A stretch of DNA of 60,294 bases. Source: Oscillospiraceae bacterium (GTDB taxonomy: Bacteria > Bacillota > Clostridia > Oscillospirales > UBA929). The stretch covers positions 1 to 60,294 of the forward strand of contig JAVBPM010000023.1 of assembly GCA_031549605.1 (NCBI GenBank), in the 5' to 3' direction. Below are positions 1 through 60,294 of this stretch, piece after piece. The position numbers and the translations under genes were made by a program. The notes beneath the pieces were generated by a model. It was not told where the DNA came from, ran no database searches, and saw only the letters and a list, made by a program, of their open reading frames with translations. How positions within the stretch are numbered: position 1 is the first letter of the stretch; every line of letters begins with the position of its first letter.

Positions 1-2
1 TG

Positions 3-2108
3 CTGCTGTCGCTGACTGCGCCTGTTGCACTGCGGGCCAATGCAGTAGGTATCGAGAGTCAGTACCTCACGCTCAAGGCTACCACGCTTGACGGTCTCAA
101 GGCTGAGTTGCGCGGCATTTACAGCTACCTGCTGCTGACCAACCAGCCGACGGTATCAATGGATTATCGCATTGTAGTGCGCAAGGCCGACAACCCGCAG
201 GGCTACGCCGCGCTACTTGCCGAATCGACCTACGCCGACTTTGGTGTGCTGGCCAGTGAAGAGCTCAACAAAATGCTGTTTAATTACCCGTGGAACGACC
301 ACTATCTTTCGGTTTCAGGCGGTCCTAACTTGTACATAACGAATGCTATGTTCACGACTTACCCCGATACGGTGGTGTGCAGACTTGATTATAGCGTCGA
401 CAGTGAGGCGCCATCGACCACCAAGTCGGAAGCGTTAAAAGACGTTGATGCCTTTTTTGACAACAAACTGCCGAATCACCCTTATCCGGCACAGGGCTCT
501 AATTTGGACAAAATCCGAGCTATCAACAAGTATATCTGCCAAAAGTATTACTACGGTTATGGAAAGGATCCCTACGCCGTTGACTGCTGGGGCTACACCG
601 CTGTCGGGATGCATATGCTGCGCCGTGCCGGTTTTCCGTGCATGTCAGTTAGCAACTGGGAGCGCTACTACAACGCTGGCGACAACGAGCATGAGTGGAT
701 CAACGTCTTTGTCGAGGGGTACTGGTACGCTTGCGACTTTAACGTCAACGACACCGGCTTTGAAGATAAGAACAATCTGAGCTATGATGAATTTATGCTG
801 TTGAGCAGTGATGACGGACTTTTTAAATACACAAGCCCGCACCCCGTGTGCGACAGAGACTACGGCACACCGACAACTATGCCGCCCATTCTGAAAGGTG
901 CGCCTCCGGCGTCGATTGCGCCAACATTGCTGTCAGACGGCCGTGAGCAGCACCCGGTGCAAGAGCCTGCTCTGCCGCTGGTGACTCAGCTGACCGCTAC
1001 CAGCGCCTCAGACACCAGTTTGACCTTAACCTGGACGGCAGTGCCTGGTGCCCGCTCCTACGTCGTGAAATACAGCACAGAACCGGGTCCCTTCAGATCC
1101 GGATACGGCAAAGACGTCGTCGGTGCCACTACCACAACGCTGAACAATCTCACCAAGGGCAAAACCTATTATATTCGAGTTTCGGCTCAACTTTACATCC
1201 GTGGCGGTGGCTATGATACTGATAAAGCCAAAGTCTTTGTTGCTTGTCCGGGCGCGACGCTGGCGCCAACCGTCAGCGCCGCCAACGTTAACAGCAGCGG
1301 CGTCTGCACCAGCCTAATCGCGCCGTGTGAGCCGGGTCAGAAGGCGGCCGCAGCGCCGGTGATTAGCGCCAGTGTGCAGGTCAGCAGCGCCAAACTCAAG
1401 GTGCCGGTGCACGAGCCGGACGGCCGTCCCATGGCGGTCGGCACCGTTGTCTACTACGGCGCCAAACCGGCCGGTGGCAAGCTGTTTAAGGTGAGCGGCA
1501 AGGCGACCGTCGACGCCGACGGTACAATCCTGCTGCCGGTCAGCAAGGGCAGCCGTCAGTTGCTGCTGCTGCACGAGCTGCCGTTTACCGACGTGCCGGC
1601 CACCGAATGGTATGCCGCGCCACTGCGCAACCTATATTACAGCAACATCGTCAACGGCACCTCGTCAACACACTACGCGCCCGGTGATACGACCAACCGC
1701 GCCATGGTCGTCACGCTGCTGCACACTCTGTCGGGCAAGCCCAAAGCCACGGCTGCCAGCCCCTTTGCCGATGTCAAAACAGCCGACTGGTTTGCGCCGC
1801 AGGTCCTCTGGGCCTATGAGCAGGGCTACGCCAACGGCGTGGGCAACCACAAGTTCGCGCCGCTGCGACCCGTGGCACGACAGCACTTTGTACTCTTTTT
1901 GCACCGTTACGCCGGCAAGCCGGCAAGCCGGCAATCGCTGACCGACTTTGTCGACGCCGACCAGCTGGAAAAGACGTCGGTCGCCGCTATGCGCTGGGCG
2001 GTGGAAAACAAGCTGATTAGCGGCAAGCCGGGCGGCTTGCTCGACCCGCAAGGCCCCACCACTCGCGCCGAAATGACCAAGATTATCGAACGCTTCCTAT
2101 CGCTGTAA
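3..2108 (+). CDS. SLH-anchored surface protein with transglutaminase-like domain and FN3 domain (5'-truncated by window)
   Basis: Frame open from base 3 (LLSLTAPVALRANA, signal-peptide-like end); Cys/His/Asp motifs VDCWGY, HEWINV, WYACD; FN3-like LTWTAVPGARSYVVKY...LTKGKTYYIRVSA; C-terminal SLH repeats (FTDVPATEWYA, FADVKTADWFA, TTRAEM). Confidence 0.8.
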   Translation: MLSLTAPVALRANAVGIESQYLTLKATTLDGLKAELRGIYSYLLLTNQPTVSMDYRIVVRKADNPQGYAALLAESTYADFGVLASEELNKMLFNYPWNDHYLSVSGGPNLYITNAMFTTYPDTVVCRLDYSVDSEAPSTTKSEALKDVDAFFDNKLPNHPYPAQGSNLDKIRAINKYICQKYYYGYGKDPYAVDCWGYTAVGMHMLRRAGFPCMSVSNWERYYNAGDNEHEWINVFVEGYWYACDFNVNDTGFEDKNNLSYDEFMLLSSDDGLFKYTSPHPVCDRDYGTPTTMPPILKGAPPASIAPTLLSDGREQHPVQEPALPLVTQLTATSASDTSLTLTWTAVPGARSYVVKYSTEPGPFRSGYGKDVVGATTTTLNNLTKGKTYYIRVSAQLYIRGGGYDTDKAKVFVACPGATLAPTVSAANVNSSGVCTSLIAPCEPGQKAAAAPVISASVQVSSAKLKVPVHEPDGRPMAVGTVVYYGAKPAGGKLFKVSGKATVDADGTILLPVSKGSRQLLLLHELPFTDVPATEWYAAPLRNLYYSNIVNGTSSTHYAPGDTTNRAMVVTLLHTLSGKPKATAASPFADVKTADWFAPQVLWAYEQGYANGVGNHKFAPLRPVARQHFVLFLHRYAGKPASRQSLTDFVDADQLEKTSVAAMRWAVENKLISGKPGGLLDPQGPTTRAEMTKIIERFLSL

Positions 2109-2187
2109 CGCGCGCTTCGCATTTTTAGGTTGCAAGTTGCACAAAGATGCGGTACAATGCCCTATAGCTTTGATAGGATGTGACGAA

Positions 2188-3141
2188 ATGCTACCCAAGG
2201 AATTTCAATTTACCGCTGAGCAAATCGGCGAGGCCAATCAGTTTATTGAGGATTTAATCAACGCCGTGCCCATGTCGCTCAACTTTTGGAGCCTCAAGTC
2301 GCAGTACTCGGTGCTGGCCAACGAGGCGGCCATGGGCGTGTTTAACGTCGCGTCGCCCGAGGAGTTTAACGAGCTGTTCCTCGAATTGTCGCCCGAAATC
2401 CAGCCCGACGGCATTGCAACCGCGGTCAAGGCCGAGCAAAACGTCAAAACCGCCTTTGAAAAGGGCTTTGTCCACTTTGAATGGATGCACCAAACCAAGG
2501 ACAAGGAGCTGATTCCCGCCGAGGTGGTGCTGGTGCGCATCGACCGCGGCGACGAGGTCTTTGTCGCCGGCTTTGTGCGCGATCTGCGCGAGCTCAACCA
2601 GACCATTGCCATGCTGAAAAACATGGAGGAGCTGGCGTTCACCGACGAGTTGACCGGCATTTTTAACCGCCGTCATTTTATGAAGCTGGCGCAGGAGCTG
2701 CTGATTGAGACCAAAAAATCCAAGAACAAATTCTTCATCGTCATGTTTGACGGCGACCATTTTAAGAACATCAACGACACCTACGGCCATCAGGCGGGTG
2801 ACTATGTGCTCAAGGAGCTGGCCGCGCTGCTTAGGCACGCCATGCGCGCCCACGACGTCGTCGGCCGGTACGGCGGCGAGGAGTTTATCATCGCCATGAA
2901 CTGCGCCGAGACCGACAACGCCGTCTTTGTCGCCGAGCGTGTGCGCCGTATGGTGGAGGAGCATCGCTTTGTCTTTGAGGGGCAGACCATCCCGGTCACC
3001 ATCAGTCTCGGCATGGCCGAGGCGCACCCCTACGACCTGCAACTCGACAAAATCATCGCCAACGCCGACAAGGCGCTGTATACCGCCAAGAAAAACGGAC
3101 GCAACCGCGTCGAGCGGTTTGAAAATAACGGCGAAGGATAA
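2188..3141 (+). CDS. PAS-like sensor diguanylate cyclase (GGDEF)
   Basis: TDELTGIFNRR, HFKNINDTYGHQAGD, RAHD I-site, GRYGGEEF, AKKNGRNR; ATG at 2188 chosen. Confidence 0.9.
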   Translation: MLPKEFQFTAEQIGEANQFIEDLINAVPMSLNFWSLKSQYSVLANEAAMGVFNVASPEEFNELFLELSPEIQPDGIATAVKAEQNVKTAFEKGFVHFEWMHQTKDKELIPAEVVLVRIDRGDEVFVAGFVRDLRELNQTIAMLKNMEELAFTDELTGIFNRRHFMKLAQELLIETKKSKNKFFIVMFDGDHFKNINDTYGHQAGDYVLKELAALLRHAMRAHDVVGRYGGEEFIIAMNCAETDNAVFVAERVRRMVEEHRFVFEGQTIPVTISLGMAEAHPYDLQLDKIIANADKALYTAKKNGRNRVERFENNGEG

Positions 3142-3152
3142 GGAGTGTTTGT

Positions 3153-3578
3153 ATGAAATTCGACCTGTTCATCAACTTTGACGGCGAGTGCCGCGAGGCC
3201 GTGGCCTTCTACGCGCGCGTGTTTCAATCGGAGGTGCGCGACCTGATGACCTACGGCACCATGCCGCCCGACCCCGGCTTTCCCGTCGCGGCGGCCGACG
3301 TTGACAAGATTGCCTACTGCTGCGTGCCCATCTTCGGCTGCAACGTCATGTTCACCGATACGCCCAGCGGTATGCCGTTTGTCAAGGGCAACAACCTCAG
3401 CCCCACGCTCAGCGCCGACAGCGCTGACGAAATCACCCGCATTTTCAACGAGTTAAAAGAGGGCGGCACCGTCGACATGCCACTGCAAAAGACATTTTGG
3501 AGCGATTTGTATGGCTGCGTCACCGATCGCTACGGCGTCATCTGGCAGCTGTCGTGCGAAGGCACAGAAACCAAGTAA
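3153..3578 (+). CDS. VOC/PhnB-like glyoxalase family protein
   Basis: FDGECREAVAFYARVF...MPLQKTFWSDLYGCVTDRYGVIWQL; AAGGAG RBS. Confidence 0.85.
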   Translation: MKFDLFINFDGECREAVAFYARVFQSEVRDLMTYGTMPPDPGFPVAAADVDKIAYCCVPIFGCNVMFTDTPSGMPFVKGNNLSPTLSADSADEITRIFNELKEGGTVDMPLQKTFWSDLYGCVTDRYGVIWQLSCEGTETK

Positions 3579-3644
3579 ACCAAGCGCAAAGCGCCGACCC
3601 GCCGGGTCGGCGCATAGTACAAAAGAAGCGTCGGAGGTGTCGCG

Positions 3645-4802
3645 TTGTTTATCGTCATGATGGTCGTGGTGCTGCTTGTGCTCGGCGCCGCGTGCTACTA
3701 CATAGGCCGCCGGCTGCAAGCCTATCTGCGCGCGTGGGGCTTAAGATTTAAGGGGCGTAGCTATTGGTGGCCGTTCGGTTTGTTCTACGCCTTTATGATT
3801 TTTTGCTTTGCCGCGCCGGCCGCGCTGCCGGGCGTCAGTTTGCTGCGCACGGCCGGAGCGCTGTGGCTGGGCGTCTTGCTCTACACGCTGCTGGTCGGCG
3901 CGTTTCTCGAGCTGCTGCGCCTGTGCCGCGTCAGGTTCAAAACACGTCGTGCGGTGCGGACGGTCGGCACGGCGGCCATCGTGCTGGTCGCTTGCGTGGT
4001 CACCTACGGCGCGCTGCACTACCGCGACATCCAGACCAAGCACTACAACGTCACCATTCACAAAGCCGATACCGTGCCGTCGCTGCAGCTGGTGCTGGCC
4101 ACCGACCTGCACCTCGGCTACATCAACGACACAGACAATCTTGAGGATATGGTGGCAAGCATCGCCGCACAGTCGCCCGATTTAGTGCTGCTCGGCGGCG
4201 ACCTCTTTGACGGCAGCTATGCCGCGCTGGCCGACCCCGACCGCGCCGCCTCGCTGCTGGCGTCAGTCAAGCCCAAATACGGCGTCTATGCCGTGCTGGG
4301 CAACCACGACGCGGGGCCAAGCTACTACGACATGGTGGACTTTTGCCGGCGCGCCGGCATCACGCTGCTGCGCGACGAACTGGCCGTTGTCAGCGACCCG
4401 TCGACACAGCAGCCGGTGCTGCAACTGATAGGTCGCCGTGACCGTCGTCCCATCGGCATGACCGGCAGCGAAGCCGACCGCGCGCCGCTGGCCGACCTTG
4501 ACAACGGCGTTGACCCGGCGCTGCCGCTGATTGTGCTTGATCACCAGCCGCACGCCGTCGACGAGGCGGCGGCCATCGGCGCCGACCTCATGCTGTCCGG
4601 CCACACGCATCAGGGTCAGATGTTTCCCATGAACCTCATCACCAAGCTAAGCTACAAAATGGACTATGGCTACGGCAGCTTCGACGGCACCCAGCAAATC
4701 GTAAGCTCAGGCATAGCCGGCTGGGGCCCGCCGCTAAGAATAGGCACCGACTCCGAGGTAGTGGTCATAGACCTGACGTTCGAACAGCAGACGATAGAAT
4801 AA
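3645..4802 (+). CDS. Membrane-anchored metallophosphoesterase
   Basis: N-terminal TM helices; DLHLG, GGDLFD, GNHD, LSGHTHQGQ motifs. Confidence 0.9.
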   Translation: MFIVMMVVVLLVLGAACYYIGRRLQAYLRAWGLRFKGRSYWWPFGLFYAFMIFCFAAPAALPGVSLLRTAGALWLGVLLYTLLVGAFLELLRLCRVRFKTRRAVRTVGTAAIVLVACVVTYGALHYRDIQTKHYNVTIHKADTVPSLQLVLATDLHLGYINDTDNLEDMVASIAAQSPDLVLLGGDLFDGSYAALADPDRAASLLASVKPKYGVYAVLGNHDAGPSYYDMVDFCRRAGITLLRDELAVVSDPSTQQPVLQLIGRRDRRPIGMTGSEADRAPLADLDNGVDPALPLIVLDHQPHAVDEAAAIGADLMLSGHTHQGQMFPMNLITKLSYKMDYGYGSFDGTQQIVSSGIAGWGPPLRIGTDSEVVVIDLTFEQQTIE

Positions 4803-4830
4803 ACCAAGGGCGCCCAAACGGGCGCCCTTG

Positions 4831-5081
4831 CTGCGTGTCAAAAAACTTGTTTTCTGGCACGCAGACAGACTGACAAAGAAGTGCGCAAACAAAAAAACAC
4901 TGTCCGTCGGCGCACGATGGTACGCTAGGGCAGCGTTTCTGTAGCAAGTAAAACCATTGCGGCGCAGCGACTTTGTCGATGCGCCGCAAATCGTCTGTCG
5001 AGAATCAAGACATAGCTTTGCGTCGCCGTATGCTCTTTTTTCTGACACTGGTTTTACGGTGCGCGCTTTTTTGACAGTCTG
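4831..5081. mobile_element. 251-bp MITE-like element, family A copy 1
   Basis: Similar to 11979-12229 and 21934-22184; terminal IR TGTCAAAAAA/TTTTTTGACA; flanked by near-identical hairpins at 4807-4830 and 5082-5103. Confidence 0.85.
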
Positions 5082-5109
5082 AGGGCGTCCAAACGGGCGC
5101 CGTGCAGTA

Positions 5110-5928
5110 TTACAAATCCCGCTTGCGGAACAGCAGCCAGGCGCATAGGCCGGCCAGTGCGATGTAGCACACTGTCCACAGCGGCATATGGTCGGGCATG
5201 CTGTTGACGGCCTGGCCGCTGAGGCCGCTCATAAAGTCAACGTCGGACAGCTGCTGGCTGGCCAGCGAGCCGATGGCCGAAAACGGCGACAGGTGGATGA
5301 TGGCGTAGCCGACCTTGTACACGCCCTCGCTGAGCGGTCGCAGCGCCACCATTGAGCTGCCCAAGTCGCCGATAAAGTACATCGACAGCAGAATGATGTT
5401 GGTTGCCGCGGTGCGCAGCCGCGCGCCCAGCGCCTGTGCCAGCGCCACAAGCGCCGTTTGCATCAGCGCCAGATACAGCCATGCGGTGAGTATGTCGCTT
5501 AACGCTACGCCGCCCGCCGACGTGATGCCCAGCAGTGCGCAGAGCAGCATCAGCGCGCCAAAGGAAGCGGCCGAAAAACAGAGGCTGACCGTCAGCGCGC
5601 CGGCCAGTCGACCGGCCAGATACTGTAGCCGGGTGACCGGCCGCGACAGCACGCCGTGCAGCAGTCCCGTTTCGCAGTCGTTGGCAATGCTGCTCGAGCC
5701 GGTCAAAATGGCGGTCAGCGTCGAGAACATGACCAGAAAAGAAAAGCCAATGAGCAAAAAACCAAGCCCCAGCTCTTCGCTGCGTCCAAAGTTCGTTGAA
5801 ATGGCGTTTTTGGCCACCACATAGCCCAGCGTCCACAGCACGAGGAAAATCAGCGTGATGATGCTGAGCACAAGCAGCGTTTTCTTGCGCCGCGCCTCCA
5901 GCACGGTTACTCTCCAGATGGCGGTCAT
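5110..5928 (-). CDS. ABC-2 type transporter permease
   Basis: Multi-TM; ETGLLHGVLSRPVTRLQYLAGRL motif; overlaps the ATPase gene. Confidence 0.85.
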   Translation of the reverse strand: MTAIWRVTVLEARRKKTLLVLSIITLIFLVLWTLGYVVAKNAISTNFGRSEELGLGFLLIGFSFLVMFSTLTAILTGSSSIANDCETGLLHGVLSRPVTRLQYLAGRLAGALTVSLCFSAASFGALMLLCALLGITSAGGVALSDILTAWLYLALMQTALVALAQALGARLRTAATNIILLSMYFIGDLGSSMVALRPLSEGVYKVGYAIIHLSPFSAIGSLASQQLSDVDFMSGLSGQAVNSMPDHMPLWTVCYIALAGLCAWLLFRKRDL

Positions 5929-6848
5929 GCCGACGCACCTCCCTGTTCGGAGGTGTGTTCAATCAGGTCGATAAACATCTCCTCCAGCTCCAGTCGCTTG
6001 CCGGCCACGCCATAGATGTCAACCTGCTGATTGACCAGCAGGCGCACGACCTCGGCCGCCGCTTGCTCGTCCTTGAGCGTCAGCGTCAGCGTGTCGCCCT
6101 CGCGTGCCGGCTGCGTGCCCAGGTGCGTCGTCAGTGCCGCCATCGCGGCGTCGGATAGTCCGCCGGTCTTGATGGTAAAGTAGTTGGTCTGACCCAGCGC
6201 CTCGTCGGTCGAGCCGGAAAACACAATGCGTCCCTTGTTGATAATGGTCAGGTGGTCGCACACGGTCTCAACCTCGGCCAGCAGGTGGCTGTTGAGAAAA
6301 ATCGTGACGCCGTGCTTCTTCAGCCCGGCCATCAGCTCGCGCATATCCTTGCGGCCGATGGGGTCAAGCGCCGACGACGGCTCGTCTAAGAGCAGCAGCT
6401 GCGGGTTGCACAGCATGGCGCACGCCAAGCCAATGCGCTGCTGCATACCTTTGGAATAGGTGCCCACCTTCTGCTTTTCGGCACCCTTTAGCCCGACGAG
6501 GTTAAGCGCCCAGTCGTTGCGGTCGCGGCTCTGCGGCAGTCGGTACAGCGCCGTGTGGTAGTTGAGCAGCTCGTCGCCGGTCATCCACGGTTGGAATTGA
6601 AAGAGTTCGGGCAGATAGCCCATGCGCTGCCGCGCCGCCGTGTGGCCGAGTTGGTGACCCAGCACAGTCGCTGTGCCCGAAGTCGGGCGAATGAGACCGG
6701 TCAGCATCTTGATGGTGGTGCTTTTGCCCGCGCCGTTGGGGCCGAGAAAGCCGTAGCAGCCGCCCTCGTTGACCGAAAAACTGAGGTTGTCAACGACCAG
6801 CTTGCTGCCAAACCGCTTGGTTAACCCGTGCGTTTCGATGACAGTCAT
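5925..6848 (-). CDS. ABC transporter ATP-binding protein
   Basis: Walker A GPNGAGKST, signature YSKGMQQR, Walker B LLLLDEP. Confidence 0.95.
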   Translation of the reverse strand: MTVIETHGLTKRFGSKLVVDNLSFSVNEGGCYGFLGPNGAGKSTTIKMLTGLIRPTSGTATVLGHQLGHTAARQRMGYLPELFQFQPWMTGDELLNYHTALYRLPQSRDRNDWALNLVGLKGAEKQKVGTYSKGMQQRIGLACAMLCNPQLLLLDEPSSALDPIGRKDMRELMAGLKKHGVTIFLNSHLLAEVETVCDHLTIINKGRIVFSGSTDEALGQTNYFTIKTGGLSDAAMAALTTHLGTQPAREGDTLTLTLKDEQAAAEVVRLLVNQQVDIYGVAGKRLELEEMFIDLIEHTSEQGGASA

Positions 6849-6910
6849 GCGTATTCTCCTTGTGATTGTAAAATTTTAACAAAACATTTGCGCGCAAACG
6901 GAAAAAAGCC

Positions 6911-6939
6911 TTGCTATTGTACGGAAAATACTGTATACT
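6911..6939 (+). promoter_or_regulatory. Putative sigma-A promoter of carD
   Basis: TTGCTA-17 nt-TATACT. Confidence 0.5.
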
Positions 6940-6987
6940 AAACTAGATGGCATGTCAATAAACTTTATGATGGGAGGGTTCGGCATC

Positions 6988-7464
6988 ATGTTTTCGATCG
7001 GCGATAAGATTGTTCACCCGCTGCACGGCGCTGGTGTCGTGTCCGACATCATTGACCAGCGCATCAACGGCATCAACCGTCAGTACTACGTGCTGCATAT
7101 CCCTGTCGGCGATATGAGCGTTATGATACCCACCCACAACACCGCTGAAATCGGCGTGCGCGCCGTGCTGTCGGCCGACGACGCCGAGGTGCTGATGGAA
7201 AGCCTGACCGACATCGACGTCGACATGACCAGCAACTGGAACCGACGCTACCGCGAGAATATGCTGCGCATCAAGAGCGGCGATTTGCGCGAGGTGTCGA
7301 AGGTCGTCAAGGGCCTGATGGCGCGCGAGGCGCAGACCGGCCTGTCAACCGGCGAGCGCAAGATGCTCAGCTCGGCCAAAAACATTCTCATCAGCGAGCT
7401 GGTCTTGGCGCAAAGCGCCGAGTACAGCGTCGTCGAGGAGCGCATTACCCGCGCGCTGGCGTAA
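6988..7464 (+). CDS. carD: CarD family transcriptional regulator
   Basis: MFSIGDKIVHPLHGAG...NWNRRYRENMLRIKSGDL...LSTGERKML. Confidence 0.92.
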   Translation: MFSIGDKIVHPLHGAGVVSDIIDQRINGINRQYYVLHIPVGDMSVMIPTHNTAEIGVRAVLSADDAEVLMESLTDIDVDMTSNWNRRYRENMLRIKSGDLREVSKVVKGLMAREAQTGLSTGERKMLSSAKNILISELVLAQSAEYSVVEERITRALA

Positions 7465-7480
7465 CGATAACAGTAAACCC

Positions 7481-7510
7481 ATCGCCGCATTGTCAATGCG
7501 GCGATTTTTT
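7481..7510 (+). terminator. Intrinsic terminator after carD
   Basis: ATCGCCGCATTG-T-CAATGCGGCGAT followed by T run. Confidence 0.8.
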
Positions 7511-7534
7511 ATACCCTTTTGCCGCGTAAACGGC

Positions 7535-7563
7535 TTGCCGACTTCCGCGTGCGGAAGTATAAT
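7535..7563 (+). promoter_or_regulatory. Promoter with palindromic operator filling the spacer
   Basis: TTGCCG-17 nt-TATAAT; ACTTCCGC-GT-GCGGAAGT at 7541-7558. Confidence 0.6.
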
Positions 7564-7585
7564 AAGCGTACAGGTGGTGGGCGTT

Positions 7586-8761
7586 ATGAAGCTGTCTGAT
7601 TACATCACCGTCAAAGCGGCTGCGGCACACTGGGGCGTTAGCACGCGCTATGTAACGCAGTGCCTTGCCGCCGGACGGGTGCCCGGCGCGGTCAAGCGGG
7701 GGCGGCAGTGGCTGCTGCCGCGCGACGCGCGCAAGCCAAGCGGCCATGCAATGCCGGCCAGCGCGCTGGCACAACAGCTGCGCGACCTTTCCGACCTCAC
7801 CTCGCAGCCCATGCCGCGCGACAACCCCGACGCCATACTCGGCACGCTGACCGAGCCGCGTGTGCGACTGCAATATGAGGGCGAGCTGGCCTATCTGCGC
7901 GGCGACTTTGAGCGGGTGGTGGCCTGCTTTGCCGCGCTGGAACACGACGACGCGGCCAAGCTCCGGGCCTGTCCGCTGACCATTGCCGCTGCCATCAGCA
8001 CCGGCAACTACACGCTCTATACGACGATTGAGGCGTATCTCAAAACGCTGATTGCCGCGCCAAACGACCCCGTTGTATCCGCCGTGGCCGAGCTGGCGCT
8101 CAACACCGCCTACGTCAGCGCCATCGCGCCCAACATGGTGTCACCCTGGCTGAAGGAGGGCGACTTTGCGGCGCTGCCACCGCCCGCGTGGCCCGACGCC
8201 GCCTACAAGCGCGCCAAGTACTTTCAGGGGCTGGGGCGCTACGAGTCGATGCTGGCCGTGGCGCAGACGGCGCTGGCCTTTTGCACGACAGGGCAGGGGA
8301 TTTTGTACCCCGAATTGTATCTGCGCGTCACGTGCGCGGCTGCCTGCTGCGGGCTGCAACGCGAGACGCAGGCCGAGCAGTACCTGTCGGACGCATTGGC
8401 CATCGCACTGCCGCACGGCTTTGTCACGCCCTTTGCCGAATCGGCGGTCGCCTTTGGCGGCCTGCTGGAGCGGTGCTTAGAGCGGCAGTACCCCGACCAG
8501 CTGGACGTGGTGGCGCGTAACTGGCGGCACACCGTCGCCAACTGGATGCGCTTTCACAACCGGTTTACCAAGGACAACATCACGTCTATTTTGTCGCTGC
8601 GCCAGTATGAGATTGCCTCGCTGGCGGCCCACCACGTGCCGCGCGCCGAAATCGCGCGCCGGTTTCACATCTCGGAGGGCCGTCTCAACAACATCTTGCA
8701 GGAAATCTACGCCAAGCTGCTGGTGTCCGGCCGCGACGAGCTGCTGCAGTTTATACTATAA
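7586..8761 (+). CDS. Transcriptional regulator with N-terminal excisionase-like HTH, helical middle region and C-terminal LuxR-like HTH
   Basis: YITVKAAAAHWGVSTRYV...GRVPGAVKRGRQWLLPRDARKP; C-terminal LSLRQYEIASLAA...EIARRFHISEG...IYAKLLVSGRDEL. Confidence 0.8.
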   Translation: MKLSDYITVKAAAAHWGVSTRYVTQCLAAGRVPGAVKRGRQWLLPRDARKPSGHAMPASALAQQLRDLSDLTSQPMPRDNPDAILGTLTEPRVRLQYEGELAYLRGDFERVVACFAALEHDDAAKLRACPLTIAAAISTGNYTLYTTIEAYLKTLIAAPNDPVVSAVAELALNTAYVSAIAPNMVSPWLKEGDFAALPPPAWPDAAYKRAKYFQGLGRYESMLAVAQTALAFCTTGQGILYPELYLRVTCAAACCGLQRETQAEQYLSDALAIALPHGFVTPFAESAVAFGGLLERCLERQYPDQLDVVARNWRHTVANWMRFHNRFTKDNITSILSLRQYEIASLAAHHVPRAEIARRFHISEGRLNNILQEIYAKLLVSGRDELLQFIL

Positions 8762-8772
8762 CGGCGCAAAAC

Positions 8773-8798
8773 GTGTATTTTCTCGACTGAAAATACAC
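8773..8798. promoter_or_regulatory. Perfect 10-bp inverted repeat, candidate operator
   Basis: GTGTATTTTC-TCGACT-GAAAATACAC; AT-rich, no U tail. Confidence 0.55.
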
Positions 8799-8885
8799 TC
8801 CCAAAGCGCCGAAAAAACCTTCATAATAACAATGTAGCAGTTGTTATTGTGGAGGTTTTTCTGGAGTTAAGGAGGGAATTAGACC

Positions 8886-18400: not shown

Positions 18401-19102
18401 AGCGCCACCGCGCTGGAGCGCAAGGCCGACCGCACGCTGGTCAAGTTCGCCGTGCGCGACAGCGGCATCGGCATTGACGAGGATAAAATCGACGAAATCT
18501 TCCGCCCCTTTGAGCAGGGCGACGGCAGCATTACGCGCCGGTTTGGGGGCACGGGTCTGGGGCTGGCCATATCCGACACCATCGTGCGCCTGTTCGGCGG
18601 CAAGATTGCCGTCGACAGCGAGGTCGGCGCCGGCAGCCTGTTCAGCTTCAGCATCTGGCTCAAGCACGACAACGACAGCCAGCCCGACGAGGAGACGGCC
18701 GTCGACATCACCGGCCGCTTTGTCGGCAAGCACATCCTGCTGGTCGACGACGTCGACATCAACCGCATGATTGTTACCTCCATGCTCGAGGAATCGGGCG
18801 CAACCATTGAGGAGGCCGACGACGGCAAAGCCGCTGTCGAGGCCTTTACCGCCTCGCCGGTCGGCCACTATGACTTGATTTTAATGGATGTGCTGATGCC
18901 CCACATGGATGGCCACGAGGCGTCGCGCGTCATCCGCGACCTCGACCGACCCGACGCTGAGACCGTGCCCATCGTCGCGCTGACGGCCAACGCCTTCAAG
19001 GAAGACATCGACAAGGCGATTGAAAACGGCATGAACGGCCACATCGCCAAGCCGGTCGTGATGGAAAAGCTGGCCGGCACGCTGGCGAGGTTTATCAAGT
19101 GA
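15413..19102 (+). CDS. Hybrid sensor histidine kinase (large extracytoplasmic domain, HAMP, 2 PAS, HisKA, HATPase, REC)
   Basis: FLARMSHEIRTPMNAI, QVLINLLGNAVKFT, DSGIGI, GGTGLGL, LILMDVLMP, IAKP. Confidence 0.93.
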   Translation: MANKSNAQRRRKRKKHGLRAKLVSIFLAVKVIPLILLAFIAWRQFVLLGDAVRAISVNDSKAALNAGAIENIERMTTDGAKIVADFLYARDDDLLMLAGLEPTEQNYKTFIQSHTGTLIQPGEWLLNDDETAWVAAPSHTATAYVGNSTNAENNINDGFHYRQPDVYQTKKVALYDEITFVDLNGVEQIKIVADNSTKQNYPMTAQKRDVSKRENTYVKAETYFDEVKNLKPGQIYVSDVIGAYVGSNYIGMYAPAALNAAEQKLGYDIDYQPEKQAYSGRENPVGQRFEGIVRWATPVTDAGGAVIGYVTFALNHDHIIELVDHLTPMAERYTAVSSAFEGNYAFIWDYKCRNIVHPRHHSIVGYDPQTGEPAVPWLESSIYEGWQASGTAKWTDYIAQASVPTFDNQSRQNKPAGALTKAGQVGLDGRYLNQAPQCTGWMDLTKDGGSGSFYILWSGINKLTTAAAIPYYTGHYAPSADNEFSRRGFGFVTIGAGLEDFTKPATETADRIDVALAEHQTDTFLQLLLTTFIIIVLVVIIAIWMASLLTNNITGMVKGITRFRSGERQFRFKSSATDEFGELADSFDEMAESVANSVSNPLVITDMDCNIVYANEPCLHMIGKTIDEVVGQPYEKFCVYDTGSGNDPIWALKAGREADITHIEATDTYVRGEANYQFDTDGEKVGYIIVTSDITEMVREKNLIQRQNLLLDQIFSSSPDLIWYQDVQGRYLAVNPRFAAVPGLPVEHYIGKTIEEVLPPHLVEQAKRYDRQTISERRPVYAEETVTFADGHVESLDTVRTPVFDADGTLVGLLGFARNVTARVDIEKELRDTQIRLEKAVYDANKANEHKGEFLARMSHEIRTPMNAIIGISNIVLRRLQDSDDEQSVEVRGHVQQIATSSQHLLGLLNDILDISKIEAGKIELCEERFDLGKLLLAVSGIITPRCDEKNINFTTQFDSFDPTSFLSDPLRLRQVLINLLGNAVKFTPETGSITFSATALERKADRTLVKFAVRDSGIGIDEDKIDEIFRPFEQGDGSITRRFGGTGLGLAISDTIVRLFGGKIAVDSEVGAGSLFSFSIWLKHDNDSQPDEETAVDITGRFVGKHILLVDDVDINRMIVTSMLEESGATIEEADDGKAAVEAFTASPVGHYDLILMDVLMPHMDGHEASRVIRDLDRPDAETVPIVALTANAFKEDIDKAIENGMNGHIAKPVVMEKLAGTLARFIK

Positions 19103-19566
19103 GGCTGAAGCCGGTTGTATGCTGGGCGCTGCTGGCGCTGCTACTGCTCTGCGGCTGCGGTATGCTCGAAGAATTGCAGGCGACCCAGGCGCCCGCGACG
19201 CTGTCGGGTGCTGTCGCGGTTGAGGCCGACGGCACCTACACCGACCGCGACCACGTCGCGCTCTATATCCACACCTACCACAAGCTGCCGTCCAACTACC
19301 TCACCAAAAAAGAGGCCGAGCAGCGCGGCTGGAACAGCAGCCACAGCACCATGGCCGAGGCGCTGCCCGGCTACAGCATCGGCGGCGACCACTTTGGCAA
19401 CCACGAGCAGCTGCTGCCGACCATCAAGGGACGCCGCTACTTCGAGTGCGACATCGACTACAAGAGCGGCCACCGCAACGCCAAGCGCATCATCTACTCC
19501 GACGACGGCCTGATTTATTACACCGACGACCACTATAAAACCTTTACCGAGATTACCTTTGACTGA
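19099..19566 (+). CDS. Lipoprotein ribonuclease, barnase (N1/T1) family
   Basis: Lipobox LCGC; YHKLPSNYLTKKEA, SIGGDHFGN, YFECDIDY, RNAKRIIYSDDGLIYYTDDHYKTF. Confidence 0.9.
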   Translation: MRLKPVVCWALLALLLLCGCGMLEELQATQAPATLSGAVAVEADGTYTDRDHVALYIHTYHKLPSNYLTKKEAEQRGWNSSHSTMAEALPGYSIGGDHFGNHEQLLPTIKGRRYFECDIDYKSGHRNAKRIIYSDDGLIYYTDDHYKTFTEITFD

Positions 19567-19576
19567 GGTGAGCGTC

Positions 19577-19846
19577 TTGAAACACCTGACATTGCAGCCC
19601 AAGGGGCTGACCACGCCGGCGCAGCTGCACGGCGAAATCAAGGCGCTTTTTGCCTTTCCCGACAGCTACGGTGCCAACCTCGACGCGCTGTACGACCTGC
19701 TTTGTCAGCCGTGCGACGCCGTCTGCCTGACGTTGCCGCGCGCACTGCCGCGCCGGCGCAAGCTGAGTCGCTACTACGACCGCGTAGTCGACATATTGCA
19801 AGCCGCCGCCGAGCAAAACCCGTCGCTTCAGCTGTCTTGGCGGTAG
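19577..19846 (+). CDS. Barstar family ribonuclease inhibitor
   Basis: FAFPDSYGANLDALYDLL; GAGGTG RBS then TTG. Confidence 0.85.
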   Translation: MKHLTLQPKGLTTPAQLHGEIKALFAFPDSYGANLDALYDLLCQPCDAVCLTLPRALPRRRKLSRYYDRVVDILQAAAEQNPSLQLSWR

Positions 19847-19874
19847 CTGACGACCATCGACAGGAGGAAAGGGT

Positions 19875-20900
19875 ATGTATTGTACACAGTGCGGAGCGCA
19901 GGTTCCCGAGACAGCCGCCTTTTGCCGCCAGTGCGGCGCGCCCTCACCGGGCTCAGTGCCGGCCGCGCCGGTGCCGCCGGCCATGCCAATGATGCCGCCA
20001 CCGCCGCCGCCAAAGTCAAAGCTGCCGCTTTGGATTGCGCTGGGCGTGCTGATTGTGGCCGCCGGCATAGCCGCCGTGTTGCTGCTGACCGGTGACAAGT
20101 CAGACGGCAAAGCAACGCCGACCCCACGCGCCACGCCGACCCAAACCGCCGACCCGACGCCGACGCAAGCGCCGGATGGCTTTGAGGCCGAGTCGTTCAC
20201 CGCCTATGGCAACAGCTATTCGATTACCGGCTACGCGTTCTCACACGGCGATAACGGAAAGACGATCATTACGATGACCGGCACCGACTACAGCATCATG
20301 CCCTTCCGCGACGGCAGCCTGCACGTTCCGGTCTGGGCCGAGTTCACCGCGGGCGGCGAGACCTTCCGCGCCGTCGCGGCCACCACCAGCGCCACCAGCG
20401 TGATTTACGAGTTTGAGGCAACCGCCACGCCCGAGACCATCATCTTCATCAACAGCGAGACCGAAGAGGTGATTTCCACCGTGTACATTGGCGTGGACGC
20501 GGGTACCGCCACCGAACCGCCGGCTACCGAAGCACCGGCCACCGAACCGCCTGCTACTGAACCGCCCGCCGCCACCGACCAAATTGCCCCCGACCTGTAC
20601 AAACCGTTTGTCGGCGAGTGGCTGGGCAGGGCCGACGACATCGTGCTGACCTTCAACGTCAAAGACGACGGCACCGGCGTCTATCATTTCCAGCAGGGCG
20701 GCTATGAAGAAGGCTATCCCTTTGCGCTCAAGGCCGACACCAAGACCTTCAGCGTCACCATCCCCGCCGACAACCGGCTGGGCATCAAAACCATCACGGG
20801 CAGCTACGAGCTGGCCGACGACACGCTGACGCTGCGCGTCAAAACCACCTTCGCCGACGGCCGGACGTTCAGCTACACCGTGCCCTGTCACAAGATTTAG
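19875..20900 (+). CDS. Zinc-ribbon membrane protein with Pro/Thr-rich linkers
   Basis: MYCTQCG...FCRQCG, poly-Pro, single TM, ATE(P/A)P repeats. Confidence 0.8.
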   Translation: MYCTQCGAQVPETAAFCRQCGAPSPGSVPAAPVPPAMPMMPPPPPPKSKLPLWIALGVLIVAAGIAAVLLLTGDKSDGKATPTPRATPTQTADPTPTQAPDGFEAESFTAYGNSYSITGYAFSHGDNGKTIITMTGTDYSIMPFRDGSLHVPVWAEFTAGGETFRAVAATTSATSVIYEFEATATPETIIFINSETEEVISTVYIGVDAGTATEPPATEAPATEPPATEPPAATDQIAPDLYKPFVGEWLGRADDIVLTFNVKDDGTGVYHFQQGGYEEGYPFALKADTKTFSVTIPADNRLGIKTITGSYELADDTLTLRVKTTFADGRTFSYTVPCHKI

Positions 20901-20911
20901 ACAAAAACAAA

Positions 20912-20943
20912 CAAGCGGCAAGGGAGTTTTCCCTTGCCGCTTG
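20912..20943. terminator. Bidirectional hairpin, AAGCGGCAAGGG family
   Basis: CAAGCGGCAAGGGA-GTTT-TCCCTTGCCGCTTG between convergent genes. Confidence 0.75.
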
Positions 20944-20962
20944 GCGCTATAGTAATTGATTT

Positions 20963-21298
20963 TTAGAGCAGTGTCATGATTTTGTTGAAGTTGAGCTCTT
21001 TGGTTTTCTTGGAAATGGAGAACCAGTCGATGATGGTCAAAATGCCGCAGACACCACCGGTCAACAGCTTGAGCACACCCATGCCCGTGTCGCCCAGCAT
21101 GAAGCGGTCAACGCCAAAGGAGCCGAGGAAAATGGAAATCAGCAGCAGTGTGGTGGGGTCCTTCAGCTCGATGGTGGAAATCAGACCCATGCGCGACTCG
21201 TCCATCGCCAGCAGTTTCTCTCTCAGGTACAGCGTCTTTTCGGCCGGGAAATACTTGGCGTTTGCGAGCATAAACATGTCTACTTTTTGGACATCCAT
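20963..21298 (-). CDS. TM2 domain protein
   Basis: [49 protein letters not shown]. Confidence 0.88.
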
Positions 21299-21391
21299 TT
21301 TACTACACCCTTTGTTTCATAAATTGTGCGTTGAATAAATATGCAAAGCGATAATATAGCAACATACGACGAAAGTCAAGCGCGTTTTGCA

Positions 21392-21754
21392 CTAATAAAC
21401 GATATTGCCCGAAAGGACGCGAATGATGTAGACGACAAAAATCAGCAGCGCGGCGGCGATTAGAATGGCGTCGCTTGTTTTCTTTTTCATAGTGAATAGC
21501 GGGCGGTGAAAGGCAAACAGCAGCGTCAAAATCATGGGAATGGTCATCGGATTGTAGTGCAGCGAGGCGCTGAAGTCCAATTGAAGCAGCGCGACAAACG
21601 ACCGCGTCATGCCGCAGGTCGGCGATGGAACATGAAAAATCGCCTTGAAAGGGCAGGGGACGTCAACCGTCGAAGCGATTAGTAAATAAATCAATGCGAC
21701 AAGCGCCAGCAAGGCGTCCTGCCGCAGTATTTGTTTGGCGCTCTTGCCGGCCAT
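21392..21754 (-). CDS. DUF2752-like membrane protein
   Basis: CPFKAIFHVPSPTCGMTRSFVALLQLDFSASLHYNP. Confidence 0.8.
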   Translation of the reverse strand: MAGKSAKQILRQDALLALVALIYLLIASTVDVPCPFKAIFHVPSPTCGMTRSFVALLQLDFSASLHYNPMTIPMILTLLFAFHRPLFTMKKKTSDAILIAAALLIFVVYIIRVLSGNIVY

Positions 21755-21933
21755 GGGCACACCCGCCTTATCGTAAAGAATGGTTGCCGCTAGCCTAGCA
21801 GCGCGATGGCCTAATTGTACAACAGGTTGACCCAAATTGATAGTGCAAACTGTAATTTGAGAGCAGTGCAGCGCCGCACGTGTAAGTGCCGTGCGACGCA
21901 GCGGGCAAAACAAAAGACAGGCATGGCCTGTCT

Positions 21934-22184
21934 CAGCGTGTTAAAAAACTTGTTTTTTGGCACGCTGCCAGACTGACAAAGAGGTGCGCAGGCAAAGAAA
22001 CGCTGTCCGTCGGCGTACGATGGTACGCTAGGACAGCGTTTCTGCAGCAAGTATAACCAATTGTGGCGCAGCGACCTTGTCGATGCGCCACAAACCATTA
22101 GAGGCAAATCAAAACGTAGCCCTGCGTCGTCATTTCTCTTTTTTCTGACACTGGTTTTACGGTGCGCGCTTTTTTGACAGTCTG
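21934..22184. mobile_element. 251-bp MITE-like element, family A copy 3
   Basis: CAG...CTG ends; perfect 19-bp flanking direct repeat AGACAGGCATGGCCTGTCT at 21915-21933 and 22185-22203. Confidence 0.9.
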
Positions 22185-22204
22185 AGACAGGCATGGCCTG
22201 TCTT

Positions 22205-22378
22205 TTACGCGTCTGGTTGCGGCATATGATCGACGGCGTAGTCGATGCACTGATTGATAAAGGCGCTGCGGCTCAGGTTGTGTTGCTCAGCCAGCTTGTC
22301 GATTTGAGCCAGCTTTGATGTTTCAATGCGAACCGTAATCGGCTCACTTTTGAAAGGCTTCGGCATAAAATTAGTCAA
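22205..22378 (-). CDS. Small ribbon-helix-helix (CopG-like) DNA-binding protein, 57 aa (absent from ORF track)
   Basis: TTG start 7 nt after GAGGTG; MTNFMPKPFKSEPITVRIETSKLAQIDKLAEQHNLSRSAFINQCIDYAVDHMPQPDA. Confidence 0.8.
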   Translation of the reverse strand: MTNFMPKPFKSEPITVRIETSKLAQIDKLAEQHNLSRSAFINQCIDYAVDHMPQPDA

Positions 22379-22472
22379 GCATCATCACCTCTTGACACAT
22401 TGTAAGCGATATTATAAACTGTGAATAGGTTCGAAAAACGAATACAAAATAGATGCGCGCGAGGTGAGAGAC

Positions 22473-22721
22473 ATGCAGGACTACGAACCAGTAGAGCGAG
22501 CGCTGGTCATACGGGCGCTGGGAGAAGCGTCGCTTAGTATGGTGGAAAAACTGCAAATGACAAATGTAGTGGGCATGGTGGGGCAGCGCGCTGTCATGAT
22601 TTTGCAGCTTGTTCAGCAGATCGTGGCCAGCGACAAGGACGACTTTGAGATTGTCGAGGATTTGGTGTGCCTGTTCGAGACCTACGGGCTGGACGCCGAC
22701 GCGACGCATGATTTTGGGTAG
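22473..22721 (+). CDS. Small acidic hypothetical protein
   Basis: GAGGTG RBS; DDFEIVEDLVCLFETYGLDADATHDFG; divergent from the RHH gene. Confidence 0.65.
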   Translation: MQDYEPVERALVIRALGEASLSMVEKLQMTNVVGMVGQRAVMILQLVQQIVASDKDDFEIVEDLVCLFETYGLDADATHDFG

Positions 22722-22865
22722 AAACATAGAAGTGCACGATGTCGACACGTAATCTGTTAAGCCAAGCGAAACCAGCCCCTACAAAAAATGGTTGCCTGTT
22801 GCCGGACGGTGCTGTATCCTAGTGGTAAGAGTACCCAGTGGGACTTGTCTTGGGAGGTGCAATTG

Positions 22866-23828
22866 ATGAAACGCAGTGTGTTAGCCATTTCTGTTGTTGT
22901 CGCGCTACTGCTGGCCGGTTGCGGTGGCACGGGCCAGCCCAGTGTCACGAAAAATTCTGTCAAAACGGCGGCCATCACGCGCTTTGTGTCGCTCGGTGGC
23001 GCGGGCGAGGATATGGCGTGTGTCGATGTGGAGGCGCTACCTGACCTTGTGGAGGCGGGTGCGCTGCCCGAGACGTTGCCGGTTGTCGTCGACCACTATC
23101 CGACAGAGCAGACAGGCCCGACCTACGACGTGACCGATCAGCTGATTGCTCAAAACACGCAGCAGGCGCAGCGGTTTTTAACGCTGCTGTACGGCGACAG
23201 TCAAGACTACGAGGTCAAGCCGCCGGAGGTGGCGCCCGGTGACCTGCGCGCCGAGTATGTCAGCTACGACGCGGCTGACTTTACGCTCAACGCCTTTCCC
23301 GATGCGCTGACAATCCTGACCGGTCAGTTTGACGTGGCCGCCGCAGCCAAGGCCGGCAGGCTCTTAGACAATACGCTGGTCAAGGCAGCCATCGCCTATC
23401 TAAACCTGCAGAATCCGCAGACGACGGAGATGGTAAGCTACATGTCGGACGGCAGCCCGCATGAAACCCGGTATACCATCACAGACGCGGCAAGCGATGC
23501 CAAGCAGAGCCTGTTGAACAGCAGCTTTCACAGCATTGAGCTGATTGTTGCGCCCGACGATGGACAGATTTTGATGACCGTGGTGCAGTGTGACAGCACC
23601 GACACGGTCGGTGAGGCGGCCGTAGTCGACTATGATGACGCCGTCGCCTATGCCGCGCAGCAGAGCGGCGTTGATGAGCAGGCCATTTGCGCCGAGGTGG
23701 TGTACCGCGACGACGTTGAGCCGGGCTATTGGATTCCCTGCTACAAGTTCTATGCGGTCGAGGAAACTGTGGCCGGAAACGTCGACCTGTGCGAGGTTGT
23801 CTATGTGCCCATGCTCACGGTCAATTAA
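22866..23828 (+). CDS. Hypothetical lipoprotein
   Basis: MKRSVLAISVVVALLLAGC lipobox; GGAGG RBS. Confidence 0.8.
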   Translation: MKRSVLAISVVVALLLAGCGGTGQPSVTKNSVKTAAITRFVSLGGAGEDMACVDVEALPDLVEAGALPETLPVVVDHYPTEQTGPTYDVTDQLIAQNTQQAQRFLTLLYGDSQDYEVKPPEVAPGDLRAEYVSYDAADFTLNAFPDALTILTGQFDVAAAAKAGRLLDNTLVKAAIAYLNLQNPQTTEMVSYMSDGSPHETRYTITDAASDAKQSLLNSSFHSIELIVAPDDGQILMTVVQCDSTDTVGEAAVVDYDDAVAYAAQQSGVDEQAICAEVVYRDDVEPGYWIPCYKFYAVEETVAGNVDLCEVVYVPMLTVN

Positions 23829-23845
23829 AAAGAACGAGCAACACA

Positions 23846-23879
23846 ACAGCACCCGCCGATACGCGTCGGCGGGTGCTGT
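23846..23879. terminator. Bidirectional hairpin
   Basis: ACAGCACCCGCCGAT-ACGC-GTCGGCGGGTGCTGT between convergent genes. Confidence 0.7.
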
Positions 23880-23892
23880 ATGTTCATTGCCG

Positions 23893-24360
23893 CTAGACCA
23901 GCAGCGCGATGGCCATGGCGCTCATGCCCTCGCCGCTGCCCGTGTAGCCCATGCGCTCCTCGGTGGTCGCTTTGACACTGACCTGCGCGACGTCGACGCC
24001 CAGCGCGTCGGCTACGTTGTCGCGCATCTGCGCGATGTATGGCGCCAGCTTGGGCGCTTGCGCCACAATCGTGGCGTCGACATTGCCGATGGTGTATCCG
24101 GCGTCGGTCAGCATGCCGACAATCAGCCGCAGCAGCGACAGGCTGTCGGCGCCCTTGTACGCCGGATCGCTGTCGGGAAAATGCGCGCCCAAATCGCCCA
24201 GCGCCGCCGCGCCCAGCAGCGCGTCGGACACCGCGTGCGCCAGCACGTCGGCGTCGGAGTGCCCCAGCAGCCCCTTGTCGTGCGGCACGTCTACGCCGCC
24301 GAGTATCAGTGGTCGACCCTCGACCAGCCTATGGGCGTCAAACCCTTGCCCTATCCTCAT
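23893..24360 (-). CDS. ispF: 2-C-methyl-D-erythritol 2,4-cyclodiphosphate synthase
   Basis: [31 protein letters not shown]. Confidence 0.96.
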
Positions 24361-25084
24361 GGTTGGCCTCCAGCAGTCCCGCCGCCATGACCAAATCATG
24401 CGGCGTGGTAATTTTAATGTTGTCGTACGAGCCCTCGACAATCTGCACCGGCACGCCCAGCCGCTCGACAGCGCCGGCGTCGTCGGTCAGGTCGATGTTG
24501 GCAGCCTGCGCCTTGCTCAGCGCGCCGGACAGCAGCAGCCGGTCAAACACCTGCGGCGTCTGCACCGCCCAGAAGCGGCAGCGGTCGGGCGTGTGCTTGA
24601 CGATGCCGTCGGCCACCTCTTTAATGGTGTCCTTGAGCGGCACGGCCAGTATCGCCGCGCCGAAGGTGGCGGCCGTCTCGACCACGCGGTCGATGTCGGC
24701 GCTGCTTGCCAGCGGTCGCGCGCCGTCGTGAACGGCCACCAGCTGCGCCTTTGCGGGCACCTCGCCCAGCGCCGTCAGCACCGACTGCTGCCGCGTGTCG
24801 CCGCCGCGAATGACCTTGGTCGCTTTGGCAATGCCAAAGTGTTTACAGATGTCGTAGATACCGGCAATCTCCTCGCCCTTGGCGGCGATGATGATTTCGT
24901 CAACGGCTGTGCTGTGCTGCAGCGCCGTCAGCGTGTGCGCCAGCACCGGCGCGCCGCACAGGTCGGCAAAGGGCTTGGAGCCACCGCCCATACGGCTGGA
25001 CAGCCCCGCCGCCGGAACAATGGCGGCGCAGTACGGCCGCTTGCCCGGCTTTGGCTCCTTTTTTTTGCGTCTGAACAGTCCCAT
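24338..25084 (-). CDS. ispD: 2-C-methyl-D-erythritol 4-phosphate cytidylyltransferase
   Basis: [42 protein letters not shown]. Confidence 0.96.
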
Positions 25085-25220
25085 GGCATTACCCCCAGTT
25101 GATGTCTATGCCTATTGTACGGCTTTCAGACGCGCTTGTCCAGTGCGGGCTGCCTATTTGCGTAATGGGTGGCGGTCTGGTATACTGCCATCAGCTCATG
25201 ACAACAGGGGAGGAACTGAC

Positions 25221-27275
25221 ATGACACGCTTCACCGCTTTGACACTGTCCGCCGTCCTGCTGCTGGCGCTATGCGCCTGTGGCGGAACGCCGGCGCCCAG
25301 CACCACGCCCACCACAACCGCGACCGCTTTGCCCACTGCCACAGCGCCCGTTGCGTCGGAGGAGTCGACCATCGCGCAGGCCTACTACGGCGTGGTGACC
25401 GACCTGCTGACCCAGTACGGCGAGCCGCAGCTGACCGACGTTGACGAAAACGACAACGCCGCGCTGTTCGGGCTGTGCTATGTGCGGGTGCGCGACTTTG
25501 ACTATGACGGCACACCCGAGCTGCACGTCTGCTACGCCGAAAAAGCGGCGCTTGGCGAGTACCGGCAGGCCGTCTACACTTTCCGCGACGGGCAGCTTGT
25601 CGCCGCGCTGCCCGACGAGCCGATGGTCTACTACGCCGAATTTCCCGTGCTAAGCCTGATGGTCAAGCCGGGCGAGCAGGTCTATCTTGACGAAAGCTAT
25701 GAGTCGCTGTACATATTCAGAGCCATTCGCGACGGCAAAACAACCACGGCGCTGGACGCCGAGTTTAGTGGCGCAGAATACGAGGGCAAGATAGACGGCA
25801 AGACGGTCACCGGCGCCGAGGCCGAAAGCGTGATTGACACGTTTATCGAGAATAGCGAGGACATTCGCGTTTGGTTTCAAGACGAGCAGAAGCTCCAGCA
25901 GTCGGTGATCGACGAGACCAAGGCGGTGATAGCGCTGCTGAAAAACGGCAGCCTCAAGGCACGACTGCCCGCCGCCGAGCCAATTGCCAACCCGACAACC
26001 GAGCAAGCCGCCGCACTGGCGTACTACGGCGTGCTTTGTGACTTGTTTGACGAGTACGGCGCGGCGCGAATTACCTACAGCGGTCACTACCGAAGCGGCT
26101 TTACCGCTTTGTCAGGCATCGGCTACGTGCGGCTGCTTGACTTTGAATACGACGGCATGCCCGAGCTGTACATCGGGTTTGGCGACGACGTCAACCCCTT
26201 CCACCGCCAGCAGGTCATCTACAGCTACATTGACGGCGCGCTGGTGCAGTCGCTGCCCGCTTGCGACGTCGGCATTGTCGGCGCCGAGGACATTCCCTAT
26301 TCGGAATTTGTCTTTAAGCCTAGCACGCGCGGCTACTTTGTCGACGGCGCGTCCGATGAGCAGATATTCCATACCATCAAGAACGGCAAGGTCGTTACCG
26401 AGAAAAGCATCTACATTGACACTGTCGGCAGCCAGCCGCCCACCATTGACGGCCAGTCGGTGACCGAGGCCGACGCCAACGCGGCGCTGGCAGCCTACAC
26501 CGATGGCGCCGAGGTAACGCACATCTTCTACATGGGCGATGAAAGCACCATGCAGCCACTGATTGACCAAACCAACGCCGTTATCGCGGCGCTGCAAAGC
26601 GGCAGCCTGAAAGCACCGCCCGCACCCAAGCCCGCGCCCACGCCGACACCCGCCACAACAGAGCAGGCCGTGGCCGCCGCCTACTACAACGTGGTGGCCG
26701 ACCTGATTGCCCGGCACGGCGAGGGCAATATGGTGCTGGCGGAGGACAGCCAAAGCGGCTTTGGCCATTTTTCGGGCGTAAGCTACGTTCGGCTGCTTGA
26801 CTTTGAATACGACGGCATGCCCGAGCTGTTCGTCGTTTTCAACGATGCTGAAAACGGGTTTTTGCAAGACAAGGTCATCTATAGCTACATAGACGGCGAG
26901 CTGGTGCAGTCGATGCCCGTCAGCGACGTGCACACAGTCGGCGATGGGTTTCCACGCGCGACGTTAATCTTCAAGGCGGGTCAGCGCGGCTATTTTGTCG
27001 ACGGACACGACGGTGACAGCATCTTCTGCACGCTGAAAAACGGCAAGGTGGTCACCGAAAAGACGGTCTATTGCGATGACATACGCGGCGAGGCCTTTTC
27101 CATTGACGGCCAGTCGGTGACCGAGGCCGAGGCCAACGCTGCCATCTCGGCCTACACCAAGGGCGCCGAGGTGGTGGACATCCACTTTCTGGGCACCGGC
27201 GACGAAGCGATGCAGGCCACGCTGCGGCAGACCAACGATGTCATCGCGCTGCTTAAGAGCGGCAAGCTGAAATAG
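25221..27275 (+). CDS. Lipoprotein with three tandem ~200-aa repeats
   Basis: Lipobox LCAC; three copies of AYY.VV.DL...YVR..DF.YDG.PEL...IDG..VT.A.A...QTN.VIA.L..G.LK. Confidence 0.85.
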   Translation: MTRFTALTLSAVLLLALCACGGTPAPSTTPTTTATALPTATAPVASEESTIAQAYYGVVTDLLTQYGEPQLTDVDENDNAALFGLCYVRVRDFDYDGTPELHVCYAEKAALGEYRQAVYTFRDGQLVAALPDEPMVYYAEFPVLSLMVKPGEQVYLDESYESLYIFRAIRDGKTTTALDAEFSGAEYEGKIDGKTVTGAEAESVIDTFIENSEDIRVWFQDEQKLQQSVIDETKAVIALLKNGSLKARLPAAEPIANPTTEQAAALAYYGVLCDLFDEYGAARITYSGHYRSGFTALSGIGYVRLLDFEYDGMPELYIGFGDDVNPFHRQQVIYSYIDGALVQSLPACDVGIVGAEDIPYSEFVFKPSTRGYFVDGASDEQIFHTIKNGKVVTEKSIYIDTVGSQPPTIDGQSVTEADANAALAAYTDGAEVTHIFYMGDESTMQPLIDQTNAVIAALQSGSLKAPPAPKPAPTPTPATTEQAVAAAYYNVVADLIARHGEGNMVLAEDSQSGFGHFSGVSYVRLLDFEYDGMPELFVVFNDAENGFLQDKVIYSYIDGELVQSMPVSDVHTVGDGFPRATLIFKAGQRGYFVDGHDGDSIFCTLKNGKVVTEKTVYCDDIRGEAFSIDGQSVTEAEANAAISAYTKGAEVVDIHFLGTGDEAMQATLRQTNDVIALLKSGKLK

Positions 27276-27371
27276 ATTACATTCCCGTTAACACTTACCC
27301 CAAGCGATTGACAGTCGCTCGCGCATTTGCTACGCTAGCCGGTAGAGTTAACTTTGAAAGGGGCGCATCTC

Positions 27372-29798
27372 TTGTCTACAGCCACACAGACCAAACCGGC
27401 GGCCAAAAAGGCCAAGCCGCAGCCGACCGCCGTCAACCCGTTTCCCATGAGCCGCAAAAAACGCGTTCTGCTCACCATTACCGCACTGCTGATGGTCTTT
27501 GTGCTGGTGGCAACGCTGGTGGTCAACGCCATTCTCAACCGCGGTCTGCCGCAGCTGACCGGCAGCCTTGAGCTGTCCGGCCTGCAAGCGACCGTCACCG
27601 TCGTGCGTGACGCCAACGGCACGCCGCACATCACGGCGCAAAACGAGCACGACCTCTACATGGCGCAGGGCTTTGTGCAGGCGCAGGACCGTCTGTTTCA
27701 AATGGACCTCAGCCGCCGACAGGCCAGCGGACGGCTGGCCGAGGTCGTGGGCGAGGACGTGGTGGATCAAGATAAGTACTTCCGCGCGCTGGGACTGCGC
27801 CGCGCGGCGCAAAAGTCGCTGGGCGAATACGAGCCGGCCACCCTTGAGGTCATGCAGTCCTTTGCCGACGGCGTCAACGCCTACATAGAGCAAGGCAATC
27901 TGGCGCTGGAGTTTACGCTGCTGGGCTACGACCCCGAGCCGTGGACGCCCTTAGACACGCTGACCATCGCCAAATACATGGCCTACGACCTCGGCGGCCA
28001 CTACAACTCGCAGGCCTTCCACGCCTATCTGCTGCAAAACTTCGACGAGGCGCTGGCGCGCGAATTGTTTCCGCAGGATCCCGGGCCCGACGTCTATATC
28101 ATCAACAAGGACGAGCTAAACCTGTCGGGCGTATTGGACAAGGTGCCGACCCACGACCCCGAGAACGGCTCAAACAACTGGGTGGTGGGCGCCGACAAGT
28201 CGGCCACCGGCAAGCCGCTGCTGGCCAACGACCCGCACCTCAGCATCGCGTCGCCGTCGGTGTGGTATCCCATGCACCTGACGTGCGGCGACCTCAATGT
28301 CGGCGGCGTGATTTTCGGCGGTTGCCCCGGCATCATTGTCGGCAGCAACGACTACGTGTCGTGGGGCGTAACCAACACCGGCCCCGACGTGCAGCAGCTG
28401 TACATTGAAAAGCGCAACCCCAACAACGACAAGCAGTTTGAGTATATGGGCCAGTACGAGGACGCTCTTGTCCACGACGAGACCGTGACGGTCAAGGGCG
28501 GCAAAACCATCCCCTTTGAGGTGCTGGAAACGCGCCACGGCCCCATTATCACCGACTGGTGCAGCACCGACGAGGACAAGGGTGACGGCAGCACCGAGCT
28601 GGCGCTGCGCTGGACGATGCAGGACGCCACGCACGAGATGACCGCCGTGCTGGACATGAACCGTGCCAAGAACTGGGACGAATTTTCCAAAGCACTCGAG
28701 CATTTCCAAGTGCCGACGCAGAACTTTGTCTTTGCCAGCGTCGACGGCACCATTGCCTACCGCGCCAACGGCCTGATTCCCATCAGCGACAACGACGGGC
28801 TGCTGCCCGTGCCCGGCTACGACGGCCAGCACGAATGGCAGGGCTACATTCCCTACGACCAGCTGCCTGCCGTCGTCAACCCCGAAAAGGGCTATATCGC
28901 CACGGCCAACTACAAGGTGCTCGACCAAGACGGCGACTATCCCTACCACATCACCGACCAGTGGGCGCAGCCCTTCCGCATGCAGCGCATCGACGAGGTG
29001 CTGGCGTCCAAGGACAAAATCACCGTCGACGACATGAAGGCGCTGCAATACGACACGCTGGACAAGGCGGCGCAGCAGTACGTGCCCAAGCTGTGCGCGG
29101 CACTCGAGAGCGCCGGAAACCTGACCGAGCGGCAGCAGCAAGCCATCGCGCTGCTGAAAAGCTGGGACTACACCGACGCCGTGGACAAGCCGCAGCCGAT
29201 GATCTACCAGTTTTGGAAAGTCGGCATCCTCGAGCTGCTGTACTACGACAAAATGGACGAGGATATGCTCGACTTGTTCGAGTGCATGGAGAGCGTGACC
29301 TACGCGCTGCTCGACCGCGCCATGGCGGGTGAGAAAATCGGCTGGATTGAGCAGTGCGGCGGGCTGTCAAAGCTGCTGTCCGACGCGCTGGACAAGGCGC
29401 TTGACCGCGCCGAGTCGTTGCAGGGCAAGGACATGAGCGCGTGGCAGTGGGGCGACTTCCACGTCTCGGTGTTCCCGCATCCGCTGGGCAACGCCATGGA
29501 AATTCTCAAGGCACTGTACAACCCCATGGACCCCGTGCCGCTGCCGGGTAGCAACACCACCGTCTTTGCCGCCGGGTATAAAAACGACAGCGGCATACAC
29601 CGCCACGGCGCCAGCTGGCGCTATGTCATCGACATGGCCGACACCAGTCAGGCCAGCCACATCGTAGGCCCGGGCGTGGCCGAGCACTTCCGCAGCCGGT
29701 TCTATCAAAACAACCTGCTGCTGTGGACACAGGGCGGCTACCGCACACTGCAAATGAAAGGCAACGTCGAGGGTCAGACGCTGACGCTGCAACCATAG
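27372..29798 (+). CDS. Membrane-anchored penicillin acylase family (Ntn hydrolase)
   Basis: RDANGTPHI, AQDRLFQMDL, G|SNNWVV, LLANDPHL, TRHGP; start codon uncertain. Confidence 0.9.
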   Translation: MSTATQTKPAAKKAKPQPTAVNPFPMSRKKRVLLTITALLMVFVLVATLVVNAILNRGLPQLTGSLELSGLQATVTVVRDANGTPHITAQNEHDLYMAQGFVQAQDRLFQMDLSRRQASGRLAEVVGEDVVDQDKYFRALGLRRAAQKSLGEYEPATLEVMQSFADGVNAYIEQGNLALEFTLLGYDPEPWTPLDTLTIAKYMAYDLGGHYNSQAFHAYLLQNFDEALARELFPQDPGPDVYIINKDELNLSGVLDKVPTHDPENGSNNWVVGADKSATGKPLLANDPHLSIASPSVWYPMHLTCGDLNVGGVIFGGCPGIIVGSNDYVSWGVTNTGPDVQQLYIEKRNPNNDKQFEYMGQYEDALVHDETVTVKGGKTIPFEVLETRHGPIITDWCSTDEDKGDGSTELALRWTMQDATHEMTAVLDMNRAKNWDEFSKALEHFQVPTQNFVFASVDGTIAYRANGLIPISDNDGLLPVPGYDGQHEWQGYIPYDQLPAVVNPEKGYIATANYKVLDQDGDYPYHITDQWAQPFRMQRIDEVLASKDKITVDDMKALQYDTLDKAAQQYVPKLCAALESAGNLTERQQQAIALLKSWDYTDAVDKPQPMIYQFWKVGILELLYYDKMDEDMLDLFECMESVTYALLDRAMAGEKIGWIEQCGGLSKLLSDALDKALDRAESLQGKDMSAWQWGDFHVSVFPHPLGNAMEILKALYNPMDPVPLPGSNTTVFAAGYKNDSGIHRHGASWRYVIDMADTSQASHIVGPGVAEHFRSRFYQNNLLLWTQGGYRTLQMKGNVEGQTLTLQP

Positions 29799-29807
29799 GC
29801 AACCAAT

Positions 29808-29842
29808 AAGCGGCAAGGGAGACAACGTCTCGCTTGCCGCTT
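29808..29842. terminator. Bidirectional hairpin, AAGCGGCAAGGG family
   Basis: AAGCGGCAAGGGAGAC-AAC-GTCTCGCTTGCCGCTT. Confidence 0.7.
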
Positions 29843-29858
29843 GCTTCTTGTTGCCAAG

Positions 29859-30155
29859 CTATGCGCCTTCCAACTGCTCTCGTCCGCTAAACACCTCTGT
29901 GGTCATCAGCACACCCAGCCGGTAACCGGTGACAAAGCGGTTGATATCCCAAGCGTCGCTGACCGCCTGCCGGGCGCGGGCGTACTGCTCTAACCATTGT
30001 GCACCGCCGTCGGGCAGACGGGTCAACAATTCTTCTTCACAGGCAAGCAGTGCTTGCATGGCCGCGTTGTAAGCCGGTGTCCGAGGAACCGGCACCTCGT
30101 CCGGCAGGATATTGCCTCGCGCAAATTCAGCTAAGATGCTGCACATGATGGTCAC
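29859..30155 (-). CDS. Small DUF6809-like protein
   Basis: SILAEFARGNILPDE...EEELLTRL...RFVTGYRLGVLMTTEVF; start may be the internal ATG. Confidence 0.65.
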   Translation of the reverse strand: MTIMCSILAEFARGNILPDEVPVPRTPAYNAAMQALLACEEELLTRLPDGGAQWLEQYARARQAVSDAWDINRFVTGYRLGVLMTTEVFSGREQLEGA

Positions 30156-30352
30156 TCCTCTCGTGGCTTAAGACACGATAATTTAGGTGAAGTCACGCAA
30201 AGCATAACACATTGAACAGATGAATAGGTGATTTGCCACAATTGTGTGGCATGAGTGGCGATGTGTAAAACACTTATTGCATGAGGTGGCAGCGTGCGGA
30301 CGTCACAAGGCAACGCACCAAAACGCACAGTCCCGAGCAAGGTAGAAACCTA

Positions 30353-30556
30353 GTCCGACTGTAGGCGTAGCCGAAAGTCGGACAGCGCAGCTGCAATAAG
30401 GCACAGCAAAAAACTAAAGCGGCTTTTGGCGTGAGTACCGTGTACTCGCGTCAAAAACGCCATTTTTTGCCATCCGAGAGGTGAGGGGGTCTCGGGGCGA
30501 CTCCCCGAGTCTGCTTCTTTGGTTACTTTCTTACAGACAAAGAAAGTAACACCCCC
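30353..30556. other. Multi-hairpin non-coding structured element
   Basis: Stems GTCCGACT/AGTCGGAC, TTTTGGCGTGAGTAC/GTACTCGCGTCAAAA, CTCGGGG/CCCCGAG, GTTACTTTCTT/AAGAAAGTAAC, GGGGGT/ACCCCC. Confidence 0.6.
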
Positions 30557-30643
30557 GCAGGGCGCGCCAAGCTGCTTGGGGTAGCACAGGCGACGAGATT
30601 CAGCGCGTCGGCATCGGCGCTCAGCTTGATTACAGGTGGACGT

Positions 30644-30855
30644 GCCACACGGCGGTCACACGCGCGGCTGGCCGCTGTATAAATTACAATTGTTTGACAT
30701 TTTTATTTTGTGCTGTCTATCTTGCGCTATCTATTTTGGCCGGTTTGATGTATAATTAAACTATCGAGGACTTGCCATACATACTTTGGGGGGGAGACAA
30801 TGAAAGCCAACATCAAACGTCTGGGCGCGCTGGCGCTTTGCCTTTCGCTGCTGCT
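30644..30855 (+). repeat. Duplicated upstream region plus signal-peptide start, copy 1
   Basis: Aligns with 31254-31452; first 56 coding nt identical. Confidence 0.9.
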
Positions 30856-31195
30856 ACTGCTTCTGTTGGCGCTGGGCGCCTGCGGCACGACGACCGACAC
30901 CCCGCCGCAGGAGGTTGTTCTCGGCACCATGCTGAGTAGCCATAGCATGGTATCTCAAGAGAGCGAGATCGTGCAGCGGGTCGACCGCGCGCTTGATTCG
31001 TTGACCTATGACAAAACAGATCGTGCGCTTGATTATGGTCGCGCAGCCTCGGTGCTGTGGGGTGGCGTCTATTATATCGTTGACGCCAACGGCGTGTTCA
31101 CCAAAGGCGACGGCACAAACTACTGGGCCGAGAGCAATGTCAGCTGCTACGACCAGCTGATGCTCATCTTTCAGTCAAGTCAGCCAACGTCGTAA
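30800..31195 (+). CDS. Small hypothetical lipoprotein
   Basis: Signal peptide ending in lipobox LGAC. Confidence 0.75.
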   Translation: MKANIKRLGALALCLSLLLLLLLALGACGTTTDTPPQEVVLGTMLSSHSMVSQESEIVQRVDRALDSLTYDKTDRALDYGRAASVLWGGVYYIVDANGVFTKGDGTNYWAESNVSCYDQLMLIFQSSQPTS

Positions 31196-31209
31196 ACAGT
31201 CAGCCAACC

Positions 31210-31241
31210 CAGCGCCCGCCGAGTTGTTTCGGCGGGCGCTG
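31210..31241 (+). terminator. Intrinsic terminator
   Basis: CAGCGCCCGCCGA-GTTGTT-TCGGCGGGCGCTG then CTTGTTTGT. Confidence 0.65.
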
Positions 31242-31253
31242 CTTGTTTGTCGC

Positions 31254-31452
31254 GCCACACGGCGGTCACACGCGCGGCTGGCTGACGCATAAAATTACAA
31301 TTATTTGACATTTACATTTTGCGCTATCTATTTTGGCCGGTTTGATGTACAATTAAACCATCGAGGACTAGCCATACATACTTTGGGGGGAAAACTATGA
31401 AAGCCAACATCAAACGTCTGGGCGCGCTGGCGCTTTGCCTTTCGCTGCTGCT
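31254..31452 (+). repeat. Duplicated upstream region plus signal-peptide start, copy 2
   Basis: Aligns with 30644-30855. Confidence 0.9.
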
Positions 31453-33325
31453 GACGCTGCTGCCGGCGCTGCCGGCCTCTGCCGTCGAGCCGCTGACACT
31501 GGTCAGCGTTTCAACCGACCCGCTGGGCAAGACGCTGCTGCTCACCTTCAGCGAGCCGATGACACCCGCCTTTGACACCGGGCTGGCGCCGGTTGTCACC
31601 GATACGACCGGCCGCCACATCGTCGACAAGACGGGCGTGTCGGTGTCGGAGGACGACGACTGCCAGCTGGTGGTCAACCTTGAGGCGCCGCTGCTTTCGG
31701 CGCTGAGCTACAAGGCGCGCGTGGCCGGTGTCCGCGCCGTGTCGGGCGCTACCATGGCCGCCGGCACGGTTAGCATTGCCAACACCATCACGCCATGCCC
31801 GACCGTAACCTCGGCCGTGTGCGACAACACCGGGATGCAGCTGCAAATCACCTACAGCGAGGCGCTGAGTGGCTCGAACATCAACCGACTGCACTGCTCG
31901 CTGGCCACCAACGGCTTTAATGCCATCAACGCAGTGACGCTGAGCGCAGACAAGAAAACGCTGCTGGTGTCGCTGTTTGCGCCCATTGCCAAGCAGGCGA
32001 CAGCCAGCTTTACCATCAACATTCTCGGCGATCCGACCCAGCCGCCGCTGCCCATGCTGATGGCGGCCGACGGCCGCGCGGTCGACACGCGCGCTGCCAT
32101 TTCAGTGGTCAGCAACGCGACCGCCGTGCCCGCCGCAACACTGAACGGCGTCGCCGCCACGGCCATTGACAATGCCACGGCCGTCACCGTGGTGCCGACC
32201 AACACGCAGCTGAGCCAAGCGCGCACCGCTGCTTTTGACTACGCGCAGGCGTCGAAGCGCTTTACCACCTTTGCCGACCGCAATTACCTCTACATCGCGC
32301 TGGGTAACGCCGCCGCGACGTCGGTGACGCTGCAGTTGTCACCGGCCCAGCTGCTGACGCTGGGCGACACCTATCTCATCACCGGCAACCAAGCGCTGGG
32401 CGTGCTGTACATCAGCGAGGCCATGGCCGCTGCGGCCACGGCCACGGGTGGCACCGTGCGTCTGACGCTGGCCGACATTGCCTACACCGTCAGCGGCGAG
32501 ACTAAGCACAAGCTGTCGGTTAGCTTCAAGCAGGCGGGCAAGCTGCTGGACTTGGGCACGCTGGCCGATCCGGCACAGCTGTTTATGCCGACGCTGCCGC
32601 CGGCGTCCGGCTATCCCACCTCGCACATGATGCTGACCCGCGTGCTGTCGGGCAGCAGCCAGCGCGTGCCGCGCTCGTGGTACCACGGCGGCTATGTGGC
32701 CGGCGTGCTGACCCAGCAGGGCGAGTACCGCATCGACTACCTGACGCCCAACAGCTACATCGACCTGCCGTCATGGGCGACCAGCCAGTTCTACTACCTC
32801 AACACGCGCGGCGTTGTCGGCGGCATCAGCAACAACAAGCTGGGCTCGAAAAACAACATTACCCGCGCCGACTTCATCCTGCTGCTCATGCGCGCGCTCG
32901 ACGCCGACAACACGGAAATCGGCACGACAAAGCAGTTTGCCGACGTGGCAGTGAGCAAGTACTACGCCAAGGCCGTTCTGCAGGCGCGTGCGCTCAAGTT
33001 TGTCGGTGGCACGGGCAACAACACCTTTGCGCCCGAGAAACCCATCAGCCGTCAGGACGCCTGCGTCATGCTGGACAACATCATGAAACGCAGCGGCATC
33101 AAGCTGACCGGCAGTCCCAAAACGCCGGTCACCGGCTTCGCCGACTGGGGCAAGGTGTCGAGCTACGCCCGCACGGCGGTCACCAACCTCTACGACGTCG
33201 GTCTGATGGCCGGCTCCAATAACCAAATCAACCCAACCGACAACCTGACCCGCGCCGAGGCGACGGTCATCATTGCGCGTCTGCTGCAAAAAGAGCAGCC
33301 GCTGTGGCAGTCGCAGACCAAATAA
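31397..33325 (+). CDS. SLH-domain surface protein with Ig-like N-terminal domains
   Basis: Sec signal (ASA-VE); LLLTFSEPM and LQITYSEAL beta motifs; SLH ITRADF, ISRQDA, LTRAEA. Confidence 0.85.
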   Translation: MKANIKRLGALALCLSLLLTLLPALPASAVEPLTLVSVSTDPLGKTLLLTFSEPMTPAFDTGLAPVVTDTTGRHIVDKTGVSVSEDDDCQLVVNLEAPLLSALSYKARVAGVRAVSGATMAAGTVSIANTITPCPTVTSAVCDNTGMQLQITYSEALSGSNINRLHCSLATNGFNAINAVTLSADKKTLLVSLFAPIAKQATASFTINILGDPTQPPLPMLMAADGRAVDTRAAISVVSNATAVPAATLNGVAATAIDNATAVTVVPTNTQLSQARTAAFDYAQASKRFTTFADRNYLYIALGNAAATSVTLQLSPAQLLTLGDTYLITGNQALGVLYISEAMAAAATATGGTVRLTLADIAYTVSGETKHKLSVSFKQAGKLLDLGTLADPAQLFMPTLPPASGYPTSHMMLTRVLSGSSQRVPRSWYHGGYVAGVLTQQGEYRIDYLTPNSYIDLPSWATSQFYYLNTRGVVGGISNNKLGSKNNITRADFILLLMRALDADNTEIGTTKQFADVAVSKYYAKAVLQARALKFVGGTGNNTFAPEKPISRQDACVMLDNIMKRSGIKLTGSPKTPVTGFADWGKVSSYARTAVTNLYDVGLMAGSNNQINPTDNLTRAEATVIIARLLQKEQPLWQSQTK

Positions 33326-33451
33326 TAAGCCAGTGTTGACTCCGGCTCCCGCCCGTTTGGGCGGGAGCCGTTTTTGCGCTGGGGGTTGTTATTGCCGAGC
33401 AAAGCCTGTATAATGAATGGATAATTCGCTTGTGGAGAAAGTGAGGCCCAT

Positions 33452-35353
33452 ATGCAAAACAAACGCCTAACCTGCCGGCTGATGTCCGTACTGGTCTGCC
33501 TGACGCTGCTGGTTGCGCTGTTGCCGCAAACCGCCGGCGCCGCCGCGCCGCTGACGCTGGTGTCGGTCGAGTGCGACGCCACCGGCCGCGTGGTTACTTT
33601 TAGCTTTAACAAGGCGGTCGACATGACCACCGTCACCAAAAACAGCTTTTACCTGCAGAGCGTCTGGAACGACACCGTCATCTACCTGTGGGGCAAGAGC
33701 GTTGCTGCCGCGTCGGGTGACGCGACCAAGGTCAACGTGACGCTGGACGGCTACGTTGTCGCCGGCCACACCTACGGCGCTTGCTACGCCAACTGGAACG
33801 GCGCGGTCAAGGCGGTCGACGGCGGCTCGATGCAGTCCTTTTACATGACACCGCTGGTCAACAACACGCCGCAGGGGCCGCAGGTGGTCTCGGCCTACAC
33901 CGGCAGTGTCGACAACAAGTTGTATGTCGACTTCGACCGCAACCTCAAGGCCGGCAGCCTGTCGACCGAGTCCTTCAACCTGCGCAACCTGGCGGCCAGT
34001 TCGCTGATTAACCAGCCGATTGCCGTCAACCTCAGCGCCGCCGACGCCAGCATTGTTGAAATCACGCTGCTGTCGCCGCCGGCGGCCGGCGACAACTACC
34101 GGCTCTACTACGTGCCGTCCGGTCTGGCCGACACGCTGACCGACACCAACAACTATCCCGCCGAGTACATCACCGATTTGGCGGTGACCAACAATATGTC
34201 CGGCGTTTACACAGCCTACATCAACGGCTGTGCCGTTACCGCCACCGCCTCAGGCGGCAGCGTGACCATCACACCCACGGCCGCGCAGTGGGCGGCCATA
34301 CAGGCCGCGCCAATGCCGGCCACGCTGCTTGCGCTGAATATGCCGGCCGGCACGCCCGGCCTGTTTGTGGCGCTGGGCAGCAAAAGCTACACCACCTTCA
34401 CGTTGCAACTGACACCGGCTATGGCCAAGTCGCTGAAGGGCTACGCCATCGGCACCAACAGCGTCACGCGCGGCGGCCTGCTGGTCAGCAAAACAATGGC
34501 CGACAGCGTCAACGCCAGCGGCGACACCGTGTCGCTGACCATGGGCGGCAGCGCATGCAGCTTTACGCTGGCGTACACGCAGAACGGCAAGACGCTGCCC
34601 GTTTCCACCATCAACAACTACGCCGTCATCGCCATCGACGCCGGCAACGTCTGGATGGCCGACAACGCCGTCAACAGCTGTGTGTCCCGCGTTTCGGGCA
34701 GCTCCAAGACGCCGGTGCCGCGCTCGTGGCTGACGAACCAGACCGGCATGGCCAAGATTGCCACCACCGGCAGCTACCGCTTCGCCGCGCCGGACAACAC
34801 CGCCTTTGTTGACCTGACATGGATGGCGGCAGATGTGACCTACCTCAATGCCCGCGCCGTGGCGCGCGGCACGGACACGACTCATTTCTCGCCCGGAAAG
34901 CCGGTGAAACGCGCCGAGTTCATCACGCTGCTCATGCGCGCTCTCAACTTCAATGTCAGCACCGGATCAACGCCGCAGTTTGCCGACGTAGACACCAAGG
35001 ACTACTACGCCAAATCGGTGCTGCAGGCGCGCGCGTTGGGCATTGTCGGCGGTACCGGCAACAATAAATTCAACCCCGACAGCTTCATTTCGCGGCAGGA
35101 CATGGCCAAAATGCTGAGCGGCGTCATGACCAAGTGCGATTTTCCCACCCTAGCCATCACCACGCGCAGCGCTTCGGCCGCTTACGCCGACTGGGCCGGC
35201 GTGGCGACCTACGCCCGCAGCCATGTCGACCTGTTGTACAAAACGGGCGTCATGCGCGGCAACGGCGGCCGGTTTCTACCCGCCAACAACAGCACGCGCG
35301 GCGAAGCGGCAACCGTTATCAGCCGCATCCTCAAACTCGAGGTGTGGAACTGA
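33452..35353 (+). CDS. SLH-domain surface protein, paralog of the preceding gene
   Basis: Shares PLTLVSV..D..G, VPRSW, KQF/PQFADV...YYAK.VLQARAL..VGGTGNN. Confidence 0.85.
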   Translation: MQNKRLTCRLMSVLVCLTLLVALLPQTAGAAAPLTLVSVECDATGRVVTFSFNKAVDMTTVTKNSFYLQSVWNDTVIYLWGKSVAAASGDATKVNVTLDGYVVAGHTYGACYANWNGAVKAVDGGSMQSFYMTPLVNNTPQGPQVVSAYTGSVDNKLYVDFDRNLKAGSLSTESFNLRNLAASSLINQPIAVNLSAADASIVEITLLSPPAAGDNYRLYYVPSGLADTLTDTNNYPAEYITDLAVTNNMSGVYTAYINGCAVTATASGGSVTITPTAAQWAAIQAAPMPATLLALNMPAGTPGLFVALGSKSYTTFTLQLTPAMAKSLKGYAIGTNSVTRGGLLVSKTMADSVNASGDTVSLTMGGSACSFTLAYTQNGKTLPVSTINNYAVIAIDAGNVWMADNAVNSCVSRVSGSSKTPVPRSWLTNQTGMAKIATTGSYRFAAPDNTAFVDLTWMAADVTYLNARAVARGTDTTHFSPGKPVKRAEFITLLMRALNFNVSTGSTPQFADVDTKDYYAKSVLQARALGIVGGTGNNKFNPDSFISRQDMAKMLSGVMTKCDFPTLAITTRSASAAYADWAGVATYARSHVDLLYKTGVMRGNGGRFLPANNSTRGEAATVISRILKLEVWN

Positions 35354-35366
35354 AATAAAAAACAAT

Positions 35367-35398
35367 AAGCGGCAAGGGTGATATCACCCTTGCCGCTT
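35367..35398. terminator. Bidirectional hairpin, AAGCGGCAAGGG family
   Basis: AAGCGGCAAGGGTGA-TA-TCACCCTTGCCGCTT. Confidence 0.75.
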
Positions 35399-35411
35399 GC
35401 TTATGTTCTGT

Positions 35412-36560
35412 TCAGGCGCGCCGGTTGCGCGCCTGCCCGGGGTGCATCCGCACAGCCGACACCAATCCCGCCGCCACCATCATCGTCAGCATCGACGTGC
35501 CGCCGTAGCTGAAGAAGGGGAGCGTCAGCCCGATAACCGGCAGCAGCCCCAGACACATGCCTACGTTTTCAATCAGCTGGAAGCTGAGCATGGCCGCGAC
35601 GCCGACACAAATGAGCCGGCCGGTGGTGTTGCGCGCGCGCAGCGACACAGCGACGCAGCGAACGATGATAAACAGCAGCAACGCCACGATGCACAGGCAG
35701 CCAATCAGCCCCAGCTCCTCGCCGCCGACGCTGAAGATAAAGTCGGTGTAGCTAAACGGCAGCCGCTTGCCCTGCGTCTGCGTGCCCTGCAACAGCCCCA
35801 TGCCCGTCAGCCCGCCGTTTTGCAGCGCGATTTTCGACTGCGCCGCCTGCCAGCCGATGCCCGTCGGGTCAAGACTGGGGTCGAGGATGGTCAGGATGCG
35901 GTCCTTTTGATAGGGCCGCAGCACAAAGTGCCACAGCAGCGGCAGCGTGCCGGCCGTCGCCGCCAGCCCGCCCAGCAGCCACGCCCAGTTGAGCCGCGAG
36001 CAAACGCACATGACGGCGAAAATGACGAAGTAGACGACTGCCATGCCCATGTCGTCGGACGAGGCGACAATCAGTCCCAGCATAAAGCCGGCGTGCAGCA
36101 GCAGCGACAGCACCGACAGCGGCCGGTTGATTTTGTCGCCCAACGCGGCAAAGTGCAGTGCCAGCAGGATGATAAAGGTCAGCTTGACAATCTCGGCCGG
36201 TTGTATGTTGAAGGGCAGAAACGACAGCATCAGCCAGCTGCGGTTTCCCGTGCCGGGGTCTTTGCCGATGACAAACAGCGACGCGATGAACAAAACATTA
36301 AACAGCGCCAGCCATTTCCACGCCGCGCGGTAGACGTCGGTGTCGATAAAAGAAACGACGGCATAGAGTAAAACGCCGGCAAGCATAGCGCCCGCCTGCA
36401 CCGTCACCATGCTCACGCCGGTGTCGTAGGGGTGTCCGGCCGAGTAAATCAGCACCATGCCGTATATTGAGGAGATGACGCACAGCGTCAGCAGCAGCCA
36501 GTCGCCCTTGCGCGCAAAATCGTGCGCCAGCCGTTTCAGGCCGCGCCACAGCGACGCCAT
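35412..36560 (-). CDS. rodA: SEDS family protein (RodA/FtsW)
   Basis: IQPAEIVK, TDFIFSVGGEELG, GLTLPFFSYGGTS. Confidence 0.85.
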   Translation of the reverse strand: MASLWRGLKRLAHDFARKGDWLLLTLCVISSIYGMVLIYSAGHPYDTGVSMVTVQAGAMLAGVLLYAVVSFIDTDVYRAAWKWLALFNVLFIASLFVIGKDPGTGNRSWLMLSFLPFNIQPAEIVKLTFIILLALHFAALGDKINRPLSVLSLLLHAGFMLGLIVASSDDMGMAVVYFVIFAVMCVCSRLNWAWLLGGLAATAGTLPLLWHFVLRPYQKDRILTILDPSLDPTGIGWQAAQSKIALQNGGLTGMGLLQGTQTQGKRLPFSYTDFIFSVGGEELGLIGCLCIVALLLFIIVRCVAVSLRARNTTGRLICVGVAAMLSFQLIENVGMCLGLLPVIGLTLPFFSYGGTSMLTMMVAAGLVSAVRMHPGQARNRRA

Positions 36561-36640
36561 GGTCATCACTCCTTTCGCGTTATACTTGTCCATTCTACCA
36601 TAGTTATGCTATACTGCAAAGAGAAAAAGGAGGCGAATGC

Positions 36641-37066
36641 GTGGAAAAACGCGAAAGCAACAGCGTCAGCGACACCGAGCGCATCGCCGCTCAGTGGGTC
36701 AAGTCGTTGCCGCGCGGCGCTGTCGTGGCGTTGCAGGGTGACCTCGGCGCGGGCAAAACCGCCTTTGTAACAGGCATGGCCGCCGGGCTGGGCTATACCG
36801 GCCGCGTCACCAGTCCCACCTTTAACCTGCTGCACGAGTACGACAGCACGCCGGTGCTGTACCACTACGACCTCTACCGGCTGTCGGGTCCCGACGACCT
36901 CGACGATATCGGCTTTTACGAGACGCTGGAGCAAGACGGCATTGCCGTTATCGAGTGGAGCGAGCGCATTCTTTCCGCGCTGCCGTCCGGCACGCACGTC
37001 GTGCGGCTCAGCCGCTGCGACGACAACGACGACAAACGCATCATTGAATGGGGGCTGCTGCTTTGA
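36641..37066 (+). CDS. tsaE: tRNA t6A biosynthesis ATPase
   Basis: LQGDLGAGKT, VTSPTF, HYDLYRL, IEWSE. Confidence 0.95.
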   Translation: MEKRESNSVSDTERIAAQWVKSLPRGAVVALQGDLGAGKTAFVTGMAAGLGYTGRVTSPTFNLLHEYDSTPVLYHYDLYRLSGPDDLDDIGFYETLEQDGIAVIEWSERILSALPSGTHVVRLSRCDDNDDKRIIEWGLLL

Positions 37067-37761
37067 TACTCGGACTTGACGCCGCCGCCAAGACCTGCGC
37101 TGTGGCGCTCTACGACGGCAAGCTTGTCGCGCAACGCTTTGTCGACAACGGGCTGACCCACAGCCAGACGCTGCTGCCGCTGATTGCCGAGCTGCTTGCG
37201 TCTTGCGGGGTGGCACCCACGGCGCTCGACGGCGTGGCGGTTACCATCGGCCCCGGCTCGTTTACCGGGCTGCGCATCGGGTTGGCGACCGCGCAGGCGC
37301 TGGCGTGGCCGGATTTGCCCTGCGTCGGCGTGTCAACGCTGCACGCGCTGGCCGTCGGCGTGGCCGACCAAGGAGACGGGCAGATTTGCGCCTGCATGGA
37401 CGCGCGGCGCAATCAGGTGTACAACGCGCTGTTTGAGAGCAACAACGGGCAGCTAAAGCGGCTGTGCGACGACCGCGCGCTGGCGCTCGACGAGCTGGCA
37501 AGCCAGCTGGACAACCCGCTGTTTGTTGGCGACGCGCTTTCATTATGCACGCAAGCCTACAGCGCCAAACACCGCCTGCCGCCACCATCGTTGGCGCACG
37601 TGACCGGCGAGGCCGTCTGCCGCGCGGCGTGGCCGCTGTTCCAGCGCGGCGAGACGGTGGCGTGCCATGAGCTGGTGCCCGTTTACCTGCGCCTGCCGCA
37701 GGCCGAGCGCGAGTTGCTGGCCAAGCAAAACGTGAACACGGTGGCAAGCCACCTGAGATAG
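37063..37761 (+). CDS. tsaB: tRNA t6A biosynthesis protein
   Basis: HSQTLLP, GPGSFTGLRIG, MDARRNQVY, LVPVYLRLPQAERE; TTG overlapping the tsaE stop. Confidence 0.93.
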   Translation: MILGLDAAAKTCAVALYDGKLVAQRFVDNGLTHSQTLLPLIAELLASCGVAPTALDGVAVTIGPGSFTGLRIGLATAQALAWPDLPCVGVSTLHALAVGVADQGDGQICACMDARRNQVYNALFESNNGQLKRLCDDRALALDELASQLDNPLFVGDALSLCTQAYSAKHRLPPPSLAHVTGEAVCRAAWPLFQRGETVACHELVPVYLRLPQAERELLAKQNVNTVASHLR

Positions 37762-37780
37762 AACAAAGGAGAAATGAAAC

Positions 37781-38407
37781 ATGGGCGTATATGTTGTAGA
37801 CCACCCGCTGGTGCAGCACAAGCTGGCCATACTGCGCGATGTCGAAACGGGTCCCAAGGAGTTCCGCGCGCTGGTGCGCGAGATTGCCATGCTGGTCACC
37901 TACGAGGCGACACGCGAGCTGCCGCTGATTGACGTCAAGGTGCAGACGCCGCTGGAGGTGGCCGACTGCAAGAAAATCGAAGGCAAAAAGATGGCCGTCG
38001 TGCCCATTCTAAGAGCCGGACTCGGCATGATGGACGGCGTGTTGGACATGGTGCCTGCCGCCAAGGTGGGTCACATCGGCCTCTACCGCGACCCCGACAC
38101 CCACGAGCCGGTCGAGTACTACTTCAAGGTGCCCTCCGACATTGAGGAGCGCATTGTCTTTGTCGTCGACCCCATGCTGGCCACCGGCGGCTCGGCCGTC
38201 GATGCCGTGCAGATGATCAAGGACAAGGGCTGCACGCAAATCAAGCTGATGGTCATGGTGGCCGCGCCCGAGGGCATTGCCGCCATGCAAAAAGCCCACC
38301 CCGACGTCGATATTTTCGCCGCCGCGATTGACCGGCAGTTGAATGATCATTGCTATATTTTGCCCGGCCTGGGCGATGCAGGGGATAGGATTTTTGGGAC
38401 GAAATAA
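37781..38407 (+). CDS. upp: Uracil phosphoribosyltransferase
   Basis: [36 protein letters not shown]. Confidence 0.97.
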
Positions 38408-38591
38408 ATGGTGCAGCGGCGCCGCAACACTTACAGATGCACAAAAGCCGCTTGAGAAAACGCAAACAAACACGGAATAGACGTCAGCGCGCCGGCAGGT
38501 GCGCAGACGACTGTTTCGCGTTTGCGAAGTCGCTTTCTCAAGCGGCTTTTGCAGCAGCCGTTAGTGTTGCGGCGCCGCTGCCCGATAGCAC
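38407..38591 (+). repeat. ~185-nt rod-like hairpin element, family B copy 1
   Basis: AATGG...TTACAGATGC...CGGAATAG...CTGTTTCG...GAAGTC...GCAGCCGTTAG...CCGATAGCAC; 18-bp perfect outer stem 38413-38430/38564-38581. Confidence 0.85.
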
Positions 38592-38681
38592 GCGTTATAA
38601 ACCCGCGCGGACGCGCGACGCAACCACCAATATCAACCCAAACGCAGATGCCGCACCCCCACAACAAAGGAGGCGCCCATC

Positions 38682-39920
38682 ATGAAAAAACTCGCCCTGA
38701 CCCTCGCCGCGCTGCTACTGCTAACCGCCTGCGGCGGCAAGCCAACGCCCACCGTGCAGCCAACCACGCCGCCGCCCGCACCCACGACCACTGTCACGGC
38801 GACCGGCACTGCCGCGCCCGAAACGGTTGAACCGACGCCTGAGCCGACGGCCACCCAGCCGCAGCCAACCCCCACGCCGACAGAGGAGACAACCCCCGAC
38901 AACCTTGCGCCTCCACTATCACTCGACGATCAATACATCCAGACGTTGATGGCGATGAGCGACGAGGAATTGGAGGCTGAAAGCCAGCGACTGCTAGAGG
39001 ACGGGTATAGCAATGCGGATGACAAGCTGAACTATGTCCAAAATAGGGGTTGGGAAATGCCAGGCGCTAAATATGCAGTTGATTGGGAGAGACTAAGAGG
39101 TTGTCAGTGGCTTGAACTCTACACAGAACATCACATGGATTTAGATGGTGACGGCAAAGAGGAATCCATCTACGTGTCTACCTATACGGTCTTCGATACC
39201 GATAAGGATGGCAGCGACGAGAGCTGGCAAAAAGTCTATCTGACAATCAACGGTAAGAGCGAGCACATCATTAGCTTGAAGAATTCTACGTACTGCCACA
39301 GCCCGTTTGCCGTGGTCGACATCAACACAAGCGACGGGCAGAAAGAACTTGTGTTTGAGGTTGATTATGTCCACGGCAGAGACTCGAAGCCACATCTTCA
39401 TTTTTTCTGCTATCGCAACGGCGCTATTCAGTATATGAACACCGGCTGCAATCAGAAACGCTTGGGCAGTGCAAAAGGCGCAGCCAACTGGATCAACGGA
39501 TTCTTTGTAAACTCGAACCTACCCGGCGACAGCACGTTGGGCTTGACAGAGCGGCTGGGTACAGCAATAGACGCGCATCGATACACCATCAACTACAAAC
39601 TGACAAAAGACCATATGCTCTACGACGACGCCGATCTGTACGACATGGTGTATTATGGTGAGGGCGACGGCGGGATGGACTATACCTTTGCCGCGCCGGT
39701 CATTGCCTACTACGACCGCGACCTCAACGGCAAAACAACGACCATAAACGCGACGTCGCAGTGTAATTTTACCCGCACCGATGGCAAAGAACTGCTTGAG
39801 GTAACGCTCAAAAGCGGCAAAAAGTTCTGGCTGAATATCAATCGGCTGCTTACGCCGGACGGGCGCGAGCTGTCGTTGGAAACACTGTTTGACGCTACGT
39901 TTGGCGCTGGCAACACGTAA
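38682..39920 (+). CDS. Tandem-array lipoprotein 1
   Basis: MKKLALTLAALLLLTAC, Pro/Thr linker, DLDGDGKEE. Confidence 0.88.
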   Translation: MKKLALTLAALLLLTACGGKPTPTVQPTTPPPAPTTTVTATGTAAPETVEPTPEPTATQPQPTPTPTEETTPDNLAPPLSLDDQYIQTLMAMSDEELEAESQRLLEDGYSNADDKLNYVQNRGWEMPGAKYAVDWERLRGCQWLELYTEHHMDLDGDGKEESIYVSTYTVFDTDKDGSDESWQKVYLTINGKSEHIISLKNSTYCHSPFAVVDINTSDGQKELVFEVDYVHGRDSKPHLHFFCYRNGAIQYMNTGCNQKRLGSAKGAANWINGFFVNSNLPGDSTLGLTERLGTAIDAHRYTINYKLTKDHMLYDDADLYDMVYYGEGDGGMDYTFAAPVIAYYDRDLNGKTTTINATSQCNFTRTDGKELLEVTLKSGKKFWLNINRLLTPDGRELSLETLFDATFGAGNT

Positions 39921-39948
39921 TCTGCGTACAACAAAGGAGGCGCCCATC

Positions 39949-41376
39949 ATGAAAAAACTCGCCCTGACCCTCGCCGCGCTGCTACTGCTAACCGCCTGCG
40001 GCAACACGCCAACGCCCACCGTGCAGCCAACCACGCCGCCGCCCGCACCCACGACCACACCCACACCGACACAGCCCAGCCCGACGGCCACCGCCGCACC
40101 CGACGACTACGCCGCCAAGCTGGCCCAGCTGCTGGCGCTGACCGCCGCCTTTGACCCCGAAAGCGTCGTCGGCGGACTGGCGGCCAACACTGCGTTCAAC
40201 AACGTCAAGGCCGCTGTCGCCGCGCTGCTGGCAGAGCCGACGGGCGTGGTTATGCTGCCGGCCGACGTCGCGCGTGTCGACAAGCAAAGCGGCTTTGCCG
40301 TTACCTGCGCTGAAACCGTGAGTGTCGACGGCACCAACTACCGGCTGGTGACCTTGACAAACACGCATACCCCGCGCATCGATGGCGCTGTTGACAGCCT
40401 GTTTGTGCAGTATTGGAACGCTGACACGTTTGGGGTTGTGCCGCTGGTTGACAGTCACACATCGTCGGGCGAGGTGACCTCACTGGCCGATGCGCGCATC
40501 ATCGCCGCACAGAGCCTAATCTCGGTCATAATAAAGCGCAACAGCGATACGTTTGCATACATAGACAGCTACCAGCTCATTGCCTTTTCGCTCGAGGGCG
40601 GCGACATTGAGAACTGCCCGCCGTCCGTGCCCGACGACGTCGACAACGGTCATTGGCAGGTTTCGGCGCAGACATATGAATTTGTCAACCCCGACCGCAC
40701 CGCGCACGGCCTGCTGGTTTACGAGCTGGGCGACGAAGACAACGCCGAGCCGACCCGCCTCACAGTCAACGGCGAGCAGCTTACCATCGCCAACACCCAA
40801 ACGCCCTCCAGCACAATCACACTGACGCTGCAAGACGGTGCGTGGACGGTGTCCGATAACACCCAGCCGCTGACCGGCATGGCGGCCATCAAGGCGCAGG
40901 TCTTTGCCGCCGACGACTTTATGCTGGAGATGAGCCTGTCCCACAAGTCAGACGGGACAGTGGTCGGTGAGTCGATTGACGCTGATACGGGTAGCGTCGA
41001 TAAGCTGTATCAGTTTGGGTCCGATTTTGGCGACACCTTCAGTGAGACATACGCCGCGGCTTCTGACTTTTATGCCAATGAAAAGGCGTTTGAAAAACAG
41101 CTGCGCATCAGTGGCTTGATACACGTCGGCGACTATATTGGTGAAATTCGCGCCGATGGCGAGTTGCGCTACTTTGTAGACAAAGGCGTTTCCACCTTCA
41201 CGCCCGTGTCGACCGATGGCAACATCCAGACCGTCGACATTCTGTTCACCAGCGACGGCGGAGAAACAGAAGTGGTCACCTACCAATTCGACATCTCCGA
41301 CCCCAGCCAGCCCAAGATAGTTGATTTTGAGGACATCTACAACTTCGGCGAGATTACCGTCAAAGAAGTCGGCTGA
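39949..41376 (+). CDS. Tandem-array lipoprotein 2 (shared leader, unrelated body)
   Basis: Same RBS, signal and linker as gene 1; body lacks the motifs shared by the other four. Confidence 0.88.
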   Translation: MKKLALTLAALLLLTACGNTPTPTVQPTTPPPAPTTTPTPTQPSPTATAAPDDYAAKLAQLLALTAAFDPESVVGGLAANTAFNNVKAAVAALLAEPTGVVMLPADVARVDKQSGFAVTCAETVSVDGTNYRLVTLTNTHTPRIDGAVDSLFVQYWNADTFGVVPLVDSHTSSGEVTSLADARIIAAQSLISVIIKRNSDTFAYIDSYQLIAFSLEGGDIENCPPSVPDDVDNGHWQVSAQTYEFVNPDRTAHGLLVYELGDEDNAEPTRLTVNGEQLTIANTQTPSSTITLTLQDGAWTVSDNTQPLTGMAAIKAQVFAADDFMLEMSLSHKSDGTVVGESIDADTGSVDKLYQFGSDFGDTFSETYAAASDFYANEKAFEKQLRISGLIHVGDYIGEIRADGELRYFVDKGVSTFTPVSTDGNIQTVDILFTSDGGETEVVTYQFDISDPSQPKIVDFEDIYNFGEITVKEVG

Positions 41377-41403
41377 TAACGCCATAGTAGGAGAGTGAGC
41401 GCC

Positions 41404-42654
41404 ATGAACAAGCTAGCCCTAACCCTCGCCGCGCTGCTACTGCTAACCGCCTGCGGCGGCAATCCAACGCCCACCGTGCAACCCACCACGCAGCAGCCGA
41501 CGGCCACGGTCACGCCGAACGGCACCGACGCGCCTGTCACGGACGAGCCGTCGCCCAGCCCAACGGCCGAGCCGACGCCCACGGCCGCCCCCGATAATCT
41601 GGCGCCGCCGCCGACCGAGGACGATGTGTACCTGCAGGCGGTGATGGCCATGAGCGATGACGAGCGGCTGGCGCTGGACCGCGAGCTGGAAGTCAATGCC
41701 ACGGACGACCCGCACGCGGGCGCGAAACAAGGCTGGCTGAATCGCCTTGAAAGCAACAGGCACCGGTTCTCTGACGACGAAGGCGGCGCGTTGCCGAACC
41801 TGTACGAGACGTTGTCCGAGCGCTTTGTGCTGCTGTACGTTGGTCAGACCTACCGCTACGACCTTGACAACGACGGTGCTGAAGACACCTTCCATGTGGC
41901 GACACACACCGACTTTGGCGCATCGCAGGAGATCTACATCACCATTAACGGCACGTGCGAGAAAATCTTGGGCATCAAGGCGCCGCGCCTGTGCTCCGAT
42001 GTCTATCTGCTGGTGGACATTGACAAGTCGGACGGCTACAAGGAGCTGGTGTTTGAGACGCAGGACGATACGCGGTCTGGACCCTATTCGAGCGCGGTGT
42101 CGCACGTCTTTTGCTACCGCAATGGGGCCATGCAGTACATGAACAGCGGCTGCAACGACAAGCGCTCGACCGACGATGACGCGCCGGGGTTCCGAGACGG
42201 CGAGGTAAAGCCTGACTGGATTAAGTGCGCCTTGACCGGCCTGCACATCGACGGCAGCGGCGCCTTGCGTGTGGAAAAGCCGTTGAACGACAATATTGAG
42301 AGGCTTAACTACTACGTCGATTACCAACTGACCAAAAGCCATATGCTGGCAGGTCAGCCCGACCAGCAGCTGCTTGACATCGCCTATGACGCCGACTACT
42401 GGTACACGTTTGAAATCCCGTTTACCGCCTATTACGAGCGCGACACCGGCAGTAAGACAACCACCATCAACGCCACCACGAAGTGCCATTTGACGCGCAC
42501 CGACAACCTGGACTGGATTGAGGTGACGCTGAAAAGCGGCAAGAAATTCTGGCTCTACATAGACGATGTCAATGGCTTGTATGGCGGCAATCCAGGCATA
42601 CAGGACTTTATCGTGCTGTTCGGGGTGAACTTAAGCTACGCCGGATTGTGCTAG
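41404..42654 (+). CDS. Tandem-array lipoprotein 3
   Basis: MNKLALTLAALLLLTAC, PDNLAPP, DLDNDG, EVTLKSGKKFWL. Confidence 0.88.
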   Translation: MNKLALTLAALLLLTACGGNPTPTVQPTTQQPTATVTPNGTDAPVTDEPSPSPTAEPTPTAAPDNLAPPPTEDDVYLQAVMAMSDDERLALDRELEVNATDDPHAGAKQGWLNRLESNRHRFSDDEGGALPNLYETLSERFVLLYVGQTYRYDLDNDGAEDTFHVATHTDFGASQEIYITINGTCEKILGIKAPRLCSDVYLLVDIDKSDGYKELVFETQDDTRSGPYSSAVSHVFCYRNGAMQYMNSGCNDKRSTDDDAPGFRDGEVKPDWIKCALTGLHIDGSGALRVEKPLNDNIERLNYYVDYQLTKSHMLAGQPDQQLLDIAYDADYWYTFEIPFTAYYERDTGSKTTTINATTKCHLTRTDNLDWIEVTLKSGKKFWLYIDDVNGLYGGNPGIQDFIVLFGVNLSYAGLC

Positions 42655-42679
42655 AGAAACCGCTAAGGAGGCGCACATC

Positions 42680-43876
42680 ATGAAAAAACTCGCCCTAACC
42701 CTCGCCGCACTGCTACTGCTAACCGCCTGCGGCAACGCGCCAACGCCCACCACGCAGCGACCGACGGCCTCAGCAACGGTTACGCCGACCGGCACTGCCA
42801 CGAGCGAAACGGTTGAACCGACGCCTGAGCCGACGGCCACCCAGCCGCAGCCAACGCCCACGCCCGACCCCGACAATCTCGCGCCGCCGCCGACCGACGA
42901 CGACTTGTACCTGCAAGCGGTGGCGGCTATGACAGGGGACGAGTGGGATGCCGAGTGCCGGCGGTTGGAGGACGAGGGCTACAACGAGGAAAATCTGCTG
43001 TTCTGCGCGGTAAACTACAAGGTGTGGGACGCCGACTATAGTCCGCGGGATGCCGAGCAGATGTCCGACTACAGGCCGCTGCACCTCAACCGAACCTACC
43101 ACGTCGATCTGGATGGCGACGGCGTTGACGAGACCGTTCACGCCGCCACGCGCTATTGCTTCGACGGCGGCAAGGAGTACAACACGCAGGGGTGGCAGAA
43201 GATATACCTGACCATCAACGGCAAGTGCGAGCAGGTGCTTAAAACCACGGGCTGCGCCTTTAGTCTCAACACCTACAACGTCGTTGACCTCGACACCTCC
43301 GACGCGTTGAAAGAGCTGGTGTTTGAAACAGGTGACTTTTCGCCCTACGACTCCATCAACCGGCTGCACTTTTTCTCCTACGACGGCGGACAGCTCAACT
43401 ACGTCAACGCCGACTGCAACAAAAGCATCGCCGAAAAGTTTGACTACATTAACAAGGATTGGATCGAGGGATCTCTGCCGCAAATCGACATTCCGGGCAA
43501 CGGAACGCTGTCCATGGCACTGGAGCTGTACAGAGTGGCCGCCAATACCTATCAGGTCAACTACAAACTGAACGACAAGCACCGTTTTGTCGACGAGGGC
43601 GGGCTGTACACCATCACGCGCGAGCTGTATGCGCCCCACGAGTGCCTGCAGCCGCTGGTGGCCTATACCCAGCGCGACCTTAGCAGCAAGACGACAACCA
43701 TCACCCCCACGACTACCTTTAACATGCTGCGCTCCGACCTGGACAAGTGGATTGAGCTTCAACTGCCGAGCGGCAACAAGTTTTGGCTGTACATAGGTGA
43801 CGGCGGCGCACGGCAGGCCAGTGATGACTGGGCTGAGCTGTTTACCGGCACAGAAGGCTGGCCGGGCAACTGGTAG
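42680..43876 (+). CDS. Tandem-array lipoprotein 4
   Basis: Same leader, PDNLAPP, DLDGDG, KELVFE, SGNKFWL. Confidence 0.88.
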   Translation: MKKLALTLAALLLLTACGNAPTPTTQRPTASATVTPTGTATSETVEPTPEPTATQPQPTPTPDPDNLAPPPTDDDLYLQAVAAMTGDEWDAECRRLEDEGYNEENLLFCAVNYKVWDADYSPRDAEQMSDYRPLHLNRTYHVDLDGDGVDETVHAATRYCFDGGKEYNTQGWQKIYLTINGKCEQVLKTTGCAFSLNTYNVVDLDTSDALKELVFETGDFSPYDSINRLHFFSYDGGQLNYVNADCNKSIAEKFDYINKDWIEGSLPQIDIPGNGTLSMALELYRVAANTYQVNYKLNDKHRFVDEGGLYTITRELYAPHECLQPLVAYTQRDLSSKTTTITPTTTFNMLRSDLDKWIELQLPSGNKFWLYIGDGGARQASDDWAELFTGTEGWPGNW

Positions 43877-43907
43877 CACCGACCCAGCAATAAAGGAGGC
43901 GCCCATC

Positions 43908-45122
43908 ATGAAAAAACTAGCCCTGACCCTCGCCGCGCTGCTATTGCTGACCGCGTGCGGCGGCAATCCAACGCCCACCGTGCAGCCCACCACGCAGCCG
44001 CCGACGGCCTCGGCCACGGTTACGCCGACCGGCACTGCCACGACCGAAACGGTTGAACCGTCGCCTGAGCCGACGGCTACCCAGTCGCAGCCAACTGCCA
44101 CACCCAGCCCCGACAATCTCGCGCCGCCGCCGACCGAGGACGACTTGTACCTGCAGCGCCTGTGGGCAATGAGCCAGTCGGAGCTGGAGGCCGAGTTGAA
44201 GGTTGTTGACGAGGACGGCAGCACGTCATTTGGAACGCGTGAGGACTATTTGTACTCACTGATTACCAGCTTGCTCTGGCGCAAATATGAAGGCGACAAT
44301 GAGACGCAGTACGGCCGCATCGAGAACAATAACGAGCTGTTGTTGATGGGCGAGACCTATCAGTACGACCTTGACGGCGACGGCAAAGAAGACACGTTTC
44401 ATGTCGCCACGCACACCACGTTCGGCGATGCGCAGGATATCTATATCACCGTGAACGGCAAGTGCGAGCCGATTATCAAAACAAGTGACGGCCGCGTCTG
44501 CTATGAAGCCTACGCGTTGGTGGACATTGACAACAGCGACAACAACAAGGAACTGGTGTTTCAAACCGCGCAGTTGTCGTATGACGAAGAAGATGTGCTG
44601 CACTTTTTCTGTTACCGAAACGGCGCCATGCAGTACATGAACACCGGCTGCAACCAAAAACGGCTGGGGAGCGCAACCGGCTCAGACAACTGGATTCATG
44701 GATATTTATCCAGCTTAATAATCACCGGCGACGGCACGGCGGACGGGACTGAGCAGATGAGTGCCGGCAATAACGTGCGCGACTTCATCATCCATTACAA
44801 GCTGACGAAAAACCACATGCTCTACGACGACGCCGATTTGTACGACATTTTGCCCCGTGGACTGGAAGACAACGGGATGGAATATACCTTTGCTAAGCCG
44901 GTCATTGCCTATTACGACCGCAATCTCAGCGGCAAAACAACGACCATCCTCGCGACGTCGCAGTGCAAATTCTCCCGCACCGATGACGAAGACTGGATCG
45001 AGGTGACGCTGAAAAGCGGCAAAAAGTTCTGGCTGAATCTTTATGAGCTGGTGACGCCGGACGGCGAGGAGCTGTCGCTGCCAAGCTTGTTTGACGTCGA
45101 ATTCTGGGCGGGCAGCATGTAA
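43908..45122 (+). CDS. Tandem-array lipoprotein 5
   Basis: Same leader, PDNLAPP, DLDGDGKED, EVTLKSGKKFWLN. Confidence 0.88.
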   Translation: MKKLALTLAALLLLTACGGNPTPTVQPTTQPPTASATVTPTGTATTETVEPSPEPTATQSQPTATPSPDNLAPPPTEDDLYLQRLWAMSQSELEAELKVVDEDGSTSFGTREDYLYSLITSLLWRKYEGDNETQYGRIENNNELLLMGETYQYDLDGDGKEDTFHVATHTTFGDAQDIYITVNGKCEPIIKTSDGRVCYEAYALVDIDNSDNNKELVFQTAQLSYDEEDVLHFFCYRNGAMQYMNTGCNQKRLGSATGSDNWIHGYLSSLIITGDGTADGTEQMSAGNNVRDFIIHYKLTKNHMLYDDADLYDILPRGLEDNGMEYTFAKPVIAYYDRNLSGKTTTILATSQCKFSRTDDEDWIEVTLKSGKKFWLNLYELVTPDGEELSLPSLFDVEFWAGSM

Positions 45123-45291
45123 GCCGCGAACTGTTGGTATAAACTTTTCCGTCAGTTACCATAATTGGCAAATAATGACAACCCGATTGGGGTATACTAA
45201 GCCGCAGTTGGGCGCGATGCGCCCGGTTGCGGCTTATTTTATTATGGCAAGCGGTCGGCGCATCGGCCGAAAAAGGCACAGGAGGGGCACT

Positions 45292-45597
45292 ATGACACTG
45301 GAAAGCACAGTCAACGGCAGCAGCCTGACGGTCAAGCTCAAGGGCGAGCTGGACCATCACGCGGCGACGCAAATTCTCAAACGGGTGGGCGAGCAAATCG
45401 AGTACGAGCGGCCCACGGCGCTGAGCATTGATATGCGCGGCGTCAGCTTTATGGACAGCTCGGGCATCGCCGTGCTGCTCGGCTCGTACCGGCGCATGCA
45501 GGAGGCGGGCGGCAGCTTCAGCGTCTGCGGCGTCAGCGACCAGTCCAAAAAGCTGCTCACGGCGGCGGGCATCGACCGCCTGATACCGTTAACGTAG
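45292..45597 (+). CDS. spoIIAA: Anti-sigma F factor antagonist (STAS)
   Basis: GELDHH, FMDSSGIAVLLG; first gene of the spoIIA operon. Confidence 0.93.
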   Translation: MTLESTVNGSSLTVKLKGELDHHAATQILKRVGEQIEYERPTALSIDMRGVSFMDSSGIAVLLGSYRRMQEAGGSFSVCGVSDQSKKLLTAAGIDRLIPLT

Positions 45598-45610
45598 GAG
45601 GAACGTACAT

Positions 45611-46057
45611 ATGAAAAGTAAGGTGCTCAACGAAATGACGCTGCAGTTTGTCAGCCGGTCGATCAACGAGGGCTTCGCGCGCACGGCGGTGGCCGCCTTT
45701 GTCGCGCAGCTCGACCCGACGCTTGACGAGCTAAACGACATCAAAACCTCGGTCAGCGAGGCGGTCACCAACTGCATTGTGCACGGCTACCCCAACGCGC
45801 TGGGCGACATCACGCTGCGCGCGCGGCTGCTGGAGGGCGGCAAGCTGGAGCTGGTGATTAAAGACAAGGGTATCGGCATTGCCGACGTGCCGACAGCGCG
45901 CAAGCCGCTGTTTACCACCGGCGGCGCCGAGCGCAGCGGCATGGGCTTTACCATCATGGAGAGCTTTATGGACACGCTTAGGGTTAAGTCAACGCCGGGC
46001 AAGGGCACGACGCTGACCATGTCGCGCCGGTTGGCGGCGCGCCTGTCGGCGCGATAG
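45611..46057 (+). CDS. spoIIAB: Anti-sigma F factor
   Basis: NEGFAR, KTSVSEAVTNCIVHGY, ERSGMGFTIMESFMD. Confidence 0.95.
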   Translation: MKSKVLNEMTLQFVSRSINEGFARTAVAAFVAQLDPTLDELNDIKTSVSEAVTNCIVHGYPNALGDITLRARLLEGGKLELVIKDKGIGIADVPTARKPLFTTGGAERSGMGFTIMESFMDTLRVKSTPGKGTTLTMSRRLAARLSAR

Positions 46058-46058
46058 C

Positions 46059-46784
46059 ATGACGACCGCCGTTGCGCCGCATGACAACGCGGCGCTGCTC
46101 CGACGCGCCCGCGCGGGCGACAAGGCCGCCTGCGAGCAGGTCGTGTTGCAAAACAACGGGCTGATTTGGTCGGTTGTGCGCCGTTTTTTCGGCCGCGGCA
46201 TCGAGGCCGACGACCTCTACCAGCTGGGCTGCGTCGGCTTTCTCAAGGCCGTGGCCGGCTTTGACGACGAGTACGGCACGCAGTTTTCCACCTACGCCGT
46301 GCCCAAAATCAGCGGGGAGATACGCCGCTTTTTGCGCGACGACGGACCGGTCAAGGTCAGCCGCAGTCTGAAAGAGCAGGCGTACGCCGTGCGGCGCGCC
46401 CGCGAGGCGCTGCTCGGCCGGCTGGGCTGCGAGCCAACCGTCAGCCAGCTGGCGGCCGAGTGCGGGCTAACCATTGAGGAGGTCGCCGCCGCCGAGCTGG
46501 CCGCCGAGCCAACACAGTCGCTGCAGCAGGGCAGTGGTCAAAACGAGGACTTCACGCTGGAGCAAGCGCTGGGCGACAGCGGCATAGAGGGTCAGCTGGT
46601 CGAACGGCTGGCGCTGAAGCAGGCGCTGGCCAGTCTACCCGAGCGCGAAAAACAGGTCATCGACCTGCGCTACTTCCACGGCCTGACCCAACAAAAAATA
46701 GCCGACCTGCTGCAAGTGTCACAGGTGCAGGTCAGCCGCATTGAGCGGAAGGGGTTGGAGGCGTTGAGAGCGCAAATGGTCTGA
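46059..46784 (+). CDS. sigF: Sporulation sigma factor F
   Basis: LIWSVVRRF, FSTYAVPKISGEIRRFLRDDGPVKVSRSLKE, SQVQVSRIE; follows spoIIAB. Confidence 0.93.
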   Translation: MTTAVAPHDNAALLRRARAGDKAACEQVVLQNNGLIWSVVRRFFGRGIEADDLYQLGCVGFLKAVAGFDDEYGTQFSTYAVPKISGEIRRFLRDDGPVKVSRSLKEQAYAVRRAREALLGRLGCEPTVSQLAAECGLTIEEVAAAELAAEPTQSLQQGSGQNEDFTLEQALGDSGIEGQLVERLALKQALASLPEREKQVIDLRYFHGLTQQKIADLLQVSQVQVSRIERKGLEALRAQMV

Positions 46785-46959
46785 GCCGCGCGCCACCTTA
46801 CGGATGCGCGAAAGGCGCTTGAGAAAATGCAAACAAACACGGAATAGCCGTCAGCGCACCCGCTGGTGTGCAGACGGCTGTTTCGTGTTTGTGAAGTCAC
46901 TTTACTCAAGCGCCTTTCGCAGCAGCCGTTAGGTGGCGCGCGGCGACAGCCGATAGCAC
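46775..46959 (+). repeat. ~185-nt rod-like hairpin element, family B copy 2
   Basis: Same motifs as copy 1; stems GCCGCGCGCCACC/GGTGGCGCGCGGC and GCGAAAGGCGCTTGAG/CTCAAGCGCCTTTCGC. Confidence 0.85.
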
Positions 46960-47055
46960 GCACCATCACGCCAAAAGGCTTGCAATCTCGCACCCGCATG
47001 GTACACTAGCAAAGCGCGGTCAGTGGCGGCGCAATACGTTTATCGGAGATGTCTC

Positions 47056-48054
47056 TTGAAAAGATTGATAGCAATCCTGCCCGGCCTGTTGCTCTGCCTC
47101 GCCATTGCGCTGCCCGCGTGGCTGGCGGGTCAGGCGGTGCCGGTCATCGGCGGGTCGGTGCTGGCCATCGTCGCCGGACTTGTCGTCGGCGGCTTGTGCC
47201 CACGACTGACTAAACACGCCGCCGTTACCGGCGGCCTGAAATTTACCTCAAAGAAAGTGCTGCAAGCCTCGGTCGTGCTGCTCGGTTTTGAAATGAACCT
47301 GCAGCGCGTCGCGCGTGTTGGCGGCCAGTCGCTGTGGGTCATGCTGGCCACCCTTGCCGCGGCGCTGCTGTGCGCCTACTGCGTCGGTCGGCTGCTGGCG
47401 CTGTCGGGCAATACCACAACGCTTATCGGCGTCGGCACAGCCATTTGCGGCGGCTCGGCCATCGCCGCCACCGCGCCGGTCATCGGCGCCGACGACCAAG
47501 AAGTCGCCCACGCCATCTCAACCATTTTTCTCTTTAACATCGCCGCCGTTCTGCTCTTTCCGCTGCTGGGACAGCTGCTGCACATGAGCGACACCGGCTT
47601 TGGCCTGTGGGCGGGCACGGCCGTCAACGACACCTCGTCGGTGGTCGCCACCGGCGCGGCGTGGAGCAGCCGCGTGGGCAACAACACAGCGCTGCAGTTC
47701 GCCACCATCGTCAAGCTGACGCGCACGCTGATGATTGTGCCCATCACGCTGGCGCTGGCGGCACGCACCGCCAAACGGTCGACGTCAAGCGGCGTGCAGC
47801 TGCGACGGGTGTTCCCGTGGTTTGTCGTCCTGTTTTTGGCAGCCGCGCTGCTCAACACCGTTGTGGCCTGTCCCGCCGCGCTGGCCGTCGTCGGCAAGTT
47901 TTTAATCGTCTGCGCCATGGCGGCCATCGGGCTGAGCACACAACTCAAAACACTTGTCGCGCAAGGTGTCAAGCCGATACTGCTGGGGCTGTGCTGCTGG
48001 GTTGCGGTAGCGGCGGTGTCGCTGGTGGTGCAAAAAGCGCTGGGCGTGCTGTAG
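47056..48054 (+). CDS. YeiH/UPF0324 putative sulfate exporter family membrane protein
   Basis: GTAICGGSAIAATAPVI, GTAVNDTSSVVA, ATIVKLTRTL. Confidence 0.88.
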   Translation: MKRLIAILPGLLLCLAIALPAWLAGQAVPVIGGSVLAIVAGLVVGGLCPRLTKHAAVTGGLKFTSKKVLQASVVLLGFEMNLQRVARVGGQSLWVMLATLAAALLCAYCVGRLLALSGNTTTLIGVGTAICGGSAIAATAPVIGADDQEVAHAISTIFLFNIAAVLLFPLLGQLLHMSDTGFGLWAGTAVNDTSSVVATGAAWSSRVGNNTALQFATIVKLTRTLMIVPITLALAARTAKRSTSSGVQLRRVFPWFVVLFLAAALLNTVVACPAALAVVGKFLIVCAMAAIGLSTQLKTLVAQGVKPILLGLCCWVAVAAVSLVVQKALGVL

Positions 48055-48058
48055 CTTT

Positions 48059-49156
48059 TTAGTTGTCAGCTGCCACGCGCAGCGTGCTGACGCTGCCGAC
48101 GCGGGTCAGTCGTCCATGCCACAGGCGTTTGCCTTTGTTGCGGTTGAGCAGCATGCCCAGCGCCGCCAGCGCCAGCAGCGCGGCCTGCACCAGCAGCACC
48201 GCCAGCCGGTATTGACTCAGCACCCACCACGCCGACAGCAGCGGCAACTGCAAAACGACCAACAGCTGACGCATAAGCAGACGCAGCCTGCCGAAGCGCG
48301 CGTGTTCGTCAGCCGACAGCTTGATGTGTACCAGCGCCTTGCCCAGCGTGCGACCGCCGGTGAGCTGCGGCAGCAGCACAAAGTAAACCAGCGTGACGCA
48401 CAGCAGCGTCCATGACGGCAGCCGCAGACCCACATGACCGGCCAGCGACAGCAGCGCGACGTCGAGCGCAAAGACGACAATGCAGTCCCACAGCAAAGCA
48501 AACAGCCGGCGCGTGTAGCTGACGCGGCGGCTTTTTTCTGCGTCGTGACGGTCCATCTCGTCGCGGTCGTCGACAAAGCGGGGAATCAGCGCGGCTAAGG
48601 CAAAGCCGAGCAGACCGCCCAGTGTGTTAATCATCAGGTCGTCGACGTCAAACAGCCGATACGGCTTGTCGTACAGGCCCAACAAACCCGACAGCTGCAA
48701 CAGCTCAAACGACAGCGACAGCAAAAAGCTCATCAGCGCCGTCTGCCACAGCCGACGCTTGAAATAAAAGCGCAAATAGACGCCAAACGGCACGGTCAGC
48801 AGCAGGTTAAACAACGGTTGCAGCACCAACCCCGTTTTGAGCGACGACAGATAGGTCGACGGGTCGCGCAGGCTAAAGGTGCTGTGCGCCAGAAATTCGT
48901 GGACAAACCAAAAGGGCTTGAGCTGCACAAACGGCCCGTGCAAATGCGCCACCGACGCCGGGTCGGGCAGCGGCAGCAGCACGAGGTAATAGGCCGCTTG
49001 CAGGTAGAACAGAAAAGAAAAAATCACAACGCTGCGCCACCACGACACCGCGCCGCGCTTGTAGTACTGCCACAGCATATAGGGCAGCGTCAGCGCCGCC
49101 GCCAGCAGCGGAAACATCATCGCCGCGGCACGGATGGGCAGCAAATACGGCGCCAT
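48059..49156 (-). CDS. VanZ-like plus RDD domain membrane protein
   Basis: FNLLLTVPFGVYL, FELLQLSGL, RLFDVDDLMINTLGG; RRLFALLWD...GRTLGK. Confidence 0.85.
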   Translation of the reverse strand: MAPYLLPIRAAAMMFPLLAAALTLPYMLWQYYKRGAVSWWRSVVIFSFLFYLQAAYYLVLLPLPDPASVAHLHGPFVQLKPFWFVHEFLAHSTFSLRDPSTYLSSLKTGLVLQPLFNLLLTVPFGVYLRFYFKRRLWQTALMSFLLSLSFELLQLSGLLGLYDKPYRLFDVDDLMINTLGGLLGFALAALIPRFVDDRDEMDRHDAEKSRRVSYTRRLFALLWDCIVVFALDVALLSLAGHVGLRLPSWTLLCVTLVYFVLLPQLTGGRTLGKALVHIKLSADEHARFGRLRLLMRQLLVVLQLPLLSAWWVLSQYRLAVLLVQAALLALAALGMLLNRNKGKRLWHGRLTRVGSVSTLRVAADN

Positions 49157-50403
49157 TAGTGCTCGAGGTTGTAGATGGCGGCAATCGGCTTGCGGTTGCG
49201 CGACACCATGAAGTAAATCAGCCCGATTTGCACCGTGGCAATGCCCAGCGCGACGTAGCGCGGGTCGCTGTGCTCGCCCACCCAGCCGATAAGCAGCACA
49301 ACCACCATGTTGACCAGCGAAATCATAACCGAAAAGAAGCTGGCAACGCGCGCGCGCATATCGGACGGAATGTAGTTCTGCGTCGCGCTTTCGCGCAGCG
49401 TGGCCGAGTTGATGCCCAGCAGTCCGCAGAAAAAGCGCAGCACCAGCATGATGGGATAGGCGACAAACAACAGCACGCCGTCGCAGGCGGCATAGATGTT
49501 GTAGACGCGCACGGCCAGCCAGTAGCGCTTTTCAAAGGGGATTTTAACCACATAATGAAACACGCCGCCGACAATGCGTCCAATCGTTTCGGCGGTGGTC
49601 AAAAAACCAAGCCGCGTGGCGCCCAGCGCCGGCGAATTTTTGAATTGAGTTGTCACCATCAGGCTTTGACCGCCGTAAGCGGCGTTGGAAAAGGTCATGT
49701 AGCTGTAAATGCTGCGAATGCCCTTTTCCTCGCGCAGGTAGCGCCACGCCGCCTTCATGTCGCCGGTGTAGCGCTTGAGCGAGAAGGGCTGCGCGGTTGT
49801 CTTGCGGTGCGCGTCGTCGACCGAAATCAGCGTTTCAACACACGCCGAGATGATGAGCAGAATGCCCTCGGCTAAAAAGAGCCAGCGGATGCCGACCGAG
49901 CGATAGGTCAGCATGGCGACCGGCGCGATAATCGCGGCAATCGAAGGGTAAATCAGCGACGCGATGGAAAAGCCCTTTTGGGCAAAGCCTTCGGGCACAA
50001 CGTCGGGAAAGAGCGAGTTAAAGGCCAGCTGGTACATGGCGCCGATGATGCCGCCCACCAGTGAAAAGACAACGAAGGTGACGTATTCAAAGGGTCGGTC
50101 CCATATGTACCACGTAAAGCCGAGCATGAAAAAGCCGTAGAGAAAGTCAAGGCCGTAAATCCACTTCTTGCGCGAGGTGCGGTCGATGGTGGGCGAGGCG
50201 AGAATCGACACAATGGCCGTGGGCAGCCAGCTGGCCACGCCAAACAGCGCCGCCAGCAACGGTGACGAGGTGTTGTCAATAACGACAAACTGCAGGCAGG
50301 TGTGCAGTCCAACGCCGCCGATGGCGCTGATTATCGTGCCCAGCGTCAAAATGGTGAAATCGCGCGTCCACAGTGTGTGGGATACTGGCTTCTGCACCGG
50401 CAC
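49156..50403 (-). CDS. MFS transporter
   Basis: Multi-TM pattern; LWTRDFTIL, IDRTSRKK, QNYIPSDMRARV. Confidence 0.88.
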   Translation of the reverse strand: MPVQKPVSHTLWTRDFTILTLGTIISAIGGVGLHTCLQFVVIDNTSSPLLAALFGVASWLPTAIVSILASPTIDRTSRKKWIYGLDFLYGFFMLGFTWYIWDRPFEYVTFVVFSLVGGIIGAMYQLAFNSLFPDVVPEGFAQKGFSIASLIYPSIAAIIAPVAMLTYRSVGIRWLFLAEGILLIISACVETLISVDDAHRKTTAQPFSLKRYTGDMKAAWRYLREEKGIRSIYSYMTFSNAAYGGQSLMVTTQFKNSPALGATRLGFLTTAETIGRIVGGVFHYVVKIPFEKRYWLAVRVYNIYAACDGVLLFVAYPIMLVLRFFCGLLGINSATLRESATQNYIPSDMRARVASFFSVMISLVNMVVVLLIGWVGEHSDPRYVALGIATVQIGLIYFMVSRNRKPIAAIYNLEH

Positions 50404-50598
50404 CGCCTCCTGTCGTAATAGGTCGTCTGCGTATTATACGGCAGAAGCGCTGCGTTGGCAAGGGAAAGATGCTATGCCATGTACAAGCAAAAGCGCCGAG
50501 CCAAAGACGTTGACAATCATTTTCAACAATGCTACTGTTACATTGTCGGTAGATAAAAATGACAGTTGGCCTACAACAGGCAGGAAGGGTGAGATAGC

Positions 50599-51321
50599 AT
50601 GGAGTTTAACGACTTTTTGTCAATCGGAGCGCTGCTATTCTTCGGGCCTGTTTTTCTGGCGTTTTATTTCTTGGGAAAACAATGGAAAAAACAGACCAAA
50701 CCCGAGCGCTGGTTGTTTTTTGTGACTTATGCCGTCACAGTAGCGATTCTGGCGATTTATGTCGGCCAGTGCGCTGAAATTCGGGGAGATATGATGAACG
50801 TGCTGCCGATGAATGTGTTTGAGACTATGTATGACGAGATGTACAGAGTCAGTGAAATGTTTACGCAGCTGTGGTCAGCGCGGTATTTACTCGTGTTTGT
50901 CTTCAGCATCGTATTCATCCTGCACACCTACGGCATGGACAAAAAATTTGCGCTTGGGATTATGACGGGATTCGTGCTTACGTATTTTGCCTTTTATGCC
51001 AAGGCGGTAGTTGATTTGCAACCGTTTGCAATCGTCAGAGACGGCGCGATGCTGACGCTTACTGTGATGATTGGCCTTATTGTGGCAGCGTTCAGTTTGC
51101 ATTTCTTTTCTGATGCAAGTAAATGCCACGCACAAGGGCGGCACATTTACTGGATGTGTATTGGCTTCGCAGTTGTCGTGTCACTGTTGTCGACACCGTG
51201 GATGGAGGGCTGGGTGTGGCTGTTGGTTTCCATTATCCCTCTGGTTTGCATGGGCTGGCTGCTGGCCCTGCCGTTTCTTAACAACGAACAAAGGAGTGTA
51301 CCCGACGAACAAGCTGTGTAG
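50599..51321 (+). CDS. Hypothetical multi-pass membrane protein with atypical AT-richer codons
   Basis: Several hydrophobic helices; purine-rich upstream; promoter-like TTGACA near 50510. Confidence 0.7.
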   Translation: MEFNDFLSIGALLFFGPVFLAFYFLGKQWKKQTKPERWLFFVTYAVTVAILAIYVGQCAEIRGDMMNVLPMNVFETMYDEMYRVSEMFTQLWSARYLLVFVFSIVFILHTYGMDKKFALGIMTGFVLTYFAFYAKAVVDLQPFAIVRDGAMLTLTVMIGLIVAAFSLHFFSDASKCHAQGRHIYWMCIGFAVVVSLLSTPWMEGWVWLLVSIIPLVCMGWLLALPFLNNEQRSVPDEQAV

Positions 51322-51418
51322 GTGCTAGGCGAAGCGGCGATCGGCATCGAATACGCCGAGTACGCGCCGTCGCTGGCGTGGGAGCTGGGCAACTGACGCG
51401 CTGAACTCACACACAACA

Positions 51419-51452
51419 ACAGACCCGACGGCAAGTTGCCGTCGGGTCTGTT
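51419..51452 (+). terminator. Hairpin terminator
   Basis: ACAGACCCGACGGCAA-G-TTGCCGTCGGGTCTGT. Confidence 0.7.
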
Positions 51453-51581
51453 GCGTGAGCCTGAAGGTTTGTCGCGCAGGCCCTTTATGTTAACGAGCTG
51501 CGCGGCCGCGTAGCCCGCACAGTTCAGTCTATGCACAAAAAGCCAAGGGGTGCGCCGCCAAGTGTATAGAATTTGTATAAC

Positions 51582-51597
51582 TTGCATAATTATGCAA
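51582..51597. promoter_or_regulatory. ARG box (ArgR/AhrC operator)
   Basis: Perfect palindrome TTGCATAATTATGCAA just upstream of the arg promoter. Confidence 0.8.
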
Positions 51598-51614
51598 AAT
51601 GTGTGCAATAATGC

Positions 51615-51643
51615 TTGCCAAAAAAAGCGGCGCGTGGTATGAT
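51615..51643 (+). promoter_or_regulatory. Sigma-A promoter of the arg operon
   Basis: TTGCCA-17 nt-TATGAT with extended TG. Confidence 0.65.
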
Positions 51644-51673
51644 GCACATATTAAAATTCAGGAGGACGACGTT

Positions 51674-52875
<1,202 letters not shown>

Positions 52876-52879
<4 letters not shown>

Positions 52880-54255
52880 AGCTGTGGGCGGGTCGGTCGG
52901 CCGTTGAGGTCGACACGCAGGCCAATGACTTTCACTCCTCCATCCGCTTTGACCAGCGGCTGTACCGGCAGGACATCGAGGGCAGCATCGCCCACGCGAC
53001 CATGCTGGGCGTGCAGGGCATTCTCGACGCCGGTGAGGTCGACAAAATCGTCGACGGGCTGCGCGGCATTTTAGCTGACATCGAGGCGGGCACCGTCGCC
53101 TTTTCGGTCGACGCCGAGGACATTCACATGAACATTGAAAGCCTGCTGACCCAACGCATCGGCGACGCGGGCAAGCGGCTGCACACGGCGCGCAGCCGCA
53201 ACGATCAGGTGGCCACCGACCTGCGGCTGTACACCAAGGAGCGCATCGACGACCTGACCGCCGCGCTGCGCGGCGTACTGAAAGCGCTGCTGGACAAGGC
53301 GGCGGCGCACACCAAGACGATTATGCCCGGCTTTACCCACCTGCAACACGCGCAGCCGGTGACCTTTGCCCACCACCTCATGGCCTACGCCGAGATGGTC
53401 AAGCGCGATTTGACGCGGCTAAGTGACTGCAAAACGCGCATGGACGAGTGCCCGCTGGGCGCCGGTGCGCTGGCCACCACGACCTATCCCATCAACCGCG
53501 CGGCCACGGCGCAGGCGCTTGGGTTTGCCGGTGTCATGGCCAACGCGCAGGACGCCGTCAGCGACCGCGACTATGTCATCGAGCTGCTGTCGGCGCTGAG
53601 CATCATCATGATGCACCTGTCGCGCTGCTGCGAGGAGCTAATTTTGTGGTCGAGCAGTGAGTTTGGCTTTATCGAGCTGGACGACGCCTACAGCACCGGC
53701 TCGTCGATTATGCCGCAGAAGAAAAACCCCGACATGGCCGAGCTGATGCGCGGCAAAACGGGTCGCGTCTATGGCGCGTTGATGGCCATGCTGACGGTCA
53801 TGAAGGGACTGCCGCTGGCCTACAACAAGGATTTGCAGGAGGACAAGGAGACGCTGTTTGACGCGCTGGACACCGTCAGCGCCTGCCTGTCTGTCTTTAC
53901 GCCCATGCTGGCCACGCTGCGCGTGCGCGACAGCGCGCTTGCCGCCGCCGCCGACCGCGGCTACCTCAACGCCACCGACTGCGCCGACTATCTGGTGCGC
54001 AAGGGCTTGCCCTTCCGCGAGGCGTATGGTATTGTGGGACGCCTTGTGGCGCAGTGCCTGGAGCTAAACCTGCCGCTTGATTTGCTGCCGTTGGCCGTCT
54101 ATCAAAAGGCGTCGCCGCTGTTTGACGACGACATTGTCGACTGCCTGTCGCTTCACCGCTGCGTCGAGGGACGCGCCGTGCCCGGCGGACCGGCACAGCA
54201 GGCGGTGCGCGCGCACATCGACGCGCTGCGCGACTGGCTGGGGTGCAGACCATGA
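52876..54255 (+). CDS. argH: Argininosuccinate lyase
   Basis: [34 protein letters not shown]. Confidence 0.98.
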
Positions 54256-55193
54256 CCAAGGTTTTCATCGACGGGCGCGAGGGCACGACCGGTCTGCAGC
54301 TGCAGCAGCGCTTAGAGGCGTTGGGCGACGTGCAGCTGATTGTGCTGGACGAGGCGCTGCGCAAGGACACCTTTGCCCGCCGCGAGGCGCTCAATGCCGC
54401 TGATTTTGCCTTTCTCTGCCTGCCCGACGCCGCCGCCCGCGAGGCGGTGGCGCTGCTTGACAACGACAGCACCGTCGTCATCGACGCCTCGACCGCCCAC
54501 CGCACGGAGGCGGGCTGGGCCTACGGCTTTCCCGAGCTGTCCGACGCCCACGCCAAGGCGGTGGCCGAATCTAGGCGCATTGCCGTGCCCGGCTGCCACG
54601 CCAGCGGCTTTTGCGCGCTGGTCTACCCGCTGGTGGCCGCCGGACTGGTGAGTGCCGACACGCAGCTGAGCTGCTTTTCGCTGACCGGCTACACCGGCGG
54701 CGGCAAGGCCATGATTGCCGAGTACGAGCAAAACCGGACGTCCGGTGACAAGTTCCACGCGCCGAGGCCCTACGCGCTGACGTTGCAGCACAAGCACCTG
54801 CCCGAAATGACAGCCGTCTGTGGGCTGGACAAAACGCCCTGGTTTCTGCCGACGGTCGGCGACTTTCCGCAGGGCATGACCGTCACGCTGCCGCTGACGC
54901 GCGATATGATGAAGCAGCCACTGTCGCTGCTGGCGCTGCAGGAGTTTTACGCCCACTACTACCAAGACCGTGGCGCCGTGCGCGTGTTGCAGCCCAACTC
55001 GGGCGACGACGCCGGACGCCTTGACCCGACGGCACTGGCCGGTTGCGACGACATGGAAATTATGCTGTTCGGCCACGACGAGCAAATGCTGCTCGTCGCG
55101 CGGCTGGACAACCTGGGCAAAGGCGCGGCAGGCGCGGCTGTGCAGGTGTTTGAGCTGAAACGGGGGAGTAGTTGTGGAAAAACGAACGCTTAG
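54252..55193 (+). CDS. argC: N-acetyl-gamma-glutamyl-phosphate reductase (short, type 2 form)
   Basis: KVFIDGREGTTGL, IDASTAHR, PGCHASGF, DNLGKGAAGAAVQ. Confidence 0.95.
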   Translation: MTKVFIDGREGTTGLQLQQRLEALGDVQLIVLDEALRKDTFARREALNAADFAFLCLPDAAAREAVALLDNDSTVVIDASTAHRTEAGWAYGFPELSDAHAKAVAESRRIAVPGCHASGFCALVYPLVAAGLVSADTQLSCFSLTGYTGGGKAMIAEYEQNRTSGDKFHAPRPYALTLQHKHLPEMTAVCGLDKTPWFLPTVGDFPQGMTVTLPLTRDMMKQPLSLLALQEFYAHYYQDRGAVRVLQPNSGDDAGRLDPTALAGCDDMEIMLFGHDEQMLLVARLDNLGKGAAGAAVQVFELKRGSSCGKTNA

Positions 55194-55614
55194 GCTGCTG
55201 GGAGCCGGTACCGGCCTTTTGCTGTTGCTGGTCATCATTACCATCAGTTTTTTTTGGATCAGGCAGTTGAATAATGGCGATGCGTCGGACGCCCACATTG
55301 ACGTGGGCGAATCGACGACGCGCAGCCTGTCTGACCGCAAAACGGCGGCAGACGTCGTGCTGGATGAGTTTCGCAGCTTTAAGGATTGCACGCTGCTCAA
55401 TCTGCGGTATGACGAGCAGCTGACCCAGGACGAACTCCGAATAGACCTGGCGCCCGACGCCGACCTGTTTATCTCATTTTACAGCGATTTCAAAACCGGC
55501 GACAAACACGACGGCGGGTTTGAATCGAATAGCGTCTACAAAAACTGGAAATGGACGGTTGGCCGCGACGCCGCAACGGGCGAGTGGACGGTTGTTTCAT
55601 ACGGCTACGCCTAA
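55174..55614 (+). CDS. Membrane-anchored hypothetical protein (DUF4829-like) inside the arg operon
   Basis: N-terminal TM; C-terminal YKNWKWTVGRD...WTVVSYGY. Confidence 0.7.
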   Translation: MEKRTLRLLGAGTGLLLLLVIITISFFWIRQLNNGDASDAHIDVGESTTRSLSDRKTAADVVLDEFRSFKDCTLLNLRYDEQLTQDELRIDLAPDADLFISFYSDFKTGDKHDGGFESNSVYKNWKWTVGRDAATGEWTVVSYGYA

Positions 55615-55644
55615 GCCAATATCACAACACACGGAGGAATCCCC

Positions 55645-56859
55645 ATGCCATTCATCAACGGCGGCGTGACCGCTGCCAAGGGCTTTACCGCCGCCGGTAT
55701 CCATGCCGGTATCCGCAAGAATAAGAGCAAGCTCGACCTCGCGCTGCTGGTGGCCGACGCGACCGCCGTCTGCGCCGCGACCTACACCACCAACGTCGTC
55801 AAGGCCGACCCGCTGCTGGTAACGCAGCAGCATCTGGCCAACGGCCAAGCGCGCGCGGTGGTCATTAACAGCGGCAACGCCAACGCCTGCGCCATCGACG
55901 GCTACGCCAACGCGCAGCTGACGGCGCGCGAGGCCGCCGCCGTGCTGGGCGTAGACCCGACCGACGTTTTGGTCGCCAGCACCGGCGTCATTGGCCAGCG
56001 GCTACCCGTCGAAACCATTGTCGCGGCGCTGCCGACGCTGAGCCAAAAGCTGTCGGTCGACGGCGCACACGACGCCGCGCTGGCGATTATGACCACCGAC
56101 ACCACGTGTAAAGAATGCGCCGTGGCGCTGGAGCTTTCCGGCGTGCAAGTGACCATCGGCGGCATGGCCAAGGGCAGCGGCATGATTCACCCCAACATGG
56201 GCACGATGCTGGCCTTTGTCACCACCGACTGCGCCATCGAGCGGCCGTTGCTGCAACAGGCGCTGCGCGGTGTCACCGACAAAACCTTCAACCGCGTTAG
56301 CGTCGACGGCGACACCTCGACCAACGACATGTGCATTGTCATGGCGTCGGGCGCGGCGCACAACGCGCTTATTTCCGAGAAAAACGACGACTACGCCGCC
56401 TTTGTACAGGCGCTGACCGCCGTTTGCCGCACGCTGGCGCGCGCCATGGCCGCCGACGGCGAGGGCGCGTCCAAGCTGCTGACCTGCAATGTGTCCAACG
56501 CGCCCGACGAGGCTTCTGCCGTGGCGCTGGCCAAGAGCGTCATCAGCTCTTCGCTGGTCAAGACGGCCATGTTTGGCCGCGACGCCAACTGGGGCCGCGT
56601 CATCTGCGCGCTGGGCTATTCAGGCGTGGCGTTTGACCCAAACACCGTCGACATCGCCTTTGCCGCCGATGGTCAGACGCTGGCCGTCTGCCGGCAGGGC
56701 AGGGGTCTTGACTTTGACGAGGACGCCGCGCTGGCGCTGCTGAGCCACCACGAGGTCGATATAAACGTCGATTTACACGCCGGAAACGCCAGCGCCGACG
56801 CGTACGGCTGTGATTTGACGTATGGCTACGTTAAAATTAACGGCGATTATAGAACCTAA
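55645..56859 (+). CDS. argJ: Bifunctional ornithine acetyltransferase
   Basis: NSGNANAC, KGSGMIHPNMGTML, DGDTSTND, DGEGASK, INGDYRT. Confidence 0.97.
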   Translation: MPFINGGVTAAKGFTAAGIHAGIRKNKSKLDLALLVADATAVCAATYTTNVVKADPLLVTQQHLANGQARAVVINSGNANACAIDGYANAQLTAREAAAVLGVDPTDVLVASTGVIGQRLPVETIVAALPTLSQKLSVDGAHDAALAIMTTDTTCKECAVALELSGVQVTIGGMAKGSGMIHPNMGTMLAFVTTDCAIERPLLQQALRGVTDKTFNRVSVDGDTSTNDMCIVMASGAAHNALISEKNDDYAAFVQALTAVCRTLARAMAADGEGASKLLTCNVSNAPDEASAVALAKSVISSSLVKTAMFGRDANWGRVICALGYSGVAFDPNTVDIAFAADGQTLAVCRQGRGLDFDEDAALALLSHHEVDINVDLHAGNASADAYGCDLTYGYVKINGDYRT

Positions 56860-57044
56860 TGGCTTGAGCCGATTGACCCGTTACGGATGCGGCAACGCGC
56901 CGCGACCATCAACGCAAACAACTCGGAATAGACGCAGGCCACGCTCGCAAGCGAGGACGGCGGCTGTTTTGAGTTATGAAGTCGTTGTGGGCACGGTGTG
57001 ATTGCGGCTGCCGTTAGGGGTCAGGCGGCGAGTGCCGATAGCAC
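56858..57044 (+). repeat. ~187-nt rod-like hairpin element, family B copy 3
   Basis: AATGG...TTACGGATGC...CGGAATAG...CTGTTTTG...GAAGTC...GCCGTTAG...CCGATAGCAC. Confidence 0.85.
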
Positions 57045-57075
57045 CGAAATTTACAAACCTAGGAGGCTGCCCACC

Positions 57076-57939
57076 ATGATTCACATCGACAACCTCAACC
57101 GCGCCGAGGTGCTGAGCGAGGCGCTGCCCTACATTCAGGAGTACAACAAGCAGATCGTCGTCATCAAGTACGGCGGTGCCGCCATGCAAAGCGCCGAGCT
57201 GAAACAGGCCGTTATCAGCGACATCGTGCTGCTGAGCTTGGTCGGCATCAAGGTCGTGCTGGTGCACGGCGGCGGGCCGGAAATCAACGAGCTGCTGGGC
57301 AAAATGGGCAAGCAGGCCAAGTTTGTCAACGGTCTGCGCTACACCGACGAGGAGACGATGGACGTCGTGCAGATGGTGCTGTGCGGCAAAATCAGCAAGG
57401 AGCTGGTGGCCAAAATCGGCCAGACGGGCGGTCGCGCGCTCAGCCTGTCGGGCATAGACGGCAACCTGTTTACCGCCCGTCGCATGACCGAGGAGGGCGA
57501 CCTCGGGCTGGTGGGCGACATTGTCGGCGTCGACCCGCAGCCGGTGCTCGACGCGCTGGACAACGGCTATATCCCCGTCATCTCAACCGTGGCGGCGGGA
57601 CAGGACGCCAACGTCAGCTACAACATCAACGCCGACACCGCCGCGTCGCGGCTGGCCATCGCGCTCAAGGCCAAGAAGCTGATGCTGCTGACCGACGTGC
57701 GCGGCATACTGCGCGACGCCAGGGACGACAGCACGCTGCTGCCCGTCGTGCCGCTGCACGAGGTGCCGCGTCTGGTCAAGGAAAAGGTCATCACCGGCGG
57801 CATGAAGCCCAAGGTCGACTGCTGCGTACAAGCCGTCCGCGAGGGCGTAACCCGCACCCACATCCTAGACGGCCGCATCCCGCATGCCATTCTCATTGAG
57901 CTGCTGAGTAATACTGGGGTCGGTACCATGATTTTGTAA
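57076..57939 (+). CDS. argB: Acetylglutamate kinase
   Basis: IKYGG, VHGGGPEI, GLRYTD, NINAD, GGMKPK. Confidence 0.97.
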   Translation: MIHIDNLNRAEVLSEALPYIQEYNKQIVVIKYGGAAMQSAELKQAVISDIVLLSLVGIKVVLVHGGGPEINELLGKMGKQAKFVNGLRYTDEETMDVVQMVLCGKISKELVAKIGQTGGRALSLSGIDGNLFTARRMTEEGDLGLVGDIVGVDPQPVLDALDNGYIPVISTVAAGQDANVSYNINADTAASRLAIALKAKKLMLLTDVRGILRDARDDSTLLPVVPLHEVPRLVKEKVITGGMKPKVDCCVQAVREGVTRTHILDGRIPHAILIELLSNTGVGTMIL

Positions 57940-58122
57940 TGGCTTGAGCCGGTTGAACCGTTACGGATGCGGCAACGCGCCGCGACCATCAACGCAAGTA
58001 ACTCGGAATAGGCGGTGGGCACACCGCGTGTGGCCATCGACTGTTTCGAGTTATGAAGTCGTTGTGGGCGCGGTGTGCTTGCCAGCAGCCGTTAGGGTTC
58101 AGGCGGCGAGTGCCGATCCCCG
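57938..58122 (+). repeat. ~185-nt rod-like hairpin element, family B copy 4
   Basis: Close to copy 3 (shared GTTACGGATGCGGCAACGCGCCGCGACCATCAACGCAA), different apical stem. Confidence 0.85.

Positions 58123-60294: not shown

What the first reader, a model, noticed from the sequence alone, without database searches (positions are those of the whole stretch)
4805..22203. Three exactly 251-bp MITE-like elements, each duplicating a different terminator hairpin (family A)
Seen: 4831-5081, 11979-12229 and 21934-22184 share internal sequence and imperfect ~15-bp terminal IRs (consensus CAGCGTGTCAAAAAA / TTTTTTGACAGTCTG). Each is flanked by a direct repeat that is itself a palindrome and unique to the locus: AGACAGGCATGGCCTGTCT (19/19), a 32-nt GGGGTGC-AAAC-GCACCCC hairpin (28/32) and AGGGCG(C/T)CCAAACGGGCGCC(C/G)T (20/22). 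Established: some IS1182-family elements insert at the foot of a stem-loop and duplicate the whole structure. Inference: a non-autonomous IS1182-type derivative targeting terminators as safe sites; no transposase is present in the window.
Basis: partly seen in the sequence, partly recalled or inferred. Interest (0 to 1): 0.7.

Follow-up and report, generated by a model that had tools for sequence, protein, structure and literature searches.

The report
Folded mini-transposon that duplicates terminator hairpins
The three 251-base repeats are copies of a gene-less mobile element, present about 50 times in this genome, each sitting between two copies of the local gene-end hairpin; it is likely moved by an IS1182-type transposase that is not found in this assembly, and its relatives across the same bacterial class keep a predicted one-strand fold whose role is untested.

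Summary
Confirmed. The three elements (251 bp, 85-88% alike) belong to about 50 copies genome-wide. All 41 intact single copies are flanked by a locus-specific duplication of a hairpin (19-39 bp where ungapped), centred on its axis; cross-pairing control 0 of 1892. Sites are gene 3' ends: 36 of 48 convergent, none divergent. The ends match IS1182 elements from the same order, 8 of 13 of which carry perfect 18-34-bp whole-hairpin duplications. Homologous elements in two close genomes gave two empty sites with one hairpin. No transposase was found in this assembly. The skew is weak within this genome and absent in another helix, and no abundant RNA was seen. Hairpin targeting by IS1182 members and folded MITEs are both published, and this scan reported this element before in this genome and similar ones in at least 25 genomes. 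Verdict: new variant of a known kind; the conserved fold is the open question.

The parts
4807..4830 (.). Left copy of the duplicated target hairpin of element 1, 4 bp after the stop of the metallophosphoesterase gene (3645-4802, +)
4831..5081 (+). Element copy 1 (251 bp), between convergent genes
5082..5105 (.). Right copy of the target hairpin of element 1 (20/24 to the left copy), next to the stop of the ABC-2 permease gene (5110-5928, -)
11947..11978 (.). Left copy of the 32-bp target hairpin of element 2, after the SLH-domain gene ending at 11933 (+)
11979..12229 (+). Element copy 2 (251 bp), between genes in tandem
12230..12261 (.). Right copy of the target hairpin of element 2 (28/32), followed by a T run
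21915..21933 (.). Left copy of the 19-bp target palindrome of element 3; terminator-like on the minus strand
21934..22184 (+). Element copy 3 (251 bp), behind a small minus-strand gene (22205-22366)
21934..21967 (+). Terminal hairpin H of copy 3: left IR plus its own inverted copy
21969..21990 (+). Inner IR of copy 3, 18/22 to the right end; predicted to pair with it (helix P0)
21996..22043 (+). Stem P1 with the conserved core: five-base GTCGG loop strand (22009-22013), five-pair hairpin with a four-base loop (22014-22027), three-base loop strand (22028-22030)
22051..22162 (+). Long-range helix P3 (22051-22059 with 22152-22160) enclosing hairpin P2 (22061-22093) and a variable region, followed by a conserved unpaired GG (22161-22162)
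22163..22184 (+). Right IR of copy 3; its last 16 bases resemble IS1182 ends
22185..22203 (.). Right copy of the target palindrome of element 3 (19/19)

Best explanation
This is a gene-less miniature transposon (MITE), present about 50 times in the genome between two copies of a gene-end hairpin, that is likely moved in trans by an IS1182-family DDE transposase which would join the two element ends at the two feet of a terminator hairpin, so that repair copies the whole hairpin. Shown: copy number, hairpin duplication at every intact copy, duplication centred on the hairpin axis, gene-end and convergent-gene bias, IS1182-like ends, the same duplication at autonomous IS1182 elements, single hairpins at empty sites of homologues. 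Inferred: the enzyme, action in trans, staggered joining at an extruded hairpin or cruciform, and that the copies here are old (no pair above 96% identity) and probably immobile now. Inferred more weakly: the internal fold is kept because only source elements that fold on one strand keep spreading, while inserted copies decay at random.
For: 53 BLAST loci in the genome; 38 of 44 pass the duplication score, control 0 of 1892; duplication midpoint on the hairpin axis in 24 of 37, within one step in 34 of 37; duplication length follows hairpin span, Spearman 0.69, n=30. Context: 36 of 48 convergent, 12 tandem, 0 divergent, background 161 and 184 of 981; 35 of 130 hairpin-bearing convergent gaps are occupied against 12 of 165 tandem, p=5e-6. 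IS1182 elements of the same order: ends 12-15/16 in 20 of 20 close-clade loci; 8 of 13 with both flanks readable have perfect 18-34-bp hairpin duplications; their left IR is often followed by its own partial inverted copy, like H. Empty sites: L077 filled / L159 single hairpin; L173 filled / L190 single hairpin; L175 and L189 show one hairpin hit twice in opposite orientations. PMC5678879 (passages) models whole stem-loop duplication by joining at the 5' feet of a cruciform.
Against: No transposase was found in this 96.9%-complete assembly with PF05598, PF13751, PF01609, an IS1182 protein or a 16-sequence profile, and 7 of 10 other genomes rich in the element had no NF033551 match; assemblies often lose repeated IS, but the partner is unproven. 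No autonomous element shares more than the 16-base tips, and none of 48 transposase loci holds the internal core. The element's left tip reads CAGCG where the IS ends read CAG(A/C/G/T)(C/T). Five of 13 readable IS1182 elements lack a perfect duplication. No empty site was found for this genome's own copies. The best-studied hairpin-targeting member, IS1272, deletes the hairpin instead (PMC5678879, PMC4923244).
Confidence: 0.8

Rival explanations
1. The element is first of all a structured RNA with a job for the host (for example processing or decay of read-through transcripts between convergent genes), and mobility is secondary.
For: Stem P1: 93.1% of cells paired, 18 of 22 pairs with two-sided changes, 0 of 500 shuffles as high; G-T 54 versus A-C 7 on the plus strand; plus strand folds better in 23 of 25; a three-helix junction with an unpaired GG in 14 of 23 elements. 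MITE transcripts that affect mRNA stability are known (PMC3184786, PMC3733652, passages).
Against: Every intact copy is sealed by a terminator-like hairpin on each side; sites are not conserved between close genomes; single-copy changes in this genome show no G-T excess (15 G-T, 23 A-C); RNA contigs touch the element only at low depth (one study, contigs only); no shared promoter-like site in the three copies; no Rfam match over a gathering score.
Confidence: 0.08
2. The element is moved by a different hairpin-targeting enzyme, such as an IS30-type transposase like that of IS1630, or a Y1 HUH enzyme reading the core hairpin on single-stranded DNA.
For: IS1630 makes 19-26-bp variable duplications (PMC2853133 and PMC3317919, passages; the title of the original paper says it targets and duplicates inverted repeats). 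The core is a short hairpin next to CGTC and GTAG words, which tag REP elements (PMC3733652). The core also occurs in a few elements with other ends (L085, L089, L109).
Against: IS30 and Y1 loci from relatives match the ends no better than background (10-12/16); neither family was found in this genome; no convincing core near Y1 genes; PMC3733652 has no mention of Clostridia or Firmicutes; Y1 enzymes make no target duplication (own knowledge).
Confidence: 0.07
3. Insertion is as in the best explanation, but the covarying stems have no function: inverted repeats repair each other by template switching, which mimics compensatory change.
For: Two-sided changes also occur in terminal hairpin H and P2 among this genome's copies (5 and 7 cells); helix P3 shows no G-T excess (2 G-T, 6 A-C); shared versus single variants differ only weakly between core and variable region (p=0.06); the genomes are related, so counts are not independent.
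Against: Template switching gives no strand preference, yet P1 has 54 G-T against 7 A-C (p=2e-5 against the base-composition expectation); unpaired loop bases stay nearly invariant while the stems turn over (48% arm identity); part of that invariance is built in, since many members were found with the core pattern.
Confidence: 0.3
4. The duplications are assembly artefacts at repeat edges.
For: The genome is a metagenome assembly, and many contigs end inside the element.
Against: The two hairpin copies usually differ by a few bases (15 of 38 are perfect, mean 96%); independent contigs cross the junctions unchanged; the same pattern stands in many other genomes, including an IS1182 copy in a one-contig genome (L053).
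Confidence: 0.01

Closest known systems
IS1272 / TnSha1 (IS1182 family, staphylococci; PMC5678879, PMC4923244, passages read)
   Same: IS1182-family element with 16-bp IRs that picks hairpins, many of them terminators, by shape and not by sequence; repeated hits at one hairpin in both orientations; a variant (IS1272L) carries an extra left IR.
   Different: IS1272 deletes all or part of the hairpin and leaves no duplication; this element duplicates it whole, has no transposase gene and has a conserved internal fold.
Autonomous IS1182 elements of the same bacterial order (L046, L048, L053, L055, L057, L058, L059, L061)
   Same: Ends 12-15/16 alike; perfect 18-34-bp whole-hairpin duplications; left IR often followed by a partial inverted copy.
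   Different: 1.5-1.6 kb with a transposase; no similarity beyond the tips; none carries the internal core.
MITEPye1 of Paracoccus yeei (PMC11578231, passages read)
   Same: Intergenic MITE assigned to IS1182 by IR similarity; predicted to fold into long stem-loops.
   Different: 4-bp duplications, 1-3 chromosomal copies, no hairpin targeting reported.
IS1630 of Mycoplasma fermentans (IS30 family; seen through PMC2853133 and PMC3317919 passages; the original paper was not held)
   Same: Long, variable duplications (16-26 bp) of inverted-repeat targets.
   Different: IS30 enzyme, 27-bp IRs, autonomous; IS30 loci tested here do not share these ends.
bcr1 of the Bacillus cereus group and SPRITE of pneumococcus (PMC3184786, passages read)
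   Same: [quoted passage not shown]
   Different: bcr1 has 5-bp duplications; neither is reported there to duplicate hairpins or to have IS1182 ends.

Membership tests
MITE (non-autonomous IS derivative) | Short, no coding capacity | tested here: met
   247-253 bp; no translated similarity to ten transposase loci
MITE (non-autonomous IS derivative) | Terminal inverted repeats | tested here: met
   12-13/15 outer; inner IR 15-19/22
MITE (non-autonomous IS derivative) | Many dispersed copies with target duplications | tested here: met
   53 loci; 41 of 41 intact single copies duplicated
MITE (non-autonomous IS derivative) | Filled and empty orthologous sites | tested here: met
   Met for homologous elements in G137/G392; no close strain was available for this genome's own copies
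IS1182-family derivative | Ends similar to those of an IS1182 element | tested here: met
   12-15/16 in 20 close-clade loci against 10-12/16 in 16 control loci
IS1182-family derivative | Same target behaviour as those IS1182 elements | tested here: met
   8 of 13 readable elements have perfect whole-hairpin duplications
IS1182-family derivative | A matching transposase in the same genome | tested here: not met
   Not found with five queries in a 96.9%-complete, 88-contig assembly; absence from the cell is not shown
IS1182-family derivative | Internal sequence descended from an IS1182 element | tested here: inconclusive
   No similarity beyond the tips; a 48-bp IR-hairpin-IR mini element beside an IS1182 fragment (L141) shows how hairpin H could arise
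IS1182-family derivative | Mobilisation by an IS1182 transposase in trans | not testable with these tools
   Needs a transposition assay
IS30 / IS1630-type derivative | IS30-like ends or an IS30 transposase nearby | tested here: not met
   (four IS30 loci only)
REP / RAYT element | 20-40-bp tagged palindrome linked to a Y1 transposase, without long IRs | tested here: not met
   250-bp IR-bounded element; no PF01797 match in this genome; no core beside six Y1 loci
Known structured RNA (Rfam 15) | Match over a gathering score | tested here: not met
   the only match over its cut-off was a neighbouring tRNA

The most novel reading that the evidence does not exclude
This is a class-wide family of DDE-type MITEs whose movement depends on a single-stranded fold: one strand (RNA, or DNA unwound at a fork) folds so that both tips sit in double-stranded IR mimics side by side (H and P0), and a conserved three-helix junction with an exchangeable apical module acts as a cis signal. 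The transposase would then read shape in both donor and target, which could give a compact tool for inserting DNA at terminators without breaking genes.
Probability: 0.2. Interest if true: 0.72.

Novelty: new variant of a known kind. Interest (0 to 1): 0.42.

Why it matters
It is a clean natural data set for shape-directed transposition: about 40 insertions whose duplication is centred on, and scales with, the target hairpin, which is the outcome modelled but not shown for IS1272's relatives in PMC5678879. Roughly a quarter of hairpin-bearing convergent gene gaps in this genome carry a copy, so the element has reshaped bidirectional terminators at scale. Named candidate transposases (for example L055, L057, L061) make the mechanism testable. 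If the conserved one-strand fold proves necessary for movement, that would be new for DDE elements; if not, this is a tidy example of a known kind.

Tried and rejected
A short 216-bp subfamily starting at the inner IR: rejected, the shortened copies have ragged left ends and have lost the left hairpin, as deletions would. Stand-alone H or other IR-bounded elements in this genome: none among 34 loose IR matches. Parent element by exact end patterns: viral contigs 1 hit, genome contigs 7 hits, two of them a different hairpin-adjacent repeat in an Oscillospiraceae assembly, metagenomes 0 and 2 hits; none had a transposase at the end. Plasmid and phage collections: no match to a family member. Empty sites for the window's copies: the same-genus genome is too distant (68-71% in genes); laid contigs showed no skipping joint among the rows listed, with many rows cut. 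Orthologues of L110's site in five genomes had one unrelated hairpin and no element, so they do not test duplication. The same-genus genome's IS1182 (L017/L069) has different ends and is not the partner. RNA contigs of one study stop at 4789 and 11946, just before the left hairpins: one study only, not used as evidence. A phylum-wide DNA search with one member found 1 of 301 genomes, so spread outside the class is not shown. A resemblance of the core to the ERIC central hairpin is recalled, not tested. Literature: the searches listed no description of this family (one search returned 0 papers); subscription journals, ISfinder and TnCentral were not searchable, and supplements were not opened.
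Full report
Observation. The window is contig C79 of a 1.95-Mb, 88-contig assembly, 58.5% G+C, 96.9% complete. SLH-domain genes and a spoIIAB/sigF-like cluster point to a spore-forming Bacillota; 'Clostridia' is my inference. BLAST gave 53 loci: 41 intact single copies, 6 with the left end deleted, 3 cut by contig ends (one probably the same locus as another), a tandem dimer counted as 2, and 1 diverged fragment. Pairwise identity has a median of 88% and a maximum of 96%, so the burst is not recent.

Duplications. Of 44 near-full loci, 38 pass an ungapped score of 12 or more (19-39 bp, median 29.5, mean identity 96%, 15 perfect); 0 of 1892 mismatched flank pairs do. Three of the six misses have duplications with indels, two have lost the left end, and one is the dimer, which is flanked by a duplication. 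Each duplicated stretch folds into a hairpin. Its midpoint falls on the hairpin axis in 24 of 37 and within one step in 34 of 37, and its length follows hairpin span (Spearman 0.69 over the 30 sites where my finder called a hairpin). Symmetric, variable-length duplication is what joining at the two feet of a hairpin predicts.

Context. With a simple dicodon gene caller of my own (1781 genes, 87% coding), 36 of 48 loci with both neighbours lie between convergent genes, 12 between tandem genes and none between divergent genes; background is 161 and 184 of 981 gaps. Among gaps with a hairpin, 35 of 130 convergent and 12 of 165 tandem gaps are occupied (p=5e-6). Whether this is targeting (bidirectional terminators are better palindromes) or survival (each gene keeps a terminator) is not resolved.

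Anatomy. The element has four IR-like copies. Positions 1-34 are a palindrome (H); positions 36-57 are a second IR that matches the right end better than the outer one does. Folded as one strand, H and a long helix between the inner IR and the right end lie side by side (z=-9.6 for the plus strand; z=-6.8 for the minus strand). Inside are stem P1 with the core, hairpin P2, a variable region and helix P3.

Partner. No transposase was found in the assembly with PF05598, PF13751, PF01609, an IS1182 protein, a 16-sequence IS1182 profile, IS30 or Y1 models. In 401 genomes of the order, 35 had matches to an IS1182 transposase from the same family (NF033551 over cut-off for the four IS1182 proteins tested). 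The 20 close-clade loci match the element's 16-base ends at 12-15 positions, against 10-12 for 16 IS30, IS5-type and Y1 loci and 10-13 for 4 distant IS1182 loci. Thirteen have both flanks readable: 8 carry perfect 18-34-bp whole-hairpin duplications, 1 a diverged pair, and 4 different hairpin-like flanks. Against a firm assignment: nothing is shared beyond the tips, none of 48 transposase loci holds the core, and 7 of 10 other element-rich assemblies had no NF033551 match.

Empty sites. The element was not found in 40 relatives, including the only same-genus genome, which is too distant to align. Homologous elements allowed the test. G137 and G392 have flanks 93-97% alike. L077 is filled and L159 has the single hairpin; L173 is filled and L190 has the single hairpin; L175 and L189 show the same hairpin hit by different subtypes in opposite orientations. 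A fourth site (L082) fell on contig ends and was unreadable. These are relatives, not this genome's own copies.

A wider family with a conserved fold. Weak DNA matches occurred in 23 of 400 other genomes of the order, and the exact core pattern in 23 of 400 other genomes of the class, often in many copies, with the reversed pattern almost absent. Most loci share the layout: hairpin, H, inner IR, P1 with core, P2, variable region, right end, hairpin copy; three of the pattern hits were chance matches in genes. In a fixed register over 29 members, one per genome or contig, P1 has 398 Watson-Crick, 54 G-T, 7 A-C and 34 other pairs, while arms are only 48% alike between genomes. On 27 of these, 93.1% of cells pair and 18 of 22 pairs change on both sides; 0 of 500 shuffles reach this and slid registers give 36-47%. 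Fourteen of 23 elements examined show a P3 helix of at least six pairs ending at an unpaired GG 24-26 bases from the right end (two had no GG call and several were mis-registered). A 386-394-bp subtype replaces the core hairpin with a branched module. Rfam has no match. Limits: members are related; many were found with the core pattern, so its invariance is partly built in; P3 shows no G-T excess (2 against 6 A-C); within this genome P1 changes are 10 G-T to 13 A-C, and the contrast between shared and single variants is weak (p=0.06). G-T pairs are tolerated in both RNA and single-stranded DNA, so the skew does not say which.

Expression. One DNA-like and two RNA runs of one invertebrate-gut study were offered. 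Summed DNA contig depth rises from about 7-11 in the flanks to 500-900 at the element's ends, in line with many copies; RNA contigs cover it only at low depth. Contigs cannot give strand or level.

Mechanism. Most likely an IS1182-type transposase acting in trans binds the outer tips and joins them at the 5' feet of an extruded terminator hairpin on the two strands; gap repair then copies the hairpin (pathway b in PMC5678879, a model there). I put 0.8 on this. The fold is probably kept among source elements and not among inserted copies; whether it is needed for movement, works as RNA, or is a by-product of repeat repair is open.

Literature seen. Passages: PMC5678879, PMC4923244, PMC12056078, PMC3184786, PMC2853133, PMC3317919, PMC3733652, PMC11578231, PMC3281130 and bioRxiv 10.1101/2025.07.22.666184 (terminator-like sequences are enriched upstream of IS elements). 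Not held: the two Siguier reviews and the IS1630 paper, so the statement that some IS1182 members duplicate a whole stem-loop is recalled, and supported here by my own loci. No supplements were opened; IS tables there could name this family.

Verdict. Real, well explained, and a variant of a known kind. This scan reported the same element from two other pieces of this genome and similar ones in at least 25 genomes. The addition here is the empty-site test, the axis symmetry, the autonomous look-alikes and the class-wide covarying fold. Interest 0.42.

Noticed in passing
window:38408-38595, 46781-46965, and ends near 57004-57044 and 58082-58122: A second repeat family of about 180 bases that folds into one long rod (-119.7 kcal/mol for the first copy); about 13 loci in the genome, 68-84% alike, some head-to-tail (C50, C15, C83); no flanking duplication noticed and no Rfam match.
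   Followed up: partly
G000:C83:9330-9795: Tandem dimer of the element: the first unit's right IR is fused to the second arm of the next unit's H, and one hairpin duplication flanks the pair.
   Followed up: partly
G000:C81:6011, C12:713, C24:61698, C35:17305, C51:9138, C52:14142: Six copies have lost the left hairpin copy and part of H, so the upstream gene now ends at or inside the element; at C81 the join uses a five-base match between the target hairpin and H.
   Followed up: partly
L179, L181, L182, L183, L186: A 386-394-bp subtype in which the core hairpin is replaced by a branched module of about 115 bases with a purine-rich, ribosome-binding-site-like linker; it has spread as its own subfamily in three genomes.
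   Followed up: partly
L085, L089, L109, L148: The same core and P1-like stem occur in elements whose ends differ from the IS1182-like ones, one of them on a viral contig, so the module may move between element types.
   Followed up: no
L141:1845-1892: A 48-bp mini element made only of left IR, hairpin and right IR, beside an IS1182 fragment; a possible model for the origin of H.
   Followed up: no
L188 (G183:C89): Two near-identical elements in direct tandem, separated by and followed by copies of one hairpin: repeated insertion at, or amplification through, the duplicated target.
   Followed up: no
L036:2501 and L040:2501: Another hairpin-adjacent repeat in an Oscillospiraceae assembly sharing 19 terminal bases with this element but with a different interior.
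   Followed up: no
window:38682-45122 and 25221-27275: Five tandem paralogous genes of about 400-490 aa with no Pfam or NCBIfam match in the two tested, and a gene with three internal repeats of about 215 aa.
   Followed up: no

Follow-up and report, generated by a model that had tools for sequence, protein, structure and literature searches.

A ~180-nt rod-shaped repeat docked at stop codons, probably mobile, in the genome of an uncultured Oscillospiraceae bacterium

The window analysed here is a whole 60,294-nucleotide stretch of an Oscillospiraceae genome (GCA_031549605.1, JAVBPM010000023.1:1-60294). Behind upp, a sigma-factor gene, argJ and argB it carries four copies of a gene-less element of ~180 nt, each copy forming a single rod, to which we refer as the rod repeat. 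The features needed below are as follows; a slash within a motif marks a junction.

30321–30566, + strand: hairpin modules E (30321–30426) and D (30474–30566), which elsewhere in the genome stand in composite arrays with the rod repeat
38378–38407, + strand: C-poor, G-rich 30-nt flank at the end of upp, a trait common to the upstream flanks of the family
38408–38591, + strand: copy 1, ATGG...CCGAT-AGCAC, immediately following the upp stop codon TAA (upp at 37781–38407)
46746–46775, + strand: 30-nt flank at the end of the sigma-factor gene, C-poor and G-rich in base composition
46776–46959, + strand: copy 2, whose ATG GTC TGA (46776–46784) forms the final two codons and stop of the sigma-factor gene
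56859–57044, + strand: copy 3, whose first base completes the argJ stop (TA/A); bridged intact by an RNA-library contig
57939–58121, + strand: copy 4, of the CCGAT-CCCC end type, whose first base completes the argB stop (TA/A)

The sigma-factor gene lies behind a STAS/HATPase pair and is presumably sigF-type by this context. The four copies described in the original prediction are present at these sites, with the motifs in the stated order and each folding without branches into one hairpin. The conserved sequence opens with ATGG (38408, 46776, 56859, 57939), but the A that had been placed in front of it belongs to the flank (A in 13 of 24). Likewise, the CAAAC/GAAGT loop is one of several middle-loop types and not a family-wide trait. 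Other repeats are also present in the window. Directly behind copy 1, five tandem paralogous genes of ~400 aa each occupy 38682–45122 and have no Pfam match. A 798-aa frame at 24879–27275 consists of three internal ~650-nt repeats, with no confident Pfam match. A duplicated upstream region plus gene start of ~160 nt (30719–30881 and 31316–31478, 90% identical, with an inverted match at 21804–21855) precedes a 131-aa frame and an SLH gene.

The host is an uncultured bacterium, identified as a spore-forming Clostridia type by its SLH proteins and sporulation genes, and the sequencing runs containing it are invertebrate gut samples from one study. Iterated nhmmer searches of its assembly (1.95 Mb, 88 contigs, 96.9% complete, 58.5% GC) returned 35 loci, 30 of them full length and five partial or cut by a contig end, and a covariance model found the identical set. 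The repeat had been predicted to be multicopy, and the four window copies turn out to be four of these 35. Pairwise identity among the 30 full-length copies averages 0.59 (range 0.43–0.97).

The rod repeat is known from this one uncultured species. As predicted, it belongs to no named family: Rfam gave no match at the gathering threshold, and below it only generic hairpin matches (e.g. MIR1437, 55.8 vs 168 bits). The covariance model (R1) had no match in 60 relatives, with 45 candidates scored per genome, and with looser filters in five relatives the best E-value was 0.015. Among 21 stretches of the same-genus relative G001 (about one fifth of its genome) and 11 viral pattern matches, the model gave one match at E 0.17. 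Exact-pattern scans yielded two metagenome, three genome and no viral matches, none of them backed by the model; distant relatives could escape such scans because the pattern overlooks many members of the family itself, window copies 1 and 3 among them. BLAST of the element against plasmid and phage records found no match, and a literature search, with subscription journals outside its scope, found no description of the family.

All 30 full copies fold into a single hairpin (z-scores from –6 to –19.5, 25 shuffles each). The prediction that stems differ between copies while pairing is kept was borne out in the four-copy alignment, where two-sided changes affect 22 of 58 pairs, and extends to the family: 91.2% of cells are paired across the 30 copies, and 44 of 53 consensus pairs show such changes. 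The larger alignment had been proposed as a check on the structural claim, and its covariation score, 0.565, lies far above shuffled (0.176; 0 of 500 as high) and slid controls (≤0.10), although these contrasts are inflated by a structure derived from the same alignment and by the relatedness of copies. While the stems turn over, specific irregularities stay: T.T in 29/30 copies, T.G in 29/30, A.G in 25/30 and a bulged A in 24/30, in line with the conserved mismatches noted earlier. The apical and middle loops are variable. Pairing between the ends of the element is limited to ATGG/CCGAT and includes a bulge, and tandem units close in silico into a near-perfect 179-nt circle.

The predicted G.U pairs of the GGAAUAG helix, as G.U and U.G, are present in all four window copies. 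Family-wide, paired columns hold 144 G.T against 34 A.C, and the + strand is the more stable one in 29/30 copies with RNA parameters and in 30/30 with DNA parameters. Since G.T outnumbers A.C, the sense strand, already favoured in the original prediction, is taken to be the strand that folds. The predicted folded form fits RNA and single-stranded DNA alike, and a mutation bias of the non-template strand (deamination) could supply part of the G.T polarity.

Beyond what had been predicted, the copies dock at stop codons and form tandem arrays. A readable 5′-end is available for 33 copies, nine of which follow another module while 24 lead an array. In 21 of the leading copies the element begins at a stop codon belonging to a gene on the same strand: eight complete the stop as TA/A or TG/A, four lie just behind a complete stop (–3, –4, –7, –11), and nine sit upstream of the natural stop and supply one themselves (+6 in five cases, +8 in two, +17, +40). 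Twenty leading copies fall within –11 to +17 nt of the stop; a random tolerated site docks with a probability of 0.094 per copy, for a docking window set after seeing the data. The three remaining leading copies are not at a gene end, and in our reading each points towards the start of a divergently oriented gene; a 420-codon frame of uncertain status that ends 25 nt upstream of one of them was left uncounted.

The docked hosts include upp, argJ, argB, two sporulation-type sigma factors, truA, DegV, a terminase and a CHAP lysin; they are unrelated and share no functional theme. On contig C15 both orientations occur within 3 kb, each copy following its gene and not the direction of replication. 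Prophage-type genes (terminase, scaffold, CHAP lysin) are scattered among non-phage genes on contigs C47, C59, C82 and C83, possibly a decayed or domesticated prophage, and these contigs carry several copies.

The argJ and argB genes of G001 stop at the same codon as here and have no element, though this relative is distant (ArgJ identity 63%). Its empty spacer between argB and argD has roughly the length of the sequence that follows copy 4, ~40 nt including the argD ribosome-binding site. For two more hosts the G001 orthologue extends one or two codons further than the gene here; a close orthologue was available for four of 20 hosts, in the fetched fifth or so of the G001 genome. The element alters the final residues of host proteins, to M-A-stop or M-V-stop. 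Separately, the reading frames of five hosts close with ATG-NNN-stop immediately ahead of the ATGG that opens the element (C15:2368, C50:5660, C63:14753, C76:37980, C83:16166), and methionine stands at that pre-stop place in only 25 of 1407 long genes. These ends look as if the first 8 nt of an earlier copy had remained.

The flank upstream of the element is itself unusual. Within 30 nt it has a C content of 3.9 vs 7.6 and a GC skew of +0.51 vs +0.04. Over the last 10 codons C occupies 0.16 of 4-fold sites, against 0.46 for the host genes themselves and 0.37 for the ends of other genes, and this avoidance is absent from gene ends before ordinary hairpins. C-to-T mutation alone is rejected as the cause because 4-fold sites shift to G (0.64) and not to T (0.14), while 2-fold sites move to T (21/28). 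The flank resembles a Shine-Dalgarno sequence, which is explained by composition (–5.56 vs –5.42 shuffled), and no copy-specific or guide-like pairing between flank and element was found. The idea that the outer helix copies the end of the host gene in inverted form was discarded, as outer stems recur between loci.

Expression could be followed in RNA contigs from one study, whose ends and strand are unreadable and in which DNA carry-over is possible. In run X2 a single 1777-nt contig spans argJ, copy 3 and argB, with copy 3 unspliced; elsewhere, three 667-nt bins that have depth in X1 have none in X2. Run X3 held only foreign pieces, and copy 4 is without coverage in the RNA run. No joint skipping copy 3 or 4 and no circle joint at copy 3 was seen in the RNA contigs, which drop rare forms. 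Neither is there an intrinsic terminator (short stem plus U tract) in 56700–58300, where the RNA contig continues into argB. Under the mobile reading preferred below, any effect of the rod on mRNA stability would be a by-product.

Several features of the genomic distribution point to mobility. Copies form head-to-tail pairs with the junctions CCGAT-AGC/ATGG and CCGAT-CTCC/ATGG as well as convergent arrays, and near-identical copies (up to 0.97) lie on different contigs. After merging, 23 loci fall on 12 of the 88 contigs, where a simulation expects 18.7 (P 1.5e-4); these contigs hold 16% of the bases, a figure biased by breakage at repeats, which shortens copy-bearing contigs. No target-site duplication was found (flank score 0.62 vs 0.85 permuted; 21 arrays, no conspecific empty site). 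Mobility is inferred rather than observed directly because no filled/empty allele pair was seen within the species and G001 is distant.

Judging by the sequences, copies also appear to swap whole helices. Shared ancestry is strongly correlated between the two arms of one helix (r 0.77–0.81) and weakly between neighbouring helices (0.13–0.33), compared with 0.37–0.46 for neighbouring helices in a clonal simulation, which gave 1.6 discordant helix pairs vs 16 observed. The exchange test, with a tree built from the same data, gave P 0.005 for the apex and a borderline 0.065 for P1–P3.

The rod repeat has partner modules, C (~130 nt), D (~95 nt), E (~105 nt) and a further one, G, which stand mostly on its contigs and form ordered composite arrays (C15:6260–7138, C46:70–451, C59:14231–14559, C76:22742–23004). 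Module C has the TGAGCC start and GTGCC end in common with the element, is also found behind stop codons and includes one hybrid; its pattern has no viral match. The module D pattern was matched in one of 401 genomes, that of the host.

The linked transposase, HUH nuclease, reverse transcriptase or recombinase that was to be looked for was not found beside the copies. The host assembly contains no match to Y1_Tnp, REP tyrosine transposase, Y2, TnpB, IS110 or reverse transcriptase (RVT_1), and no RAYT-like motif in its 12,219 frames, and scans of 46, 36 and 63 proteins encoded near copies revealed no mobilising enzyme. Eight tyrosine-recombinase matches occur in the genome, none beside a copy, the nearest on a shared contig (C33) being 35 kb away. 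Other enzymes unlinked to any copy are a 617-aa GIY-YIG protein, also present in G001, a Rep_trans protein on C21 and a motif on C55 that we take to be Mob/Pre-like. The genome also holds family A, a ~260-nt repeat of 52 segments on 35 contigs with duplicated hairpins flanking it (in the window at 4827–5088, 11975–12236 and 21930–22191). The IS1182-type transposase domain expected for this 52-copy family, DDE_Tnp_1_6, has no match in the assembly; the missing enzyme of the rod repeat thus weighs little, because family A's expected domain is also missing from the 88 contigs.

Mobility of some kind is highly probable for the rod repeat. Our preferred reading, to which we give a probability of roughly 0.6, is that the repeat is non-autonomous and travels as a DNA hairpin folded from the sense strand, mobilised in trans by an HUH-type enzyme. 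Hairpin elements that make no duplication are mobilised by HUH-type enzymes, and by this analogy the enzyme would likely be of the HUH (Y1 tyrosine) type, cutting and pasting the folded single strand with no target-site duplication. It would read the shape of the rod together with the T.T, A.G, T.G and bulged-A marks, which would explain why stems drift while pairing and marks stay. New copies would land near old ones, on the sense strand of the gene, in C-poor gene ends, and would survive where the element restores a stop (TA/A, TG/A, ATG GCT TGA). Inner segments would be exchanged between conserved boxes, with only the rod-keeping exchanges persisting.

Insertion with little preference is unlikely; docking would then be only what selection leaves, copies being best tolerated at a gene end and damaging to the transcript when reversed. 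Such selection is the explanation given in PMC3049150 for pneumococcal repeats enriched behind genes, and it agrees with the three of 24 leading copies away from a gene end and with the near stops supplied by all copies upstream of the natural one (+6 to +40). Yet only four of 21 copies follow a complete stop although spacers offer many tolerated sites, eight of 21 share one phase, the ~40-nt argB spacer lies whole on the 3′ side (one case), and synonymous C avoidance over ten codons is absent before ordinary hairpins. Quite unlikely is a move through an RNA stage, in which the rod would become attached to mRNA severed where the ribosome terminates and would then return to DNA by reverse transcription. 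RelE-type nucleases cut between the second and third stop-codon base, which is the position of the commonest junction; the skewed flank has roughly the length of a ribosome footprint, orientation follows transcription, the G.U polarity is on the sense strand, and tandem units close into the 179-nt circle. However, 13 of 21 junctions lie elsewhere, and selection alone would favour the TA/A and TG/A phase because A/TGG restores the stop after TA or TG. Moreover, RVT_1 was not found, clustering within 16% of the assembly agrees with short-range hopping as DNA, and the RNA contigs, which drop rare forms, show neither skip nor circle joint at copy 3. In its strongest form, a selfish ~180-nt rod RNA written into the chromosome where ribosomes terminate, by joining to stop-cut mRNA and copying back, this scenario is very improbable; if it held, a viroid-sized element whose helices are interchangeable would be using translation to guide its transposition.

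The original prediction had left open a mobile element or a 3′-UTR/intercistronic RNA element. The mobile option fits; a dedicated RNA element fits poorly because of unrelated and prophage-type hosts, absence from relatives, tandem arrays and the three undocked leads of 24. A host-selected stabiliser or processing site at 3′-ends and between cistrons, which we regard as improbable, would account for the strong structural conservation, the sense placement and the presence of copy 3 inside the contig spanning argJ-argB, and effects of this kind are reported for ERIC and Correia elements in the portions of PMC2229807 and PMC3049150 used here. Against it stand the lack of a functional theme among hosts, absence from 60 relatives by model search, convergent as well as tandem arrays, local clustering and the absence of a terminator-like tail. 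The imperfect hairpin at stop codons also recalls a system of recombination sites behind gene cassettes. Integron attC sites are folded single strands with extrahelical bases at gene ends, and eight tyrosine-recombinase matches exist in the genome. Nevertheless, the attC boxes RYYYAAC and GTTRRRY occur together in none of the 30 copies, the hosts are operon genes syntenic with G001, and no recombinase match lies beside a copy (35 kb at the nearest on C33), so that the rod repeat is almost certainly not attC-like.

The rod repeat bears on the question of what lets small hairpin repeats spread when they lack a cognate transposase, and what places them at stop codons. It offers a clean test case, as 30 full copies define the kept mismatches, the ends are sharp and there is no target duplication. 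The junction phase within the stop and the synonymous C avoidance over ten codons are measurable signatures that separate targeting from selection.

The rod repeat was compared with known systems on the basis of excerpts from PMC3733652, PMC2229807, PMC1590033, PMC3116915, PMC3049150, PMC3184786 and PMC2267715. Like REPIN, REP and BIME sequences as described there (PMC3116915, PMC3733652), it is a non-coding hairpin repeat with tandem and mosaic clusters and no target-site duplication; REP ends often provide the stop codon of the flanking gene (PMC3733652). Unlike REPIN and REP in these excerpts, it is one 180-nt rod with internal mismatches and covariation along the whole helix and not a doublet of 20–40-nt palindromes, and it keeps a fixed sense orientation and is confined to part of the assembly. 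A GTAG/GGAG/CGTC tag at the hairpin foot was found in one of 21 cases. In the REP/REPIN-RAYT system the cognate RAYT is flanked by repeats; none was found here in the 88-contig assembly, which also gives no DDE_Tnp_1_6 match for family A.

With ERIC/IRU, YPAL/RU-2, Correia and RUP elements it shares a length of 100–200 bp, non-coding nature and a long stem-loop, according to the sections of PMC2229807 consulted. A-G and U-U mispairs and co-transcription with upstream genes are common to MITE-like repeats (same sections) and the rod, where co-transcription rests on one RNA contig. YPAL, of ~168 bp, is described there as being without TA ends. Compared by description, however, ERIC/IRU, YPAL/RU-2, Correia and RUP make target-site duplications, while the rod repeat shows none and has no TA ends. 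As described in PMC3184786, bcr1 of the Bacillus cereus group is similar in being a transcribed, lineage-restricted Firmicute element of ~155 bp with compensatory changes that keep the fold, and in having no known mobiliser. It differs in being cruciform-like, with two stem-loops and 5-bp direct repeats, where the rod repeat is one rod without direct repeats. Thus, the rod repeat departs from REPIN/BIME in a defining trait (tag, doublet) and from ERIC, YPAL and bcr1 in another (duplication): the sequence family is new, while its kind, ERIC/YPAL/bcr1/REPIN-like, is already known.

Follow-up and report, generated by a model that had tools for sequence, protein, structure and literature searches.

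A cytosine-poor halo at both ends of a hairpin repeat behind genes of a spore-forming Oscillospiraceae bacterium

Genes and hairpin repeats in the window

The window, by which we mean the whole analysed stretch of 60,294 nt, is one contig (C79) of a 1.95-Mb assembly (58.5% GC, 88 contigs, completeness 96.9%) of a spore-forming bacterium; the public runs that contain its DNA are invertebrate gut metagenomes. Gene calling with our own hexamer model gave 1,680 genes. Copies of a hairpin repeat, here called family B, lie on the forward strand at the stop codons of several genes of the window, among them upp, argJ and argB, which like argD scored above the NCBIfam cut-offs, and a sigma factor gene for which the best family was SigF-like with a score below the curated cut-off. 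All features below are on the forward strand unless stated otherwise.

The gene upp (uracil phosphoribosyltransferase, 37781..38407) is followed by a copy identified by repeat search and fold (38408..38586), which starts directly 3' of the stop codon, and the region 38330-38680 has a fold z-score of -7.8. The end of upp (38372..38407) is poor in C (3 C in 35 nt; 1/10 synonymous sites, compared with 110/175 in element-free relatives), and on the mirror side the top strand is C-rich and G-poor (38587..38626). The latter flank overlaps a decayed copy of a second module, named M (38615..38653; nhmmer E=0.0015 within the window), which deviates from its consensus mostly towards A/C. argJ (55645..56859) and argB (57076..57939) are separated by a copy that overlaps the argJ stop codon (56859..57039), and a further copy overlaps the argB stop codon in the argB-argD gap (57939..58117), followed by a C-rich 3' flank ahead of the argD ribosome-binding site (58118..58157). 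The end of argB (57903..57938) is C-poor (2/10 vs 90/165 in relatives without the element), and the argJ tail (56823..56858) has C at 5/10 sites, as in element-free relatives (97/202). The SigF-like sporulation sigma factor gene (46059..46784) shares its last two codons and stop with the first 9 nt of its copy (46776..46954), and its tail (46740..46775; 4 C in 35 nt) is a weak example, because the tails of its relatives are C-poor too (35/108). These ortholog comparisons were limited to element-free relatives with a body C3 of at least 0.45. The first-pass annotation had cited all four genes as examples of a codon switch ahead of the element: upp and argB are good ones, sigF and argJ weak ones. 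One upp gene without family B (L095, in genome G021) has an almost identical C-poor tail (2/10), and one argJ gene without it (L103, in G001) also ends C-poor; the argJ-argB gap of the latter genome might hold a decayed, unrelated element.

Other features of the window include a second repeat, family A (copy 1 at 4838..5082), which has 53 genomic hits but lacks a halo and serves as a control outside the halo system. Family A copies of the window (4838-5082, 11986-12230 and 21942-22185) lie between duplicated terminator hairpins, and on contig C33 a family A copy has inserted immediately after a copy of family B. A mosaic of the related modules F, D and M was found by repeat search at 30346..30646 (no strand assigned); elsewhere in the genome (C15, 6256-7212; C46, 95-447; C59, 14230-14792; C83, 16165-16888) such mosaics combine the modules C, D, F and M with family B. 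Between the upp copy and the sigma factor gene (38682-45122) five lipoprotein-like paralogs stand in tandem, with a common leader and a Pro/Thr-rich start, the first of which has a lower coding score and a more AT-rich body.

Iterated nhmmer searches gave 35 family B hits in the genome, 30 of them full-length, with a mean pairwise identity of 0.61. The element is one long hairpin of about 175 nt that starts with RTGG and ends with CCRAT (RTGG was present at 23/23 5' junctions, a count that is partly built into the definition of the edge). The top strand forms the more stable DNA fold in 30/30 copies, a T-G pair is kept in 29/30, and 45 of the 53 consensus pairs change on both sides (0/500 shuffles, relatedness not controlled), so the fold is conserved. 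Array starts lie at a same-strand gene in 20 of the 23 cases (19 with a stop codon at the edge and one gene reading in), and copies are oriented with the adjoining gene instead of in a single replichore direction. Tandem copies are found as well as mosaics with the four other modules, and several arrays stop at contig breaks. Family B is a hairpin repeat at gene stops that is specific to its lineage and likely mobile. It had no Rfam 15 match at gathering score within the window, and outside this genome it was matched neither by BLAST in 40 relatives, nor by a covariance model in 29 family members, nor by an HMM in 384 kb of a same-genus genome (about 2.1 Mb in total, ~70% DNA identity, 48.7% GC). 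A pattern that catches 16 copies of the genome gave four unrelated, probably chance hits in GTDB and none in metagenome contigs, in which the best ArgJ relatives reached 55-60% identity. Among the near-clonal contigs listed, no empty site of a close strain was seen. In the 88-contig assembly no Y1/RAYT, RT, TnpB or DUF559 gene was found, and PF01797 and NF047646 had no match; a lone GIY-YIG hit was rejected as a candidate mobiliser, since it sits in a 617-aa frame that is probably UvrC.

Size, reach and base signature of the halo

Synonymous C was counted at four-fold and NNY third positions of the last 12 codons and compared with gene ends from a control pool of 1,237 genes (20,000 resamples, three control pools). 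A C56 gene of doubtful frame was removed from the analyses after the first count, and truA on C15, which reads into a family B element, was included only in the later ones. In the 19 genes that end at family B, C was used at 36/157 sites (0.23), compared with 0.47±0.05 in controls, and none of the 20,000 resamples was as low in any of the three pools. The 14 genes outside the window gave the same result on their own (28/114, again 0/20,000), and the 5' flanks of all 23 first-in-array copies contain 1-9 C per 35 nt (control mean 9.7). Further out C and G each make up about 0.30 of the bases; over the 30 nt ahead of the element's 5' end C drops to 0.11-0.15 and G climbs to 0.34-0.43, and the 3' side is mirrored. 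By distance from the edge, synonymous C amounts to 24/114 up to 30 nt, 20/50 between 31 and 40 nt and 0.52-0.65 beyond, and it is already normal at codons 13-15 (21/39). The strand symmetry that had been asserted for these flanks was borne out: in six genes that converge on the 3' end of family B, 13/54 synonymous sites carry C on the strand of the gene itself (a small sample), and 20 downstream flanks show a (C-G)/(C+G) of +0.19, compared with about 0 in controls (p=3e-5). There is therefore a real halo that is peculiar to family B, has mirror symmetry and extends over about 35-40 nt, with C at about half its usual level, and the C-poor strand is the one that runs into the element, ahead of each of its two ends.

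The comparison with gene ends lacking the element, which the first-pass annotation had proposed, came out in favour of the halo. Family A gave 161/312 and 195/333 synonymous C, compared with 36/149 for family B, and the strongest-hairpin decile of 679 isolated gene ends was equally flat (333/594), so that a general hairpin effect was rejected. The family C module had 22/45 C, with a halo in one of five genes. Among the 1,237 element-free gene ends 46 are as C-poor as family B tails; some of these are followed by words like family B termini and are possibly ghosts of lost copies.

The first-pass annotation had also been right in that the quoted codons and A/C tracts are present in the sequence (the tracts start at 38621 and 58135), and the loss of C ahead of family B exceeds chance; the reach of the switch is, however, 10-12 codons instead of the 10-25 claimed. 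The A/C-rich DNA that it had noted downstream exists, but the tract behind upp is mostly the decayed module M, and the A/C-rich words ahead of a ribosome-binding site, read as part of the halo, recur in an element-free paralog. The weaker A-enrichment suggested ahead of family A is absent from the family as a whole (A3 0.145 vs 0.142), and what had been described as a flip between G+T and A+C is a loss of C from which G profits most.

The latter result follows from a log-linear model fitted on 240 halo codons, in which C-avoidance gave the lowest AIC (488), followed by keto (494), G-only (527), T-only (559), AT drift (569) and the null model (577). Free weights relative to C were 1.05 for A, 1.80 for G and 1.30 for T, with bootstrap intervals that exclude zero; the signature is thus a loss of C to any base, neither a simple C>T change nor AT drift. 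A toy equilibrium in which all exits from C are tripled gave A.13, C.19, G.56 and T.13 (observed.08/.17/.61/.13), and a boost of C>T alone fitted worse. No dinucleotide was singled out (ratios for C before A/C/G/T 0.41/0.23/0.51/0.65), and there was no depletion specific to CT. The odds ratios of C at codon positions 1, 2 and 3 are 0.39, 0.72 and 0.30. First positions of Arg and Leu codons shift (AGR 9/18, TTR 11/19), and those outside Leu/Arg are depleted too (8/173 vs 874/6772, ratio 0.33), which means that the protein ends change. Second positions hold their C (36/208, twice the 16.7 that a uniform tilt would leave, p=1e-5), as expected for a change filtered by selection, and this favours a change after insertion.

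Origin of the halo

Three prophage-type genes next to family B have element-free paralogs on contig C31, which suggests that the element moved after those prophage elements had arrived; by our own reading of tail, terminase and amidase genes, the family B copies on C47 and C59 lie inside prophage remnants. The comparison has no power: 10/22 synonymous codons differ in the tails and 160/497 in the bodies (p=0.24), C is found at 7/29 sites in the family B tails and 11/28 in the paralog tails (p=0.26; the direction fits), and sites with C only in the paralog or only in the family B copy stand at 7:3 in tails and 79:53 in bodies. Near-clonal contigs, among the best 40 of 464 matches listed (many of them from other organisms, hence no power), had no variant in the covered halos. 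The strength of the halo is not linked to the identity of the nearest sibling (rho -0.05, n=20), and one copy with a 98%-identical sibling carries a full halo; if conversion keeps refreshing the copies, this carries no weight either way, and otherwise it would favour targeting. One of the C31 paralogs (that of C59 116-931) has as its final two codons and stop the 9 nt with which the element begins; judged from this match, the 5' word of family B may be target-derived or used as microhomology.

Orthologs of upp and argB from relatives without the element are not short of C, and we infer that the halo arose after insertion. As the tentative first choice, at somewhat below an even chance, we regard C-directed mutagenesis of DNA that is briefly single-stranded or nicked at the ends of family B. 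A protein that recognises the fold (an HUH/Y1-type nuclease as known for REPs, lost from the genome or unassembled, or else a host enzyme) would open or nick a short patch at each end, and the exposed C would be deaminated or made abasic and then replaced; the general G/C preference of the genome would let G accumulate, and selection on the protein would spare mainly second codon positions. Besides the orthologs, the polarity speaks for mutagenesis at the element, since on either side it is the strand 5' of the element that loses C, a pattern that single-stranded 3'-ended flanks would give. Against it stand the paralog comparison, in which a raised substitution rate did not appear, the missing mobiliser gene, recognition that is presumably confined to one strand while the halo affects both, the C-poor upp tail of the element-free relative, the missing link to sibling identity, and a plain deamination that would predict more T than observed. 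The first-pass annotation had proposed recurrent nicking or breakage at the hairpin; a DNA-level, element-specific and strand-polar process fits its proposal, but nothing in the data demonstrates nicking, breakage or a raised substitution rate, and the co-conversion of flanks that it offered instead is not supported, because the 5' flanks of different copies are unrelated and each has its own reading frame.

An ordinary relaxation of codon bias at gene ends, seen to a small degree in control ends (C3 0.47, gene bodies 0.54) and in line with argJ and sigF tails that resemble those of relatives, is refuted for family B as a whole and scarcely credible as its cause: the resamples in all three pools exclude it, G rises instead of falling, and AT drift fits far worse than C-avoidance. 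Selection at the RNA level, i.e., transcripts that avoid C for folding, termination or processing as they enter the hairpin, would agree with the predominance of same-strand genes at array starts, with contigs from RNA libraries that bridge argJ, the element and argB and enter another copy (these give neither transcript level nor ends), with observed tails whose pairing with the element is weaker than that of recoded ones in 13/17 cases, and with the action of E. coli REPs as terminators or stabilisers in the accessible part of a preprint (bioRxiv 10.64898/2026.03.23.713779). It nevertheless seems improbable to us. The halo is also present in three 5' flanks without a gene reading in (13 C in 105 nt, p=0.004 with position-matched controls) and is thus independent of a coding transcript, other hairpins lack it, and the 3' C-skew is also seen ahead of same-strand genes (n=6, p=0.005; module remnants contribute). 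Flanks do not pair with each other (p=0.73) or with their own arm (p=0.61-0.95), so that an extended stem between the flanks was discarded, and ensemble pairing of flank and element is unchanged (4.8 vs 4.25). The Rho RNA-binding domain PF07497 was not found in the five genomes searched (the source genome G000, G001, G003, G011 and G076), and the RNA upstream is C-poor, not C-rich, for which reasons a Rho-dependent terminator zone was rejected as well. Halos occur on both strands within a few kb (contigs C15 and C50), which argues against a leading/lagging effect.

There is a similarly small chance that family B inserts where the flanks are already C-poor upstream and G-poor downstream. The halo does not depend on the apparent age of the copy, the 46 equally C-poor element-free gene ends offer such sites, and the C31 paralog ends in the starting word of the element; the skew would, however, have to exist on both sides over 35-40 nt, second codon positions would not be spared, and the upp and argB orthologs are C-rich. 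Cleavage of the hairpin with a resulting double-strand break that is resected and repaired in an error-prone way, as the first-pass annotation had it, is very improbable: the observed polarity matches 3'-ended tails on both sides and is independent of the strand, but family A and strong terminators, palindromic too, show nothing, no excess divergence appeared, and resection usually covers far more than 35-40 nt. More weight is due to a purge of cleavage sites, even if we hold it unlikely. Here a nuclease bound to the element would cut C-containing sites near the ends, and alleles without C would be selected or accumulate as an absorbing state, with the general mutation rate unraised. Such a purge would remove C in favour of A, G and T alike and at first positions even outside Leu/Arg, as observed, and it needs no excess divergence, matching the paralog comparison. 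The accessible parts of PMC3333891 and PMC8266576 describe TnpA-REP enzymes that, guided by REPs, cut ssDNA at C|T and in one case also at C|A. However, no dinucleotide stands out, no enzyme was found in the assembly, and the known enzymes cut the same strand 5' and 3' of the REP over >400 nt in the accessible part of PMC3333891, which predicts long halos on the same strand, while the top strand 3' of family B is C-rich. Mutation and such a purge cannot be separated with these data.

If C-directed mutagenesis at the element is nevertheless the cause, a non-autonomous repeat would act as a self-marking local mutator, with C-specific, strand-polar mutagenesis over 35-40 nt at each end that rewrites host codons and C-terminal residues, a wider claim that we consider possible but rather doubtful. 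Were it true, such repeats would steer synonymous and amino-acid evolution at conserved gene ends (upp, argB), estimates of codon usage and selection would be biased there, and composition alone would show which strand opens and how far. For the processing of REP-type repeats in vivo, a sharp strand-polar footprint is a direct, testable read-out of the strand that is exposed or cut and of the distance; in the case of family B two easy explanations are removed, because no Rho was found and the genome contains its own negative control.

Comparison with known systems

In the openly accessible literature that we searched, we came across no compositional halo beside REP-type repeats, and 122 crude GTAG-REP-like sites in relatives, false positives included, showed no halo. 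In relatives, the reading frames of RAYT-type genes (L036-L039, L043-L046, L049 and L320) themselves contain GTAG REP hairpins, in many cases with G/T-rich sequence directly on the 5' side of the GTAG. Module D recurs in 3 of 300 further genomes from the order, G076 having 42 copies, with weak matches in Burkholderiales megaplasmids and others, and in two relatives it is interleaved with GTAG REPs, in one of them together with RAYT-type ORFs.

Family B resembles REPs, BIMEs and REPINs in being a multi-copy intergenic hairpin at the 3' ends of genes that often provides the stop codon, in its tandem and mosaic arrays, and in a strand-specific fold with conserved bulges and wobbles. In the accessible parts of the respective papers, REP termini often supply stop codons (PMC3733652), REPINs form tandem and mosaic clusters (PMC3116915), and RAYT groups are present in Clostridia (PMC5581495). 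The conserved fold, more stable on the top strand, is also reminiscent of substrates of HUH enzymes acting on ssDNA, as far as these are described in the accessible parts of PMC3333891 and PMC8266576, where the hairpin bound by TnpA-REP is bulged and strand-specific and where cleavage, at C|T or C|A, takes place on either side of it over >400 nt. This known cleavage affects the same strand on both sides over a long range, whereas the halo of family B is mirrored and short; likewise, REPs measure 20-40 nt, compared with the single 175-nt hairpin of family B. Furthermore, the ends of family B are RTGG and CCRAT, without a GTAG or CGTC terminal tetranucleotide, and no RAYT was found in the 96.9%-complete assembly. 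We therefore call family B REP/BIME-like and do not count it among the REP/REPIN-RAYT systems.

Non-autonomous derivatives of IS200/IS605, whose mechanism is summarised in PMC3333891, share with family B a strand-specific hairpin, the absence of terminal inverted repeats with target duplication and a short 5' junction word; they differ in that no TnpA or TnpB was found in the assembly and the orientation of family B follows the adjoining gene. Family A, presumably an IS1182-type MITE judging from its ends, is likewise a multi-copy, hairpin-rich repeat at gene ends of the same genome, without a halo. Damage to cytosine in single strands is known from lagging-strand or non-template C>T skew and from kataegis-like clusters. 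The strand-polar loss of C next to family B is similar, but it is anchored to one repeat family, mirror-symmetric and restricted to 35-40 nt, with a larger gain of G than of T.
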